This document shows positions 1 to 64,000 of a stretch of 64,000 bases of DNA, piece by piece. Location: NCBI GenBank assembly GCA_965644315.1, contig CBFFRQ010000043.1, positions 124,001 to 188,000 of the forward strand. The letters are read 5' to 3'. The notes under the pieces were generated by a model. The model ran no database searches and was not told where the DNA came from. It was given only the letters and a program-made list of their open reading frames with translations. The position numbers and the translations under genes were made by a program. Numbering within the stretch: position 1 is the first letter of the stretch; each line of letters begins with the position of its first letter. This stretch comes from Caecitellus pseudoparvulus (Eukaryota > Protista > Bigyra: Bicosoecida).

Positions 1-1668
1 CGCGTGGTTCAGGAGGCTCTCAAAGGGGTGCAGGCAGTGCCACTCCACGCCGGTGCTGCACCATGGACAGGGCTCAAACGCCAGCCCGCCCGTCCAGTGT
101 CCGCCCCGGTGCCCAGCTGCGTTCAGCTGAGCGGCGCATTCTTGCGTATGCCGCGCCTTGTTCGTGGCACGCATGACGCTGCCAGTGGCGCAGCACGAAC
201 ACTTGTACATGACGCGGTACTTGAGCGCTTCCTGGGCATCACTGCCGGTGATGTCCAGCGTCTGCCCGCCGGCGCCTGCGTGCGGGGCGTCGTCGTCTTC
301 CCCCAAATGCCGCTTGCGCCGCACGCTGTACTTCCTGGCTTCCACCTCCAGCTGGGTCTGCCTGCGCAGCTGCTCCAGGTGTTCCTCCACTTCTTGGGCC
401 TCCCGTGCACGGGACATGTGGGCGCGCTGTGCAGCCTGCAAGCCCTTGCGCAGGCTGTCAGCACGCTGTGCGTCCGAGCTGGTCGCAACGACCGACGAGC
501 CTTCCAAGCGGGACCGATCGCGCTCGCGCTGCTGCTCCGCTGCCAGGATCCTCTGCTGCCGGCTGATTTGCGCCTTCAAGTCTGCTTCCCGGCGCTTCAA
601 GCTACGCGCCGCGGTGAGCGTTTGGAAGCCCAGTGCGTGCTGCACCTGCATGTCCCGCCGCTGCTGCTTCAACTGCTCCTTCAACGCCGACGCCTGCACA
701 ACCTGCTCGAACCGCCTCCAGTACGTCGTGCCGTAGGAAATGAGCAGTTCTTCCCCCGCCCGGATGTCCCGCTTGGGGCTGTACAGCAGCAGGGGCAGTC
801 CCGCCACAAAGGCACCCCCTGCCTCAACATTTGGCTCCACCCGCTGCCCGTCGGAGCCCACCATGCCCTTTGGGTCGTTCACCAGCCCCAGGACGTTGCG
901 GAAGGTACTGCCATCCAGGCACATGCGAAAGAGGGGGCACCCTGCCTTGCGCTGCAGCTGCGTTTGTTCCGCCGCACTGCTGCGTTTCGGCACGTGCCAC
1001 GTCGCAGGCACGAGGGCAGGCACTGCGTCACCCATCACCAGCGTCTCGTACACGTACGTGAACGCGAAATCGCCGGCATGCAGCATGAACTTGTCGTAGT
1101 GCTGCTCAGTCAGCATGACGCCTCCGTAGCACGCCAGCAGGCAGCTGCCTGCCTCCAAGTCTCTGCCCGCCACCACGCCGTGCCCACCCACGCAGGGGTG
1201 TGCTGGGTCGCTGATGCGCTGCACGCGGAGCTGGCCGTCCCCCGAAGCACCACAGTTGCGCGCCAGTGCCTGGGCCACCTGCTCATCCCAGGCACTGCCT
1301 TCCCCTGAGCACAGCTGCCAGGCACTGCGTTGGTTGGGCGGCACCCACGCGGGCGCCTGGCACCTGCGCAGGTCTGCCAGGGACAGGGCCGGGCGCAGCG
1401 TCCACAGCCGGTCCCCCCGCCGACCGGACAACATGCCGTCCACTTCCAGGCGCCGCAATTCGACCCCAGGCAGCACTTCGTTGTACTTTGCTGCTGGGAA
1501 GTGCAGCTGCTGGCCGTCGCGGTCCGTGGCCAGGCACAGCAGTGGCTTGGCTGCCAGGAAGAACCGGTTCAGCAAGGTGTCCGAAATGAGAATGCCATGT
1601 GCACAGCCCAGGTAGTGCTCGCTATCGAACGTGCCTTGGCCGCCCTCTGCCGTGTCTGAGGCTGCCAT
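1..1668 (-). CDS. SET-domain lysine methyltransferase-like protein with coiled coil and C-terminal Cys/His (zinc-finger-like) region; 3' end beyond window
   Basis: Hand translation from ATG 1668 is open to base 1 with no stop, so it is absent from the ORF track. Contains SET motifs GHGVVAGRDLEAGSCLLACYGG, FRNVLGLVND and RDIRAGEELLISYGTTYW, then an E/Q/R-rich helix, CSCC-x13-H-x3-C and CPWC...HCLH...NH. Confidence 0.85.
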   Translation of the reverse strand, partial: MAASDTAEGGQGTFDSEHYLGCAHGILISDTLLNRFFLAAKPLLCLATDRDGQQLHFPAAKYNEVLPGVELRRLEVDGMLSGRRGDRLWTLRPALSLADLRRCQAPAWVPPNQRSAWQLCSGEGSAWDEQVAQALARNCGASGDGQLRVQRISDPAHPCVGGHGVVAGRDLEAGSCLLACYGGVMLTEQHYDKFMLHAGDFAFTYVYETLVMGDAVPALVPATWHVPKRSSAAEQTQLQRKAGCPLFRMCLDGSTFRNVLGLVNDPKGMVGSDGQRVEPNVEAGGAFVAGLPLLLYSPKRDIRAGEELLISYGTTYWRRFEQVVQASALKEQLKQQRRDMQVQHALGFQTLTAARSLKRREADLKAQISRQQRILAAEQQRERDRSRLEGSSVVATSSDAQRADSLRKGLQAAQRAHMSRAREAQEVEEHLEQLRRQTQLEVEARKYSVRRKRHLGEDDDAPHAGAGGQTLDITGSDAQEALKYRVMYKCSCCATGSVMRATNKARHTQECAAQLNAAGHRGGHWTGGLAFEPCPWCSTGVEWHCLHPFESLLNHA

Positions 1669-1939
1669 GCCGGTCCGCGTTTCGCGTTGAAACGCGGCGA
1701 ACAGAACCGTCCTTCTCTGCACAAAATCACATCCACCTAAAAGCACATTCGCTGTGCTAAAATGAAATGCGCCTCGTCAATCATGGTGCTTTGCCTGCCT
1801 TGCCCGCCCACTGTGCCTTGCCTGCGCCACTGAACGTGGGAAGTGATTCAGGTCACTCATTGCTCGGACATAGCGGCCTCGTTGAGAGACCCCTCGAAGG
1901 CACGCACTGTTTGGAAGCCACACCCCCGCAACGACCAGC

Positions 1940-4900
1940 ATGAGCGCGACTGGCTCCCAGCTGCTGAAGCTGCGGTCGAGGCTGGCGCAGACCAAGGACG
2001 GCGACCTGCCCGACGTCCTGGCTCGCCTGCTCCCCCGCCTGCTGCGCGCAGTCGGCAGTCTGCACGGAGACGACGCAGAGGCGCTGCAGGCCACCCTCAC
2101 GTCCATTCACAAGCGGCTGGCAGCTGCACCATCCTGCAGGGTGCCGCTGCCGCTACTGGTGTCGCTGCTGCCGGAGGCTTCCCCAGACCAGGTTGCGGCG
2201 ATTTCGCCTTTGCTGGCGTTTGCGTGCGACCGCCTGGCGTTTCCGCAAGACACACGCCCCATCATGGAGCTTGCTAGTGCACTGGACTTTTCGCAGTCCT
2301 GGGCGCCTCTCGCCGTCAACGTGCTGTGCAAGGTGAGGGGGTCGGTGCCCCGCGTTTCAGACCGGCGTTTCGTCACGTCAGTCGCCCGCACCTGCACAGG
2401 CCTTCAGCAAGCTGACTGTTGACGAAGACGCGCCTGGCTTCATGGACACCATGGAGCCCGTGCTGCCTGGTCAACCTGGCTTCCCCGCTTGGGTGCAAGT
2501 GTCCCTGTCCATCCTGCTCTTTCGTCCCCGGCCAGCAGGGACGCGGCCCCGCACAGGCGGCATCCACCCCGTCGCAGGGGCCATGCACATCGCTGGAGTG
2601 CCACTCCCGCCGCCCCCGTCTCAGGACCAGACTGGTGCCAGCGCCGTCCCCGCAGCAGCTCGCGCCGGCCTGACTTCCCGCCAGGCCGAGGCCTTCACCG
2701 CAGCGGACCTGGGCGCTGACGTGGACTTGCAGGCCGCACGGCACAGGGTGCTGGCTGTGTGGGCACTGTCCGCGCCGCGGTGGCCGCCGGCGGAGCGCCT
2801 GCGTGTCGCCCTGGCAGCTTCCTCTGATCCCCACCACAAGACGAAGGGTCTGGCGACGTCCCTCCTCAAGCAATTGCCGCCCCTTTTCTTGGCCTCCCCC
2901 GCCACTGCTGCCGAGCTGCACCGCGCCTTGCTCGGCACCGCCCAAGCCAGCGACCAGAGCGTGGGGGGGGTGCCCCTCCCATCCCTGGCGCCTTCCGCAG
3001 TGGCCACCCACGACCCCGCTCACACCTGTCCCCCCAGCCACCTCCCCTCGCGTGCCGCAGCACTGGCCCTGGCCACCCGCTGCCGCGCCGCCTGCGCCCC
3101 TCCCGCCTTGCCTGCCCTCCTCGCCGCCTGCATGAACGAGCTGGGACTGCTGGGGCCCACAGCGGGGCCCTGGGCCCTGCCAACCACCGGCAACCCCTCT
3201 CACCTCGGAGAGGCAGCACGCACCCTCACCTACCTCCTGCGCAACGCACAAAACACCGACGTGGTGCCCTCTGCCCCCGCTGTGCTGGAGGGTCTCATGC
3301 TGCTCCTCAGCGCCCAGGACGCGGCAGGTGAGGACGACGAGCCCCCCTCCCCCCTGCGCCGGGCTGCGGCACTGACCACTGTGCGGGAGCATGCCTACAG
3401 CGCGCTGGCGTCGCTGTGCCTGAAGGCGCCAGGGGTGGTGCTGGCGGGCCACCACAGCGGGGGTGTGCCCTCCAAGCGCGGGCCAGTGGACGCCGCCCTC
3501 CGCGTGCCGCGCTTTTTGTTTGAACGCCTGGCCGGCGAAGCTCCCGAGCAGCGCGTGAGCGTGGCGGAGGCGCTGTCGGCGGCGGGGAACATGCTGCGCA
3601 ATTGCTCGCCCGACCTGGCCGAGCCCCTGAACGCCCTGCTCATCCAGCAGGCCCTGTCCCCTGACCTACGCTGCCGTCGCGCCGCCCTGCAGTGGGCCGT
3701 CAGCGTGTTCCCCTTCGGTGACGTGCGGGCCCGGTTCGTCTGCTGCGCCTTGGCAGGAGACCCTGCCCGGGAAATCGCCACCGCCGCGAAGCACGGCCTG
3801 AACCCCTTCGGCAAGGCGGGCCTGGTGATGGGCGTGGACGTGGAGAGCGCGGCGGCGGCGGCGTCGCGGGGCGTGGACACCGTGGACCCCACTGCCGCGC
3901 AGGCCAGCTCCTCGGTCGTGCAGGTCGCCGTGAGAGCCGTGTGCGCGGCGGTACCATCAGCAGAGAGAGCCAGCGGCGTCCAGGCCGACTCTGACTCAGA
4001 CGAGGAGCTGTACGCAGAGCCGGAGTCCAGCTCCCTGCCTGGCAGTGGCTCCGCGTCCGAGCCAGCTGTCGCAGCCCCCCTCACTGCCGCCGCGCGCGCC
4101 GACAGTCCCTTCGCGGTCACTGCGCCGCTGTACCCCTCCTTCCCCTCCCTCGTGGCCTTCCTGACCTCGCCCCTGCAGGAGACCATTCTGGCCAGCACGG
4201 ACCTGCGAGCGGCCCCCGCCCCCCCCGGGGCACTGCGATCGGCACACCTCTCGCCCAGCTCCGCCGCTGCAGCTGCCGCCCAGGCACGTGCAGATGCGAG
4301 TGCAGGCGGACCTCAGGGCTCCCTGCAAGAGGCACTGCTGGGCGAGGAGGAGGGGGGCGGTGCCGCCAGCTCCCCCAAGCGGCCTCGGACAGAGCCCAGC
4401 TCCCGCAAGGCCCGCGTGCTGTCTGCACTGGCAGGCAGTGTGCTGTCCCTGCTACCTGCGTCCGGGCTCGCCACGGTGCTGCGCTTCGCCATCACCTGCC
4501 TGCACGCCAGCGCCATCACCGCCCGCCAGGACGTCGTCTCCTTCTGCAGCGAGGCGGGGCCCGTGGGTCCCGCACTGCAAGGCCTGTGCGAGTGCATCGA
4601 CTGGGCCGTCAGCTGCGACGCCTCTGCTGCAGGGGCGTCAGAGGCGCTGGGCGCCGGACTGAGTGCCCTGGTGTCCCTGCTGGCCACCTCGCCCGCGGTG
4701 TTCGCGCCGATGTACGCCGGCCCAGAGGACCTGGCATGGCTGACACGCCAGCTTGCCGCGGGCGACCCCGCTGTCAGGGCCTCTGCCGCACAGGCGCTGG
4801 CCGTCGTGTCATTCAGTCTGCCCATTGGGCCAGAGACTGGGGCTCTGCTTCCTGGGCGCACAGCGGCCACTGCCCCCGTCACCCTGCTCCTGCTCCTCAC

Positions 4901-7900
4901 GCGCCTGGTGCTGGGTCTCGGCAGCCCGGGAGCACGCCACGCCATCAAACACCTCGAAGCCCGCCATGGGGCCCTGCTTGCGCTGTCCCTGACTCTAGCA
5001 GCGTTTGCAGGCGTGCAGGCCCGAGGGCGGGTGCGCCCGGCTCCCCTGGCGCAGCTTCGCCCGCTGCTGCAGTCAGGCACGGCCGCCGTGCTGCTGTGTT
5101 TGGAGGCGGACCAGGCCAGCCTGGTGCAGGCGGCGGCGCACGGCCTGACCGCCATCGCGCGGCAAGGCCCCCTGCCGCTGCCCCTGGCCGCAGACACGGG
5201 CGCCCCCTGCACCAGGGGCCTGGTCGACCGCCTGACTGGCCTGCTGCAAGGCAAGGCAGGTGCGGCTGAGAGGGCGTCGGCATCCCCTGGCGGTGCAGGG
5301 GACGCCAGCCCCCCGGCTAGTGCGCCCACTGCCCGGGGCAGGAGCAGCGGCGCTGGGCCGGCTGCTGTGGCGCTGGGCGCGGTGGCCGCCAGTCTCGCGT
5401 GGACACCCCCTGACCCGGCAGACCCCACAGCCGCCAGCGAGCTGCGCAGTGAGGCCATGCAGGCTCTGCTTAACACGCCTGCCATGGCCAGCGAAGGGCT
5501 CCTGCTGACTGTCGGCGAGGCGCTGGCCGAGGCGTGCTTGGGCCAGCGCGCCCAGCTCGGGCGCAGGATGGAAGCGCAGTCGCAGCTGGAGGGCACAGCG
5601 GTGGCGCAGCCACACTTGCAGGTGCAGGAAGCGGAGCCATCTCCACACATGCCTCGTGACGCGGGTGATGACGCCAGGCAGGTGGCGCTCGTGGTGGAGT
5701 CAGTGCACGCGAGGCTGGTGCTGTCGTCGCGCTCCAAAGACAGGCGTGCCGGGGCGGCATGGTTGCTGGCCCTGCTCCAGGCATGCCCCAGCCACCCAGC
5801 CCTGCAGCCCCACTTGCTGACTATGCACCACAGCTTCCTGCGTGTACTGGGGGACCGGGAGGAGCTGGCGCGGGACATCGGCGCACGGGGGCTGGCGCTG
5901 GTGTACGACGCCGCCACGCCGGCTGGTCGTGAGGAGGCAGAGGGCCCCCAAACGCCCCTGCAGGAGAAGATGATCGCGGCGCTGCTGGAGACGATGCAGG
6001 GCAAGGCCCGCAGAGTCGGCGCGCCCGCCACCGCAGCCGAAGCTGCCGCTGCCGCCAGCCAGGCGCCTGACGGGCCCAGCCCCTCGTCGCCGCAGGCCAC
6101 TGGCGGCTCCCTGGCCCTTTCGGCGGGCGGTGACGCGAGCTTCAAGGCGCTGTGCGAAGTGGCCAACGACGCGGGGCAGCCAGACCTCGTGTACCACTTC
6201 CTGGCGCTAGCTGGACAGCAGGCCACCATCCACGCTCGGGGGGCGGCCGGCGCGGGCATCGAGGCTCTCCTGCGCAGCACTGCACGGCGGGCCCTCATGC
6301 CGCACCTGCGCGCCATCCTGCCCACCATCTTCCGCTTCTGCTTCGACCCCCTGCCCTCCGTGCGAGGGCCCATGCGCCGCCTGTGGAAACTGGTGGGTGG
6401 TGCCAGTAGGGAGGTCATGGCTGACAACGCTCCCCGGCTGCTGGGGGAGTGCCTCGCGGGCATGACGCGCGGGGCCTGGCGGGAGCGAGAAGGCGCCTAC
6501 GCTGCCCTGACAGACCTGCTGTCGGCCGGGCAGCCTGCCTTGCGGGCGGCACTGCTGGGAGAAGGCCATGTTGCCATGCCTGCCGCTGCCTCCGGCGCCC
6601 CTGCCGAAGGCGCGGCAGCACCCACCGCCGGCTTGCTCCTGACCGACGTATGGCATGCGGTGCTGCACGGCATGGACGACGTGCATGAGAATGTGCGCAG
6701 GGCCGCGGAGCTTGCACTGAAGCCCCTGTCCTCCGTGACGCTCGGCCTGTGCCGCGTGCGGGAGGAAGCAGAGCCGAGCGCTGAGCCTCCCGCGCACTCC
6801 AGCGCCTTGACTGCCGACGAGGATGGGCCAGGTGTTCCCAGCGACGACGTCGGGGACGAAGAGAGTGCCGAGCAGGCGTTTGCTGCCGTGCTGCACTTCA
6901 TGCTGCACTCTCCCTGGGCGGTCACCTCCAGCGTCAAGTCAGTTCGGGCTGCCACGCTACTTTTCGTCCAGCGGCTGGTGCGGGGCGCCGGCACCTCCAT
7001 GGGCAGATTCGTGCCAATCCTGCTGGGTGCCGCCTTGGACGGCATCGCTTCCTCAGAGTCCACTGAGCTGTCATACCTGCAGTCTCACGCGAATGCCGCG
7101 GGGGCAGCCCACGGGCGCTCACTGCCCACCGGCGATGCACTGGAAAAGATGCGCATTGCCGCGACGGCTGCCTCGCCGCTGTGGCCGTTGGTGGACTCCT
7201 GCCTCGAGTGTCTGCAGCAGCTGCCCCCTGATCAACTGCAGCCCGCTTCGGATGTGGGCGAGGCGCCATCTCTCCTGTCACAGGTGGCGTCAGTGCTGCG
7301 CCAACGCTTGTCGCCGTCCACAAACTTCCTCACGCGGGGGGCGTGTCTGAAGGTCCTTGCCTCCCTGGCATCCACACTCCCTACCGCATCCATTCAAGGC
7401 TTTGCGGCCGGCATGCTGGCAGCCCTGGAGCCGAACCTTGAGGCGCTCCGGCCGTCCCTGCGCACGCTTGCTGCAGCGTGTGCCGCCCACCTCTTCAGCG
7501 TGGCCCCTTTGGGGTCCGCGCAGGCCTTTGTCATGCGCGTGTTGGTCATGGCATCGCTGGAAGACGAGGCCGCTCGGCTCACCGCAGGGACGGTGGTCAA
7601 GAGCATCGCTTGCGGCTCCTCCCTCATGAAAGACCGCCTGGCACGGTACTCACGCACCACCGTCCCTGCTGCGTTCATTGCAAGCCACGACCCAGACGAT
7701 GCCGTCAAGCAAGTCTGGGGCGAAGTCTGGGCCGCCACGAGCACATCCACACATGCCACAGTGTCTCTGTTCTTGCAAGACATTCTGCAGGCCTGCATCC
7801 CGCGCCTCGCGGCCAAGGCTTGGTCTGTACGACAACAAGCATCCAAAGCCCTGCTAGTTGCCCTGCAGCAAGTGTTGGATCCTCCCCAAAACCTGCACAC

Positions 7901-9623
7901 GCTGATATTCCCGGCAAGCCCCATGCTGTCCACCCTCAAGCCCCCGACTGACATTGGACAGCCTGAGAAACAAGAGAGCGTCGGCTTGCCTTGGCTTGCA
8001 GCTCAGCTCCGGCGTTGCGGGGCGTTGTCTGAACGCGTCGCGGGGGGGCAAACTCAGCCCGCAGAGAGCTCAACAGGCGGCATGTCAGCTGGTCTCTTCG
8101 GGCAGCAACCCGTGCCGCACGCGGCGTCTGGGGCTGGATTGTTCGGGCAGACAGTGCCTGCGGCTTCAGCTTCCCTGTTTGGCGGCGCTCCGCCCACGGC
8201 CGGCTTGTTCGGACAGCAGGCCGTCCCAGCAAGCTCACTAGCACCCCTGTTCGGCCAAGCGGCAGCCACTCAGAGCACCTCCATGCACTCAAGTTCCACC
8301 AAGGCTGAACAAACAACGACGCTGGGCAGTGCAGCCCCCCCCCCTGGACGCACCACACCTTGCTCCCAGGTGCCTGACCTCCGGCAAGCACTTTCTTCAC
8401 TGCCTGTGCATGACCCAGTTCGGAGCAGCGCCTGCCGCGGTGGCCCAGCTCACGCCTTTGTGGCTGGAGGCCCTTGGCTGCGCGGGGCTTCAGCACTTGC
8501 TCAAGTGTCGCTGCCGCAGCCGCCAGCGCCTGAGGAAGGCGAAGCTCACCAGCGTGCTGCCCAGTCCGCCCTACTCGCCGCATGTCCTCCGGGCTTGCTC
8601 CCCCTGGCATCGGTGCTGCAGGATGGCATGACAGGGCGCGTGTGGCATGGGAAGGAGGGCTTCATTGTGGCCGGCACGCTGTTTTTCCTCGCAATCATTG
8701 ACCTCGCTGGCGAGAAGCAAGCAGCGGCGAACGACCTCATCCAACTACTCGCCGAGCAACTAAGGAAGCCTTCTGCGACACCTGCATTCTGCCTCAGCAT
8801 GCTTCATTGCCTCGCACTGACTCTGCTCCAGACTGGCCAGCATGCCTCCCGAGACGCTGCTCGGCTTGTTGGCCGTGTGATTGTGGAGCACGTAGCTGGC
8901 GTCGTCGGTCACGCCGCCTTTCACCGCAGCGAACACTGTGCAGCGTTCGCACAAGCTCTGGGCTGTGATCCAGGGGCGCAAGATGCGATTCGCCCCCCAG
9001 CTCAATCAGAAGACAGGGCGTCTGAGGCCAAGCCGCGTTCGTTCGTTGGAGGTGCTGGCGCAGACACACACATCAGCTCAAAGCGCCAAGCACAGCGAGC
9101 AGCCGCAGAGCGTGCTGCCTTGGCGTTGGAGGGCGTGCCCGCCGTCCTTGCAACCTTGGTCACCCTCCACGAGGCTGGCCACAGCCCAGATTATCTCTCT
9201 GCGCTGGTTGCGTTCAACAAGGCAGGGTCTGCGGGCCATCTGACGGGCAGTGAAACCTTGCACCCGCGTCTGGTTGCCCAGCTCTGCCTCGCGGAGGCCT
9301 TGGCATTCGCTGCTGCAGACGCTCAGAATGCTCTGAATCTTGCCTCTCCCTTGTTGGAAATGGCTGTCGGCCTTCTCCTCGCATCAGACTCCGTGCAGCA
9401 ACAGCAAGCTCGCCCTGCGGCGTACGCGCTGCATCACCTCTTGCACAGGCTCCAAGTCGCCCACGTAGCGACAGTGGACACTTCTGGGGATGAGCAGGGT
9501 GTGATCCTTCCACCAAGTCTCAAGGCACGTGTCGAGGATGCAAAAGAGGCGCTCTCTGCCGATCCAGTATGCAAACAGTACTTGGCCGGAGCCTTGCAAG
9601 CCCTGCATGGCCAGTCAGACTAG
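1940..9623 (+). CDS. ECM29: Proteasome adapter/scaffold ECM29 (HEAT-repeat protein)
   Basis: Exon 1940-2332 and intron 2333-2399 (GTGAG...CAG) join in frame to the 2442 ORF. ECM29-like segments: LARLLPRLL...IHKRL...VPL; AAWLLALL...RDIGARGLALVYD; FKALCEVANDAGQPDLVYHFL; IFRFCFDPLPSVRGPMRRLW; WREREGAYAALTDLL; DDVHENVRRAA. Confidence 0.9.
8088..8260 (+). repeat. Five xLFG (GLFG-type) peptide repeats within ECM29
   Basis: Encodes AGLFGQQ...AGLFGQT...SLFGGA...AGLFGQQ...PLFGQA with short A/P/S/Q spacers. Confidence 0.85.
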
Positions 9624-10240
9624 CATCGTTGCGGTTTTGACGCTGGAAATCGCTTCACAGACAAGGTAGAGCAAGTACTTAGGCTCAAGTTGTATTTCAG
9701 ATTTAGGGGCAGCGGAGATACTCTCTCGGGCCCGCAGGTAGCGCTTATTCGGGTGAAACCATGCGCATGAGGTGTGCGGAATTTGCCAATCCAGCAGCAC
9801 GATTCAGTCCTCACCCACCCAATGACAAAGGAGAAAAGGAGCATGTTCATGAGCAGAGAATAAGAGCGTGTAAGTTATGACGCATAGCCTTCCCTGTTTT
9901 GCAGTTGTCAGGGGGACTGCAAGTGGGGGGTTCAAAACTTCACTTTTTTCTCCACGCTGCTCAATCCTTGACAGTGCTCAAAAATGAAGTCAAAAAACGT
10001 ACTGAAGCACAGCCCTGGAATGATTGTAGTTGGAATCCACTCATCCAGCCCCCTACCGTTCACCCGCTTCGCCGTGCACTCGGTGCGGGTTCTGCCGGGC
10101 CGGCTCCCGCCTGGTGAGGGAAGCGGCAACGTCACCACACTTCCTGCGTCAGCTTGCGGCGGCACCGCCGCAAGTCCACTTCAGTTCGCCTACAACGGAG
10201 GAATATACAGTAATTTCTCGCTAATTGGGATCTAGGCACC

Positions 10241-13200
10241 ATGCCGGCAGCGCTCAGCCGCCTTTTGCTTGCGGCGGCGTTTGCCGTCGCAACGCGACGT
10301 GCTTTCAGCATCGACGGCAGTGGCTTCTCAACAAGTGCGTTCCAGCTCAAACGAAGTTGAGGGGCAACCTGCAGATGGTAGTGGTACTTTGCAGCTTGAT
10401 TCACCCCTGAAGAATCCCGCTCACCGTGCTCCGCTCAAGCAAGCGTCAGTTCAATCACTCGCTGCGGCGCTCCACCCTCAGACACCACACTTTCCCCAGT
10501 AAAGTTTGACCGAAGGCTGTCCAGCACCCTACCGCAGACGGCATGCCCAAGTGGATTCACGGCTGGGGCTGGTGTCGCTGCTGGGCGCTGTTTCCACTCG
10601 AACACAACTGAGCTTAACTTCCTCGATGCTGCAGAGTATTGCCGCAGCCAGCATCCGCTATCCATGCTCCTAAAGATTGACAACTTCACTGAACTCGCAG
10701 CAGTTCGCACAGCGCTGGGGATAACAATACCCCCAGAAATGTGGACGGGCATGCAGATGCACCCTGGTGAGTGCTGCATCGGCGCACAATGAAAGCCTCC
10801 AGCGACGGCCGTGCTGACCAACCTCACTGCATCGCAGATAATGTCTTTCGTTGGTACGATGGAAGCGAACTAGCAGCTGCCATCGACTCCAGCGGTGACT
10901 TTCTTCGAGATCCAGGGGGGTTTGGAGACAACTGTGCCCGCGTCACGAGCTCTGATCGTCTGCGAGACATCGGTATGTGAGCCCAAGTCATTTTGAGAGA
11001 CCATGCACGTAGTGTTCAAATCGCCAGCCCTGTCCTTTCCTCAGTATGCACATTGTCATATGGGCCAATATGTGAAATCAAGGAGACCATTGCTCTCTCT
11101 GACATGCTTCATCACATCCCATACCCTGTCACATGGGCCGAGGCGCAGCAAGAGTGCGCGAACCTTGGCATGGTCCTGGCTGCACCAGACGGGATTGTGG
11201 TGGGCGAGGAAGACCTCTTCGCCATCAGCAGCTCGTCAGAGGTGTGGGTAGGCGTCAGCTCCTTTGAATCTCCGTCCGAAGGCCCGAGTGAGGAGTTCAC
11301 CTCGGAGACCGGCTTGCCATGGGACTTGACGTACTCCATGGCGGCAGCCGCGACAGGGGGAGACACGAGGTGTGTCGCGGCCCACAACACGAATGGCTGG
11401 CAAGACACCTCTTGCTGCCAGGCAAAGCAGGCTGTGTGCCAGAAGCCGCCCACCATTCAAGGCCCGACAGCTTGTCCACAAGGCTGGGTACTGCGCCATT
11501 CGACAGACACGTGCCTGAGGAGTGTCCGGACAGACGCGACATTTCTCCAAGGGGTGACCGCCTGTGCTGCCCATGGAGCTGCTATGTGGGCTCCCAAGGC
11601 GACGGATGACACGACTGATGTGGATTTCTTTGTGAGTGCTGGCAACACGTGGGTTGGGGCGTTGCGCGAGCCAGATGATGGAGGCACCCTGACCTGGCGA
11701 CACCTGCAAACTGGGGAGGCTGTGGCCATGCTGGGAAGCATCACGGGTCCAACTGCTGTTGCAAGTGTAGCTGGGGGGGTTCTAACCTTCTCCACGCAGC
11801 CCATGACCTCATCCGCCCGAGTGGTATGCGAGCGTGGTATCTTCGGCACAAGCAGCGTCAAAGAGTGCCCCGAAGGCTGGCTGCCGCTCCTTGGGGCGTG
11901 TGTTCGCTCTTCCTTGTGGGAAGGGGGGGCTGCAACCATGACTACAAGTGACAATGCCAGGAGGCTCTGTGTTGCACAGGGTGGAAATGACTTGATCCAA
12001 GTGCACAGTGATGAGGCTGGTTTGGTTGTGGGCGCGATGATGTCCACGTCTGGGAGCATTCCTGCCCACACCTGGGTCGGTGCTGAACGAGATGGTGGCT
12101 CTAGCCGCCCGCGCTGGAGCATGTTTGGACAACATGAAGCTTGTGATGGCACGTACTCAAACACAATTGAAGGGCAAGCTGGGTGTCCCGCTAGCTTCAC
12201 CATCACAGCTGGCCAGCGCATGGGAGTCCGACGCGACAACGGCAAGCTTCAAGCAATAAGTGCGTCAGCCAAACGACCATACATGTGTGCTGTGTACCCT
12301 GGTGCATCTTGCCAAGCCGGAACAGGGTACAAATTTTACCGAGGGAAGTGCTACGGAAGGGAATACCTCGGTGGAGCAAGAACTTGGGAAGTAGCGGAGG
12401 CAGCATGTCGCGTCCGCGTGGGCGGCATCATCGGCAGCTGGCCTGACTTTTCTGATTGGTGGGCAATGACTTACGCAGAGGGTTGGACGGATAATAACGC
12501 AGGGAGCTTGTGGTACGGATTTGGCACGTACAAGAGCACTAACAACGCGTGGATCCACACAAATGGTGACCCACTTGACTCAACTGGCGTGCCTTGGGGA
12601 GATGGTGGGTCAGATCCGTATCCAGGGCCCATGGCAGACCGATGTAGTTTCAAAGGATTCAACTCTATTGGGGTTCAGCATGCATCATGCACTTCAAGTG
12701 TTGCGTGGCGTGCACTCTGTGAGTACTTGCCGTGGACTGCCCTGTCCTGCGACGGAGACGAGCATGAATGGATGGGCCACTGCTACCACTCAAATGACGG
12801 GCACAACTTTGAGGACTCAATTGACCATTGCATTAGCAGGCCAAGCGGGGGAGAGCTCGTCTCAATCAGGACTTGGCCAGAGTGGTTGGAAGTGGCCAAC
12901 GAGGTCCAGGCTCAGTCTCCTGGTCGAGTGCACTATACTGGCCTGGTCAGCATTGGACATGCTCCTTTTTTCGGAGATGAACCGTCTGAAAGGGATGCCT
13001 TTTACTGGATCGACGGCAGCGAATCCGCGTCCTTGCAGCAGCCTTGGGCTCTAGACCAGCCTGGGAGTGAAAATGAGGACTGCGGTGCATTGACAACATC
13101 TACAACACCAGACATTCACGATTATCCCTGCACAGATAGTTTAGCTGCAGCCTGCAAGCGTCCTCTTGTGCCGCCGTGTCCTCCTGGGTGGGTATACTCC

Positions 13201-16200
13201 AAGACCATCGGCAACTGGCGTGGGACGGAGGCCCGAGAAATGTGCTACAAACGGGTAGCCGTCGCCACTGACTACGCTGCGGCTGCGGCTGCGTGTGATG
13301 CCGAGTTCGAGGGCGCCAAGCTTGTCTCCATCACCAACAAGATCGAGGACTTGACTCTGCATGGGCTGCTGGCAGACGGTGACTGGATCGGGCTCCGGCG
13401 CCTCTCGCCGTTTTCCCTGCAGTATTACTGGCCAGATGGATCGTCGGTGCAGGAAGCAGGCGCATCAACGTCCGAGTATCAGGCGCCCTGGCAGTCCACG
13501 CCGCAGTTTGGGGCGGGTGGAGACTGTGTGCACTTTGTAAGCAGTGGCAAGGAATGGGCGCAGACTTCATGCGGGGGCTCGCGCGACTTCCTGTGCGAAA
13601 TGGAAGTGCCCATTCCAAAGGCCGACTTCTATTCCGGCCGCTTGGTGGACTTTCCCTTTCCTGGATCGCCCAAGGAGTCAGCTCCGGCTGATATTTGCTT
13701 GCCACCCGAGGCACAGCCCCCTGCTCCAACAGGGCTGTGCCCCGGAGGCTGGACTGAGCTGCCCACGCACCGAGCCTGCTACAAGCTTGAAACCACCCCT
13801 GTAACACAAGCTGACGGGGAAGAAACTTGTGCAGCCTCCGGCGGCTTCCTCGCTCGTCTGGGCTCTGAGCAAGAGCTGGACGATGTGTCAAGTGCACTCC
13901 TTGGAGGCTTGGACAACACGGCCGCTTGGGTGGGGCTGTCAGATGAAGATGCTGAGGGCACATTCATCTGGAGCGATGGGCGTCAGATGCAGTACGGCCA
14001 TCGTCTCTCCGGAGGCAACACCCTGCAGAGTGACTGCGCCAAGCTGACCAAGGTGAACGGACAAGTCAGCATAGCTCCTGCTTGGTGTGTTGAGGAGGTC
14101 AGACCTCTCTGCAAGCGGCACCTGCACACCCAAGGCGACACGGGGTACGTTCCGCTTCCAACTGGAAGCACGTGGACCGAGGCGAATGAAGCCTGTGCAA
14201 ACATGATGGGGCACCTGGCAGTGCCTCGATCAGTGGCCCAGGTGTCGTACCTGCTGGACACAGTGCTGAACGGGACCACGGGCCGCATCTGGACCGGGCT
14301 GACATCGCAGCCTGCAGGAGACGATGCCACTTGGCAAGCCTCTGACGGAGGTTCCTTCCCCCACGAAGTCCCATGGCTGTTGGGCCACCCCGCAGCGGGA
14401 AATTCCCACTGTGTCGTGGCGCGATTTGACGGCACCTTGCAAGATGTGCCGTGCTGCACGGCGTTTCCGGCGGTGTGTGAAGTGCCCGGCGCGTCCAGAG
14501 GGTGCCCTTCGGGCTGGTCTTGGTTTGGTGGCTTCTGCTACCGTCGAACTGTTGGAGAGTCTTTGAACAGAGCCCAAGCAACGGCACGATGCATGGAGCT
14601 TGGGGCAGCACCTGCCAGCTTGAGGTCCCAGGGCCAGCTAGACTGGCTTAAAGGTGTGATGACAGCGCCTGTGTCCCCCCACTCCAGTGTTTCTCTGGGT
14701 GTTCTCGTCAACGACGCTGTAGATGACTTTGAACCCGTTGACCCAGTTGCATTTCGAGCATCCGCCCCAGACTGGGCTGGTGGAGTCATTCCTCCCCATT
14801 CAGCCGATTTCTACCTTAGGACGACCCACAACCCTTTAGGCAGCCACGGTGCCGATTTAGGAGTAGTCCCCTCGTCGGCGACATCAGATGTGGTGTGTGA
14901 GCGCCCAGGGGTTGGAGGCGAGTTCTTCGCATGTCCCAGGGGCTGGCTGCCCCTGCAGGACAGGTGTGTTTGGGAGTCCAGCGTGCGCACCGACGGGCAG
15001 CTAGGCTACGCTGGCGCCCGCGCGCCTGCAAGTCTTCCATGGGGGACTGCACGTGCCGTTTGTCAAGCCTGGGGCGGCAGCGACCTGCTCCAGGTGGATG
15101 TGCCGCGGATCCGTGACGTTGCTGTGGCTGTGGCAACCATTGCAATTGGAGCTGAATCTGGCGGTGGTGGCGCGTGGGAGTTCTCTGCTCCGCCAGGTAG
15201 CAACTTTTTGACGACTGCTAGCAACGGTGCATCAAGTCGATGGCAAGGCGGGTCTGTCGCGAATGTTGGAGCAGGCTTGGGGCTGGCAGTTAACAGCGCA
15301 GGGTTGTATCAAGACATGCCGGCGAACTCAAAGTCACCGTTCATGTGTGAGATGCGGCTTGGAGACTCGGTGGCATGCCCTGCAACATACTCTCAAGTTG
15401 GGTACAGCTGCCTGCGGGCAATCAGCGCGCCTGGGACTGTGACAGCCACGAATGCCAGGGAAACTTGTCGAAATGAAGGTGGGATGCTTGCATCCGTGTC
15501 AACGGCCCGGGAGCTCGAGTGGATGCTCGATACGATTACGTCTGATGCATGGGTGGGCGTTCAGTGGCCCTCCAATGCGATGCCGACGAATGCGGACGGT
15601 GCGCCCATTTACAGAGGCAAACTTGACTTCTCCGGCTCTGACACGGCCGTGAAGCTGATTGATGGCACTGGCGCCCTGCAACGTGCATCACCAGGGACAA
15701 TGCTGGACTTCGCAATCTGCAAGTTGCCTGGCTTTCAGCTATATTTGGAAAAGCCCGTAAGCTTGACCCACATTTGGGGCTCAAGTGCGTACGGTCGCTC
15801 CACGGCGGGCAGCTTCAACGTCGCAAATAGACGAAGGCTCGCAACAAGCCTGGGTGGCGACCTTCTGACCTTCAATAATGTGGACGAGATGATTTATGTT
15901 GAAGAAAATGTCGTGACAGGTGGAGGAGAAGCTGTTGCATTTTTCCGCGAGGGATTTGAGGGTACAGCAGAAGATGACTTTCGCTGGGCAGACGGCAGCA
16001 ACGACTTGTTTGGCGCCAGCTTGGGTTCGCACGGTGGGAGCACAGCGTGTGCAAAGTTTGACGATTCTGGATCTTTCACTGCCATCGATTGCACCGTTTC
16101 AGAGAATGGCGCCATGGAAGTGCCCATCATTCCAGCCTGCCCGCCGAACATGGCGCCGCACGGCGGGCGATGTGTGGGATATCCTGCTGGGACTGGCGGA

Positions 16201-19200
16201 GGCACGTACGTTGCGGGCCAGGGCAGGTGTGAGCAACATGGGGCAGACCTGGCGTCGGTCTCCACTTTCTTGGACCACTTTGCCATTGCAGAGCGACTGG
16301 ACGGTGTGGTGGGTGGCAGCTACCCGAACTCGTTCTTTGGCCTGAGGCGACAGGAAGGCAATGGGGGAGACGACTGGCTGTGGACTGACGGCCGGCTGAT
16401 CTCCGACGAACCCTCCAGCTGCCAGACAGGTACCGGCACATACTGCAGCTGGCGTCCTGGAGAGCCCAACAGCACGCCTGGGGTCGAAGACTGTGGAAAC
16501 TTGGGGCTGTGGAACAACGATGAGTGGAATGATATGTCCTGCACCACATCGATTGCTGCAATATGTGGTATGCCGTATCTGCTGCGCCACTTCGACCCGG
16601 GGAAGCACGCAATGCTCTCCATGTCCACAGTTGGTGATGACATGGTTCCCGCTGCTCCCAGCTCAACCACCACGCCGTTTCCCGCTGCAACGTGTGGGGC
16701 ATCGGCATCGGCAACGCCGACGGCCTCGGTGAGCCCTGTTTACACTGTGTCAGGCACGCCGTCGCCTAGTCGATCCGGCACACCAAGCGTCAGCCCGACA
16801 TCAACAAGTACACCGAGCAGCACATCCACGGTTACTCCAACCAAAACGGCAACGCCAAGCACGAGTGCGACGGAAACCCCCACGCAGACGCCGTCGCCCA
16901 CATCCACTGGCACGCCCAGCGTTACAGCCAGCGTGACGCCCTCCCAAACCACGACAGGCACGCCCAGTGTCACCGCCACACAAACCATGACAGGCACACC
17001 CAGTGTCACTGCATCGCAGACCATGACAGGCACGCCCAGCGTGACGGCATCGCAGACGGCCAGCGTGACTGCCTCCCAAACTGCCAGTGTGACGGCGACA
17101 CAGACCATGACTGGCACACCCAGCGTGACTGCGTCGCAGACGGCAAGCGTGACGGCGTCTCAGACCGCCAGCGTGACCATGACCGGCACGCCAAGCCAGA
17201 CGATGACGGGGACGCCCTCCAACACTGCCAGCGTGACTGCGTCCAACACTGCCAGTGTGACTGCGTCCAACACTGCCAGCGTGACGCCTTCTAACACGGC
17301 CAGCGTGACGCCCTCCAACACGGCCAGCGTGACGCCCTCCAACACAGCCAGCGTCACGAGCACGCCATCCAACACGATGACGTCGACGCCCAGCGTGACG
17401 GCGACGTCCTCCGTGACGCCCACTTCCTCCCAGACGCCGTCGCCCAGCGCGCCCCACTGTCGCCCTCTGCCACGTGTGGCAGGCGGGGGCTCCTGGACCT
17501 GTGAGCGTCTGGGTGTGGCGGTGAACGGGACAGACCGGTACACGGGTCTGGACACGGAGTGTGTGGCACGGTGCACGGCGCCCCTGCTGCCATGGGGCTT
17601 CACACGGGCTCGGTGCAGTGGCACGAGTGAGTGGGCGTTTCACCTGGCCGATGGGACTGTGCTGTGGACGGCGTCTGACAGCGACATCGCGGCGGGGGCG
17701 TTCCCGGCTGCTGTGCAGTGTGTGGATGCGCGGCCGACAGGTGCAGGGGCAGTGACTGCTGTGGACCCATGCCAGCTGAATGCTGTGGTGTCGTGGGCTG
17801 ACTCTGCGCCACGTGTGCCGCTGCCTGCTTTGACGTGGGCCACTGTGACGGCAGTGGGCAGTGGGCTGGCGTGGATGGGGCCTTCCAGTGCGTCCACGGA
17901 TGGCAGTGTGACGGCGCCTGCGCCTGTGCCTCTTGCGGGCTCCCTGTCTGCAGGGTCGCTCGGGGCGCGGAGTGAGCTGGTGTCGCAGTGGTCTGCCATA
18001 GCGACTGCTCACTCCAACGGCATGCAGTACTACAGTGTGTGGACGTGGCAGGGCAGTGGCACACCCAGCCAGGCTGCACTGGTGCAGAATGGCACGCTGG
18101 TGGCGTTGGCTGGCAGCCGTGCTGCATTCGAGAGTGCGACGGGCGGCACGGTGGGCGCGTCAGTGGAGCGCAGCGGCAGCATCGTGCGTGCCATGAACGT
18201 GCAAGGTTTGCCCGAGGACCGGCTGCTGCGGTTCTACACCCGTGCAGGGAACTCCCTGGGCCAGAGCGCAGCGTCGGCGCCGTTCAGCCCTGTGCGGCTG
18301 TTGAGCAGCAAGTGCGACTTGTTCAGCCTGACAGTGGACGCCCGTGCTGTGGAGAGTGTGGACGTGTTCAACACGTCTGGCGCGTATGCCCGGCCGGCTG
18401 TGAGCGGCGCGTCCCCGCTGGAAGCCTTCGATCACCAGGGCAGTGACACTGCCGGCGCAGGCGGGGTGGTGGATGTGTCACCGAGCTCCATTGATCCGCG
18501 TCTGGGCAGGGCCGCGTGGCTGGGCGACTTGCGTGTGCCTGGTCAGCCCACCTCTGCGTCTGTGGAGACGCCCCTGTTGCTGTCTGCGGGCTCGACGCCG
18601 CTGGGCCTGGGGTTCGAGGTCGTCATGCCGAACCAGCCAGGCCCGAACGAAGTGGTGGTGGTGCAGTGCAGCGGGAGTGTACCGGGCGCTGTGCGTGTGA
18701 CGCCTGAGCAGTTCTCCCTGGACGCCAGTGTGGGCCCAGGCGGCATGCGGCAGTGGTTGCGGGCTGCTCCGCTGTCGCTGCGGGGCGTGAGCTTCCTGGC
18801 GCCCGAGACCTGGTCACGGGCCTTTGCAGTGACGTGTGTGATCACGTCCCAGCTACAGGGCGTGTCGTCTGGTCTGCAGGTGTACGCAGGCCTGCCGCCC
18901 ATCAGCGTGCCGTTTGCCAGCGTGCCGACAGTGTACCCGTTTGTGGGGGATGTGTTGATTGCGCTGCCGGGGGGCACAGGGTGGATGTCCAGCTGGGGCA
19001 GTGGTGGGGGTGACACGGGCGTGCCGGGGCGAGGCCTGGCGTCGCTGTCCACGAACTACAGCCGCATCCTGGCAGCGGCATCTGCGGCGCCCTTTGAAGG
19101 CAGGGCGGGGGACGGCAGTGGTGTGGAGGGTGACTCGCCGTTCACCGTGTTCACGGGTGTGGAGTCGCGGGATGGCGGGGACTACTTCGTCGTGACGCTG

Positions 19201-22200
19201 GGCGGCCTGCAGGACATCGTCATCGTCGCGGACTGCAAGCACCGTGTGCGGTGTGTGCCGACGACTGCAGTGCCAGGTTTCACACCGCCTGCCTCCAGCG
19301 CGGGTCTGCCTGTGCAGCCGTTTGCGTTTGTGCCAGGTGCACAGGTGTGGCTGGGGGACATGCAGCTGAACGTGTCTGCCGTGTCCAGTGACGGTCTGGT
19401 GCTGCGGCTGAGGATGCCATCGTACAGCAGCATGTGCCCCTCTGAGGAGGCATGTCGAGGCCAACGTGCCTACCGCGCGCTGTGGGTGGCCAACCCGCCC
19501 ATGGTGCCGGCTGAGTGGGTGGAGCACGTGAGCTCGACATGGCGTGCCCGGGCGGCAGGGACTGCCGTGGAGGACTGGGTGGAGGCGGGGCACCCGCTGT
19601 TCGTGGCGGGCGAGGCGGCGTGGGCATCTGCTCGGAGTGCCGGGACACTGCGTGTGGCTGGTGCGGGGGCTGGTGTCGTGCTGGGGGGTGTGTCAGCGTG
19701 CCCCCTGGCGTGCCCAGGCGCTGGCAGTGCAGCTCGTGCATCCCTGCCCACTGGCGCTGCTGCCGCCTCGCGCCGTCTGCAGACAAGTGCGTCTGCACCT
19801 GGAGAGCAGGCACACTCACTGCTGGGGTACGGGACATTCGTGACGGCGTCGTGTGTCGGGTACACGCCGCCTGGGCCAGTGTGCCGTGATGCCACCGACC
19901 CTGGGCATCGCAACTGTGCATTTGGCGCTGGGGATGACTGTGTGCGGTGTGGGGTGGGTGAGCTGTGTCCGGGAGGGTACCGTCGGTGGCCCAAGCCTGG
20001 GTACTGGGTGGCGTCTGAGGACTCCCGTGTGACGGCCAGCGCGTGTGCGCCTCCGTCGCTGGAGCGGTGCACAGGGTGGAACTACACGACGTCCACGGCG
20101 GCATGTGGTGTGGGGTATGAGGGCCGTCTGTGTGCGCTGTGCAGCAAGGGCTTCTACCCGAAGGACACTGGGGCTTGCACGCCATGTCCCAAGAGCCAGG
20201 GCGGGCTGGAGCTGGTGCTGCCGCCGCTGGCCTTTGCAGGGGCAGCCTTCGGGTTGTTCCTGGTGATGGCGACGGCCATCCGCATCGTGACGGCCATCAA
20301 GGGCGGCTCCTTCGCAGGGGGCATGAAGCGAGCGGCGCAGTTTGTCGTGTGGACGGTGAGCATGCTGCAGGTGATTGTGCAGGTGGGCAAGGCAGCCAGC
20401 CCTGGCCTGCCGCCGTACTTGCAGTCCCTGTACACACAGCTGAACGTGTTGCAGTTTGACAGCTCTGGTCTGGTGCCGCCTGCCTGTCTGGACCAGGCGC
20501 CGTTTACGGCTGAGAAGACGACGATGGGCATCGCGTTGGGGTTGTTGGTGCTGACGGTGGTGATGACTGCGCTGAAGGCGGAGAAGGCGGGGGGCAAGGG
20601 GAAGGGTGAGGCGGAGGGTGTGGACCCCCGGGCGGCTGTGGGTGTGTGGGGGAAGGTGAAGCCCCTGCTGCGGCGACTGACATTCACGTTGATGACGCTG
20701 ATGTATGCGATTGTGTGTAACACGGTGCTGGGGCTGTTGTTCTGCAGCCGCGAGCTGGTGGATGATGGGGGTGAGGTGGTGGAGAAGTGGCTGTTGGTGA
20801 GCAATCCCTTCTACGAGTGCTTTGCAGAGGACCACGTGGTGCCTGGCGCCATGGCGGTAGGCCTGTTACTGCTGTATGTGGTGGGGTACCCCGTCCTGAC
20901 GTACTTGTGGGTGCGTCGCAAGATCCACAAGGTGATGTTGAAGTCCCAGGCTGCCCAGGCGTATGCCCGTGCGACAGCCAAGGTGAACGCGGTGAAGGCT
21001 GCCCGGGCAGCTGTGAAGGCCAGTGGCAGCGCCGCCAAGTTGAAGAGCAAGGCCATCGCGAAGAAGGTGCGTCGGCAGTCCATGGCGGTTGGCAAGCGGG
21101 TGGTGGACCCGGTCGAGGCGGCAGCTGTGGCGATGGGTGACGTGGGTGGCTTTGACAGCGACGAGGAGAGCTTGCTGGCACAGCACCTGAAGGTGCATGG
21201 GGGCGGGGGCGACGGGAAGGAGGGGCCCCGGCGTGTGGACCTGGGTGAGCTGTACTTCGGGCAGGGCGGCGTGATGTCACGTGGTGCCGCTGCTCGGCTG
21301 GCGTCCTTGCCTGCATCTGTGGTGAGTCCTGTGGTGAAGGCGAAGGCTGTGGCAGCTGCCGAGGCGGCGGCTGGTGCGGGTGGTCGGGTGCGCAAGAAGC
21401 GCTTCTCGTTGATGCCCACGCGAGGGGCAGCGGCCAAGACCGCCGCGGCACCTGCCCTGCGCAGTGCCGGTGTGGGGGGCGCCAGCACCGCGAAGGGCGG
21501 CACGCTGAACCCCATGTTCGTGAGGGCGCGGCCAGGGTACAAGGCAGATGCCGAGCTGCTGATGCGGGCAGGCCGGCTGGGGTCACGTGCGGCGCTGCCG
21601 GGTGGTGCGTACGCCGGCCTGTCTGCGGCACAGCACTTGCTGATGCCATCTGAGAAGGCTGTGCAGCTGCAGAGTGCAGATGCCTTCAGCATTCGCGACC
21701 CCGAGGAGCTGGAGCAGGTGGCGGCGTACCGCAGCACGGTCATGTCGTCGTCCTTCGGGGCGATGGATGCCGTGCGGCAGCGGGCTCGTGCGCTGCGGGC
21801 GGGTCTGGCAACGGGCCAAGACGACGCGGAGTGGCTGCGGAAGGATGTGCATGGGCTGTACGTGGCGCGCACAGCGTTCCACCCGATGTTGAGTGACCCT
21901 GCAGCGTACAGTGAGATGAGCGTGGGGCGGCGTGGGGGGGGTGCCCGCAGCAAGGCCAGCCCCAGTGTGGGCACGGCGAACCCCCTGGCCATGTTGAAGC
22001 ATGGCATGCGAGGGGGGGATGTGGGCGCTCCTGCCGCGACACCGACAGCCAGTGCCAAGCGTGGTGGGTATGGCGCCACGCTGAAGGCGCGTGTGGTGCA
22101 TGGGCAGGTGAAGGGGGATGATGCCGACGACGAAGATGCGGGGGCTGGTGGCGGGTGGTGTGCGTGCTGCGGGTGCCTGTGCAGCTGCTGCTTCTACGCC

Positions 22201-23403
22201 TTCTGCTGCTGCATCTGTGCGCTGTGCTGCAGCAAGTGGTTCCAGAAGGTGGCCAAGGCCCAGCGTGCGCTGGGGAAGAAGTGGCGCCACCGCAACGACG
22301 CCAAGTCACCTGAGGAGGCTGAGCTGCTGCACATGATCAACACGGCGCCTGCCCTGGTGCAGAACAACACCCTGGCGCACTTCCTGGACAACGACTACAA
22401 GGCGGTGTACTTCTACTACCGGCACTTGAACATGCTGGTGCTGCTGGCGCTGTCAGTGACGGTGGTGTTCTTCGCGGCGCCAGAGTCGCAGAACGTGGCG
22501 TTGTTGAAGTTCTTCATCACCTTCCTGGTCGTGAGCAGCGTCGTGGTGAGCATGGTGTACGAGTCGCCCTTCCTGGACAACGAGAAGTGGAAGGAGAACG
22601 TGAAGGTGTACTCCCTGACGCTGGCCGTGACGGCGGGGCTCATGAACTACGTGACGTTCATGGAGGGGGAGCTGAGTGTGTTCCCATTGGGGCGGAACGG
22701 CGGGCGGAATCTGGCAGTGCTGGTGTTCATCATGTCCATGGGCCTGTTCTTGACGTTGTTGACGTCCTTCTGGCGTGTGTTGATCATGGGTGCGGAGGCG
22801 GAGGCCAAGGCCTTTGCCCGTCGCAAGCGGCGTCTGCAGCGCACCGTGGTGGACCTGCCTGAGGAGCGCCATGTGCGGTACCAGGCGGGGGGCAACCCCA
22901 TGGTGTTCCGCACTCTGCAGGACAAGCTGGGTGCAGCTGGTGGGAAGGGCAGTGGGGGTGGTGGGGGTGGTCCCGCCTCGTCGGCTGCCTCGCGTGATGG
23001 CGCCGGGCACGTGCGGCGTGCTCGCATGTCTGTGGTGGCGCAGAGCATGATGAAGGGTGGCAAGCGTGTGGCTGGTCGGCGGGGGAAGCAGGTCAGGTCA
23101 GGTGGGGGTGAGAAGGATGAGCCCACGTCGCGGCTGGAGGTGGCGGGCAAGGGAAGTGTGGACCTGGGCGGTGACGGTGAGAGCGGGCCGGGTGCTTTGA
23201 ACCCAGGCGTGGTGGGTGCCCGGATGGTGCGCCGTGAGCAAGCAAGCGTGACGCCGCTGGCGATCGGGCAGGGCGCGGAGAAGTGGCGCGCAGCGTACGC
23301 GACAGCTGCGGCGCAGCTGAGCGTGATGAGCGGGCGGGAGCGGCAGCAGATCTTGCGCGATGCGGCGCGTGAGCGGGCGTATGCGAAGCGCCGCATGTGG
23401 TAA
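10241..23403 (+). CDS. Giant multi-C-type-lectin multipass membrane receptor, copy A (signal peptide, 14 CTLDs, Thr/Ser stalk, sushi-like, FN3-like, Cys-rich, about 9 TM)
   Basis: Signal peptide MPAALSRLLLAAAFAVATRRAFS at 10241. Introns 10767-10837 and 10973-11044, plus one or two between 10335 and about 10499, restore CTLD1 and join the 4136-aa ORF. Repeated CPxGW...CY...WxGL...W.DG...C...CE units; GYEGRLCALCSKGFY followed by hydrophobic helices. Confidence 0.9.
16740..17450 (+). repeat. Mucin-like Thr/Ser/Pro stalk repeats (TMTGTPSVTASQ, TASVT[A/P]SN units), copy A
   Basis: Degenerate 24- and 36-nt coding repeats visible in DNA and protein. Confidence 0.9.
16844..23400 (+). repeat. Left arm of 6,557-bp inverted repeat (constant region of receptor A)
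   Basis: Position x pairs with 52730-x (e.g. ORF-track pair 19470..20072 and 32658..33260). Identity starts at aaacggcaacgccaagc and ends at the last sense codon TGG. Confidence 0.95.
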
Positions 23404-23684
23404 TTTGCGGCATTGTTTTGTCGCATTTCTTTCTTGTGAATATCAACTAACTGAAGTACTTGTTCTCAATCTGGAGCGTTTGTGTTAGTTAACCAGCATC
23501 CCGCTCCCGACAACAATTCATGGATTCTGACCCACTTCACGCGGTGTTTGGGTTGCTGGGCTCTTCCCCTTGCCCTGTGCCCCGGCTTTGCAGTGCTGCA
23601 CGAATTGCCTCTGGCGCTTGCAGCTGAGCAGGCATGTTTGCCTCCTGCGCTCGACAGCAGCACTGGGCTCCCAGCCTAGTGCAC

Positions 23685-25527
23685 ATGTGGAAGATGCAGG
23701 CAGGGAGTGGCAGTGGTCTTCGCCTTGTGCGCCGTTTCAGCCGCGTGCAAGTCCCTCTGAACCCTGCTGGTGCTGAGCAGGCAAGCAGGGGAGCCAGGAC
23801 CAGTGCCGGTCGAATGGCACTGAAGTGGACGGCGGTTGCGGGGGCAGCAGTTTTCTTGGGCTTTATCCCGGCAAAGATTGCGTATGCAACTCTGCCACTG
23901 TATGACATTGACCTGAGCCAGGCCGGAATCCAAGGCAGCGCGACAAGGAGCGAGGCGCGTGTTTCGGATGCGGAAGTTGCTTCCCAAGGCTCTGATCGCC
24001 TTGTTCGGGACGTGGCCACAGCCATGTCGATCATTGCGGACTATCTCAATGCGGATGACAGCGACGATGCTGACTGGAGTGCAGAACATCAGAGGTCAGC
24101 CGACAAACTCTTAAAACTCTGTCAGGTGAGGCCATGGAGTGCGGCGTGCTTGTGCACCAATTTCCGCACGAGCCCAATGACGTGTGCAGGTGAACAAGGG
24201 CATCTACGTGAAGCTTGGCCAGCACGTTGCGCAGCTGGAGTACTTGCTTCCTCAACAGTATGTCGATACGTTGACGGCCACCTTGACCCAGGCCCCGCAA
24301 GATGATTTCTCAGCTGTCAAGCGGGTGGTCGAGCAAGACCTGGGCGCCTCAATCGACGAGGTGTTTGAGGACTTTGAGGAGGAGCCAATCGCGAGCGCCT
24401 CCCTTGCCCAAGTTCACAGGGCCCGGTTGCGAAGCACAGGAGAGCTGGTCGCCGTCAAGGTCCAGCATGAGGGGTTGCGAGAGCTGTCGCAGGTGGACAT
24501 TGCGACAATCTCCGCGTTGGTGGACCTTGTCAAGGCCATATTCCCCAGCTTCGAGTTCACATGGCTGGCCGATGAAATCAAAATCAACCTTCCAAGAGAA
24601 CTGGATTTCACTCTGGAAGGCGCAAACGCTGAGCGGACTGCGGCGAACTTCCGAGGTGACGAGCGTGTCGCTGTGCCACGCATTGTGTGGGAACACTCGT
24701 CACCTCGCGTCCTCACCATGTCGTTCGAAGAAGGCTGCTACATCACCAACGTACAGGCCATCAAGGAGCAGGGCCTGCAGCCTGCCGACGTCGCTGCCAC
24801 ATTTGCGGACGTGTTCAGCAAGCAGATTTTCATGCATGGCTTCGTGCACGCTGACCCTCACGCGGGGAATGTGTTGGTGCGGCACATACCTGGAGCACCA
24901 GGCAAGCCCCAGTTGGTGTTGCTGGATCATGGGCTGTACCGGCCCCTGGATGATGCGTTCCGCGTTCGGTACGCTCGCCTTTGGCGGGCGTTGATTTTTG
25001 GGGACGAAGAGGGTATCAAGAAGGTCAGCGCCGAGATGGGCGTGGAGGGCATGCACCGGCTGTTTGCCGCCATTCTGACGACCAAGACCTGGGATTGCGT
25101 GTCGAGCTCGTCCCTGGACTCCCTTGTCGCTCGGGGCACCGCGGAGGAGAAGGAGCTGACAAGCCAGCAAGCGAAGGAGTGGTCCGACGACATTCGCGTC
25201 ATCCTCAAAGACCTGCCACCGGAAATGCTGCTGCTGCTTAAGACCAACGACTGCTTGAGGGCTGTAGACTTAGCCCTTGGGGCGAGGGTGAATGGTTTCA
25301 CGAGCATGGCGCTTGATTGCGTGGACGCCATTGCGGCAGACACGCTAGCGCGGGACAAGTCCTGGAGCACCTGGCTGTCCGTTCAAGCTGACCTGTGGCA
25401 AGTCTGGGCTGGAATCTCCGCCTACAAGTGGAGCGCATACCTTTTCCCCCCTCCCCAGGTGCCTGTCCGGCAGCAGGCAGCCACCCAGCTGGCGCCTTCA
25501 ACTCAGACGCAAGGAGAGCAAAGATAG
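23685..25527 (+). CDS. ADCK1: ABC1/UbiB atypical kinase, ADCK1-like, probably mitochondrial
   Basis: Intron 24126-24189 joins the two ORFs. Motifs KLGQH, PIASASLAQVH, VAVKVQH, ELDF..EG.N, HADPHAGN, LDHGLY and LLLKTND; Arg-rich N-terminus. Start could be 23634. Confidence 0.88.
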
Positions 25528-25660
25528 CAGCTCCCACACAATCGTCCGCCAACCCCGACCTCCGACGGGAAGGCTAACGGGCACAATGCATTGCTTGCGC
25601 CATAGACCTGTGCAGAGAAGTATCTAGAGTTACAGGATTCGCGAGGATTTGTGCAGGGGC

Positions 25661-27443
25661 ATGGGAAACTTGCCAGTGAAGCAGGGTGGCAAGCCAGGCG
25701 CCGCCGGCGGACAGCATGTCGACCTGAAGAGGCTCTGGCAAGTTATGCTCCAGGTGTGGGTCCCAGCTGAGGACATTCCTCTTGTCATTGGCAAGGGCGG
25801 GGCATTTGTGAAGCGCATCCGTGATGAGACAAACGCCCGTGTAGATGTGGTGCGTGTGCCACAATTCCGCACCCTTGCCACGCCGCGGACGCACGTCGCT
25901 GGCCTTGCGCTACGCAGCCCCACAAAGACAGTGTGACTGGGCCTTGGGCATGTGTCGTTTTACGGGGGGAGTGTAGGGCTGTCTTCGACGCCTTCAACCG
26001 CGTGGATGCGATTGTAGATGGTGAGCTTGCAGCGAAAGCTCCGCTGGCTCAACTCGGATCACGCTGGGTGCCTGCCATTTCACAGAGATCGACACAATGG
26101 CCCTGTCCATCAACCTCAGTCATGCGCTTGGCCAAGTTGCCCAAGCTCACGCACGGCATCTCTCGGCCGAGCACCAGGTCCGAGTGCACGTTGGCAAAGC
26201 ACGTCCTCGTGCAGGGCGCTTTCCTGCCACAGACTTCGAAGCCATTCTTGAAGGCCCACTGAGCAGCATCGCGCCCGCCTTCGAAGATTTGCTCTCGAAA
26301 CTGTGTGATGAGTCAGGCAACAAGCTCGCCACTCACACCCACGTGCTGCCGGCCAAAGTCGCCAACATGCTTGAGCAGAGCGACGGGAAAGTCATCAACG
26401 ACATCTTCTTGAACACTGGGGCAACAGTGCGCATTTTGCGCCGGAAAGCAAAGCACGATCGAGGAAGGTCCAGTTCACAGAGTGCGGACAAGGGCTCCCA
26501 GGCGGCGGCTGAGCCGCCTGCTGACGTGAAGGCCATCATCAGTGGCCCTCGAGATTGCGTCGAGCTTGCGCACAGAGTGGTGAAGCTTCTGGGATTCGGA
26601 CGACTGACGTTTAACGGTGCACTGGCGGCAGCTGTTTCTGAGATTCAAGACTCGGCAACTCCGATTGTCACACCCTCCCCGTACTTCGAGCGTGCAGAGT
26701 ACATGCACGCTCAAGAGCCGTGGATGCAGCGAGCTTTCGAAGCGCAGACGCGAAGGAGGGAGTGGCAGGCAGCTGTGGAGGAAGAGGCTCGGGCCAGCCT
26801 CGGCTTGGTGACTGCTGCAGGCGATGCCACGTGGCCAGCAGAGGGTGAGGAGCCCAGGGAACTGCGCCCAGCTGCGACTTCCGGCACATCAGGCACAGCT
26901 AGCCAGGAGCCACGACAAGGGCCACCTGCAGCGCAGCCAAAAGCTGCTCTGGAGTCTGCTAAAGTACGTTCGGGGATTTCCTTCGCTTCGGCTGCGGGAA
27001 AGCACAGCACTCCGGCAGATGAGCAGGCGGCCAAGAGTGCCTCTGGAGCAGCGACGGCGGCATCGGGCGCCAAGGTGAAGGCGAGAGGAACGTCAGGCGG
27101 GCGCAGTGGCGATCGGCGACGAGGCAGCGAAAAGTCATCCACGCATGGCACTGGCTCTGGGTCCTCTGATAAGGGTAGGCCTGCCCCTCAAGGCGAGGCA
27201 CGCGGGCAGGGACGCCACCGTGGAGACCGCCCGAAGAAGGGTGGCAAGCGGTCAGGCGGCGGCGCGGCAAACAGGGGAGCAAGCGAGCAGCGGCCCAAGC
27301 AGCAAGGAGGCCAGAGCTCCAAATCAGCAGGCACTGGGCAAGGGGGTGCGGGGGGGCAGCAAAAGCGTGGGGACAAGCGGGGTGGAGCGAAGAAGCCTCG
27401 AGGCGCCAAGCGTGGCGGGCAGTCAAGCGGGCGGGCCAAGTAG
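25661..27443 (+). CDS. KH-domain RNA-binding protein with basic Gly/Arg/Lys-rich tail
   Basis: IPLVIGKGGAFVKRIRDETNARVDV (GxxG KH). Introns 25850-25917 and 26021-26085 keep frame. A later degenerate KH (MLEQSDGKVINDIFLNTGATVRI...ISGPRDCVELA). Confidence 0.82.
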
Positions 27444-27541
27444 CTTGCGCAGTCCTGCCTCAAGAATCGAAGGCAGCGGCCATCACAACCTGTCAATGCA
27501 GTGGCATCGATCGATAATCATTCATTACGCACACGCTTGCG

Positions 27542-28654
27542 TCAGAACTCTGTGTCTGATGCTTCCCCTTCCAGCGCTGCAAGGACGGGGTCACAGGCAG
27601 CTTCGCCCCTGCGCCCCGCAGCACCGGAAGAGAAAGGACGATCCGTATGGAAGTGGCCGTGTGCTAATCCATGTGTTGCGTCGAGTTGTGTGTGGCTAGG
27701 CCCACCCAAGGTGTGCGTGTGTAAAGGCCGGGCATGCGTACCGCCAGCTCGGCCTGGAAACGCAGCCAGGGGGACTGGCGCACGCATGCGCACTGAGCTG
27801 GCCCCACGCACTGCGACAGGTTGGATGGGCCCATGCAGGGTAGAGTCATCCTCCTCCGATGACGACCCTTCGCCTTGCTCAGCATGGTAGTAGGCCGTGG
27901 GCGCCACCGCTCCAGCGGGAAGCGAGCCAACTGAGGCGCTGGGCAAGGGCAGCGGCGTGCCTGTGACGATTCCAGCTGCAGATCTGGGGCGACATCCCAC
28001 TCCATGTTGAGGCAGAGTAACTGGCGGTGGCACGGAGCAAACAGAGGAGGCACGCGTGGGGGGCAACGCCATGTGTGCGGTGGGCGAAGAGAGCACGCTG
28101 GTCAAGCCGCCTGCTCCCATGAACAGCGGGGTGGCAGTGCCCATTTGGCAGTCAATGTCGCCCCAAGCAGGTGTACCCTTGCCCCCATTCTGAGCCCACA
28201 CCACTGAAGGTGGTCCACTGGAGTGGCTTGTGGCCCAACCTCCAGAAAAGCCTGAGGTTGCCTGGCCACCTTGTCCGGCGAATGACCCCCGTTGAAAAGC
28301 GCTGGAGGCCCCAGCAAAGTGCCGAACTCGGAACTCGCCAAGATTACTGGTGGGCACAGAAAGGTGATCGGCTGGCGGCAACCGTGGGTGAGCCAGTGGG
28401 GGGAAATGCGAGCCCTGCGCAACAAAATGCTGCAATGCACGGACGGCATGCGGGGCCGCTGGGTGAGCCATTGGCGAAGCAGGGGGGGCATCAGGCTGAA
28501 AGGCTTTGCCAGCAGGAATAAGTGGAATCTCAGAAGTTGCTCTCCTCAACGCATACTGAACCACTGCTTCGCCCGATTCAGAGCGAGCCACTCGCGGAGC
28601 TGTGAGACGAGACTCCAGAAGGTTGCCAGGAGCAGCTGCAGGAGGGGCAGACAT
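27542..28654 (-). CDS. Hypothetical low-complexity Pro/Ala/Ser/Gly-rich protein
   Basis: 370-codon ORF from the likely ATG 28654 filling the gap between flanking genes; no recognisable domain. Confidence 0.5.
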   Translation of the reverse strand: MSAPPAAAPGNLLESRLTAPRVARSESGEAVVQYALRRATSEIPLIPAGKAFQPDAPPASPMAHPAAPHAVRALQHFVAQGSHFPPLAHPRLPPADHLSVPTSNLGEFRVRHFAGASSAFQRGSFAGQGGQATSGFSGGWATSHSSGPPSVVWAQNGGKGTPAWGDIDCQMGTATPLFMGAGGLTSVLSSPTAHMALPPTRASSVCSVPPPVTLPQHGVGCRPRSAAGIVTGTPLPLPSASVGSLPAGAVAPTAYYHAEQGEGSSSEEDDSTLHGPIQPVAVRGASSVRMRAPVPLAAFPGRAGGTHARPLHTHTLGGPSHTQLDATHGLAHGHFHTDRPFSSGAAGRRGEAACDPVLAALEGEASDTEF

Positions 28655-29326
28655 AATGATACCCTGGTGTGGGATAGAACATAGTCCTCGTCTGTGTTTC
28701 TTGTCCGCACACATGAAAGAGTCTGGGTCACCAGAGCCATGTCTCGTACGAGCTCGTTTTGCTGCACAGGGAAAGAGAAACGCATGAAACGCCAGTCAGT
28801 TTTGGCAGATTTCAAGTTATTCGCTGCACAATCCGATGATGCAAATGCCCAGACAAGCAAGTAAAGGCTGCAGCACGTGATCTCCCACTTCATGCTTCCT
28901 TTACTCACTTCCACGGCAGCCTCCTCGTTGCGGCGTGGTGGGTGCTGTCAAGGCCAGACTGCTCCCGACAGGGTTGGCCGGACGCTCCTCTGCGCTGGTC
29001 TCGGAGCTGCATTGGTTCCCAGGTGCGTGTAAGTAATGATAGACCTCATCATCGCCGAATGCGGCATCAGCATCCATCGCCCCTGCCTGTCTTCATCGAG
29101 CACGCGAGCCGCGGGCAAGGCGAAGTGGTGCTGGAGGTCTGCTGCAACAACTTGACACGACGACAGCTCCCAGCAGCATGCACCACGAATGCTTTGTACT
29201 TTCACTCGGATTCAAGTGAGGCTTCGAACACAATGAATTCAAGAAAAACAGGAGTATTCACACCCACAACATTGAGATTTGTCTTACAAGACAAAGGAGC
29301 GGGAGAAGTTCTTTCACCACTGCCAC

Positions 29327-32300
29327 CTACCACATGCGGCGCTTCGCATACGCCCGCTCACGCGCCGCATCGCGCAAGATCTGCTGCCGCTCCCGCCCGC
29401 TCATCACGCTCAGCTGCGCCGCAGCTGTCGCGTACGCGGCGCGCCACTTCTCCGCGCCCTGCCCGATCGCCAGCGGCGTCACGCTTGCACGCTCACGGCG
29501 CACCATCTGGGCACCCACCACGCCTGGGTTCAAAGCACCCGACCCGCTCTCACCGTCACCGCCCAGCCCCACACTTCCCTTGCCCGCCACCTCCAGCCGT
29601 GACGTGGGCCCATCCTTCTCACCCCCACCCGACCCAGCCTTCTTCCCCCGCCGACCAGCCGCACGCTTGCCACCCTTCATCATGCTCTGCGCCACCACAG
29701 ACATGCGAGCACGCCGCACGTGCCCGGCGCCATCACGTGAGGCAGCCGATGAGGCGGGACCACCCCCACCACCCCCACTGCCCTTCCCACCAGCTGCACC
29801 CAGCTTGTCCTGCAGAGTGCGGAACACCATGGGGTTACCCCCCGCCTGGTACCGCACATGGCGCTCCTCAGGCAGGTCCACCACGGTGCGCTGCAGACGC
29901 CGCTTGCGACGGGCAAAGGCCTTGGCCTCTGCCTCCGCACCCATGATCAACACACGCCAGAAGGACGTCAACAACGTCAAGAACAGGCCCATGGACATGA
30001 TGAACACCAGCACTGCCAGATTCCGCCCGCCGTTCCGGCCCAACGGGAACACACTCAGCTCCCCCTCCATGAACGTCACGTAGTTCATGAGCCCCGCCGT
30101 CACGGCCAGCGTCAGGGAGTACACCTTCACGTTCTCCTTCCACTTCTCGTTGTCCAGGAAGGGCGACTCGTACACCATGCTCACCACGACGCTGCTCACG
30201 ACCAGGAAGGTGATGAAGAACTTCAACAACGCCACGTTCTGCGACTCTGGCGCCGCGAAGAACACCACCGTCACTGACAGCGCCAGCAGCACCAGCATGT
30301 TCAAGTGCCGGTAGTAGAAGTACACCGCCTTGTAGTCGTTGTCCAGGAAGTGCGCCAGGGTGTTGTTCTGCACCAGGGCAGGCGCTGTGTTGATCATGTG
30401 CAGCAGCTCAGCCTCCTCAGGTGACTTGGCGTCGTTGCGGTGGCGCCACTTCTTCCCCAGCGCACGCTGGGCCTTGGCCACCTTCTGGAACCACTTGCTG
30501 CAGCACAGGGCACAGATGCAGCAGCAGAAGGCGTAGAAGCAGCAGTTGCACAGGCACCCGCAGCACGCACACCACCCGCCACCAGCCCCCGCATCTTCGT
30601 CGTCGGCATCATCCCCCTTCACCTGCCCATGCACCACACGCGCCTTCAGCGTGGCGCCATACCCACCACGCTTGGCACTGGCTGTCGGTGTCGCGGCAGG
30701 GGCGCCCACATCTCCACCTCGCATGCCATGCTTCAACATGGCCAGGGGGTTCGCCGTGCCCACACTGGGGCTGGCCTTGCTGCGGGCACCCCCCCCACGA
30801 CGCCCCACGCTCATCTCACTGTACGCTGCAGGGTCACTCAACATGGGGTGGAACGCTGTGCGGGCCACGTACAGCCCATGCACATCCTTCCGCAGCCACT
30901 CCGCGTCGTCTTGGCCCGTTGCCAGACCCGCCCGCAGCGCACGAGCCCGCTGCCGCACGGCATCCATCGCCCCGAAGGACGACGACATGACCGTGCTGCG
31001 GTACGCCGCCACCTGCTCCAGCTCCTCGGGGTCGCGAATGCTGAAGGCATCTGCACTCTGCAGCTGCACAGCCTTCTCAGATGGCATCAGCAAGTGCTGT
31101 GCCGCAGACAGGCCGGCGTACGCACCACCCGGCAGCGCCGCACGTGACCCCAGCCGGCCTGCCCGCATCAGCAGCTCGGCATCTGCCTTGTACCCTGGCC
31201 GCGCCCTCACGAACATGGGGTTCAGCGTGCCGCCCTTCGTGGCGCTGGCGCCCCCCACGCCGGCACTGCGCAGGGCAGGTGCCGCGGCGGTCTTGGCCGC
31301 TGCCCCTCGCGTGGGCATCAACGAAAACCGCTTCTTGCGCACCCGACCACCCGCACCAGCCGCCGCCTCGGCAGCTGCCACAGCCTTCGCCTTCACCACA
31401 GGACTCACCACAGATGCAGGCAAGGACGCCAGCCGAGCAGCGGCGCCACGTGACATCACGCCGCCCTGCCCGAAGTACAGCTCACCCAGGTCCACACGCC
31501 GGGGGCCCTCCTTCCCGTCGCCCCCGCCCCCATGCACCTTCAGGTGCTGTGCCAGCAAGCTCTCCTCGTCGCTGTCAAAGCCACCCACGTCACCCATCGC
31601 CACAGCTGCCGCCTCGACCGGGTCCACCACCCGCTTGCCAACCGCCATGGACTGCCGACGCACCTTCTTCGCGATGGCCTTGCTCTTCACCTTGGCGGCG
31701 CTGCCACTGGCCTTCACAGCTGCCCGGGCAGCCTTCACCGCGTTCACCTTGGCTGTCGCACGGGCATACGCCTGGGCAGCCTGGGACTTCAACATCACCT
31801 TGTGGATCTTGCGACGCACCCACAAGTACGTCAGGACGGGGTACCCCACCACATACAGCAGCAACAGTGCCACTGCCATGGCGCCAGGCACCACGTGGTC
31901 CTCTGCAAAGCACTCGTAGAAGGGGTTGCTCACCAGCAGCCACTTCTCCACCACCTCACCCCCATCATCCACCAGCTCACGGCTGCAGAACAACAGCCCC
32001 AGCACCGTGTTGCACACAATCGCATACATCAGCGTCATCAGCGTGAACGTCAGTCGCCGCAGCAGCGGCTTCACCTTTCCCCACACACCCACAGCCGCCC
32101 GGGGGTCCACACCCTCCGCCTCACCCTTCCCCTTGCCCCCCGCCTTCTCCGCCTTCAGCGCAGTCATCACCACCGTCAGCACCAACAACCCCAACGCGAT
32201 GCCCATCGTCGTCTTCTCAGCCGTGAACGGCGCCTGATCCAGACAGGCAGGCGGCACCAGACCAGAGCTGTCAAACTGCAACACGTTCAGCTGTGTGTAC

Positions 32301-35300
32301 AGGGACTGCAGGTACGGCGGCAGGCCAGGGCTGGCTGCCTTGCCCACCTGCACAATCACCTGCAGCATGCTCACCGTCCACACGACAAACTGCGCCGCTC
32401 GCTTCATGCCCCCTGCGAAAGAGCCGCCCTTGATTGCCGTCACGATGCGGATGGCCGTCGCCATCACCAGGAACAACCCGAAGGCTGCCCCTGCAAAGGC
32501 CAGCGGCGGCAGCACCAGCTCCAGCCCGCCCTGGCTCTTGGGACATGGCGTGCAAGCCCCAGTGTCCTTCGGGTAGAAGCCCTTGCTGCACAGCGCACAC
32601 AGACGGCCCTCATACCCCACACCACATGCCGCCGTGGACGTCGTGTAGTTCCACCCTGTGCACCGCTCCAGCGACGGAGGCGCACACGCGCTGGCCGTCA
32701 CACGGGAGTCCTCAGACGCCACCCAGTACCCAGGCTTGGGCCACCGACGGTACCCTCCCGGACACAGCTCACCCACCCCACACCGCACACAGTCATCCCC
32801 AGCGCCAAATGCACAGTTGCGATGCCCGGGGTCGGTGGCATCACGGCACACTGGCCCAGGCGGCGTGTACCCGATACAGGATGCCGTCACGAATGTCCCG
32901 TACCCCAGCAGTGAGTGTGCCTGCTCTCCAGGCGCCGATGCACTTGTCTGCAGACGGCGCGAGGCGGCAGCAGCGCCAGTGGGCAGGGATGCACGAGCTG
33001 CACTGCCAGCGCCTGGGCACGCCAGGGGACACGCTGACACACCCCCCAGCACGACACCAGCCCCCGCACCAGCCACACGCAGTGTCCCTGCACTCCGAGC
33101 AGATGCCCACGCCGCCTCGCCCGCCACGAACAGCGTGTGCCCCGCCTCCACCCAGTCCTCCACGGCAGTCCCTGCCGCCCGGGCACGCCATGTCGAGCTC
33201 ACGTGCTCCACCCACTCAGCCGGCACCATGGGCGGGTTGGCCACCCACAGCGCGCGGTAGGCACGTTGGCCTCGGCATGCCTCCTCAGAGGGGCACATGC
33301 TGCTGTACGACGGCATCCTCAGCCGCAGCACCAGACCGTCACTGGACACGGCAGACACGTTCAGCTGCATGTCCCCCAGCCACACCTGTGCACCTGGCAC
33401 AAACGCAAACGGCTGCACGGGCAGGCCCGCGCTGGAGGCAGGCGGCGTGAAACCTGGCACTGCAGTCGTCGGCACACACCGCACACGGTGCTTGCAGTCC
33501 GCGACGATGACGATGTCCTGCAGGCCGCCCAGCGTCACGACGAAGTAGTCCCCGCCGTCCCGCGACTCCACACCCGTGAACACGGTGAACGGCGAGTCAC
33601 CCTCCACACCACTGCCGTCCCCCGCCCTGCCTTCGAAGGGCGCCGCAGATGCCGCTGCCAGGATGCGGCTGTAGTTCGTGGACAGCGACGCCAGGCCTCG
33701 CCCCGGCACGCCCGTGTCACCCCCGCCACTGCCCCAGCTGGACATCCACCCTGTGCCCCCTGGCAGCGCAATCAACACATCCCCCACAAACGGGTACACT
33801 GTCGGCACGCTGGCAAACGGCACGCTGATGGGCGGCAGGCCTGCGTACACCTGCAGACCAGACGACACGCCCTGCAGCTGGGACGTGATCACACACGTCA
33901 CTGCAAAGGCCCGTGACCAGGTCTCGGGCGCCAGGAAGCTCACGCCCCGCAGCGACAGCGGAGCAGCCCGCAACCACTGCCGCATGCCGCCTGGGCCCAC
34001 ACTGGCGTCCAGGGAGAACTGCTCAGGCGTCACACGCACAGCGCCCGGCACACTCCCGCTGCACTGCACCACCACCACTTCGTTCGGGCCTGGCTGGTTC
34101 GGCATGACGACCTCGAACCCCAGGCCCAGCGGCGTCGAGCCTGCAGACAGCAGCAGGGGCGTCTCCACAGACGCAGAGGTGGGCTGACCAGGCACACGCA
34201 AGTCGCCCAGCCACGCGGCCCTGCCCAGACGCGGATCAATGGAGCTCGGTGACACATCCACCACCCCGCCTGCGCCGGCAGTGTCACTGCCCTGGTGATC
34301 GAAGGCTTCCAGCGGGGACGCGCCACTCACAGCCGGCCGGGCATACGCGCCAGACGTGTTGAACACGTCCACACTCTCCACAGCACGGGCGTCCACTGTC
34401 AGGCTGAACAAGTCGCACTTGCTGCTCAACAGCCGCACAGGGCTGAACGGCGCCGACGCTGCGCTCTGGCCCAGGGAGTTCCCTGCACGGGTGTAGAACC
34501 GCACCAGCCGGTCCTCAGGCAAACCTTGCACGTTCATGGCACGCACGATGCTGCTGCTGCGCTCCACTGATGCGCTCACCGTGCCGCCCGTCGCACTCTC
34601 GAATGCAGCACGGCTGCCAGCCAACGCCACCAGCGTGCCGTTCTGCACGAGTGCAGCTTGGCTGGGTGCGCCACTGCCCTGCCACGTCCACACACTGTAG
34701 TATTGCATGCCGTTGGAGTGGGCAGTCGCTATGGGAGACCACTGCGACACCAGCTCACTCCGCGCCCCGAGAGACCCTGCAGATAGGGAGCCCGCAAGAG
34801 GCACGGGCGCAGGCGCCGTCACACTGCCATCCGTGGACGCACTGGAAGGCCCCATCCACGCCAGCCCACTGCCCACTGCCGTCACAGTGGCCCACGTCAG
34901 AGCAGGCAGCGGCACACGTGGCGCAGAGTCAGCCCACGACACCACAGCATTCAGCTGGCATGGGTCCACAGCAGTCACTGCTCCAGCACCTGTCGGCCGC
35001 GCATCCACACACTGCACAGCAGCCGGGAACGCCCCCGCCGCGATGTCGCTGTCAGACGCCGTCCACAGCACAGTCCCATCGGCCAGGTGAAACGCCCACT
35101 CACTCGTGCCACTGCACCGAGCCCGTGTGAAGCCCCACGGCAGCAGGGGCGCCGTGCACCGTGCCACACACTCCGTGTCCAGACCCGTGTACCGGCCTGT
35201 CCCGTTCACCGCCACACCCAGACGCTCACAGGTCCAGGAGCCTCCGCCTGCCACGCGTGGCAGAGGGCGACAGTGGGGGGCGCTGGGCGACGGCGTCTGA

Positions 35301-38300
35301 GACGATGTGGGCGTCACGGAGGACGTCGCCGTCACGCTGGGCGTCGACGTCATCGTGTTGGATGGCGTGCTCGTGACGCTGGCTGTGTTGGAGGGCGTCA
35401 CGCTGGCAGTGTTGGAGGGCGTCACGCTGGCAGTGTTGGAAGGTGTCACACTCGCCGTGTTAGAAGGCGTCACGCTGGCAGTGTTGGACGCAGTCACACT
35501 GGCAGTGTTGGAGGGCGTCCCCGTCATCGTCTGGCTTGGCGTGCCGGTCATGGTCACGCTGGCGGTCTGAGAGGCAGTCACGCTTGCCGTCTGCGACGCA
35601 GTCACACTTGGCGTGCCCGTCATTGTCTGTGTCGCCGTCACACTGGCAGTTTGGGAGGCAGTCACGCTGGCCGTCTGCGATGCCGTCACGCTGGGCGTGC
35701 CTGTCATGGTCTGCGATGCAGTCACGCTGGGTGTGCCCGTCATGGTTTGTGTGGCGGTGACACTGGGCGTGCCTGTCATGGTCTGGGAGGGCGTCACACT
35801 GGCTGTCACGCTGGGCGTGCCGGTGGACGTGGACGATGGCGTCTGCGTGGGGGTTTCCGTCGCACTCGTGCTTGGCGTTGCCGTTTGCGATGAAGTCGGC
35901 GTCGATGTGCTACTGGGAGTCGGGGTAGAAGTCGAAGTTGGCGTCGCAGATGATGAGGACGTTGGGCTCACCAAAGGCTGCTGGGACGGGGAAGGGAGCG
36001 CAGAAGTTCCAGGTCCACACGCTGGCAAAGCGATTGGCGTGAAGGTCGCGACTGGCGCCGGAAGCGCTGTCGCCCCTGGGCCAATCGCGAAGCCGTCGTT
36101 TGTCGTCGGGGTGAACGGTGGAGCACCCGCACACCGCAAAGCATGAGTCGACGTGCAAGCGGCCACAGACAGTTCGCCGTCTTCGTCTCCTTCCGAGATC
36201 ACGCATCCTGATGTGGTGGGTGATGATGTCCACTGAAGGTAGCTCGTGCTGGCATCATGTACGACGGAGCCGTCCACCCACGTGACTGTGTTTGCAGTGT
36301 AGTCAAACGTGCCGCCCATGAATGCAGTCGTTGCGGTTACAAAACCTTCGTTCTCTGAGTACGAATTCGCGGACTCGTGCTGCATGCGGTCCTTCAACAT
36401 GACGGGGGTCATGCCAAGTGCAGCGCAATCATTCTGGGACTGAGCAAAGGTTCGGGAAGCGGCGGGTTTTGCATCGTGGCACATGCCACCAAACCAAGCC
36501 CCTGCCGCGCAGGGAGAAGTTGGCGGGTATTCGCAAATGAAGTCGACCGTATTCGTGCAAGATCCATCCGAAAAAGCGAAATCACTCGAGTCCGTCACCG
36601 TCGCACAGTCAGCACCAGTGTCTCCGTCTCCAGAGTTCCACACCACAGCCACACGAGAGGAGCTTCCACTGACCCATTGCCAGGCACTGAAGGTATTCTC
36701 ACCCACGTGAGCCTTGGTAAACCCAATTCGCGCAGCCACGTTCGCGTTCGGGAGCTCGTCAATTAGGCGAAGCTTGGCAAACGTGTCAATGGACATGAGA
36801 TCGCCTCCGTAAGATGATTGACACAGCCGCCTCGCCACCCGCGCGGAGGTGCCTCCCGAGTCTACACGCTTGTAGCACATGCCGTTAAATTTGACACCCG
36901 AGCTTGGACATGTAATTTCCTCACTCCATGCAGGGTGCGAACACACCATGTCATCGTCGGTGTCGGTGTAAGTATACGTGCGTGCTATTCCAGCACCTCC
37001 CGTTCTCACAGCTCTGTTCGTGCCTGTCGGATGCCCGGCTGCCCACTTTATGCGCCGGGGCTCTCCCCCTGCCGCGCCACTCCAGTACGGGATCCCACCA
37101 AAGTGCGCAACTCCTGTGGCAGAGTAGCCCACTCCTGATAGCAGCTCCGTTGACCACCACTCCTGCTGCTGCAGAGTGGTCCAGGAAGCGAGGGCAGAAG
37201 GTGGGCTCAAGCCCGCGCAGTGGTCCACCCATCCGTTCAAATCTTTTGATGGCTGGTTTAGTTCGGCCTTGTAGCACTGGCCTTGGTAGTGCTGCCAGCC
37301 TGCAGGGCAGCGATCCAGCGGGGATCCAGTCAGCTCGGCCCAAGCCTGCTCGCAGATAAACGTCGCCTTGTCACTGCCACCCCCGAAACCCCAGCTGCCG
37401 TCGTCAGCAATTTGCACATAGTCGCCGTTTGTACAGCTCGCGCAGGTCCCTGCACCAAAATTGTTGAAAGTTTGGCCGCACAAATTTGCGGTGCTGCCTC
37501 CCTCGATGGCTTGGGAAGAGGAGCACTGCGCATCAACCCACAGGTCGTGAGGAGAACCGCGCATGGCCACTTCCTCGAGCACTGCGGCAGTTCCAGCCCC
37601 GTGCATGTTCACAAGACTGCCACCTGGAAGGGCGTCACACAGCCGAGCGGCGACAGGCGCAGTCGCTGAGCTCAGCGACGCGGCAGCACTACCTGGCTTC
37701 GCCCACAGAGAGTGGCGCCAACAGCGCCCAAACACCGGAACAAAGCCATGCGCACAGCCTGCAAACCAGTGATGCCGAGCAGGAATCTGGCAGATGGATC
37801 TGGTGGAAGTGGATGCCGCCTGAAAGCTTGCGGACCCGCTAGAGGCGACGAACGCCGCAGTGTTTGCGCTGAGGCTTGGCAGGCCTACGAGCTTTGCAAC
37901 GTCGTCTTGCATCTCCTGTGTCGTGGATAGTCCTGAAATGATGGCAAGCCCAATGTAAGCCTTGTCGAAGGTTGACTTGCTCGAGAGCAGGCTCTCTGCA
38001 AAAGTCTTGTCTGCAGCTGTGGAGATCTGTGCAAGTGCGCCACCCTTCAAGAAGCACCGCGCAACGTTCTTCTCGAAAGTTGCTGCTTCTCGAGACACCC
38101 CGTAACAAAACCCGTCGTCCCGGGCAGTGAAGCCGTTCGGGCAGTGGTGGAACAAGGAGCGCTTGCAGACAAAGCGCCTCGTTCGGCAGCACTGGTCCAT
38201 TTCAGCCTTTAGCTGAGCAGCACGAAGCATGACACAGTCGTTGCCTCCCGAGGATGCAGCAGGTCCCGCGCCGGCCCACTCGTCCCACCGACCGAGAGCT

Positions 38301-41300
38301 GTTCCGTCACTTGTGACCCAATTGGAGGGATTCGAGATGCGATTTAGTCCCAGCCACAAGTCCCCACCAGGCATGGCAACATCTAAGGTGGCGTTTACAG
38401 CTGCAACCTCAGCGGAAGATCCAGGAAGCCACAGTTGTGCTCCCATGTCTTCGCAAGCAGCCTCGGCTGCAGACCAATCGAGGGCTTCGTTCACTGGAAA
38501 GAACCCACTGCTGTCGTGAGTGTACACGGGTATCTGGCATATGGCCCGCATCGCTTCGCCACAGGCTGTGGGAATGAACTGCACGCTGGAGTCTGTGCGC
38601 TTCATGTGCACACAGTCTTGGCTTCCTGTGTTGCCGCTGTGAATCACTTCAACGCTGCTTCGCACTGGAGTGCCGTCATCCCACACAAACTGGCCCTCCT
38701 CGACGTCATCCCCCATGCCCACCCATGCCCTCGCCGTTCCAGCCATGGATGCCCCCGCGAAATTCGCCAACGCAGCCAATTCGGCGTCAGTGTATGCGAT
38801 GGCGAGTCGTGCACCCGTCGCGGATGCTTCACAGGTGTCAGCTGCGAGCATGTATGTCTCGCTGGTCGATTGCCACTTGTAGCACATGTGCACTTCCGGC
38901 ACTTCCGTAAAGCCTGCTGGGCAATTCCCCGTCGTGATGACGGGCGGTTCAGGCGGCTCGCAGGTGCCCTCTGGCGCCGATGGAGGCGGTGCCGGCAGCC
39001 AGTCCAGACGGATGAAGTTGCCCTCCCAGGGCTCCGGAACTGGGAAAGGTGTGTCCATCTCGCAGATGCTGTGCCGGGTGGTGTCGCAAGATACCAGCAA
39101 CCATCCATTTCGCCCGGTCTGTCTGACGCACAGCGTGGAAGGGTCAAAATGGTCAGGCACTGCGTCCCAAACCTGCCACTCAGGGCTTGTTGGCGGATTC
39201 GTCAGCACAGAGCCATCCGCCCACGTGACTGCGTTCGACACTGCTGACAGGCGTCGACCACCAATCCACTCGCCACCACCTGTCATGATTCCCTGCACAG
39301 AGTGCCACTCCCAGTACGAGTTGGGCGTGAACAGCAGAGCCCCATGAGAAGCACACTCGGCCTCAGCGGCTGCATGGTTTAGCTGACTCGCAGCCGCCAC
39401 GCGTTTGTAGCACTTGTCCTTCGTCCCGCTCACGTCGTTCCCAACGAACTTCCCGTGCCTCCAACCACTGGGGCAAGGGGAAATGCGTTTGCGTTCACAC
39501 ACTGGAGTTCTCTGCAGCGTACACTCCTTGTCCTGAAACTCGCCCGACCCGTCAATGATACCACACATTTGGTCATTCTCGTTTGGCTGCCCGCTTTTCC
39601 ACCTTACTCCGAGTTGCGGCTCCCCATTGATCCAGTAGAAGTTCGCACGTTCCTGAGCAGTCGGATTGTCGCACTGGTCCCCTGGCAACCCGATGCAAGA
39701 GAATCCTATGTGAGCTTCGCCTCCTAGGATTCCGTCTGCGAATTGCCACTCGCTGTACGCGTTGAACACTGCAAGGGTGCTGGCATAGTTAAAGAAACAA
39801 GTCGAGGCACCAACTTCAGCATTCTGTGCCGTGCTGTGGGCTTTGTAACAAGAGCCACCGAAGAGCGACGACCCGGCCGGACAGTCACCCATCTTGGATG
39901 GAATGTACTCGCAAATGGCGTAGTCGATGTCGTTTGACTCGAATCTGTCGTCAGTGCACGTATGTGCGGTGATCTCTGAGTTTTGTATAATCAAGCATTG
40001 GCCTGCTGTGGACGATGGAACTGGCAGCGTTTCAAACGGCATGAAGTTCCCATGGCCCAACGGAGCTCCATTGGCCAGCTGCCAGCCAGGGTTGACGTCG
40101 ATTGAAGTGACTCCGATCCAGGTGTTGTCAGAGTTGTCCCCAAACCAGCCTTCGTTCACGAAGAAGTCAAGCTTCTCCACGGAGTCCATGGGAGACAAGA
40201 AACCTTTGTGTGTGTTTCGACAAGTTTCTTCGTATTGGTGCCAATTGTCCCTGTCGCCAACGATGCGATCGTAGCACTTGCCTTCAAAGTACGTAAAGGT
40301 TCCATCACACATCTTGTCAGGGTGCAGGGCGCAAATATACGGCAACTTGGTGTCCTCGCTGACCAGCTCGATGTTCTTCGAACTTGCCCCGAGGGTGACT
40401 GCCTGCCCAGACACTTCATTCAGCTGCGATCCAGAGCAGGTTGCCCCTGTGTCAGGGTAGGTTCCATCACACACATCCACGCTGTCCACAGACCAGACGT
40501 ACTTGGTGCCATCTGGCTCTGCGCCCACCCAAAGGCCAGTTTCACCGTTCTTGATAACGAGCTGCAGCGCTATGTCGTACAGCAACGAGTTCTCTAACTG
40601 AATGAGGCCAGTGGAGCCAAGAGAGGCACAGCTGGCGTAGGCTTCTTCCTTCGTCGCAGTCTTTTGAGCAGGGAGCTGATTGCTGGGCAACAAACACATG
40701 CCCATGACTTGCAGCCATCCTCGTGGACATGGGTTGTCTGCGAACTGCCCGTCGTACACTGGCCGCTCACAAACGGTTCGTCGGGCAAGTGTGAGAGGTG
40801 AAGGCTCGAACCGGAGGTTGCCAGTGCCGTCATCATCTGCCTGACCAACGTTATTCCCTGAACCGACCACAGCTGGGGTAAAGGCGGCTCCAGTTGTCAG
40901 ACTCTTCCAGCCTCCAACATTATAGATTCCAGCAAACACGTTCAACCCTATGCTCGGTAGGAACCAGTCAAGCACAAAATCATCAACCGTGTCCCCTCTG
41001 GGCTGCCACATGCGAGCTCCAACAGCAGCGCAGTCTGCAACCCCGGCGAACCAATCCGGACTTCGCGTCACCTGCCTCAAGCAAGTGCCAGCTGAGCCGT
41101 GTTCGACCCATCCAATGGGGCATGCGCCTTCTCGTACGTTCACGAGCGGCTTCATGCAAATGACACGCTTAGCGCTGCAACAGGACACATCCACATACTG
41201 GGAGGAGGAGCCCTCCATCATCAGGCATTCAGTGTCTGGATCTCCCTTCGGAAATCCTGACTTATATACCCGATCATGGAACATGCTGTACCCCGATTCC

Positions 41301-42399
41301 GTGACGAAGTCGCCGGTTCCAGGGGCATGCAGCGTTGATGCTGCGATCCAAATATCCTCCCCTGGCAGATACCCTGCAATGTCTGACCGCGAGATGTCGG
41401 GCTGGGGTAATGCCATGGCCATGCCGATGCTAGCACAGGCTGCGTTGCCTTCCACCCAAGTCATCAGCCCGGGCAGCACGGCGATGGCGTCGTCTGACGT
41501 CACAGTCTTTGGCGTCTCGCAGATGTAGCCGCCATTGGCATCAACATCAGGACACACTGCGATCAAGCAGCAAGGCGGCGTTTGGCATGGCAGCGTGTCC
41601 TCGATTGAGGCTTGTCACTCACTCTGGTTGTCAATGCGCCAAAGTCCAGATTGCCTCCTCACGTAGTAACACCTGCGCAAGTTTTCCCGATTACTTATCC
41701 AGGGTATTCCAACATCATAGCTGCTATCCAAAGGCTCGCCTTGTTCGTCGTACACGTCTGCGAAAAAGCAGGGAGCGAAGAAAGCGTGCAACGTGAGACT
41801 TGTTTGAATCCGCAAGGCGCAGAGCGCTGCGTAAACGCACGCGTGCCGTTGCCTTCGATGCCAAGCCAATACCGTATGCCACTAGTCAAGCTCAGGGCAC
41901 TTGGCAACAAAAGAAGCGCTGCCGCCGTCTCGGGCGATGCAAGGTGGGCGTACGGGTCCAACTTGGCACACTCGGCAGCGGCAGCTGGAGCTGAGAGCGC
42001 TGTGTCGAACTTGCGGTAACAGCTGCTGCTGGACTCAGTCCAGGAAGCTGGACAAGATGACCGAATGGTCACAGTCGTCAGTTTCCGCTTTGCAACACTG
42101 CCGGCAAGATGTGGAGGCAAGCCCTCACGCGCAACCTCGGCGAGGTGCACTGCAGCAGGCGGAGTGTGGGCAACCTCGCCCAAAGCTCCCAGCGGCGCCA
42201 GCGAGGCTAGCAACACAAGCCACAGCCATCCACGGCTGGCTCTATGCACATTCAACGTCGGCCCCAGTCCCTGCTTCGTGCGGGCCCCTCGTCGGCCAAT
42301 GCAGGGGCAGCGTTGCCTTGAGCGAGCTGCCCGTGCGATGCACCGCTGCGGCGCCAGTCCGCCGCAAACGTGCAAACCAGGCTCGGGCGCGGCCCCCAT
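29327..42399 (-). CDS. Giant multi-C-type-lectin multipass membrane receptor, copy B (same architecture as copy A)
   Basis: 5' ORF with hydrophobic GWLWLVLLASLAPLGALG. Introns 41758-41840 and 41557-41622 join it to the 4079-aa ORF. 14 CTLD units; C-terminal approximately 2185 aa almost identical to copy A. Confidence 0.9.
29330..35886 (-). repeat. Right arm of 6,557-bp inverted repeat (constant region of receptor B)
   Basis: Reverse complement of 16844-23400 with scattered substitutions and the same length. Confidence 0.95.
35280..35970 (-). repeat. Mucin-like Thr/Ser/Pro stalk repeats, copy B
   Basis: Same units and unit order as in copy A. Confidence 0.9.
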
Positions 42400-42948
42400 G
42401 TCAGACTTAACAGTTCGACAAGGTGGGTATCTTGCACTGCCTTTACCTCGCTGACTGTGGGCTTTGCTCAGACGCTGTCCTTCGCTGAGGCGAGGGGTAG
42501 CGATGGTGTAACCGAGGATTTCAACGCTTGAGTGTCAAGACTTTAGAGCGCGAATGAATGGACTGCATGAGCTTGGTGCTTGGCACGTCGTGGGATCCGT
42601 AGCCACTCAGCGAACGAAATTTGGCAATACACGCTTGGAGCTGTGCGGAGGTCGAGGCGGGTGCGGATTTTGGTCCGCGCCGACCAGGGACAACTCCCTT
42701 ACCTGTGAAAATCTTGATCGCCGACGGCGATGCCTGCCCGAATCCTCAAGGCTGTTCAACTTCGCCTTTGCTTCTGTTGCCCGCACCTCCAGTCTCTCAA
42801 CCCCACTCCCTCCTGGGCCCAGCGAGTTCTCGGCCGGATTCTTGTGGAAACGGTTGGGACAAGCTCCTGGCCTCCATGCGGGATGCACGGCAGCAGCTGA
42901 ACCCTCAGCTGTGTGGCATTGGGTGCTGGTCTCCAGTGGAGGTGGACC

Positions 42949-45412
42949 ATGAGCCGGTCCTCTTGCTGGGAAACGATGGCTGGGGTCTTTTCGTGAGCTC
43001 ATTGTGCGTCGCTGCAGCCGATGAAACGCTGCTCAGTGCCATGTTTATCTGCTTGCCTTGCACCGGTGCTCCAACGGTGTATCTTCCATTGCAGGAAGCA
43101 CAAGTTGTCAATGAAGCTGTGGACGCTCCTTGCTGGTCTGATCGCCTCTGCCTCTGTCGCGTACCAGTTCTCCCTCAACGTGAGCTGGTTTCGGAACCTC
43201 GGTAAGGCGCTTCGCGTGCGGCTACGCCCAGGCCCGCGCTGAGACCCCAAGTCCATCACTAAGTTGTGAACTTTAAGCACTTGCGTGAGATTCCACCTGC
43301 CACACTAGCGCCTTCCGCAGAACGCCGCGGAGCGTACGACCCGCGATCAAACAGGACGATTGTTGTCAACACTCTGAGTGCTGACGTGTATGGCGGCGAC
43401 CAAGCAGGGTTCCTGTCTGTGAGTTGTGCACTCGTGTATCTGCCAACGATGTGATCACCTCCGGGTCTCCTCTGCTGCCTGCGTTTTCCCACTCCCGCTG
43501 CTGCCTGAGCACCTCTCTTCACTCTCCCCCGCTGACTCGCCTCCAGGACTTCAATTGGTACTGGGGGGCTTTTGACTGGTTCTTGTCTGCAGGGAACATA
43601 TACGTCCTGGCTGTGGTGCCTTGGGTGGTCTTCAGCGGCTGGCGCTACGTGCGGTGCTCCTCTGCTGCTTGCCTCGCGACGGGAGCCATCGCCGCGAACT
43701 CCCTTGTAGGCTGCACACGCAGTGCGCTATCAGCGTCGTCACTGGGCAGCAGCATTCCGGGTTTTAGTACCATTAGTTTGGCTGTTGTGTGGCTCGGGCA
43801 GCTCGTGCCTGCGGTGCTTGCACCGTACGTCCTCGGCGGCGCTGTGCGAGGCTTCATTCGCCGCCCAGTTCGGCTCCAGTGCCTGGCATTCACAGCGATT
43901 GTAGTGTTTGCGTACTTCTGCATCAGCATTTTGGCGCCAGCTTTCGCTGTGGCCACGCCACTCATGCAGAGTGTGTTGCGCGTGGTGGTGTTCACTTTCG
44001 GCCTGGAGGTGACGGTTGCTGTGATGCGCGTTGGCAGCAAGCTGGCCTTCACCCGCCACATGCCAAGAGACCGGCTCTTGGCTCTCACTGGCTCCACTTT
44101 GGCAGTGGCGGCGGTGTCTGGTCGAATGCTTGTCGCCAGCATGGACACGGCGCTTGGCACGCTGGCCCTGTCCCTAGCCATTGCAGTGACGGAGATCACT
44201 TTGCGCCTCACCATGCCTGCACGAGACGAACAGATCATGCGCTGCGTGCGGATGATCTGTCCTTCATGTCGAGAGGATGTACAGATTGAGTCCGGAGCGT
44301 ATGCAGCACCTGACAGCCCCCCTGCTGCCGGCCCGCGTCAAACTCGATCCCTGACTCCGAGCACCGCTGTGTCAGCATCGCCGGCGAGCGCTTCACATGG
44401 CGTGCCTTCCCTTCAAGACCCAGCCATGGGCCGTTTTGTTGCCGAAGCGCAAGACATTCACGCTTACTTCTCCATGCTGACACTGGACACGATGGCAGAG
44501 GACTTGGGCATCCTCACCAGCCTGCCGTTCGGGCTGTTCATGGCCTTCCCCTCCAGAACTGGGGGCGCGCCCCCGTCACACGAGGACGTCATCTTTCGCG
44601 TCGCCCTGCAGTACATCATTGAACTGATCACAGACATGTCCCCGGCCCTCATCATGCTGGCTGTGAACACTTGCTGCGGTGTGCGGTGGAACGCTGTGTC
44701 TGGACAGCAGGCTCGCAGCGCTGGACTGGCTGCCCTGTCTAGCGAAGGGCAAGACCAAAGCGCTAAAGGCGTGAAAGTCGCAGTCCCCTCCTCTGAAGTC
44801 AGCATCGACGACTCCTTGACGAATCCGGAAGCTCCAACACCTACCCTGTCCAAGCCGCCGGCGCGCCGATCGCCGAACGCAGTCTTGCTCGCACCAGGCA
44901 CTGCAACACCAAGCTCAGAACCGGACCACCGTTCCCAGGGCCAGGCAAGCCAGCCCAGTTGCTCGGAAAGTGGGTGTTGCACGTGTTTCCTGCTACCAAC
45001 CGACCCAGATGTGCAGGAGCACAGCGCACACCTGCGCAGCGTGTATGACGCCGAGATCGACCGCATTGCTGCTGACGCTTTGTGGTCACCTGTGTCGTGG
45101 AGAGGGCTTCTAGAGGCGCAGTTCACAGGCGAAGCGCCAGCACCTACACTGCTGTTCGAACCCGTAACATCGCCAGCCCAGATGAGCAGTGCGCAGGGCT
45201 TGGTCGCTTGGCTAAGCATTCGGGCAGAGGTGCTGACAGCCCGCATGCACCGGGCTTGGACGACACGGTTCAGGGGCTGGACTCTGCTATTCTTGGTGGG
45301 TGCATTAAATGCTGTCATGCTGGCTGGGCGGAATTTCGCGGGGCCTTTCCTGCGGTGCATGAAGGAGGACGACTCGAGGCTCTGGTTTGACTATTGCCCA
45401 GAGGAAAGCTAG
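42949..45412 (+). CDS. Multipass membrane protein of unknown function
   Basis: Model: ATG 42949 with introns 42993-43094, 43202-43320 and 43419-43546 keeping frame into the 662-aa ORF. Many hydrophobic helices interrupted by two S/P-rich loops. Confidence 0.65.
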
Positions 45413-48400
45413 AGTTTTGAGCCGCCACTCCCGGCGGCAACTGCCTGCTGGGCATGTGCGGCAAATATGCCAGCCTTTGCTCTTGCGAAGGCCGAGGAAG
45501 CCTGTGTTTCGTCTTGGACCTGCAGCAGAACGCAGCGCGCAGCGAGGAGGCGGTGGGTTTCCTTGCGCAGCATGGACCACTGGGAGAGGACCAAGAGGGG
45601 GCCAAGGAGCCCGATAGTGATGCCACATACAATGCTTAGGCTGATGTACAGCTGGCGAGCCGTGTACATGCCGCGCTCAAGCGAGGCGTGGGTGGCCAGC
45701 AACGCGTCACGAATTACTGCTTTCTCCAGCATGCTGGCTTCAGCTGCTAGAGCTGCAGATGCACCGGCAGAGCCACCTTCTGCCGCGGCTTGTAGGGTTT
45801 CAAACAAAGCCAGGAGGACACCACGGACGCCTTCAGAGCTTGCGATGCCTGAAACTGCGCCTGGGCATGACCTTGTGGCTTGCCAAGTGGGCTTGCGCAG
45901 GCACGCGTCTCGGAGAAGAAGGCGAGCAGCGTCCGACTGGTCGGGAAGTGGCTGTAAAGGGCTGCCAAGCCATAGGCCTTGGACTGGAGATGCTGCCCCA
46001 GCACTGAGCGTGTCCATACCATCAAATGCAGCATCTTCGACGTCTGTCAGCTCTTGCGCGGCAGCTTCCCGAAAGCCGCTGATTGCAGCCAGTGCTGCCC
46101 AGTGACACGCAACAGGCGCTGTAGAGAGGACCTGAAGGAGGAGGGCGCGTGCAGAGGTCTCTTGCAAGGCAACTGTGTTCGCGCTGGCGGCGATAAGGTG
46201 CACCGCCAGCACGGCAGCCGCGAGGAGCGTCGGCGGCACAATGATGCATGCGACAAGAGCGCACCGCTGTCGAAGCAGTAGTGTCTTGTCTTGCCCTGCA
46301 CAGCAACAGGTGCACTTTCCTGTACTTCCCTTGGCTTCTTCCGTACCACGTTCAGGCGGCGGACCAACAGCTGCGCCTTGCCTGCTCTCTGGACTGCGCA
46401 GGAAAGTGTGCTGCTGCGCAGTTGAAACATTTGCGGACGTGGCAGTGCCGGGCGAGTTTGAAGTTGCCTTGCCTCGCAGGCGGCCAAGCTGTCGCTCCAG
46501 TGACAAGTGGGCTGTGGAACTTTCCAGATGTAGCGCATTGAGCAGGGACTCTGGGAGGAGCTGCACTGCCTGCATAGCTTGCACCATGGAAGTCACCGTC
46601 CAACCAACGGCAACCCACGCAACGACCAGGAAACACAGCATGAAAGCACCTGCAGTAGTCCTGCTGGTTCCTGGGGGAAGCACGTCGCCGTGAAGCCAGA
46701 CATACTCCCAAACTAAGACCTTGGAGGCAAGGGAGTGTGAGAGGGCGGGTAGGATGTGGGAACGAAGCAAGTCCGCGTGGGCCTTGGCTTCTTCCACTGC
46801 CGCCTCTAGGTCCGGTGCAGTTCCATTCTGGAGCATGGACAACTGGGCAGTGAGGTTTCGCTGGGCCATCTCAGCAGCGAGAAGCTTGCTGCGTACAGAA
46901 CGCAGCTGCAACTGCACAAGAGCCACGAGCTCGAAGACTGACTGCGTTGATTTGGTTGTGTCCCCGCCGAGGAACGCAGGAATCTGAACCCAGGGCTCAG
47001 TATCTAGTACAATGTAGTTGGCTGGCGCAGAGAGAAAGCTCGCATTGGCTACCGCTGTGACGGTCATATTGGGCCAGACAAGTCCAGGGGACGCCCTCTC
47101 ACCCAAGTCGGCAAGGCCCAACTCCCGCGCCTCATCTGCAGAGGGGCGCAGAGCAGCGTCCACAATGCCGATTTGTTCGGCGTTTTGCTGGAGGCTGGCG
47201 AGCAGCCATGACAGCTCAGAGGATGTGGCGCTAATGGGCTCCGCGATGGTGCCGAGAGGAAGCAGCTGCAGTCGCCCAAACGCAGCAGCTGCCCACGCGA
47301 CCAGCTCGATTCGGGACGAGGCCAAAATGATGCTGTCTGCGGCCGTGTCTTGTACGAGGACCTCTGCGGCACTTGCACCGATGCCGAGAACGACAATGCA
47401 CATCCCAGCCAGCAGCACGAGCAGTTGACACCAACCAAGGTATTGGATGGACCTCTCCACGTGCCCCCCGGCAGCCCCTGGCAGCTGGAGAAGGGAGGAC
47501 GACAGCACTGCTCGCCCAGATACGATGTCTTGCAGACTTTGAAGGCCAGATCCATGCAGAGATTCCCTGTGCCTCTCACCCCCTTGCGCCCGCTGAAGCT
47601 TTGCCTGTGGACGCCTTTCGCCCAGCGACCGTACAGAGACCTGCCCCACCAATGCGTCGCTTCGCGGTGATGCAGCTTGGGCGAGTAGAAGCTGGCTCTG
47701 CGATCTGGATCGACCCCGTGCATGAGAAGGCTGTTGATGGAACCGCTTGTTCGTGCTCTGGCTAGCGCTGGAAGCAGCCTCCCCGCCCGAGACGCTGCCT
47801 TGGCCAGACTGCGACGCGGCCCCCGAGTCGCTTGTGCCGGCCATGCTGGCAAAGCTCCCTGTACTGTGCAAGTTCGTCGATGCTTCAGAGGTGAGGGAGA
47901 TGTGGTGCATCCGCGAGTCTGGCCCGTCGTCTGACGCGCCAGGTCTGTCGGAAGTCCATGTGTGGAACGGCTGCAAGGACAACAGGCACCCGTCGCCAGC
48001 TTCCCGTACCCACATTTTCAGGCGAACAGGGACATCCCTCCCAACCGCACTGCTGTCACATGCTGCGTGGGATACAGAAACAGTGATGCCACTTGGCAAC
48101 GCCCCTGTCTTCGCGAGGTGGGGCAACGTGAGAACATCGCGGAGGCGGCTCTCCGTGCCGCCATCGTTGTCCGCTGCCGTCTGTAGCCCTGGAAGCAAGG
48201 CCTTGGCAACAGCAGATGCAGCTTGGATTCGTCGGTCCCGGATGGCGGCCGGCTGGCTGGACAGCAACAGCACCCCCGCAGTGCACTGCAGCTTCGAGAG
48301 GCGGAGCATGAGGCGTGGCGCGGTCAACTCAGCCAGGCTGCGTGTCTCCGAAGAGCAGTACGTCTCGTGCACAGACATTCCAAGAAGCTTCAGTTCAGAT

Positions 48401-50885
48401 GAGCTTGGGCAGAGGTACGGAAGGAGCAAGGGTCTCCCCAGGGGCAGACGAGGGGGGCCGTCCTGACCAGCCGTGTGCACTTCGTGTCCCGCTGCGAGTC
48501 GTGTCAGCTGCGTGCACACGGCATCTGCCAGTAAAGGGTGCAGCAAGGAATGCATCGAGGTGCCCAGCACTGCCCGCTCTTCAACTTGCAACAGGGCACA
48601 GGCAGTTTGAGAGGCAGCACAGACTTGCAACGTCTTGGCTGGCAGAGCATCTAGCTCCACTTCCGCAGCTCCCACGAGAGTGTCCTGCGCGGCATCACTA
48701 CCCAGAGGCATGGACTGTAAGAGCGCAATATCATGGGCGTGAAGCCGGTGCTCCGCTCCCGTCCGGGCGGCGGCAGCCTCCAAAGCCTCCGCCTTGTCCC
48801 GCAGCCTGGCCGCACGTTCCGCTTCCCGGGTCGTGCGCTGGAGGAAATCCGCCAGCATGCGGAGGGCAGGCACAGAGTCGCTGTGCTGGCGAATAGCACT
48901 GCGGTACAGCTGCCCGGCTTTTGCAGCGTGCAGCAGGAAGGCCCTGCACTCCTCCAGCAGCGCACCGGGCTCAGAGCCGTGCCACACCGCGTCTCTCTGC
49001 CGGTGCATGCGCCAAACTCGCCGGAGTGCCAGCATGGCAGCGGAATCTTCGGCCAAGGCTTCCGACAGAGAAGCCTTGAAAGCGTGCCGGACGCTGGGTG
49101 GGACTCCCCCAATGCTTTGGGAGGCAGAGCGGCGGTCGGCAGAGGCCAGCCTGGCTCGACCGGCAGCCTGCAGCGCGGGGCGGCCCCCTGCGAGTGGCAC
49201 TGCATCAGCCCTGGCAGCGGAGCGGAGCAACGTGCCTCTTGTGTTCCAGTCGTCGAGGTCTCTCCTGCACTGAATGCTGAGCCGGAGAAGGGGCAGCCTG
49301 TGGTGCAGGGCAACACCATTCAGCGCAGAATTTGCAAGGTGCAGCCTCCGCAGTGCGTACAGAGCTACGCTTCCAGGTACCACCTTGATGTCCTTTGGAA
49401 CATCAGGGGGTGCTTGAATGTGGTGCGACGCAGCCACGAAGTGCAGCCCTGGTGCATACGGAAACGTGTCCTCGCTGGCAGCCAGTGCGTCAGAGAGCAG
49501 CGCCCACACAACTGCTGGAGTGAAGTCCTGCGCTACTCCCATGCTTTGATCCTGTGTATGTCGAAGCAGGGTCCCTGCTCTCTGCCCTCCCTGTCCGAGG
49601 GCACAATCCAGGAACGCTTGAAGCCTTTGTGCCGGGATGAGGGCGCCCACGCTGGACCATGCCCGCACCCAGCGCAGGACAGCTGCACTGCTGCGCAGCT
49701 TCCCGAAGGGTTCAGACAGCAGCACCACATCAGCTCCAACGTGTTGCGTGTACAGCGCTGCCGCGACTGCGAGTGCGATTCCAAGGGCTGCGATCAGTCC
49801 CGCTGTGAGGGTCAGCATGTTGCCTCCTTCAACAGGCAGCTCAGCAGACAGCGAAGAGAGCAAGGTAAGCCACAGGAGTGCGGCAGCTGCACCTTCCCCG
49901 CCCGTTCGAATAGCCTGGGCAAGTGTACTGGCATATATGGGCCAAGTGGCCAACCAGAACGCCACAAAGCCTTGCAGCAGCGCAACGATGAGGAGGGTCA
50001 CTTTGTACGCACTCGGGTCCAGGCTACCGGCCACTGCTGATCGCACCATGAAAGTGCACAGGAAGCCCAAAGCAGCCCGCCACCAAATCAAACCTGCGCT
50101 GCTGGTGTCTGCAATGGGGGCGAGGGGGGCGTGAGAGAAATGAAGGTGGGGAGGCCTGGTACGTGAACGAGGCCGACGCACTTGTCATGTAGTGCTCAGG
50201 CCCGGCCTGCCCAGGCGGCACCCAGTGCAAGCTTGCGAATGCCAGCATGGTAGCGCTGGTAAGAGCAGCAACCAGTAGTAGCAAACACAGCGCCCAGGGC
50301 AGGAATGCGCCGCCACATGCCATGGCTGTCCAGGTGAGCCATGATGCTGAGGCTGACAAGGGCAGAGCAAGCCATCCTCCGACGGAGACACCCCGAGCGA
50401 GCACTCGGTAGAACGCGTCTGATGATGGCAGCAGTTTAACGTTTGGGAACAGACCATAGCCAGCGCTGTGCAGGTGCAGGCGCAGCTAAGTGTCTTCCAA
50501 GGCGCGACGCTCGCAGCAGCAGTTTCAGCCACGTTTCTCACCCCGTCGCTCTCAGCCACGCAAGCGCGCCTGGGAAGCAGCCAATGCAGACGAAGGCTAT
50601 CTGGGCGATGCTCCACTGATTGACACTGCATGAAGTGCCAGCCTGGGGGACAAACGGGGCTGTGGCCCAGTGCACGCCGTGCAACATCGCACACGCGAGT
50701 GAATCTGGTCCTGCACACCGGCCAGTGCGAGCGTGGGACAAGAAACTCCCCACTCCCAGGCCCACCTGGACGGCTGCAAGCGCGACCCCCGCAATGAAGA
50801 CCCACCATGGCTCCCTCGGTGGTGTCGCAGCGAGCTTGACCCACTGGAGTTGCGACAGCGAGCCTCCAAAGGCTGGTTGTGGCAT
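45409..50885 (-). CDS. TmcB/TmcC (tiny macrocysts)-like membrane protein with degenerate PAS domain
   Basis: N-terminal TM bundle (two frame-restoring introns near 50466-50541 and 50110-50181). Helical LYRSAI...PALRMLADFL...AARLRDKAEALE block followed by PAS-like AASQTACALLQVEERAVLGTSMHSLLHPLLA. Ser-rich linker and paired C-terminal TMs. Start approximate. Confidence 0.65.
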
Positions 50886-51096
50886 GGTGATGCGGCGTCG
50901 CTGCGACGCTGCTCGGCTTCGACACACTTGACTCCTGCTGAGTGCTGCGCCCCAGTGACAGGGCGCGTGGACTCCACCGCTACATTTTGTGGTTCTTGCA
51001 AGGAGCACAGAATGCACTTGGACACAGGTGGACCCCTCGGCCGCCCCCCCTCCCACAGCCAGGCCGGTGATGCCTGGATCAGCTAGAAAAAGCCCG

Positions 51097-53131
51097 TCAC
51101 TGGAGACTGCCTGCCACCTTGGACAACGCCAGAGCCGCCGCGCCCCCCATAACTGCAGTCGTGAACATGCTGAAGCCCTGGCACAGCAGGGAGGGCGAGC
51201 GGGCCCGACCGGCCTGTGCCGCCTTGCGCGCTGGGGTCAGAGACACCACCCCCGGCACCGCCACGCCGTACACGCCTTGCGCGGTGGTGGGTCTGAGTGC
51301 GGCCCTGGCAGCGGACCGTGCTGGCGCTGCCACGGCAGTGTCATGCTCCCCGCCACTCTCCTCATACAGACTGACGTCAGAGTCGGAGCCAGAGCTGTCC
51401 GAGACTGACGCCACTGTACTGCGCTGGGAGTGGCCAGCACTGCTGGGCGAGTGGTCAGAGCCGGTGGAGGTGCCAGAAATGAGGGAAGCCGGCGTGGCTG
51501 CATCTGGAGATGGCGAGGCTGCGTCGCTAGAGGTCTCAGGTGACGGGGGAGGGGGCGGGGAGGCTCGAGCTGCCCGCCGCGCAGCCACCTGCCTCACCCT
51601 GCGCGCCACCCTGCGTGAGCGCCTGGCGGGAGGGGAGGGCGTCGTGTGGTCGGAGCTGCTGGCGTCCTCCTCCCCGTCCCCTGTGGATGACGAGGACACT
51701 TCGGAGGGTGGCGAGTCCAGCACCTGCGGCGCCTTCCCTCGCCTCCCAGCACGGGGGCGGGCCCGGGTCCCCCGGGATGCAGCGGCACGGCGGGGTGGCG
51801 TCCGCTTGGCTGCAGGGGCAGGCGCGGGGGCGGCGTCTCCGCGTGGCACCTTGGGCGCTGATGCGTGGGCTGCGGCGAGGTCCGCTGCAGTGGCAGCTGG
51901 GCGGGCACGTCGCTTGCGGCGAGAGCCGCCTGTCGCAGCCGTGGCGGCAGCGGCGCCGGCGGCAGGCGCCTTGGCCGGAGCCGCTGCACCTGCGACGATA
52001 CAGGAGGAGTACCGGCCAGAAGCAGGGGCCAGGGAGGTGAGGATGCGTTCCAGGCGGGCGTAGGGCAGTTGTTCCACGGAACACAGGTCCAGCTCCTGCA
52101 CGGTGCGAACGAATTCGGCCAGGGCGGGCACTGCGCCGGCCGTGTCCGCCGGGGAGCAGGCTCGCTTGGCGGCGATGAGGGCTGCCTCGCTGCGTTCAAA
52201 CTGCCAGGGAAGGCTGCCGTTGGCGCACTGGCAGAGGAGGTAGGCGAGGGAGAGGAGGTCGTTGCGGGGGTGAGGGGCCTGGAAGTCGTGTGCCCAGGTG
52301 GAGATGTACAGCGTCGTGCCGTTGGCGTTGGGGGCCTGGAACTTGTCTTTTCCAAAGAGGTTGCGGTACATCTGACTGCAGCCATAGTCAAGCAGGTATG
52401 CCTGTGTGCGGATCATACGCAGGCCGTGTGCATGGCGTTGCAACGCAGCGTGCACCGGCAAGCGGAGTCAGCGCCTCACCTGGTGCTCGTGCGGCGGCAG
52501 CCCAAACATGATGTTGTCCGCCTTCATGTCAACATACACGAAACCCTTGGAGTGCAGGTGCTTCAGCACTGGCATCTGCGTGTGGGGGGCAGCGCACAGC
52601 GTCTGTGGCAGCGCTGAGAGCGCCCGCAGCAGGTCTCCACGCACCAGCTGCAGCCCCAGCAAGGCAACATCGGCAGCCGGCAAGCCGTCAGGGTGCGACT
52701 GCAGTACATGCGACAACATGCTTGTGCACTTCTGCAGCACCATGTACCGCACTGCCTCTGCCCCTTGCCCTTGCACGCCGTAGTTTTGACCCGGAGCCAG
52801 CTTCGGCACGGCTGTTTGCTGCTTGAGCCAGTTGGCGTACATGCGGCGTTCGAGGCAGAGGGCAGCAGACTCCTGGGACTCCTTTTTCTGGACCTTGCCT
52901 CGCTTTGTCACAACGTGTTTCTGCACCAGCTTCATCGCGTACTGGGCACCTGCCTTTGACACTGCGGCGCGGGAAGGCAAGGGTCTCGCAATTTCCGCAG
53001 GCAGCCTGAAGCACGCGGTTGCCTGACACACCGCTGAAGACCTGGCCGAAGCCACCGCCACCCAGATGTTCGTCGATCTTCCATCCACCCACTGTCTTGC
53101 CCACCCACTCCGCTGGGTCGAGCAAAGCCAT
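51097..53131 (-). CDS. CK1-group Ser/Thr kinase, VRK-like, with long basic/Ser-rich tail and C-terminal hydrophobic segment
   Basis: WKIDEHLGGGGFGQVF, YAMK, HSKGFVYVDMKADNIM, YLLDYG, NGTTLYISTWAH, RNDLLSLAY...GSLPW, assembled across three short introns. Confidence 0.82.
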
Positions 53132-53429
53132 GGCGCGCCTCGGGCAACGGAGCAGAGCGCAACGCTCGTGGCAGCTTGGCGAGTCAAGGAGGCTAGCGAC
53201 AGGCTGTGTCTGAGGCTTGTGGCGATTGCTGAGGGGGTTGGATGCTGAGGCAGAGTGAACGTGCTTTCACTTCATTCCCGCCATTCGGTTGTGCCGTTCA
53301 AGCATGAGTGGCGCAGGGGAGCTGAGACGGCTGTCCCTCGGCTGCGCAAGCAACTATGCGTGCATTGCGAATCTCACAGGGGCGGAAGGGGGCGACCACC
53401 AGCGTCCTATGACCAAATACAGGCTGCAC

Positions 53430-54155
53430 TTAGTGCAGGGGCTCAGCCACGAAGCCGCCGTACACCATGCCTGCCACGGCGCCAGCACCAGCCATGAGGG
53501 TCATGTCAGCTGGGCTGCCGTGCAAGGCCCACCACTCCTGCGCATACGCCCAGAGGGCAGCAGCGCTGTCCAGCGAGGGGTACCCCAGCTTGCAGGAGTC
53601 CTCGCACGACGCGTGCTGCAAGTGGGGGTAGTAGCTCTGCACTGCGCAGGCCACGGCAGCGAGGACTGCTGCGAACACAAGCGCGTACCAGGCCCCCGCC
53701 CCGAAGTCAAAGTCGACGCTGGAGCCGTCCAGCTCCGTCGCCCGTGGGGAGTGCAGGTTGTGTGCTCGGCTGGCCAGGGACAGGCTCTGCGGCGTGGGCG
53801 GGCGTGGAGTGCAGTTGCAGCAAGGTGGCCAGGTGGCAGGGAGAGGCAGCAATGCTGCTTTGGGCTCACCTGGCCTGTGAACGTGGGCTTCTCCCTGCGG
53901 AAGTCCTTCATGGAGGTGGGGCGTGCAGATGCTGTGTCCTGTGGTGTGGGTGGGCGGCGAGCAGTGCAGGCGGGGAGCACGCAGAGCAGTTGCCATGCGC
54001 GGCGTGGGGAAGTGCAGTGCAGCACGATCCCGGCAAACCGCGGCGGAAGCCAGCCAGGCGCAAACACGCACAACTGCAGGCGCTGTGTCAGCTGCCTTGC
54101 CTGACTTGGAGGATTTGCCACGACCCCTGGACCGGCTGCGGGACCCTGACGCCAT
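53430..54155 (-). CDS. RS/basic N-terminus, two-TM membrane protein (paralogue 1)
   Basis: Starts MASGSRSRSRGRG. Two phase-0 introns give a continuous frame. TMs AWYALVFAAVLAAVACAV and LMAGAGAVAGMVYGGFVAE. Confidence 0.65.
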   Translation of the reverse strand: MASGSRSRSRGRGKSSKSGKAADTAPAVVRVCAWLASAAVCRDRAALHFPTPRMATALRAPRLHCSPPTHTTGHSICTPHLHEGLPQGEAHVHRPGEPKAALLPLPATWPPCCNCTPRPPTPQSLSLASRAHNLHSPRATELDGSSVDFDFGAGAWYALVFAAVLAAVACAVQSYYPHLQHASCEDSCKLGYPSLDSAAALWAYAQEWWALHGSPADMTLMAGAGAVAGMVYGGFVAEPLH

Positions 54156-54611
54156 TGTGCGTGGAATGCTGGGTTGGGCAGCGGGACTTGCCGCGCGGCC
54201 ACTCTGGTCTTGGTGACACCCACAGGTGACTGGCCTGTTGGTCGCGAGGAGGGCGCTGGAGATCGCTGCAGTGATTGAACGGGCTTGGGGGTTGTGAGTG
54301 GAAACTCTGGATGCAAATGAATCAGTGATTGCGGGCCACGTCGGCCATACATGGATGGATTTGAATAGGGCAGAGCGGCATTGGAGTGTCGACAGAGCCT
54401 AGTTCCCGCTTAAGGACCTTTTCCTTCGTTCACAATGCACGAGTGCGCCATGGCACCCGCATAGCAACCACATCCCACTAACGGTCCACACTCCTCTGGT
54501 ACACGCACCCAGGGGGGCTGGGCATGTTGCAATTGCAACAGCAGCACTGCCCGACTCCGTCACTGCTTCAAGCCGGTGGCACGCCAGCGCAGCCAGACGC
54601 GAGTTCATGCA

Positions 54612-55492
54612 TTACACCTCGGCGATGAAGCCCCCGTAAATGGCCCCCAGCAGCAGCCCGACAGTGACCATGAAGGGCGTGTTGGTGGGGTCGCTGCCCG
54701 TCCAGCCTGCGACAAGGGCGTCCTGAAAGGACTCGATGGAGGCGACGGTGCCCGTTGGCACGACAGCACCTTGTGGCACGACAGGGCCCTCCTCTTGCCC
54801 TATGACGCGCAGCAAGGCGGCCAGGCACGCCGCTGCCAGGGCGAAGGCCACCGCGAACGTGATGGCCAGTGTGAAGTTCACGGGCGGCAGGCTCTCCTTG
54901 ACGTTGTAAGGGCGGCTGGGGGAGGGGCTGCGGCTGCGGTGCTTCATGGCCCGCGCAGAGGGAGATGCACGGAAGGGCACCTCGCTGTCGCTGTGTGACT
55001 CGCTGTCACTGGCAGCAGCCACAGGCAGCGCTGCCGTTGGCGTGGGCGGCACGGCAGGGGAGCGGGCAGCGATGCCAGGGCGCACCCGGCCCCTGGAGCG
55101 AGGCCTTGAAGCGGCGGGAGGGCTAGGAGACGATGAATCATCACTTTCAGAGTGCTGTGGGGGATCTGGCTTGCGTGGTGCCTTCTGCGAGGGAGGGGGC
55201 GTTACGGTGTGAAACGCGGCCAAGCCACAGCCCGAACGCGGCACGCACCTTGGGGGACTTGAACTTGCCAGGGCTGGCACGGCGCTGGGCAAGCTCGCGC
55301 TTGCGCTCCTCTTGGCGCTTGCGGGCCTGTGGAGGCGCGGGAAGGGGAGTGCATGTGGAGGAAAAGCTGGCAAAGGTGCGTGGGTGTGCAACGGACTTCA
55401 TCGCGGGCTCGCATCACGTCGCTGCGGTGATCGGGGCCTTCCCCGAGCGGATCGGCGCCCCTGCGGCCTGCCGAACGAGAACGACTGGGCAT
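54612..55492 (-). CDS. RS/basic N-terminus, two-TM membrane protein (paralogue 2)
   Basis: Starts MPSRSRSAGRRG; two phase-0 introns; internal RPRSRGR and RSRSPSPSR. TMs FTLAITFAVAFALAAACLAALL and FMVTVGLLLGAIYGGFIAEV. Confidence 0.68.
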
Positions 55493-55667
55493 GCTTGCTG
55501 TGCTGGGTGTAGACACGCGAGCAGCAAGGTTGTGAAGTTCTCTGTGCTTGGGCAGGTGTCGTCGTCCAAATTGTTGTGGCCCTGGCAACGGTCTGGCTCC
55601 TGCTGTGCCAGGCGCAGCCGTTCACGACGCACCTTGCCCCCGCCCTTCCCGACACATGAAAAGTACA

Positions 55668-57911
55668 TTACATGCACCCAGGCGCCCTGCACAGCGCTGC
55701 CAGGGCCAGGCTGGCTGTGAGTGTGGCCAGGGCAAGAGGAGGGTGCGTGCCAACCACGCGGCAAGAGGCCTCCCCCACCCGCCCCTCGCACACCTGCTGC
55801 AGCACCAGCTGACCCACCACGAGCAGGGCCAGAAGGCCACAGGCCGACTGGGTGGGGGTCGCAGCGACCAGCCTGCGCAGGGCGCGGGGTGGGGCTCCGC
55901 CCCAGGCTGCGGTGGCCCCTGCCCCAGCCCACGCTACGCACACCGCCAAGCCCAGCGCAGGCACGGCGCAAGTGGGCGCCAGCGGCACGGCTGCCTTCCA
56001 CCCCAAGCCCACCCCGCCGCCCCAAGCCCAGCTGGCCCGCACCCCCACTGCAGTGCCCACAGCCGCCAGCAGCAGCAGGGTGGGTGCCAGGCGCCAGTGG
56101 ATGGCCACGGCAACTGCCTGCAGGGCCAGGCCCAGGAAGGGTGCCCCTCCACCCAGGCCTTCAATGACCAGTGCCACAGCTGCGGCGAGGGCCAGAGTGG
56201 GTGGGCCCAGCACCCGCACAGGGAGACCCTGCATGCCGCTGTCAAACCCTGTCATGGGCCCATGCTCCGCAGAAGGCAAGGCAGTGCGTAGGGCCCCTCG
56301 CAGAGCGGCGCCTGTGGCACCCGCCCCAGCGATCCAGTGTGCCGCCTGTCCGTGGCACAGGAAGGCGGCGAGTCGGAGGGGGGTGTTGGGGGGGCCTGCC
56401 CCCCCCTCGAAGGCCAAGTGCAGCCAGTGCCCCCAAGCCCCACCCTGCGCGGCTCGCCAGGGGGCCATGGACGCCGCTGCGCTGGGGCGAGGTGGCGCGT
56501 CGGGCGTGTTGCCTCGGTACGCCTGGCCATCGGCCACCAGCGCCAGCAAGGACGCCCCCCCCGCCAGAAGACCCCGCACATGCACTGCCACGAGGCAGAC
56601 GACCACGGCCCACCACAACCACCCGGCACGTGCCTCAGGCATGTCTGAGCCGGCGCTGGGGTACAGGGCTGTGGTCAGTGACGGTTGCAGGGCTGTGTGC
56701 CAGGCCCAGCTGAGGCGAGAGGGCGATGCGGCCAGGCCGGCCAGCACTGCCACCGCGACCAGAGCGGACGCGGCGCCCACCACCCTGTCGGCCAGGGCAC
56801 ACCGCAGCGCCCACTGCCCCCGCCGACGCCAAACCCGACAGCCCTTCGCCACAGCTGCCCGTTGCCACCTGGATTCGTTCACTGCACGTCGGGTGGCCAG
56901 CTGGGTGCAGTGCAGGGCGAGGAGTGGGCGGTATCCGCCTGCGAAGGGGGGCGCGCTGGGGGGCGCACGAGGTCCAGCACCGGACCCCAGTGATCCAGCG
57001 TCGTACGCCCGGTGTAGATCAAGACACCTGGCACCACGCCAGGCTGTGGCAAGGCGGGGGGGCGGAGGGGGCGCCCCCGCGACGGGCGGTGCGCCTGGCA
57101 GAACAACCGGTGGCGCCCCAGAAGGGTGGGCCCACGGCAGGGGCTGCATGCGACCAGGCCCCACCCCGTACTGCACAAGGGGTCCCATGGCGTCCTGCTC
57201 GCCCCCACGAGGGCCCACGCACCACGCCTGCGGGGGAGGGGGAAGGCGCCCCCCTGCATCCAGCTGCCACCGCTGGCCCAGCCTCCCAACAGCCTCCTCC
57301 CCCACAGGCGTGTGTGTGGCCAGCAGCGTCCAGCGCAGGTGAGGCAGGGTGGAGGCGCCTGCGGTAGGCGATGCTTTTCTGGCCGCACTAGGCTGCGTGT
57401 GCCACTGCAGGGTGGTGTGGATGGCTGGGAGGTGTGTGTCGGGCAGCGGCGCCCAGGGCAACGAGACGGGTTTGGGCGGCGGGGCTTGTGCACGCGGCGC
57501 ACGGGGCGCAGCAGCATAGCTTCCCAAGATAGACGTCGCAAGGCAAGCGTCGCTGGAGCCGACGGTCCCAGTGCCGCTGACCTGCACGCGCACCAAGCGG
57601 CGCCAGTGCTCCTCCCACGCCTCGTCGGGCACCGCCTCGACAAAACCAGCGCAGGCGGAGCTGCAGCTCGCCAGAGCACCCTGCACAGCCACCAGGTAGG
57701 GCCCACAGTGAAGTCAGTGGTGGTGAAGAAACCCGCATGCAGTGCTGCGGAGCTGACTCACAAGCGTCGGCACCTCTGTAAGGCTGGCAAGGGTTGTCCT
57801 GGCCGCTGCGACGTGGGCACAACTTCCGCATGCTCGCAGCCGACTGGCGCAGCATACGCGTGGGAATCACGCACCCTCTGGCCACACCAAGCACGAACTT
57901 GCACTGAACAT
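55668..57911 (-). CDS. Multipass membrane protein, possibly a highly divergent PIG-Q/Gpi1 (GPI-GlcNAc transferase subunit)
   Basis: Model start MFSASSCLVWPE plus a mini-exon into the 674-aa ORF. Weak Gpi1-like order of segments (QLATR; LADRVVG; WL...GAGPPNTPLRLAAFL......W; GAPFLGLAL). The CDS is likely real; the family call is weak. Confidence 0.42.
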
Positions 57912-58160
57912 GCTGGCCACCCACCACTTGCCTGCAGCCAGCGCGTCTTGCCGGAGCTCGTGCCTCGCAAGCGGTGGCCTGCTGCTGCGTTTGGCGTTGG
58001 CCCAGGCCTTCGTCGTCCACAAGCGCACGACGTGGGGGCCTGTGCGCAGGCAAGGCTGGACGGCCCATTGGCACGCGTCTGTTGCATTTGAATGTCTGCC
58101 ATCTGTGCTGCGATGCCCCTCGCGACCTGGCAGGCCCCCCCCGCCTGCCGTTGCAGCGCC

Positions 58161-60102
58161 TCAGATGATGACGCCGGCCAGGGCCATCTCGCTGATCCAA
58201 GGGACGATGACAACACGCGTCAGGAAGTACATGGCCACACCCAGGAAGATGCTGATGGGCAGGGCAGGCAGGGCCTTCTTGAACACGCCCAGCAGCAGCA
58301 GCGTGCCGCCCAGTCCTGCCAGGATCGCCACATAGCTGGTGGCCACCGTCGCGAAGTCGTACAGGGCGGCACGCCCCACCAGGACAGAGTAGAAGACAAA
58401 GTCCCCCAGGCCCAGCTTCACACTGCGCTCTGCGGCGTTCAGCTCCTCCACTTCGGCCTGCGCCTCCTCCTCTGTCGGCTGCAGGCGGGGCCGCAGGGGG
58501 ACGCGCTCAGGGTCGGGGCCTTCCCCAGAGCCAGCCGGTGGCGGCGTGGGCGGCGCGGGTGGTGCTGCGGCGTAGATGTCGTCATCCTCCTCCTCGTCCT
58601 CCTCGTCCTCAGTGCCGGAGGAGGGGCGTGTCGCCGCCGGCTGGGAGCCGTAGATGTCGTCGCCGTCGTCCTCGCTATCGTCGCCTCCCTGCGACGGCGA
58701 GTCGTGCTGAGGCGGCGTCGGTGGCGTCGGCGTGCGAGGGGCGCTTGGTCCACGGGGCTTGCCTGCCCCGATGGGGTTGTCCCGGGTGGGCACGGGCTGC
58801 GTGTCGGCGCCTCGCTGGGTGGCGGCGGCGGCGGCAGGGCGCGCAGTAGTGTTTTGGGTCGCCTGCGGCACGAGTGTGTCTCGGACCCGGTCGGGGTCAT
58901 CGTCGCCACCCCTGCCCACGTCGGCCTCGTACAGCAAGCCAGGGATGGGGTCCTGCCGTTCCTGGGCCAGGGCGATGAGGGCACGCAGGGGGCCACAGGG
59001 CGTCAGGACGGCACAGAGGTCATACAGGGCCAGGGCCACCAGGAGCGCCCAGGAGCTCCACTCGGGGAGCTTGGTGATGATCCAGCTCATGATGACCGCG
59101 ACGCAGACCAGGTACCCCTGCGTCACCCACCGGGGGATGCCCTTCTGGTAAAACACGGCCGTCACGCCGACGATGGCGAAGTTCCACATGATGAGGCCAA
59201 AGGTGACCCTGCAGGGGGGGCGACTTGTGCGTGTGTCAGTGGTGGGCAGCGGAGTCTGCGTCTGGCGGACGCACCAGTCAATGGGCACCTCATACACCTG
59301 CCACGCCGTCCACACGACGAACCCGCCTGAGTACCCCAGTAGCATGACGGACGACAGCATGAGGTAGCCCACCTGCACGAAGCGTGGGGAGACCGCGTGG
59401 AGGTGCGCGTGCGGGGGGGCAGTGCAGGGTGCTAGGCGCATCGCACCATGAGCTTGAGCCAGCGCATGTAGTAGCAGAAGACGAGCATGAAGGTGGCGGC
59501 GCCAATGACCCCCACGATGACCAGGGCGTTCAGCACAGCTTGCCCGATGTCTTCTCCCGAGGGCCCTGCTCCAGCTGTGCCGCCGCCTGCGGGTGAGCGA
59601 GGGGGGGGGCAGCGTGTTGGTCGTGGTCGGCATCGGAGCAGCGAGGCCGTCCTTACCGCCGCCCTGTCCACCGCTGTTACTGTTGTCGTCGTACACGAGG
59701 TACACCGAGAGGCCTTCTCGCAGTGCTTCTTCCTCTGCACGTTCGCGGATGTTGGCCACCACCCACCTGTGAGGGGCAGCAGGAGGCGGAGCACAGCGTG
59801 TAGGAGAGGCTTGTGACCAGACCTGCGTAGCCACGTACGAAGCAATGGCCATGGTCAGCGCCACGGGCTTGACCACCGCTGCAAGGTGATCTGCGTTGTA
59901 AATTAGCTCCAGCTCCCCCGCTTCTTCCCCCTGAGCGGCAGCGCAGCGGCAGTTGTGCTCATGCTGCGCAGCTCCATCGCCAGCGTTGCACCGTGAAACG
60001 CCACACCAGCCATTTTCCCGGCGTCGCTGCCCCAGCAACACGCACGTCTATCGGGGCTGGTGCTGGATCAGCGACTCTTGCATCCTTCCGGGCGTCAGAC
60101 AT
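58161..60102 (-). CDS. PSEN: Presenilin (gamma-secretase catalytic subunit, peptidase A22A)
   Basis: ELIYNADHL...PVALTM, LPEWSSW, ALYDLCAVLTPCGPL, KLGLGDFVFYSVLVG, KALPALPIS; both catalytic Asp present; several short introns. Confidence 0.95.
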
Positions 60103-60359
60103 GGCGCCACGGTCAACTGCAGTCTACAGCCACAAGGAGACCGCCGTGTCTGGTCCCGTCTGTGCCGCACCACGTCAAGCGCAAGTGATGAGTCCACCCC
60201 CCTTCACGTTCACAAGCGCGGTGATCGCCCTCAGGTCACCTACAGGACCTCGATTATCACAGACAAATCCATACAGCGTCGCTGTGTGTGTGTGTGGGGT
60301 AAAGAGTGAAGTTTGAAAGCTCCACGCAGGTGATTTCGCGAGGAGCAAGGTGATGAGGG

Positions 60360-60366
60360 AAAAAAA
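60360..60366 (-). terminator. RNA polymerase III T-run terminator of the tRNA
   Basis: T7 on the minus strand 10 nt downstream of the tRNA discriminator base. Confidence 0.75.
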
Positions 60367-60376
60367 GTAAGGGGAG

Positions 60377-60447
60377 TACGACCGCCGGGAATTGAACCCG
60401 GGGTACCTCGATGGCAACGAGATATGTTACCACTACACCACGGTCGT
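60377..60447 (-). tRNA. tRNA-Gly(GCC)
   Basis: Cloverleaf ACGACCG TG GTGT AGTGGTA ACAT A TCTCG TT GCC AT CGAGG TACC CCGGG TTCAATT CCCGG CGGTCGT A (71 nt); A/B boxes intact; AT-rich upstream flank. Confidence 0.95.
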
Positions 60448-60506
60448 ATGAGAGTATGCATTATTTAGTGTATGTAATTCATTTAACACACAAGCTGGTG
60501 CATGCT

Positions 60507-61812
60507 CTATTGCATCGCATCCACAGGGGGGTCTGCAGAGGCTGTATCATCCTGCAGCGGCGCGACGTGGTCCTCCACGGGCCTGCTTTTCTTCAAAATT
60601 GATCGAGGTGTGTTGCTTGGGAGTGGCTTCACATCCAAAGTGGTCGTTTGCGGTGCATCTAACGCTGGCACGTCGGCACCTTTCCTGCTGCGCTCGTCGT
60701 GGGGCGTGGGGCTGGGGCCGCTGACAGCAGCCAGCTTGGCTGCTATGATCTGGTTGATGCGCAGCTTGGCCACCACCACCGCCAGCATGAGCACGAGCAA
60801 CATGCCTGCGATGCTGCCACTGACCATGGCAATGGTGCGGGTTCCGTGCGCCGCAGCAACCTTCGTGAACCGTGGCTCCACAGGGGCAGGCGTGTACGCT
60901 ACCATGTGGCCACCAGGGGACCGCGCCAAGACCTGCAATGCATAGGGCCTGTCTTGCAGCAACCCGCCGACGCGCAGGGTGACGTTGGTGCCTGGCGGCA
61001 GCTGCTGCCACTCAGTTGCCGGCTCCATCGCAGCCTGCACACCACAGGGTGTAGTCAGGACACAAGCAACAGGGGAGCTTGGACAGGGTGCAGCGGCCCA
61101 CAGCGGCGAGCGGAAGGCCCGGTAGGAGTAATTCCCTGCGCCCGCAGGCGTGGCGAATGTGACCAGCAGCGTCATGAAGTCCCCTTCCAACACTAGTTCA
61201 TCTGGATCGTCGTTGGGGGAGATGAGCAAAGTAGAGGATTCGGGCTTCAAGGCTGGCTCATGGTCTGTGTGCAGGGCAGCGCCAGGCCGCGGCAAGGGGT
61301 GTTGCAAGCAAGGGTGGCGTTACATGTCGCACGCGATGGTGCTCACCTGGCAACAGCGCTGAGATGTTGACGACAGCACCCGCGCTGCGTTGCACGTCGA
61401 CGTAGTAGTGCACGTGGTTCCATGGTATGCTGAGGGATGCTGTGCCGCCCGTGGCGCTGACGTTCAGGTGCTCTGTGTCCAGGTCCACTGGGTCGCCTCT
61501 GCCTAGGTGCAGGGACGCTTCACCCCAGCAGGGCTGCACTTCGAAGGTGACGGGCTTGTGCTGAAACTGCAGCCATGTCGCCCACACGGCAGGGAAGTGC
61601 AGGCGGTGCGTCAGCGTTGAGCCCTCGCCGCCCAGCTGCAGCGGCGTGTTGGGTTCCAAGCACCCGGCGCAGTCTGGCAAGCTGTTTCCACGCCACGTGC
61701 AGCACTTGCTGTGGGCGCGCCATGCCGACTCCTGCGCAGGAGCAGCAGTGCATGCCAATAACAACACAAGTAGTCCTGCGAGCCTCCAGTGCGCGCTGTG
61801 AGGGCGATGCAT
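60507..61812 (-). CDS. Type I membrane protein with signal peptide and FN3-like domain (loosely NDNF-like)
   Basis: Signal WRLAGLLVLLLACTAAPA; one intron at about 61265-61348; TLRVGGLLQDRPYALQVLARSPGGHMVAYTP; TM IAMVSGSIAGMLLVLMLAVVVA. Confidence 0.7.
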
Positions 61813-62003
61813 GCTGGGTGGCGGGGCGGGTGCGAGTCTTGTAACGCAGGAGGCCACGTCCGTGACGCAATGGCAGGCTGGCTGCAAATCGCACAGTGGA
61901 ACTGCCAACGTGTGAGCCACACGTGGTGAAGCAGTGGAGCACGTAGAGTTGTTCAGCACTGATTGTATTGTGTGCCTAGTCTGCCATTGCTAGAAGACGG
62001 GCA

Positions 62004-63305
62004 CTATGGCCTGGCACCTCTGAGCACGGGGAACGGCACCGTCAGCAGGAAGAAGAGGACTGAACCAACACATGACCCAGCTTGGATGCCAGCGCCGCCC
62101 CATCGGAAGGTCTGGTGGTCGCTTGCCCCCTCCTGCGACGCGGGAACTTCCTGGCGAGTGCCCTCCGCACCACACACTGCCTCAGCGCTGGCCAACTCCA
62201 CAGCAGGTGTGGCGGCATGTCGCATGCCCTCCTCCACCGGGCCATGGTGCTGTAGGAACAGGGATGTCTTGGTGTATGCAAGCAGTGCCTTGAGCACCGT
62301 GACGAGGGTGCCGCCCAGCACCGGCGGAGTGCTGGCGCCGTGCCCTGCTGCCGCCACCACCATCCACAACGCACAACCAGCAAGGGCGGCACTGAGGGCG
62401 GCCCAGGGCCAGGGCGTGTGGTGTGGTGGTGGCGCCACCAGGGCCAGCAGGGTGGCGCAAGAGGCCGCCGCGGCTGACGCCTTCACGCTCCACGCCACCA
62501 GGCTGGCTGACGAGGCGTGGCCTGACAGGGCCAGGGGCAGCAGTGTGACGTGCACGCCGTTCTCCAACACAGCCAGAACAGCCTGCTGCAGGAACAGCCT
62601 GGGTCCTGCGCCGCCCAGTGCATGCTTGCCGTGGTGGCGGGGTGGGGGGGGTGTTGTCGGCAGCAAGGGTTCGTCTCGCCCCGGCACGGGGCGTGGCGGG
62701 TGGCACCAGGCGATGGCAGCATAGGCGGCGACGGAGGCCAGGGATATGCCAGTCAGGGCCAGGAAGAAGTCCCGCACAGGAAACGTGGTGGGCCCACCCT
62801 GCCCGGCCGGTTGCTGGGCGGCGGCCAGGGCGGAGGCCAGCAGCCCCGTGGCCGCCTCGCCCACCATGAGGGCGGTGGTGTCCGGTGCTGAGTACCGCTG
62901 CAGGATGGGGTAGAACAGCACGGAGGTCATGCAGTCCACGCCGCCGCCCAGGAAGGCGCCCAGCAGCAGCAGGACGCTGGCGGGGCCGTGCAGGCCACGT
63001 ACCGTGACGCGCCAGCCCCACGCCAGCACGGCACACGCGGCGGTGCCCACCACGCCGACCACTGCGAACACCATGTAGTGCTCCACGCGGGCCCGCGTCG
63101 CGGGTGGAAGGGTCCGCGTGGCGGCGATGTAGGCCACGGGGAAGACGTTGGCCGCAGCCACCACCACTGCCATGTAGCTGAAAATGGCGTAGCCTTCAGG
63201 CGCCTCACTGGCGATGAGGGGCAGCTCCTGGTACACGCCGTTGATGGTGATCCAGGAACCCAGCCCCATGACCAGGAACAGCAGCGCCCTGCGCCACGGG
63301 AGCAT
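62004..63305 (-). CDS. SLC52-family riboflavin transporter
   Basis: GLGSWITINGVYQELPLIASEAPEGYAIFSY...AN..P, DCMTSVLFYP, VGEAATGLL..ALAAAQ, GAGIQAGSCVGS. Start 63305 or 63380. Confidence 0.88.
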   Translation of the reverse strand: MLPWRRALLFLVMGLGSWITINGVYQELPLIASEAPEGYAIFSYMAVVVAAANVFPVAYIAATRTLPPATRARVEHYMVFAVVGVVGTAACAVLAWGWRVTVRGLHGPASVLLLLGAFLGGGVDCMTSVLFYPILQRYSAPDTTALMVGEAATGLLASALAAAQQPAGQGGPTTFPVRDFFLALTGISLASVAAYAAIAWCHPPRPVPGRDEPLLPTTPPPPRHHGKHALGGAGPRLFLQQAVLAVLENGVHVTLLPLALSGHASSASLVAWSVKASAAAASCATLLALVAPPPHHTPWPWAALSAALAGCALWMVVAAAGHGASTPPVLGGTLVTVLKALLAYTKTSLFLQHHGPVEEGMRHAATPAVELASAEAVCGAEGTRQEVPASQEGASDHQTFRWGGAGIQAGSCVGSVLFFLLTVPFPVLRGARP

Positions 63306-63528
63306 GGTGTGCGCGGCACAGGGCTCACATGGCGTGCTTGCGGAAATCGAAACCCTGCCGGAGCTCGCCTCCTGCCGCATGGTGGCCCCACGTCACATGC
63401 ACGGTGGGCAAAGCGTACACATGCATTGGACCTAGTGTGACGCCTCCGCGATCGCCATGGTGCGCACTGTGCGTGGCACAAGCGCGGTGACGGATTTGCC
63501 GAGGCGTTGTCTTTGCCTGCTCGCCACG

Positions 63529-64000
<472 letters not shown>

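What the first reader, a model, noticed from the sequence alone, without database searches (positions are those of the whole stretch)
10241..42399. Palindromic pair of giant lectin receptors with variable heads and a homogenised constant body
Seen: two convergent genes of about 13 kb share a 6,557-bp inverted repeat (16844-23400 / 29330-35886) with no net indel and roughly 25 amino-acid differences in about 2185 by eye. Their 14-CTLD heads are colinear domain by domain and share two intron positions in CTLD1, but have little obvious DNA identity. A single recent duplication cannot yield old heads on young bodies. Inference: the duplication is old and the stalk/TM/cytoplasmic module is repeatedly homogenised by arm-to-arm gene conversion or head swapping, while the glycan-sensing heads diverge. 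That would be a variable/constant receptor repertoire, perhaps for prey, pathogen or self recognition. Crossover between arms would also flip the 5.9-kb spacer holding three genes.
Basis: partly seen in the sequence, partly recalled or inferred. Interest (0 to 1): 0.92.

Follow-up and report, generated by a model that had tools for sequence, protein, structure and literature searches.

The report
Giant lectin genes sharing a homogenised body
Three giant membrane-protein genes of a marine protist carry anciently diverged 14-lectin-domain heads on a 6.5-kb stalk, membrane and tail part that stays about 98% identical, most likely through gene conversion; this is a good new example of a known evolutionary process, not a new kind of system.

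Summary
Arms 16796-23402 and 29328-35934 form a 6.6-kb inverted repeat, 98% identical with no indel. Downstream of the sharp step at 16844 there are exactly 25 amino-acid differences in 2184 codons.

The two convergent genes have co-linear 14-CTLD heads that are only about 28% identical. Synonymous divergence is saturated in the heads and about 0.05-0.07 in the body.

New findings:
- A third copy on another contig carries the same body at 97%. Its head is a mosaic relative to gene A.
- Homology stops exactly at three different stop codons, and no flanking DNA is shared.
- A homologue from another species is as far from head A as head B is, yet its body is only about 60% identical.
- An unrelated family on contig C50 shows the same pattern, plus a discrete 550-nt conversion tract.
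- The head-B/body junction is present in a marine metagenome and in another culture.

An assembly artefact and synonymous-site selection are therefore excluded. Ectopic gene conversion of the body, in at least three events, is the best explanation.

The palindrome is not needed for this, because the unlinked copy is equally homogenised. "Repertoire", prey sensing and spacer flipping remain untested. The scan's own notes had already recorded the stop-codon and stalk boundaries on this window.

The parts
10241..23403 (+). Gene A. It has short 5' exons (signal peptide and CTLD1) followed by one giant exon that runs to the TAA stop.
   Evidence: ORF 10993-23403. The candidate start ATG at 10241 has a signal-peptide-like N-terminus. 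GT-AG intron candidates lie at 10767-10837 and about 10973-11044.
11113..16587 (+). Variable head A: 13 CTLDs in the big exon, with CTLD1 lying upstream in the 5' exons. EPN...WND is present only in the last CTLD.
   Evidence: Pfam Lectin_C, E 1e-76. Domain map and motifs.
12712..16722 (+). Part of head A that is 90% identical at DNA level to head C on contig C68. The region 5' of 12712 is saturated between A and C.
   Evidence: dS is graded from 1.27 to 0.2 over 12739-13270.
16844..17460 (+). Ser/Thr-rich mucin-like stalk of imperfect tandem repeats. The 5' boundary of A/B identity lies at its start.
   Evidence: Stalk dS is 0.22-0.32 against 0.05-0.08 downstream.
16844..23400 (+). Constant body, arm A: stalk, ~830-aa membrane-proximal ectodomain, Cys-rich module, multi-pass membrane module, long cytoplasmic loop and tail.
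19810..21099 (+). Conserved core of the anchor: an Ephrin-receptor-like Cys-rich module plus the first helical membrane bundle.
   Evidence: There are 1213 relatives at E<=1e-3. The AF2 model has pLDDT 88.5. Ephrin-receptor similarity is weak, E 0.004. No PDB fold matches.
23404..29326 (.). Unique spacer between the two stop codons. It holds both unrelated 3' UTRs, an ABC1-kinase gene (24184-25527, +) and two ORFs without a family (26097-27443 +, 27542-28714 -).
29330..35886 (-). Constant body, arm B.
   Evidence: Gene B ends in a TAG stop at 29327-29329.
35887..42399 (-). Variable head B, including 5' exons and two candidate introns (41840-41758 and 41622-41557). It is unique in the genome at DNA level.
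   Evidence: The junction with the body at this base is seen in runs X1, X3 and X10.

Best explanation
A, B (this window) and C (contig C68) are old paralogues of a giant surface membrane protein.

Architecture: signal peptide, 14 C-type-lectin-like domains, mucin-like stalk, ~830-aa proximal ectodomain, Cys-rich module, ~8-9 transmembrane helices, large cytoplasmic loop and tail.

The 3' 6.5 kb, from the start of the stalk to the last codon, has been overwritten between the copies by ectopic (interlocus) gene conversion or non-allelic homologous recombination. This took at least three separate events with different 5' end-points. The heads kept their ancient divergence.

Tracts cannot run past the stop codon because the 3' UTRs share no homology. 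They rarely enter the heads, where homology is lost. The conserved body therefore stays a recombination substrate and the heads do not.

Shown: the divergence step, the nested mosaic, the third copy, the coding-limited homology and the same behaviour in a second family.

Inferred: the mechanism (conversion), its recurrence, and any benefit of keeping one signalling or anchoring body under different binding heads.
For: 1. Divergence step. dS is saturated in the A-B heads. In the body it is 0.067 (0.052 without the stalk), with dN/dS 0.08.

2. Third copy. Gene C at C68:418520-430966 has a body 97% identical to A and B. Its flanks share no homology with the window, so it is a dispersed paralogue and not a haplotig.

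3. Nested tiers between A and C:
- saturated 5' of 12712;
- patchy dS of 0.12-0.69 across 12712-16700;
- dS 0.07 in the body.

4. Coding-limited homology. Identity ends exactly at the stop codons, which are TAA, TAG and TGA, and the 3' UTRs are unrelated.

5. Relative-rate test with homologue P0001 from another organism:
- head identities are A-B 28.5%, A-P0001 27.1% and B-P0001 28.4%;
- body identities are A-B 99% and A-P0001 58-63%.

6. Other in-genome paralogues (D, F, G, H) have bodies only 30-39% identical, so the near-identity is specific to A, B and C.

7. Independent replicate on contig C50. Genes J and K have RCC1-like/TIG heads and share their 3' 5.2 kb at 98.2%, with dS 0.02-0.07. 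Their middles are saturated. A third gene, M, carries one ~550-nt patch with dS 0.025 inside saturated sequence, which is a discrete conversion tract.

8. Sawyer-type permutation shows clustering of discordant sites: SSCF P=0.009 for A-B and 0.007 for B-C. Mismatches are over-dispersed.

9. Not an artefact:
- the differences between arms are mostly synonymous;
- both ORFs are intact;
- the head-B/body junction at base 16844 is present in a 2019 marine metagenome (X3) and in another culture (X10).
Against: - There are only three copies, and with three sequences every variable site is a singleton. Phylogenetic incongruence inside the body cannot be shown.
- The longest identical runs are not significant for A-B or A-C.
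- The three bodies are roughly equidistant, which would also fit one burst of events.
- The higher dS of the stalk may come from repeat-unit shuffling, not from an older layer.
- The GC3 contrast (heads 0.60-0.62, body 0.78) also occurs in P0001 and partly in non-homogenised paralogues. It is therefore not diagnostic of biased gene conversion.
- No population or long-read data were available.
Confidence: 0.8

Rival explanations
1. A small number of one-off chimeric duplications ('body transplants' or head swaps by unequal or illegitimate recombination in the repetitive stalk), with no continuing conversion. The bodies have simply diverged since then.
For: - The three bodies are about equidistant, with dS 0.05-0.08.
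- There are no long 100%-identical tracts.
- The maximum-run test is not significant for A-B or A-C.
- The 5' boundary lies in a tandem-repeat stalk.
Against: - At least three events with different 5' end-points are still needed.
- dS is graded at the boundaries (12739-13270 in A-C; 0.229, then 0.138, then 0.06 in J-K), which is not a clean step.
- The short 550-nt tract in M shows that conversion does operate in this genome.
- SSCF clustering is significant.
- Every event would have had to end at the last codon.
Confidence: 0.17
2. Assembly or haplotype-merging artefact: the arms, or copy C, are alleles or collapsed repeats joined wrongly.
For: - The assembly has 215 contigs.
- Some other loci look duplicated between contigs with identical spacing, for example C20 versus C68:860-900 kb.
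Against: - Flanks, UTRs and heads of A, B and C are unrelated.
- 111 of the 137 arm differences are synonymous.
- All ORFs are intact.
- The spacer holds a real ABC1 gene.
- The head-B/body junction recurs in independent public runs.
Confidence: 0.02
3. The body is not young. Synonymous sites there are held constant by selection (codon bias or RNA structure) or by a locally low mutation rate.
For: Body GC3 is 0.78 against 0.60 in the heads.
Against: - Head and body are in one transcript, so expression-linked codon selection is equal.
- The step is from saturated dS to 0.05 within about 50 nt.
- The homologous bodies of in-genome paralogues D, F, G and H are only 30-39% identical, and P0001's body is 58-63% identical. 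The sequence is therefore free to change.
Confidence: 0.01

Closest known systems
Domain-restricted gene conversion in paired immune receptor genes (KLRC/NKG2; PMC3210942) and long-lasting conversion in mammalian gene pairs (PMC2720389)
   Same: Paralogues are homogenised over only part of the gene, with a sharp step in dS. The other part diverges and keeps a different function.
   Different: - In NKG2 it is the ligand-binding lectin domain that is homogenised and the signalling part that differs. Here it is the reverse.
- These genes are about 13 kb, nearly intron-less, and belong to a protist.
Variant surface-protein families of parasites with a variable ectodomain and a conserved 3' part (Plasmodium var exon 2/ATS, trypanosome VSG C-terminal domain, Giardia VSP tail). 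Cited from my own knowledge and not tested here.
   Same: A variable outward-facing head sits on a conserved membrane and cytoplasmic part. The conserved 3' end is kept alike by recombination among family members.
   Different: - Those families have tens to thousands of members, mutually exclusive expression and often subtelomeric loci.
- Here there are three members, no evidence of switching, and the constant part is 2185 aa.
Large palindromes with arm-to-arm gene conversion (for example the human Y-chromosome ampliconic palindromes). Cited from my own knowledge.
   Same: An inverted repeat of several kb with a unique spacer and highly similar arms.
   Different: - Arm identity is 98%, not above 99.9%.
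- Homology is confined to coding sequence and ends at the stop codons.
- An unlinked third copy is equally similar, so the palindromic geometry is not what maintains identity.
Eukaryotic Ephrin_rec_like/DUF7630 multi-pass membrane proteins carrying LRR, lectin or TIR parts (ESM Atlas clusters)
   Same: The anchor module of A, B and C has the same predicted fold (TM-score 0.52-0.56). These proteins likewise carry diverse ectodomains.
   Different: - The family is uncharacterised, with no solved structure and no literature.
- Whether it signals is unknown.

Membership tests
C-type lectin-like domain proteins (Pfam PF00059) | A CTLD sequence profile match above the curated cut-off. | tested here: met
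   Whole-protein scores are 240 and 230 bits; the head segments alone score 255 and 243 bits. The cut-off is 22.6 bits. 13 and 11 domains were mapped.
C-type lectin-like domain proteins (Pfam PF00059) | Ca2+-dependent sugar-binding motifs (EPN or QPD plus WND), which are needed for true lectin activity. | tested here: inconclusive
   EPN...WND occurs only in the last CTLD of A and C. B has only a QPN without WND. All other CTLDs lack the motifs. Sugar binding is therefore not established.
Concerted evolution by interlocus gene conversion | Regionally low synonymous divergence between paralogues, with a sharp boundary against old flanking sequence. | tested here: met
   dS goes from saturated to 0.05-0.07 at 16844. 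The same is seen in the J/K pair.
Concerted evolution by interlocus gene conversion | In the converted region, paralogues within a genome are more alike than homologues between species. Outside it they are not. | tested here: met
   Body identity is 99% for A-B against 58-63% for A-P0001. Head identity is 28.5% for A-B against 27.1% for A-P0001. Caveat: the orthology of P0001 is assumed, not shown.
Concerted evolution by interlocus gene conversion | Discrete mosaic tracts detectable statistically (Sawyer/GENECONV type). | tested here: inconclusive
   SSCF P is 0.009 (A-B), 0.15 (A-C) and 0.007 (B-C). The maximum run is significant only for B-C. A clear 550-nt tract exists in the second family.
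Concerted evolution by interlocus gene conversion | Ongoing exchange: bodies cluster by strain, or tracts are polymorphic. | not testable with these tools
   Only collapsed short-read contigs of other strains could be laid on the window, and they cannot be phased.
Antigenic-variation-type variable/constant repertoire (var, VSG, VSP) | A large family of alternative heads on the same constant part. | tested here: not met
   There are only three bodies in the 30.6-Mb genome. No further heads appear at the junction in runs X1, X3 or X10.
Antigenic-variation-type variable/constant repertoire (var, VSG, VSP) | Mutually exclusive or switching expression. | not testable with these tools
   The only RNA data are metatranscriptome contigs lying on the shared body.
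Palindrome maintained by arm-to-arm conversion | Identity is maintained specifically between the two arms and includes non-coding arm sequence. | tested here: not met
   Identity stops at the stop codons. The unlinked copy C is as similar as the partner arm.
Class C GPCR / Ephrin receptor | Fold or sequence match of the Cys-rich plus membrane module. | tested here: not met
   The only sequence match is to the Ephrin-receptor Cys-rich stretch, at E 0.004. Foldseek E values are >=0.07 with TM-scores 0.07-0.16. The best VIA Z-score is 6.8, on generic helical bundles.

The most novel reading that the evidence does not exclude
In this marine protist, giant surface receptors are built as cassettes. 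A body (stalk to stop codon) is kept uniform by frequent ectopic conversion, while binding heads are shielded from it.

The same rule holds in at least two unrelated head families (lectin, and RCC1-like/TIG). In both, the constant part has dS ~0.05 and GC3 0.78, against GC3 0.59-0.62 in the variable part. That similarity would reflect a steady state between mutation and conversion.

The result would be a selected variable/constant receptor architecture for prey or pathogen recognition in a unicellular predator.
Probability: 0.15. Interest if true: 0.8.

Novelty: new member of a known kind. Interest (0 to 1): 0.5.

Why it matters
The case shows, with a clean internal control, that part of a 13-kb gene can be kept almost identical among dispersed paralogues while the rest is as diverged as between species.

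It recurs in a second receptor family of the same genome. Ectopic conversion may therefore be a general force shaping the giant surface proteins that dominate this marine protist's cell surface.

It gives a concrete system, with three genes and defined junctions, for two questions:
- whether free-living phagotrophs diversify binding heads on a common anchoring or signalling body;
- how homology limits set conversion boundaries.

It also flags a widespread, unstudied eukaryotic membrane-anchor module that has a confident predicted structure and no solved relative.

Tried and rejected
- **Body domains.** Pfam scans of body pieces gave no family above cut-off. DUF7630 scored only 16.6 bits.
- **Fold searches of the anchor model.** Neither Foldseek against the PDB nor VIA-wide gave a meaningful match. 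A literature search for DUF7630 returned nothing.
- **Metagenome scan.** An exact 28-mer just inside the junction found nothing in JGI metagenome contigs.
- **Homologue search for the body.** With the length window, the search for homologous proteins found only two proteins. The exhaustive representative search was needed.
- **GC3 as a mark of biased gene conversion.** Rejected as diagnostic. Body GC3 (0.78) is simply typical of the genome. The head-low/body-high contrast also occurs in P0001 and partly in non-homogenised paralogues.
- **An 'edge effect' at the 3' end.** The extra mismatches there are non-synonymous tail changes, not raised dS.
- **Organism identity.** It could not be established.
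  - No LHC genes were found, and the sequence occurs in marine metagenomes.
  - I considered a Cafeteria-like bicosoecid from memory, but published assemblies are 34-36 Mb at 70% GC (PMC6972860), which does not match 30.6 Mb. I make no claim.
- **Read layout.** Read laying returned only collapsed short-read contigs. These cannot phase the three bodies, bridge head A into the body by the tool's 31-letter rule, or test spacer orientation.
Full report
**1. The observation**

The window holds one large inverted repeat. Its arms lie at 16796-23402 and 29328-35934, are 6607 nt long and 98% complementary, and are separated by 5925 nt. A base-by-base comparison gives 154 mismatches and no indel.

The arms are the 3' halves of two convergent giant ORFs: A at 10993-23403 (+, 4136 aa) and B at 29327-41566 (-, 4079 aa). 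Upstream of each lie short exons encoding a signal-peptide-like start and the first CTLD. GT-AG introns of 60-90 nt can be placed at equivalent positions of CTLD1 in all copies. This is in-silico support only.

Lectin_C is the only Pfam family detected. A profile built from the proteins themselves maps 13 CTLDs in the big exon of A and 11 in B. There is room for two more in B that are too diverged to score. In-ORF CTLDs 1-8 are reciprocal best matches between A and B, and A's CTLD12 finds B's CTLD12 one way only, so the heads are co-linear where this can be judged.

The body differs by exactly 25 amino acids in 2184 codons.

**2. Divergence profile**

I computed Nei-Gojobori dS and dN on a codon alignment.

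| Region | Pair | dS | dN or dN/dS |
|---|---|---|---|
| Heads | A-B | saturated | dN 0.7-1.3 |
| Body, whole | A-B | 0.067 | dN 0.0054, dN/dS 0.08 |
| Body without the stalk | A-B | 0.052 | dN/dS 0.10 |

The step between head and body values occurs within one window at about 16844.

Of the 137 A-B body differences, 111 are synonymous. Both copies are therefore real sequences evolving independently under purifying selection.

The junction lies at the start of a Ser/Thr-rich stalk made of imperfect tandem repeats. The stalk itself has a higher dS (0.22-0.32) than the rest of the body. This could be an older layer or the effect of repeat-unit shuffling, and I cannot separate the two.

**3. A third copy and nested mosaicism**

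The window's genome is 30.6 Mb in 215 contigs. It contains a third body at C68:418532-425054 that is 97% identical. This body belongs to a 4149-aa ORF, gene C. The 70 kb around C shares nothing with the window outside the genes, by blastn or tblastx, so C is a dispersed paralogue and not a haplotig.

C relates to A in tiers:
- 5' of window position 12712, dS is saturated (dN 0.43).
- From 12712 to about 16700, DNA identity is 90% and dS is patchy at 0.12-0.69. It is graded from 1.27 to 0.2 over 12739-13270.
- A hypervariable patch lies at the EPN sugar-site loop of the last CTLD.
- In the body, dS is 0.07.

Head B has no DNA-level relative anywhere in the genome. The three bodies are roughly equidistant: dS is 0.052 for A-B, 0.068 for A-C and 0.078 for B-C, excluding the stalk.

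At least three events with different 5' end-points are therefore required. The unlinked copy is as homogenised as the palindromic partner.

**4. Boundaries**

Identity among A, B and C ends exactly at the stop codons, which are TAA, TAG and TGA. The 3' UTRs are unalignable. Homology is thus limited to coding sequence in all three loci.

This fits old paralogues whose non-coding flanks have decayed. Conversion tracts would then be confined to the stretch where purifying selection has preserved enough identity.

**5. Outgroup and paralogue controls**

A homologue from another organism, P0001, is 3562 aa and sits on a 13.5-kb ENA metagenome contig. It has the same architecture.

| Comparison | Head identity (1135 ungapped columns) | Body identity |
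|---|---|---|
| A-B | 28.5% | 99% |
| A-P0001 | 27.1% | 58-63% |
| B-P0001 | 28.4% | — |

Other paralogues in the same genome (D, F, G, H) have the same architecture, but their bodies are only 30-39% identical to A, B and C. The body sequence is therefore free to evolve, and its near-identity in A, B and C is not due to constraint or a low mutation rate.

**6. Tests for tracts**

A Sawyer-type permutation over 243 variable body sites gives significant clustering: SSCF P is 0.009 for A-B and 0.007 for B-C. The longest runs are mostly not significant. Mismatch counts per 200 nt are over-dispersed, with a variance-to-mean ratio of 1.7-3.6. This is modest support for several tracts within the body.

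**7. A replicate in another family**

On contig C50, two divergent genes share an inverted repeat of 5168 nt at 98.2%, which is their 3' halves. They are J (66718-76203, -) and K (75972-85949, +). Both carry RCC1-like and IPT/TIG domains on the same kind of anchor.

- Their middles are saturated and their constant parts have dS 0.02-0.07. dS is graded at the boundary, and identity stops 7-10 codons before the stops.
- A third gene, M, is 35-60% identical to J and K throughout. The exception is one ~550-nt patch with dS 0.025, which is a textbook conversion tract.

Conversion therefore demonstrably acts on these giant genes. The layout of a 'variable distal part on a constant 3' part' is a property of the genome and not of this locus alone.

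GC3 is 0.59 in the variable part and 0.78 in the constant part in J and K. In A, B and C it is 0.60-0.62 against 0.78. However, 0.78 is typical of the genome, and P0001 and some non-homogenised paralogues show a similar contrast. I do not count GC3 as evidence for biased conversion.

**8. Independent data**

The stretch 13900-19899 is held by several cultures, by 2019 marine metagenomes and by a marine metatranscriptome. Only short-read contigs were available to lay on it.

In three runs a contig enters the body at exactly 16844 from a different upstream sequence: X1, metagenome X3 (255 nt) and culture X10 (126 nt). That upstream sequence is head B, window 35916-35887 reverse-complemented. The head-B/body junction therefore exists outside this assembly.

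The contigs collapse the three bodies. Metatranscriptome contigs lie on the body, which is only weak evidence of expression.

**9. What the protein is**

Only the last CTLD of A and C keeps EPN...WND, and B has none. 'Lectin' is therefore a fold assignment and not a shown activity.

The body has no Pfam family. Its Cys-rich plus membrane core has 1213 relatives at E<=1e-3 among 1.84 billion representatives, in proteins of 500-4800 aa with varied N-terminal parts.

A 48-sequence alignment gave a confident model with pLDDT 88.5 and pTM 0.81. It shows a disulfide-rich beta module with a weak Ephrin-receptor-like signal at E 0.004, followed by a helical membrane bundle. No solved structure matches it. 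ESM Atlas neighbours are eukaryotic proteins with Ephrin_rec_like/DUF7630 and LRR or TIR parts.

A receptor or adhesin role is plausible but untested.

**10. Verdict**

The core inference, old heads on a homogenised young body, is well supported.

- The mechanism is most likely ectopic gene conversion bounded by the extent of homology, with confidence about 0.8.
- The palindromic arrangement is incidental to the homogenisation.
- The 'repertoire' is three genes.
- Spacer flipping and a prey- or pathogen-sensing role remain speculation.

This is a new and clean member of a known kind of process, domain-restricted concerted evolution of receptor paralogues, in an uncharacterised protist protein family.

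Noticed in passing
G000:C50:66718-96468 (loci L027-L029): A second trio of giant genes (J, K, M) has RCC1-like and TIG domains on the same anchor type. J and K are a head-to-head inverted pair sharing their 3' 5.2 kb at 98.2%. M carries one ~550-nt patch at 98-99% inside ~40%-identical sequence.
   Followed up: partly
G000:C68:395577-401411 (gene D; L011/L014), stalk at about 399927-400190: Distant paralogue D has a body only 35% identical to A, and lies 18 kb from gene C. Its stalk is (PSNTASVT)x12, the same 24-nt unit as the distal stalk of A, B and C, at 80-86% DNA identity. This points to stalk repeat units being exchanged or conserved across otherwise diverged genes.
   Followed up: partly
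window 16414-16570 (last CTLD of A, EPN...WND loop): This is a hypervariable patch. A and C are only 63% identical here, inside sequence that is 89-91% identical. Another culture (X10) shows a third variant starting at 16446. It may be a spot of diversifying selection at the only canonical sugar-binding site.
   Followed up: partly
window 22100-22250 (protein A, aa ~3720-3750): A dense cysteine cluster (about 15 Cys in 25 residues) lies in the long cytoplasmic loop between the two membrane bundles. It resembles a multiple-palmitoylation patch.
   Followed up: no
whole genome G000: At least 25 loci with open frames of 3000-8600 aa carry CTLDs and/or the Ephrin-like membrane anchor: 56 Lectin_C matches and 61 anchor matches. 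Giant surface proteins are a major component of this 30.6-Mb genome. No LHC gene was found.
   Followed up: partly
G000:C20:29222-65574 versus G000:C68:862588-898926: Two giant anchor-bearing ORFs recur on two contigs with identical scores and identical 35.6-kb spacing. This could be a large segmental duplication or an uncollapsed haplotig.
   Followed up: no
window 10993-16843, 35887-41566 and C50 variable regions: The variable parts of both families have GC3 of 0.59-0.62, well below the genome-typical 0.73-0.80 of their own constant parts and of neighbouring genes. The cause is unexplained.
   Followed up: partly
window 2442-9623: The upstream gene is an ECM29-type proteasome adaptor with an inserted FG-repeat stretch (weak Nucleoporin_FG match).
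   Followed up: no
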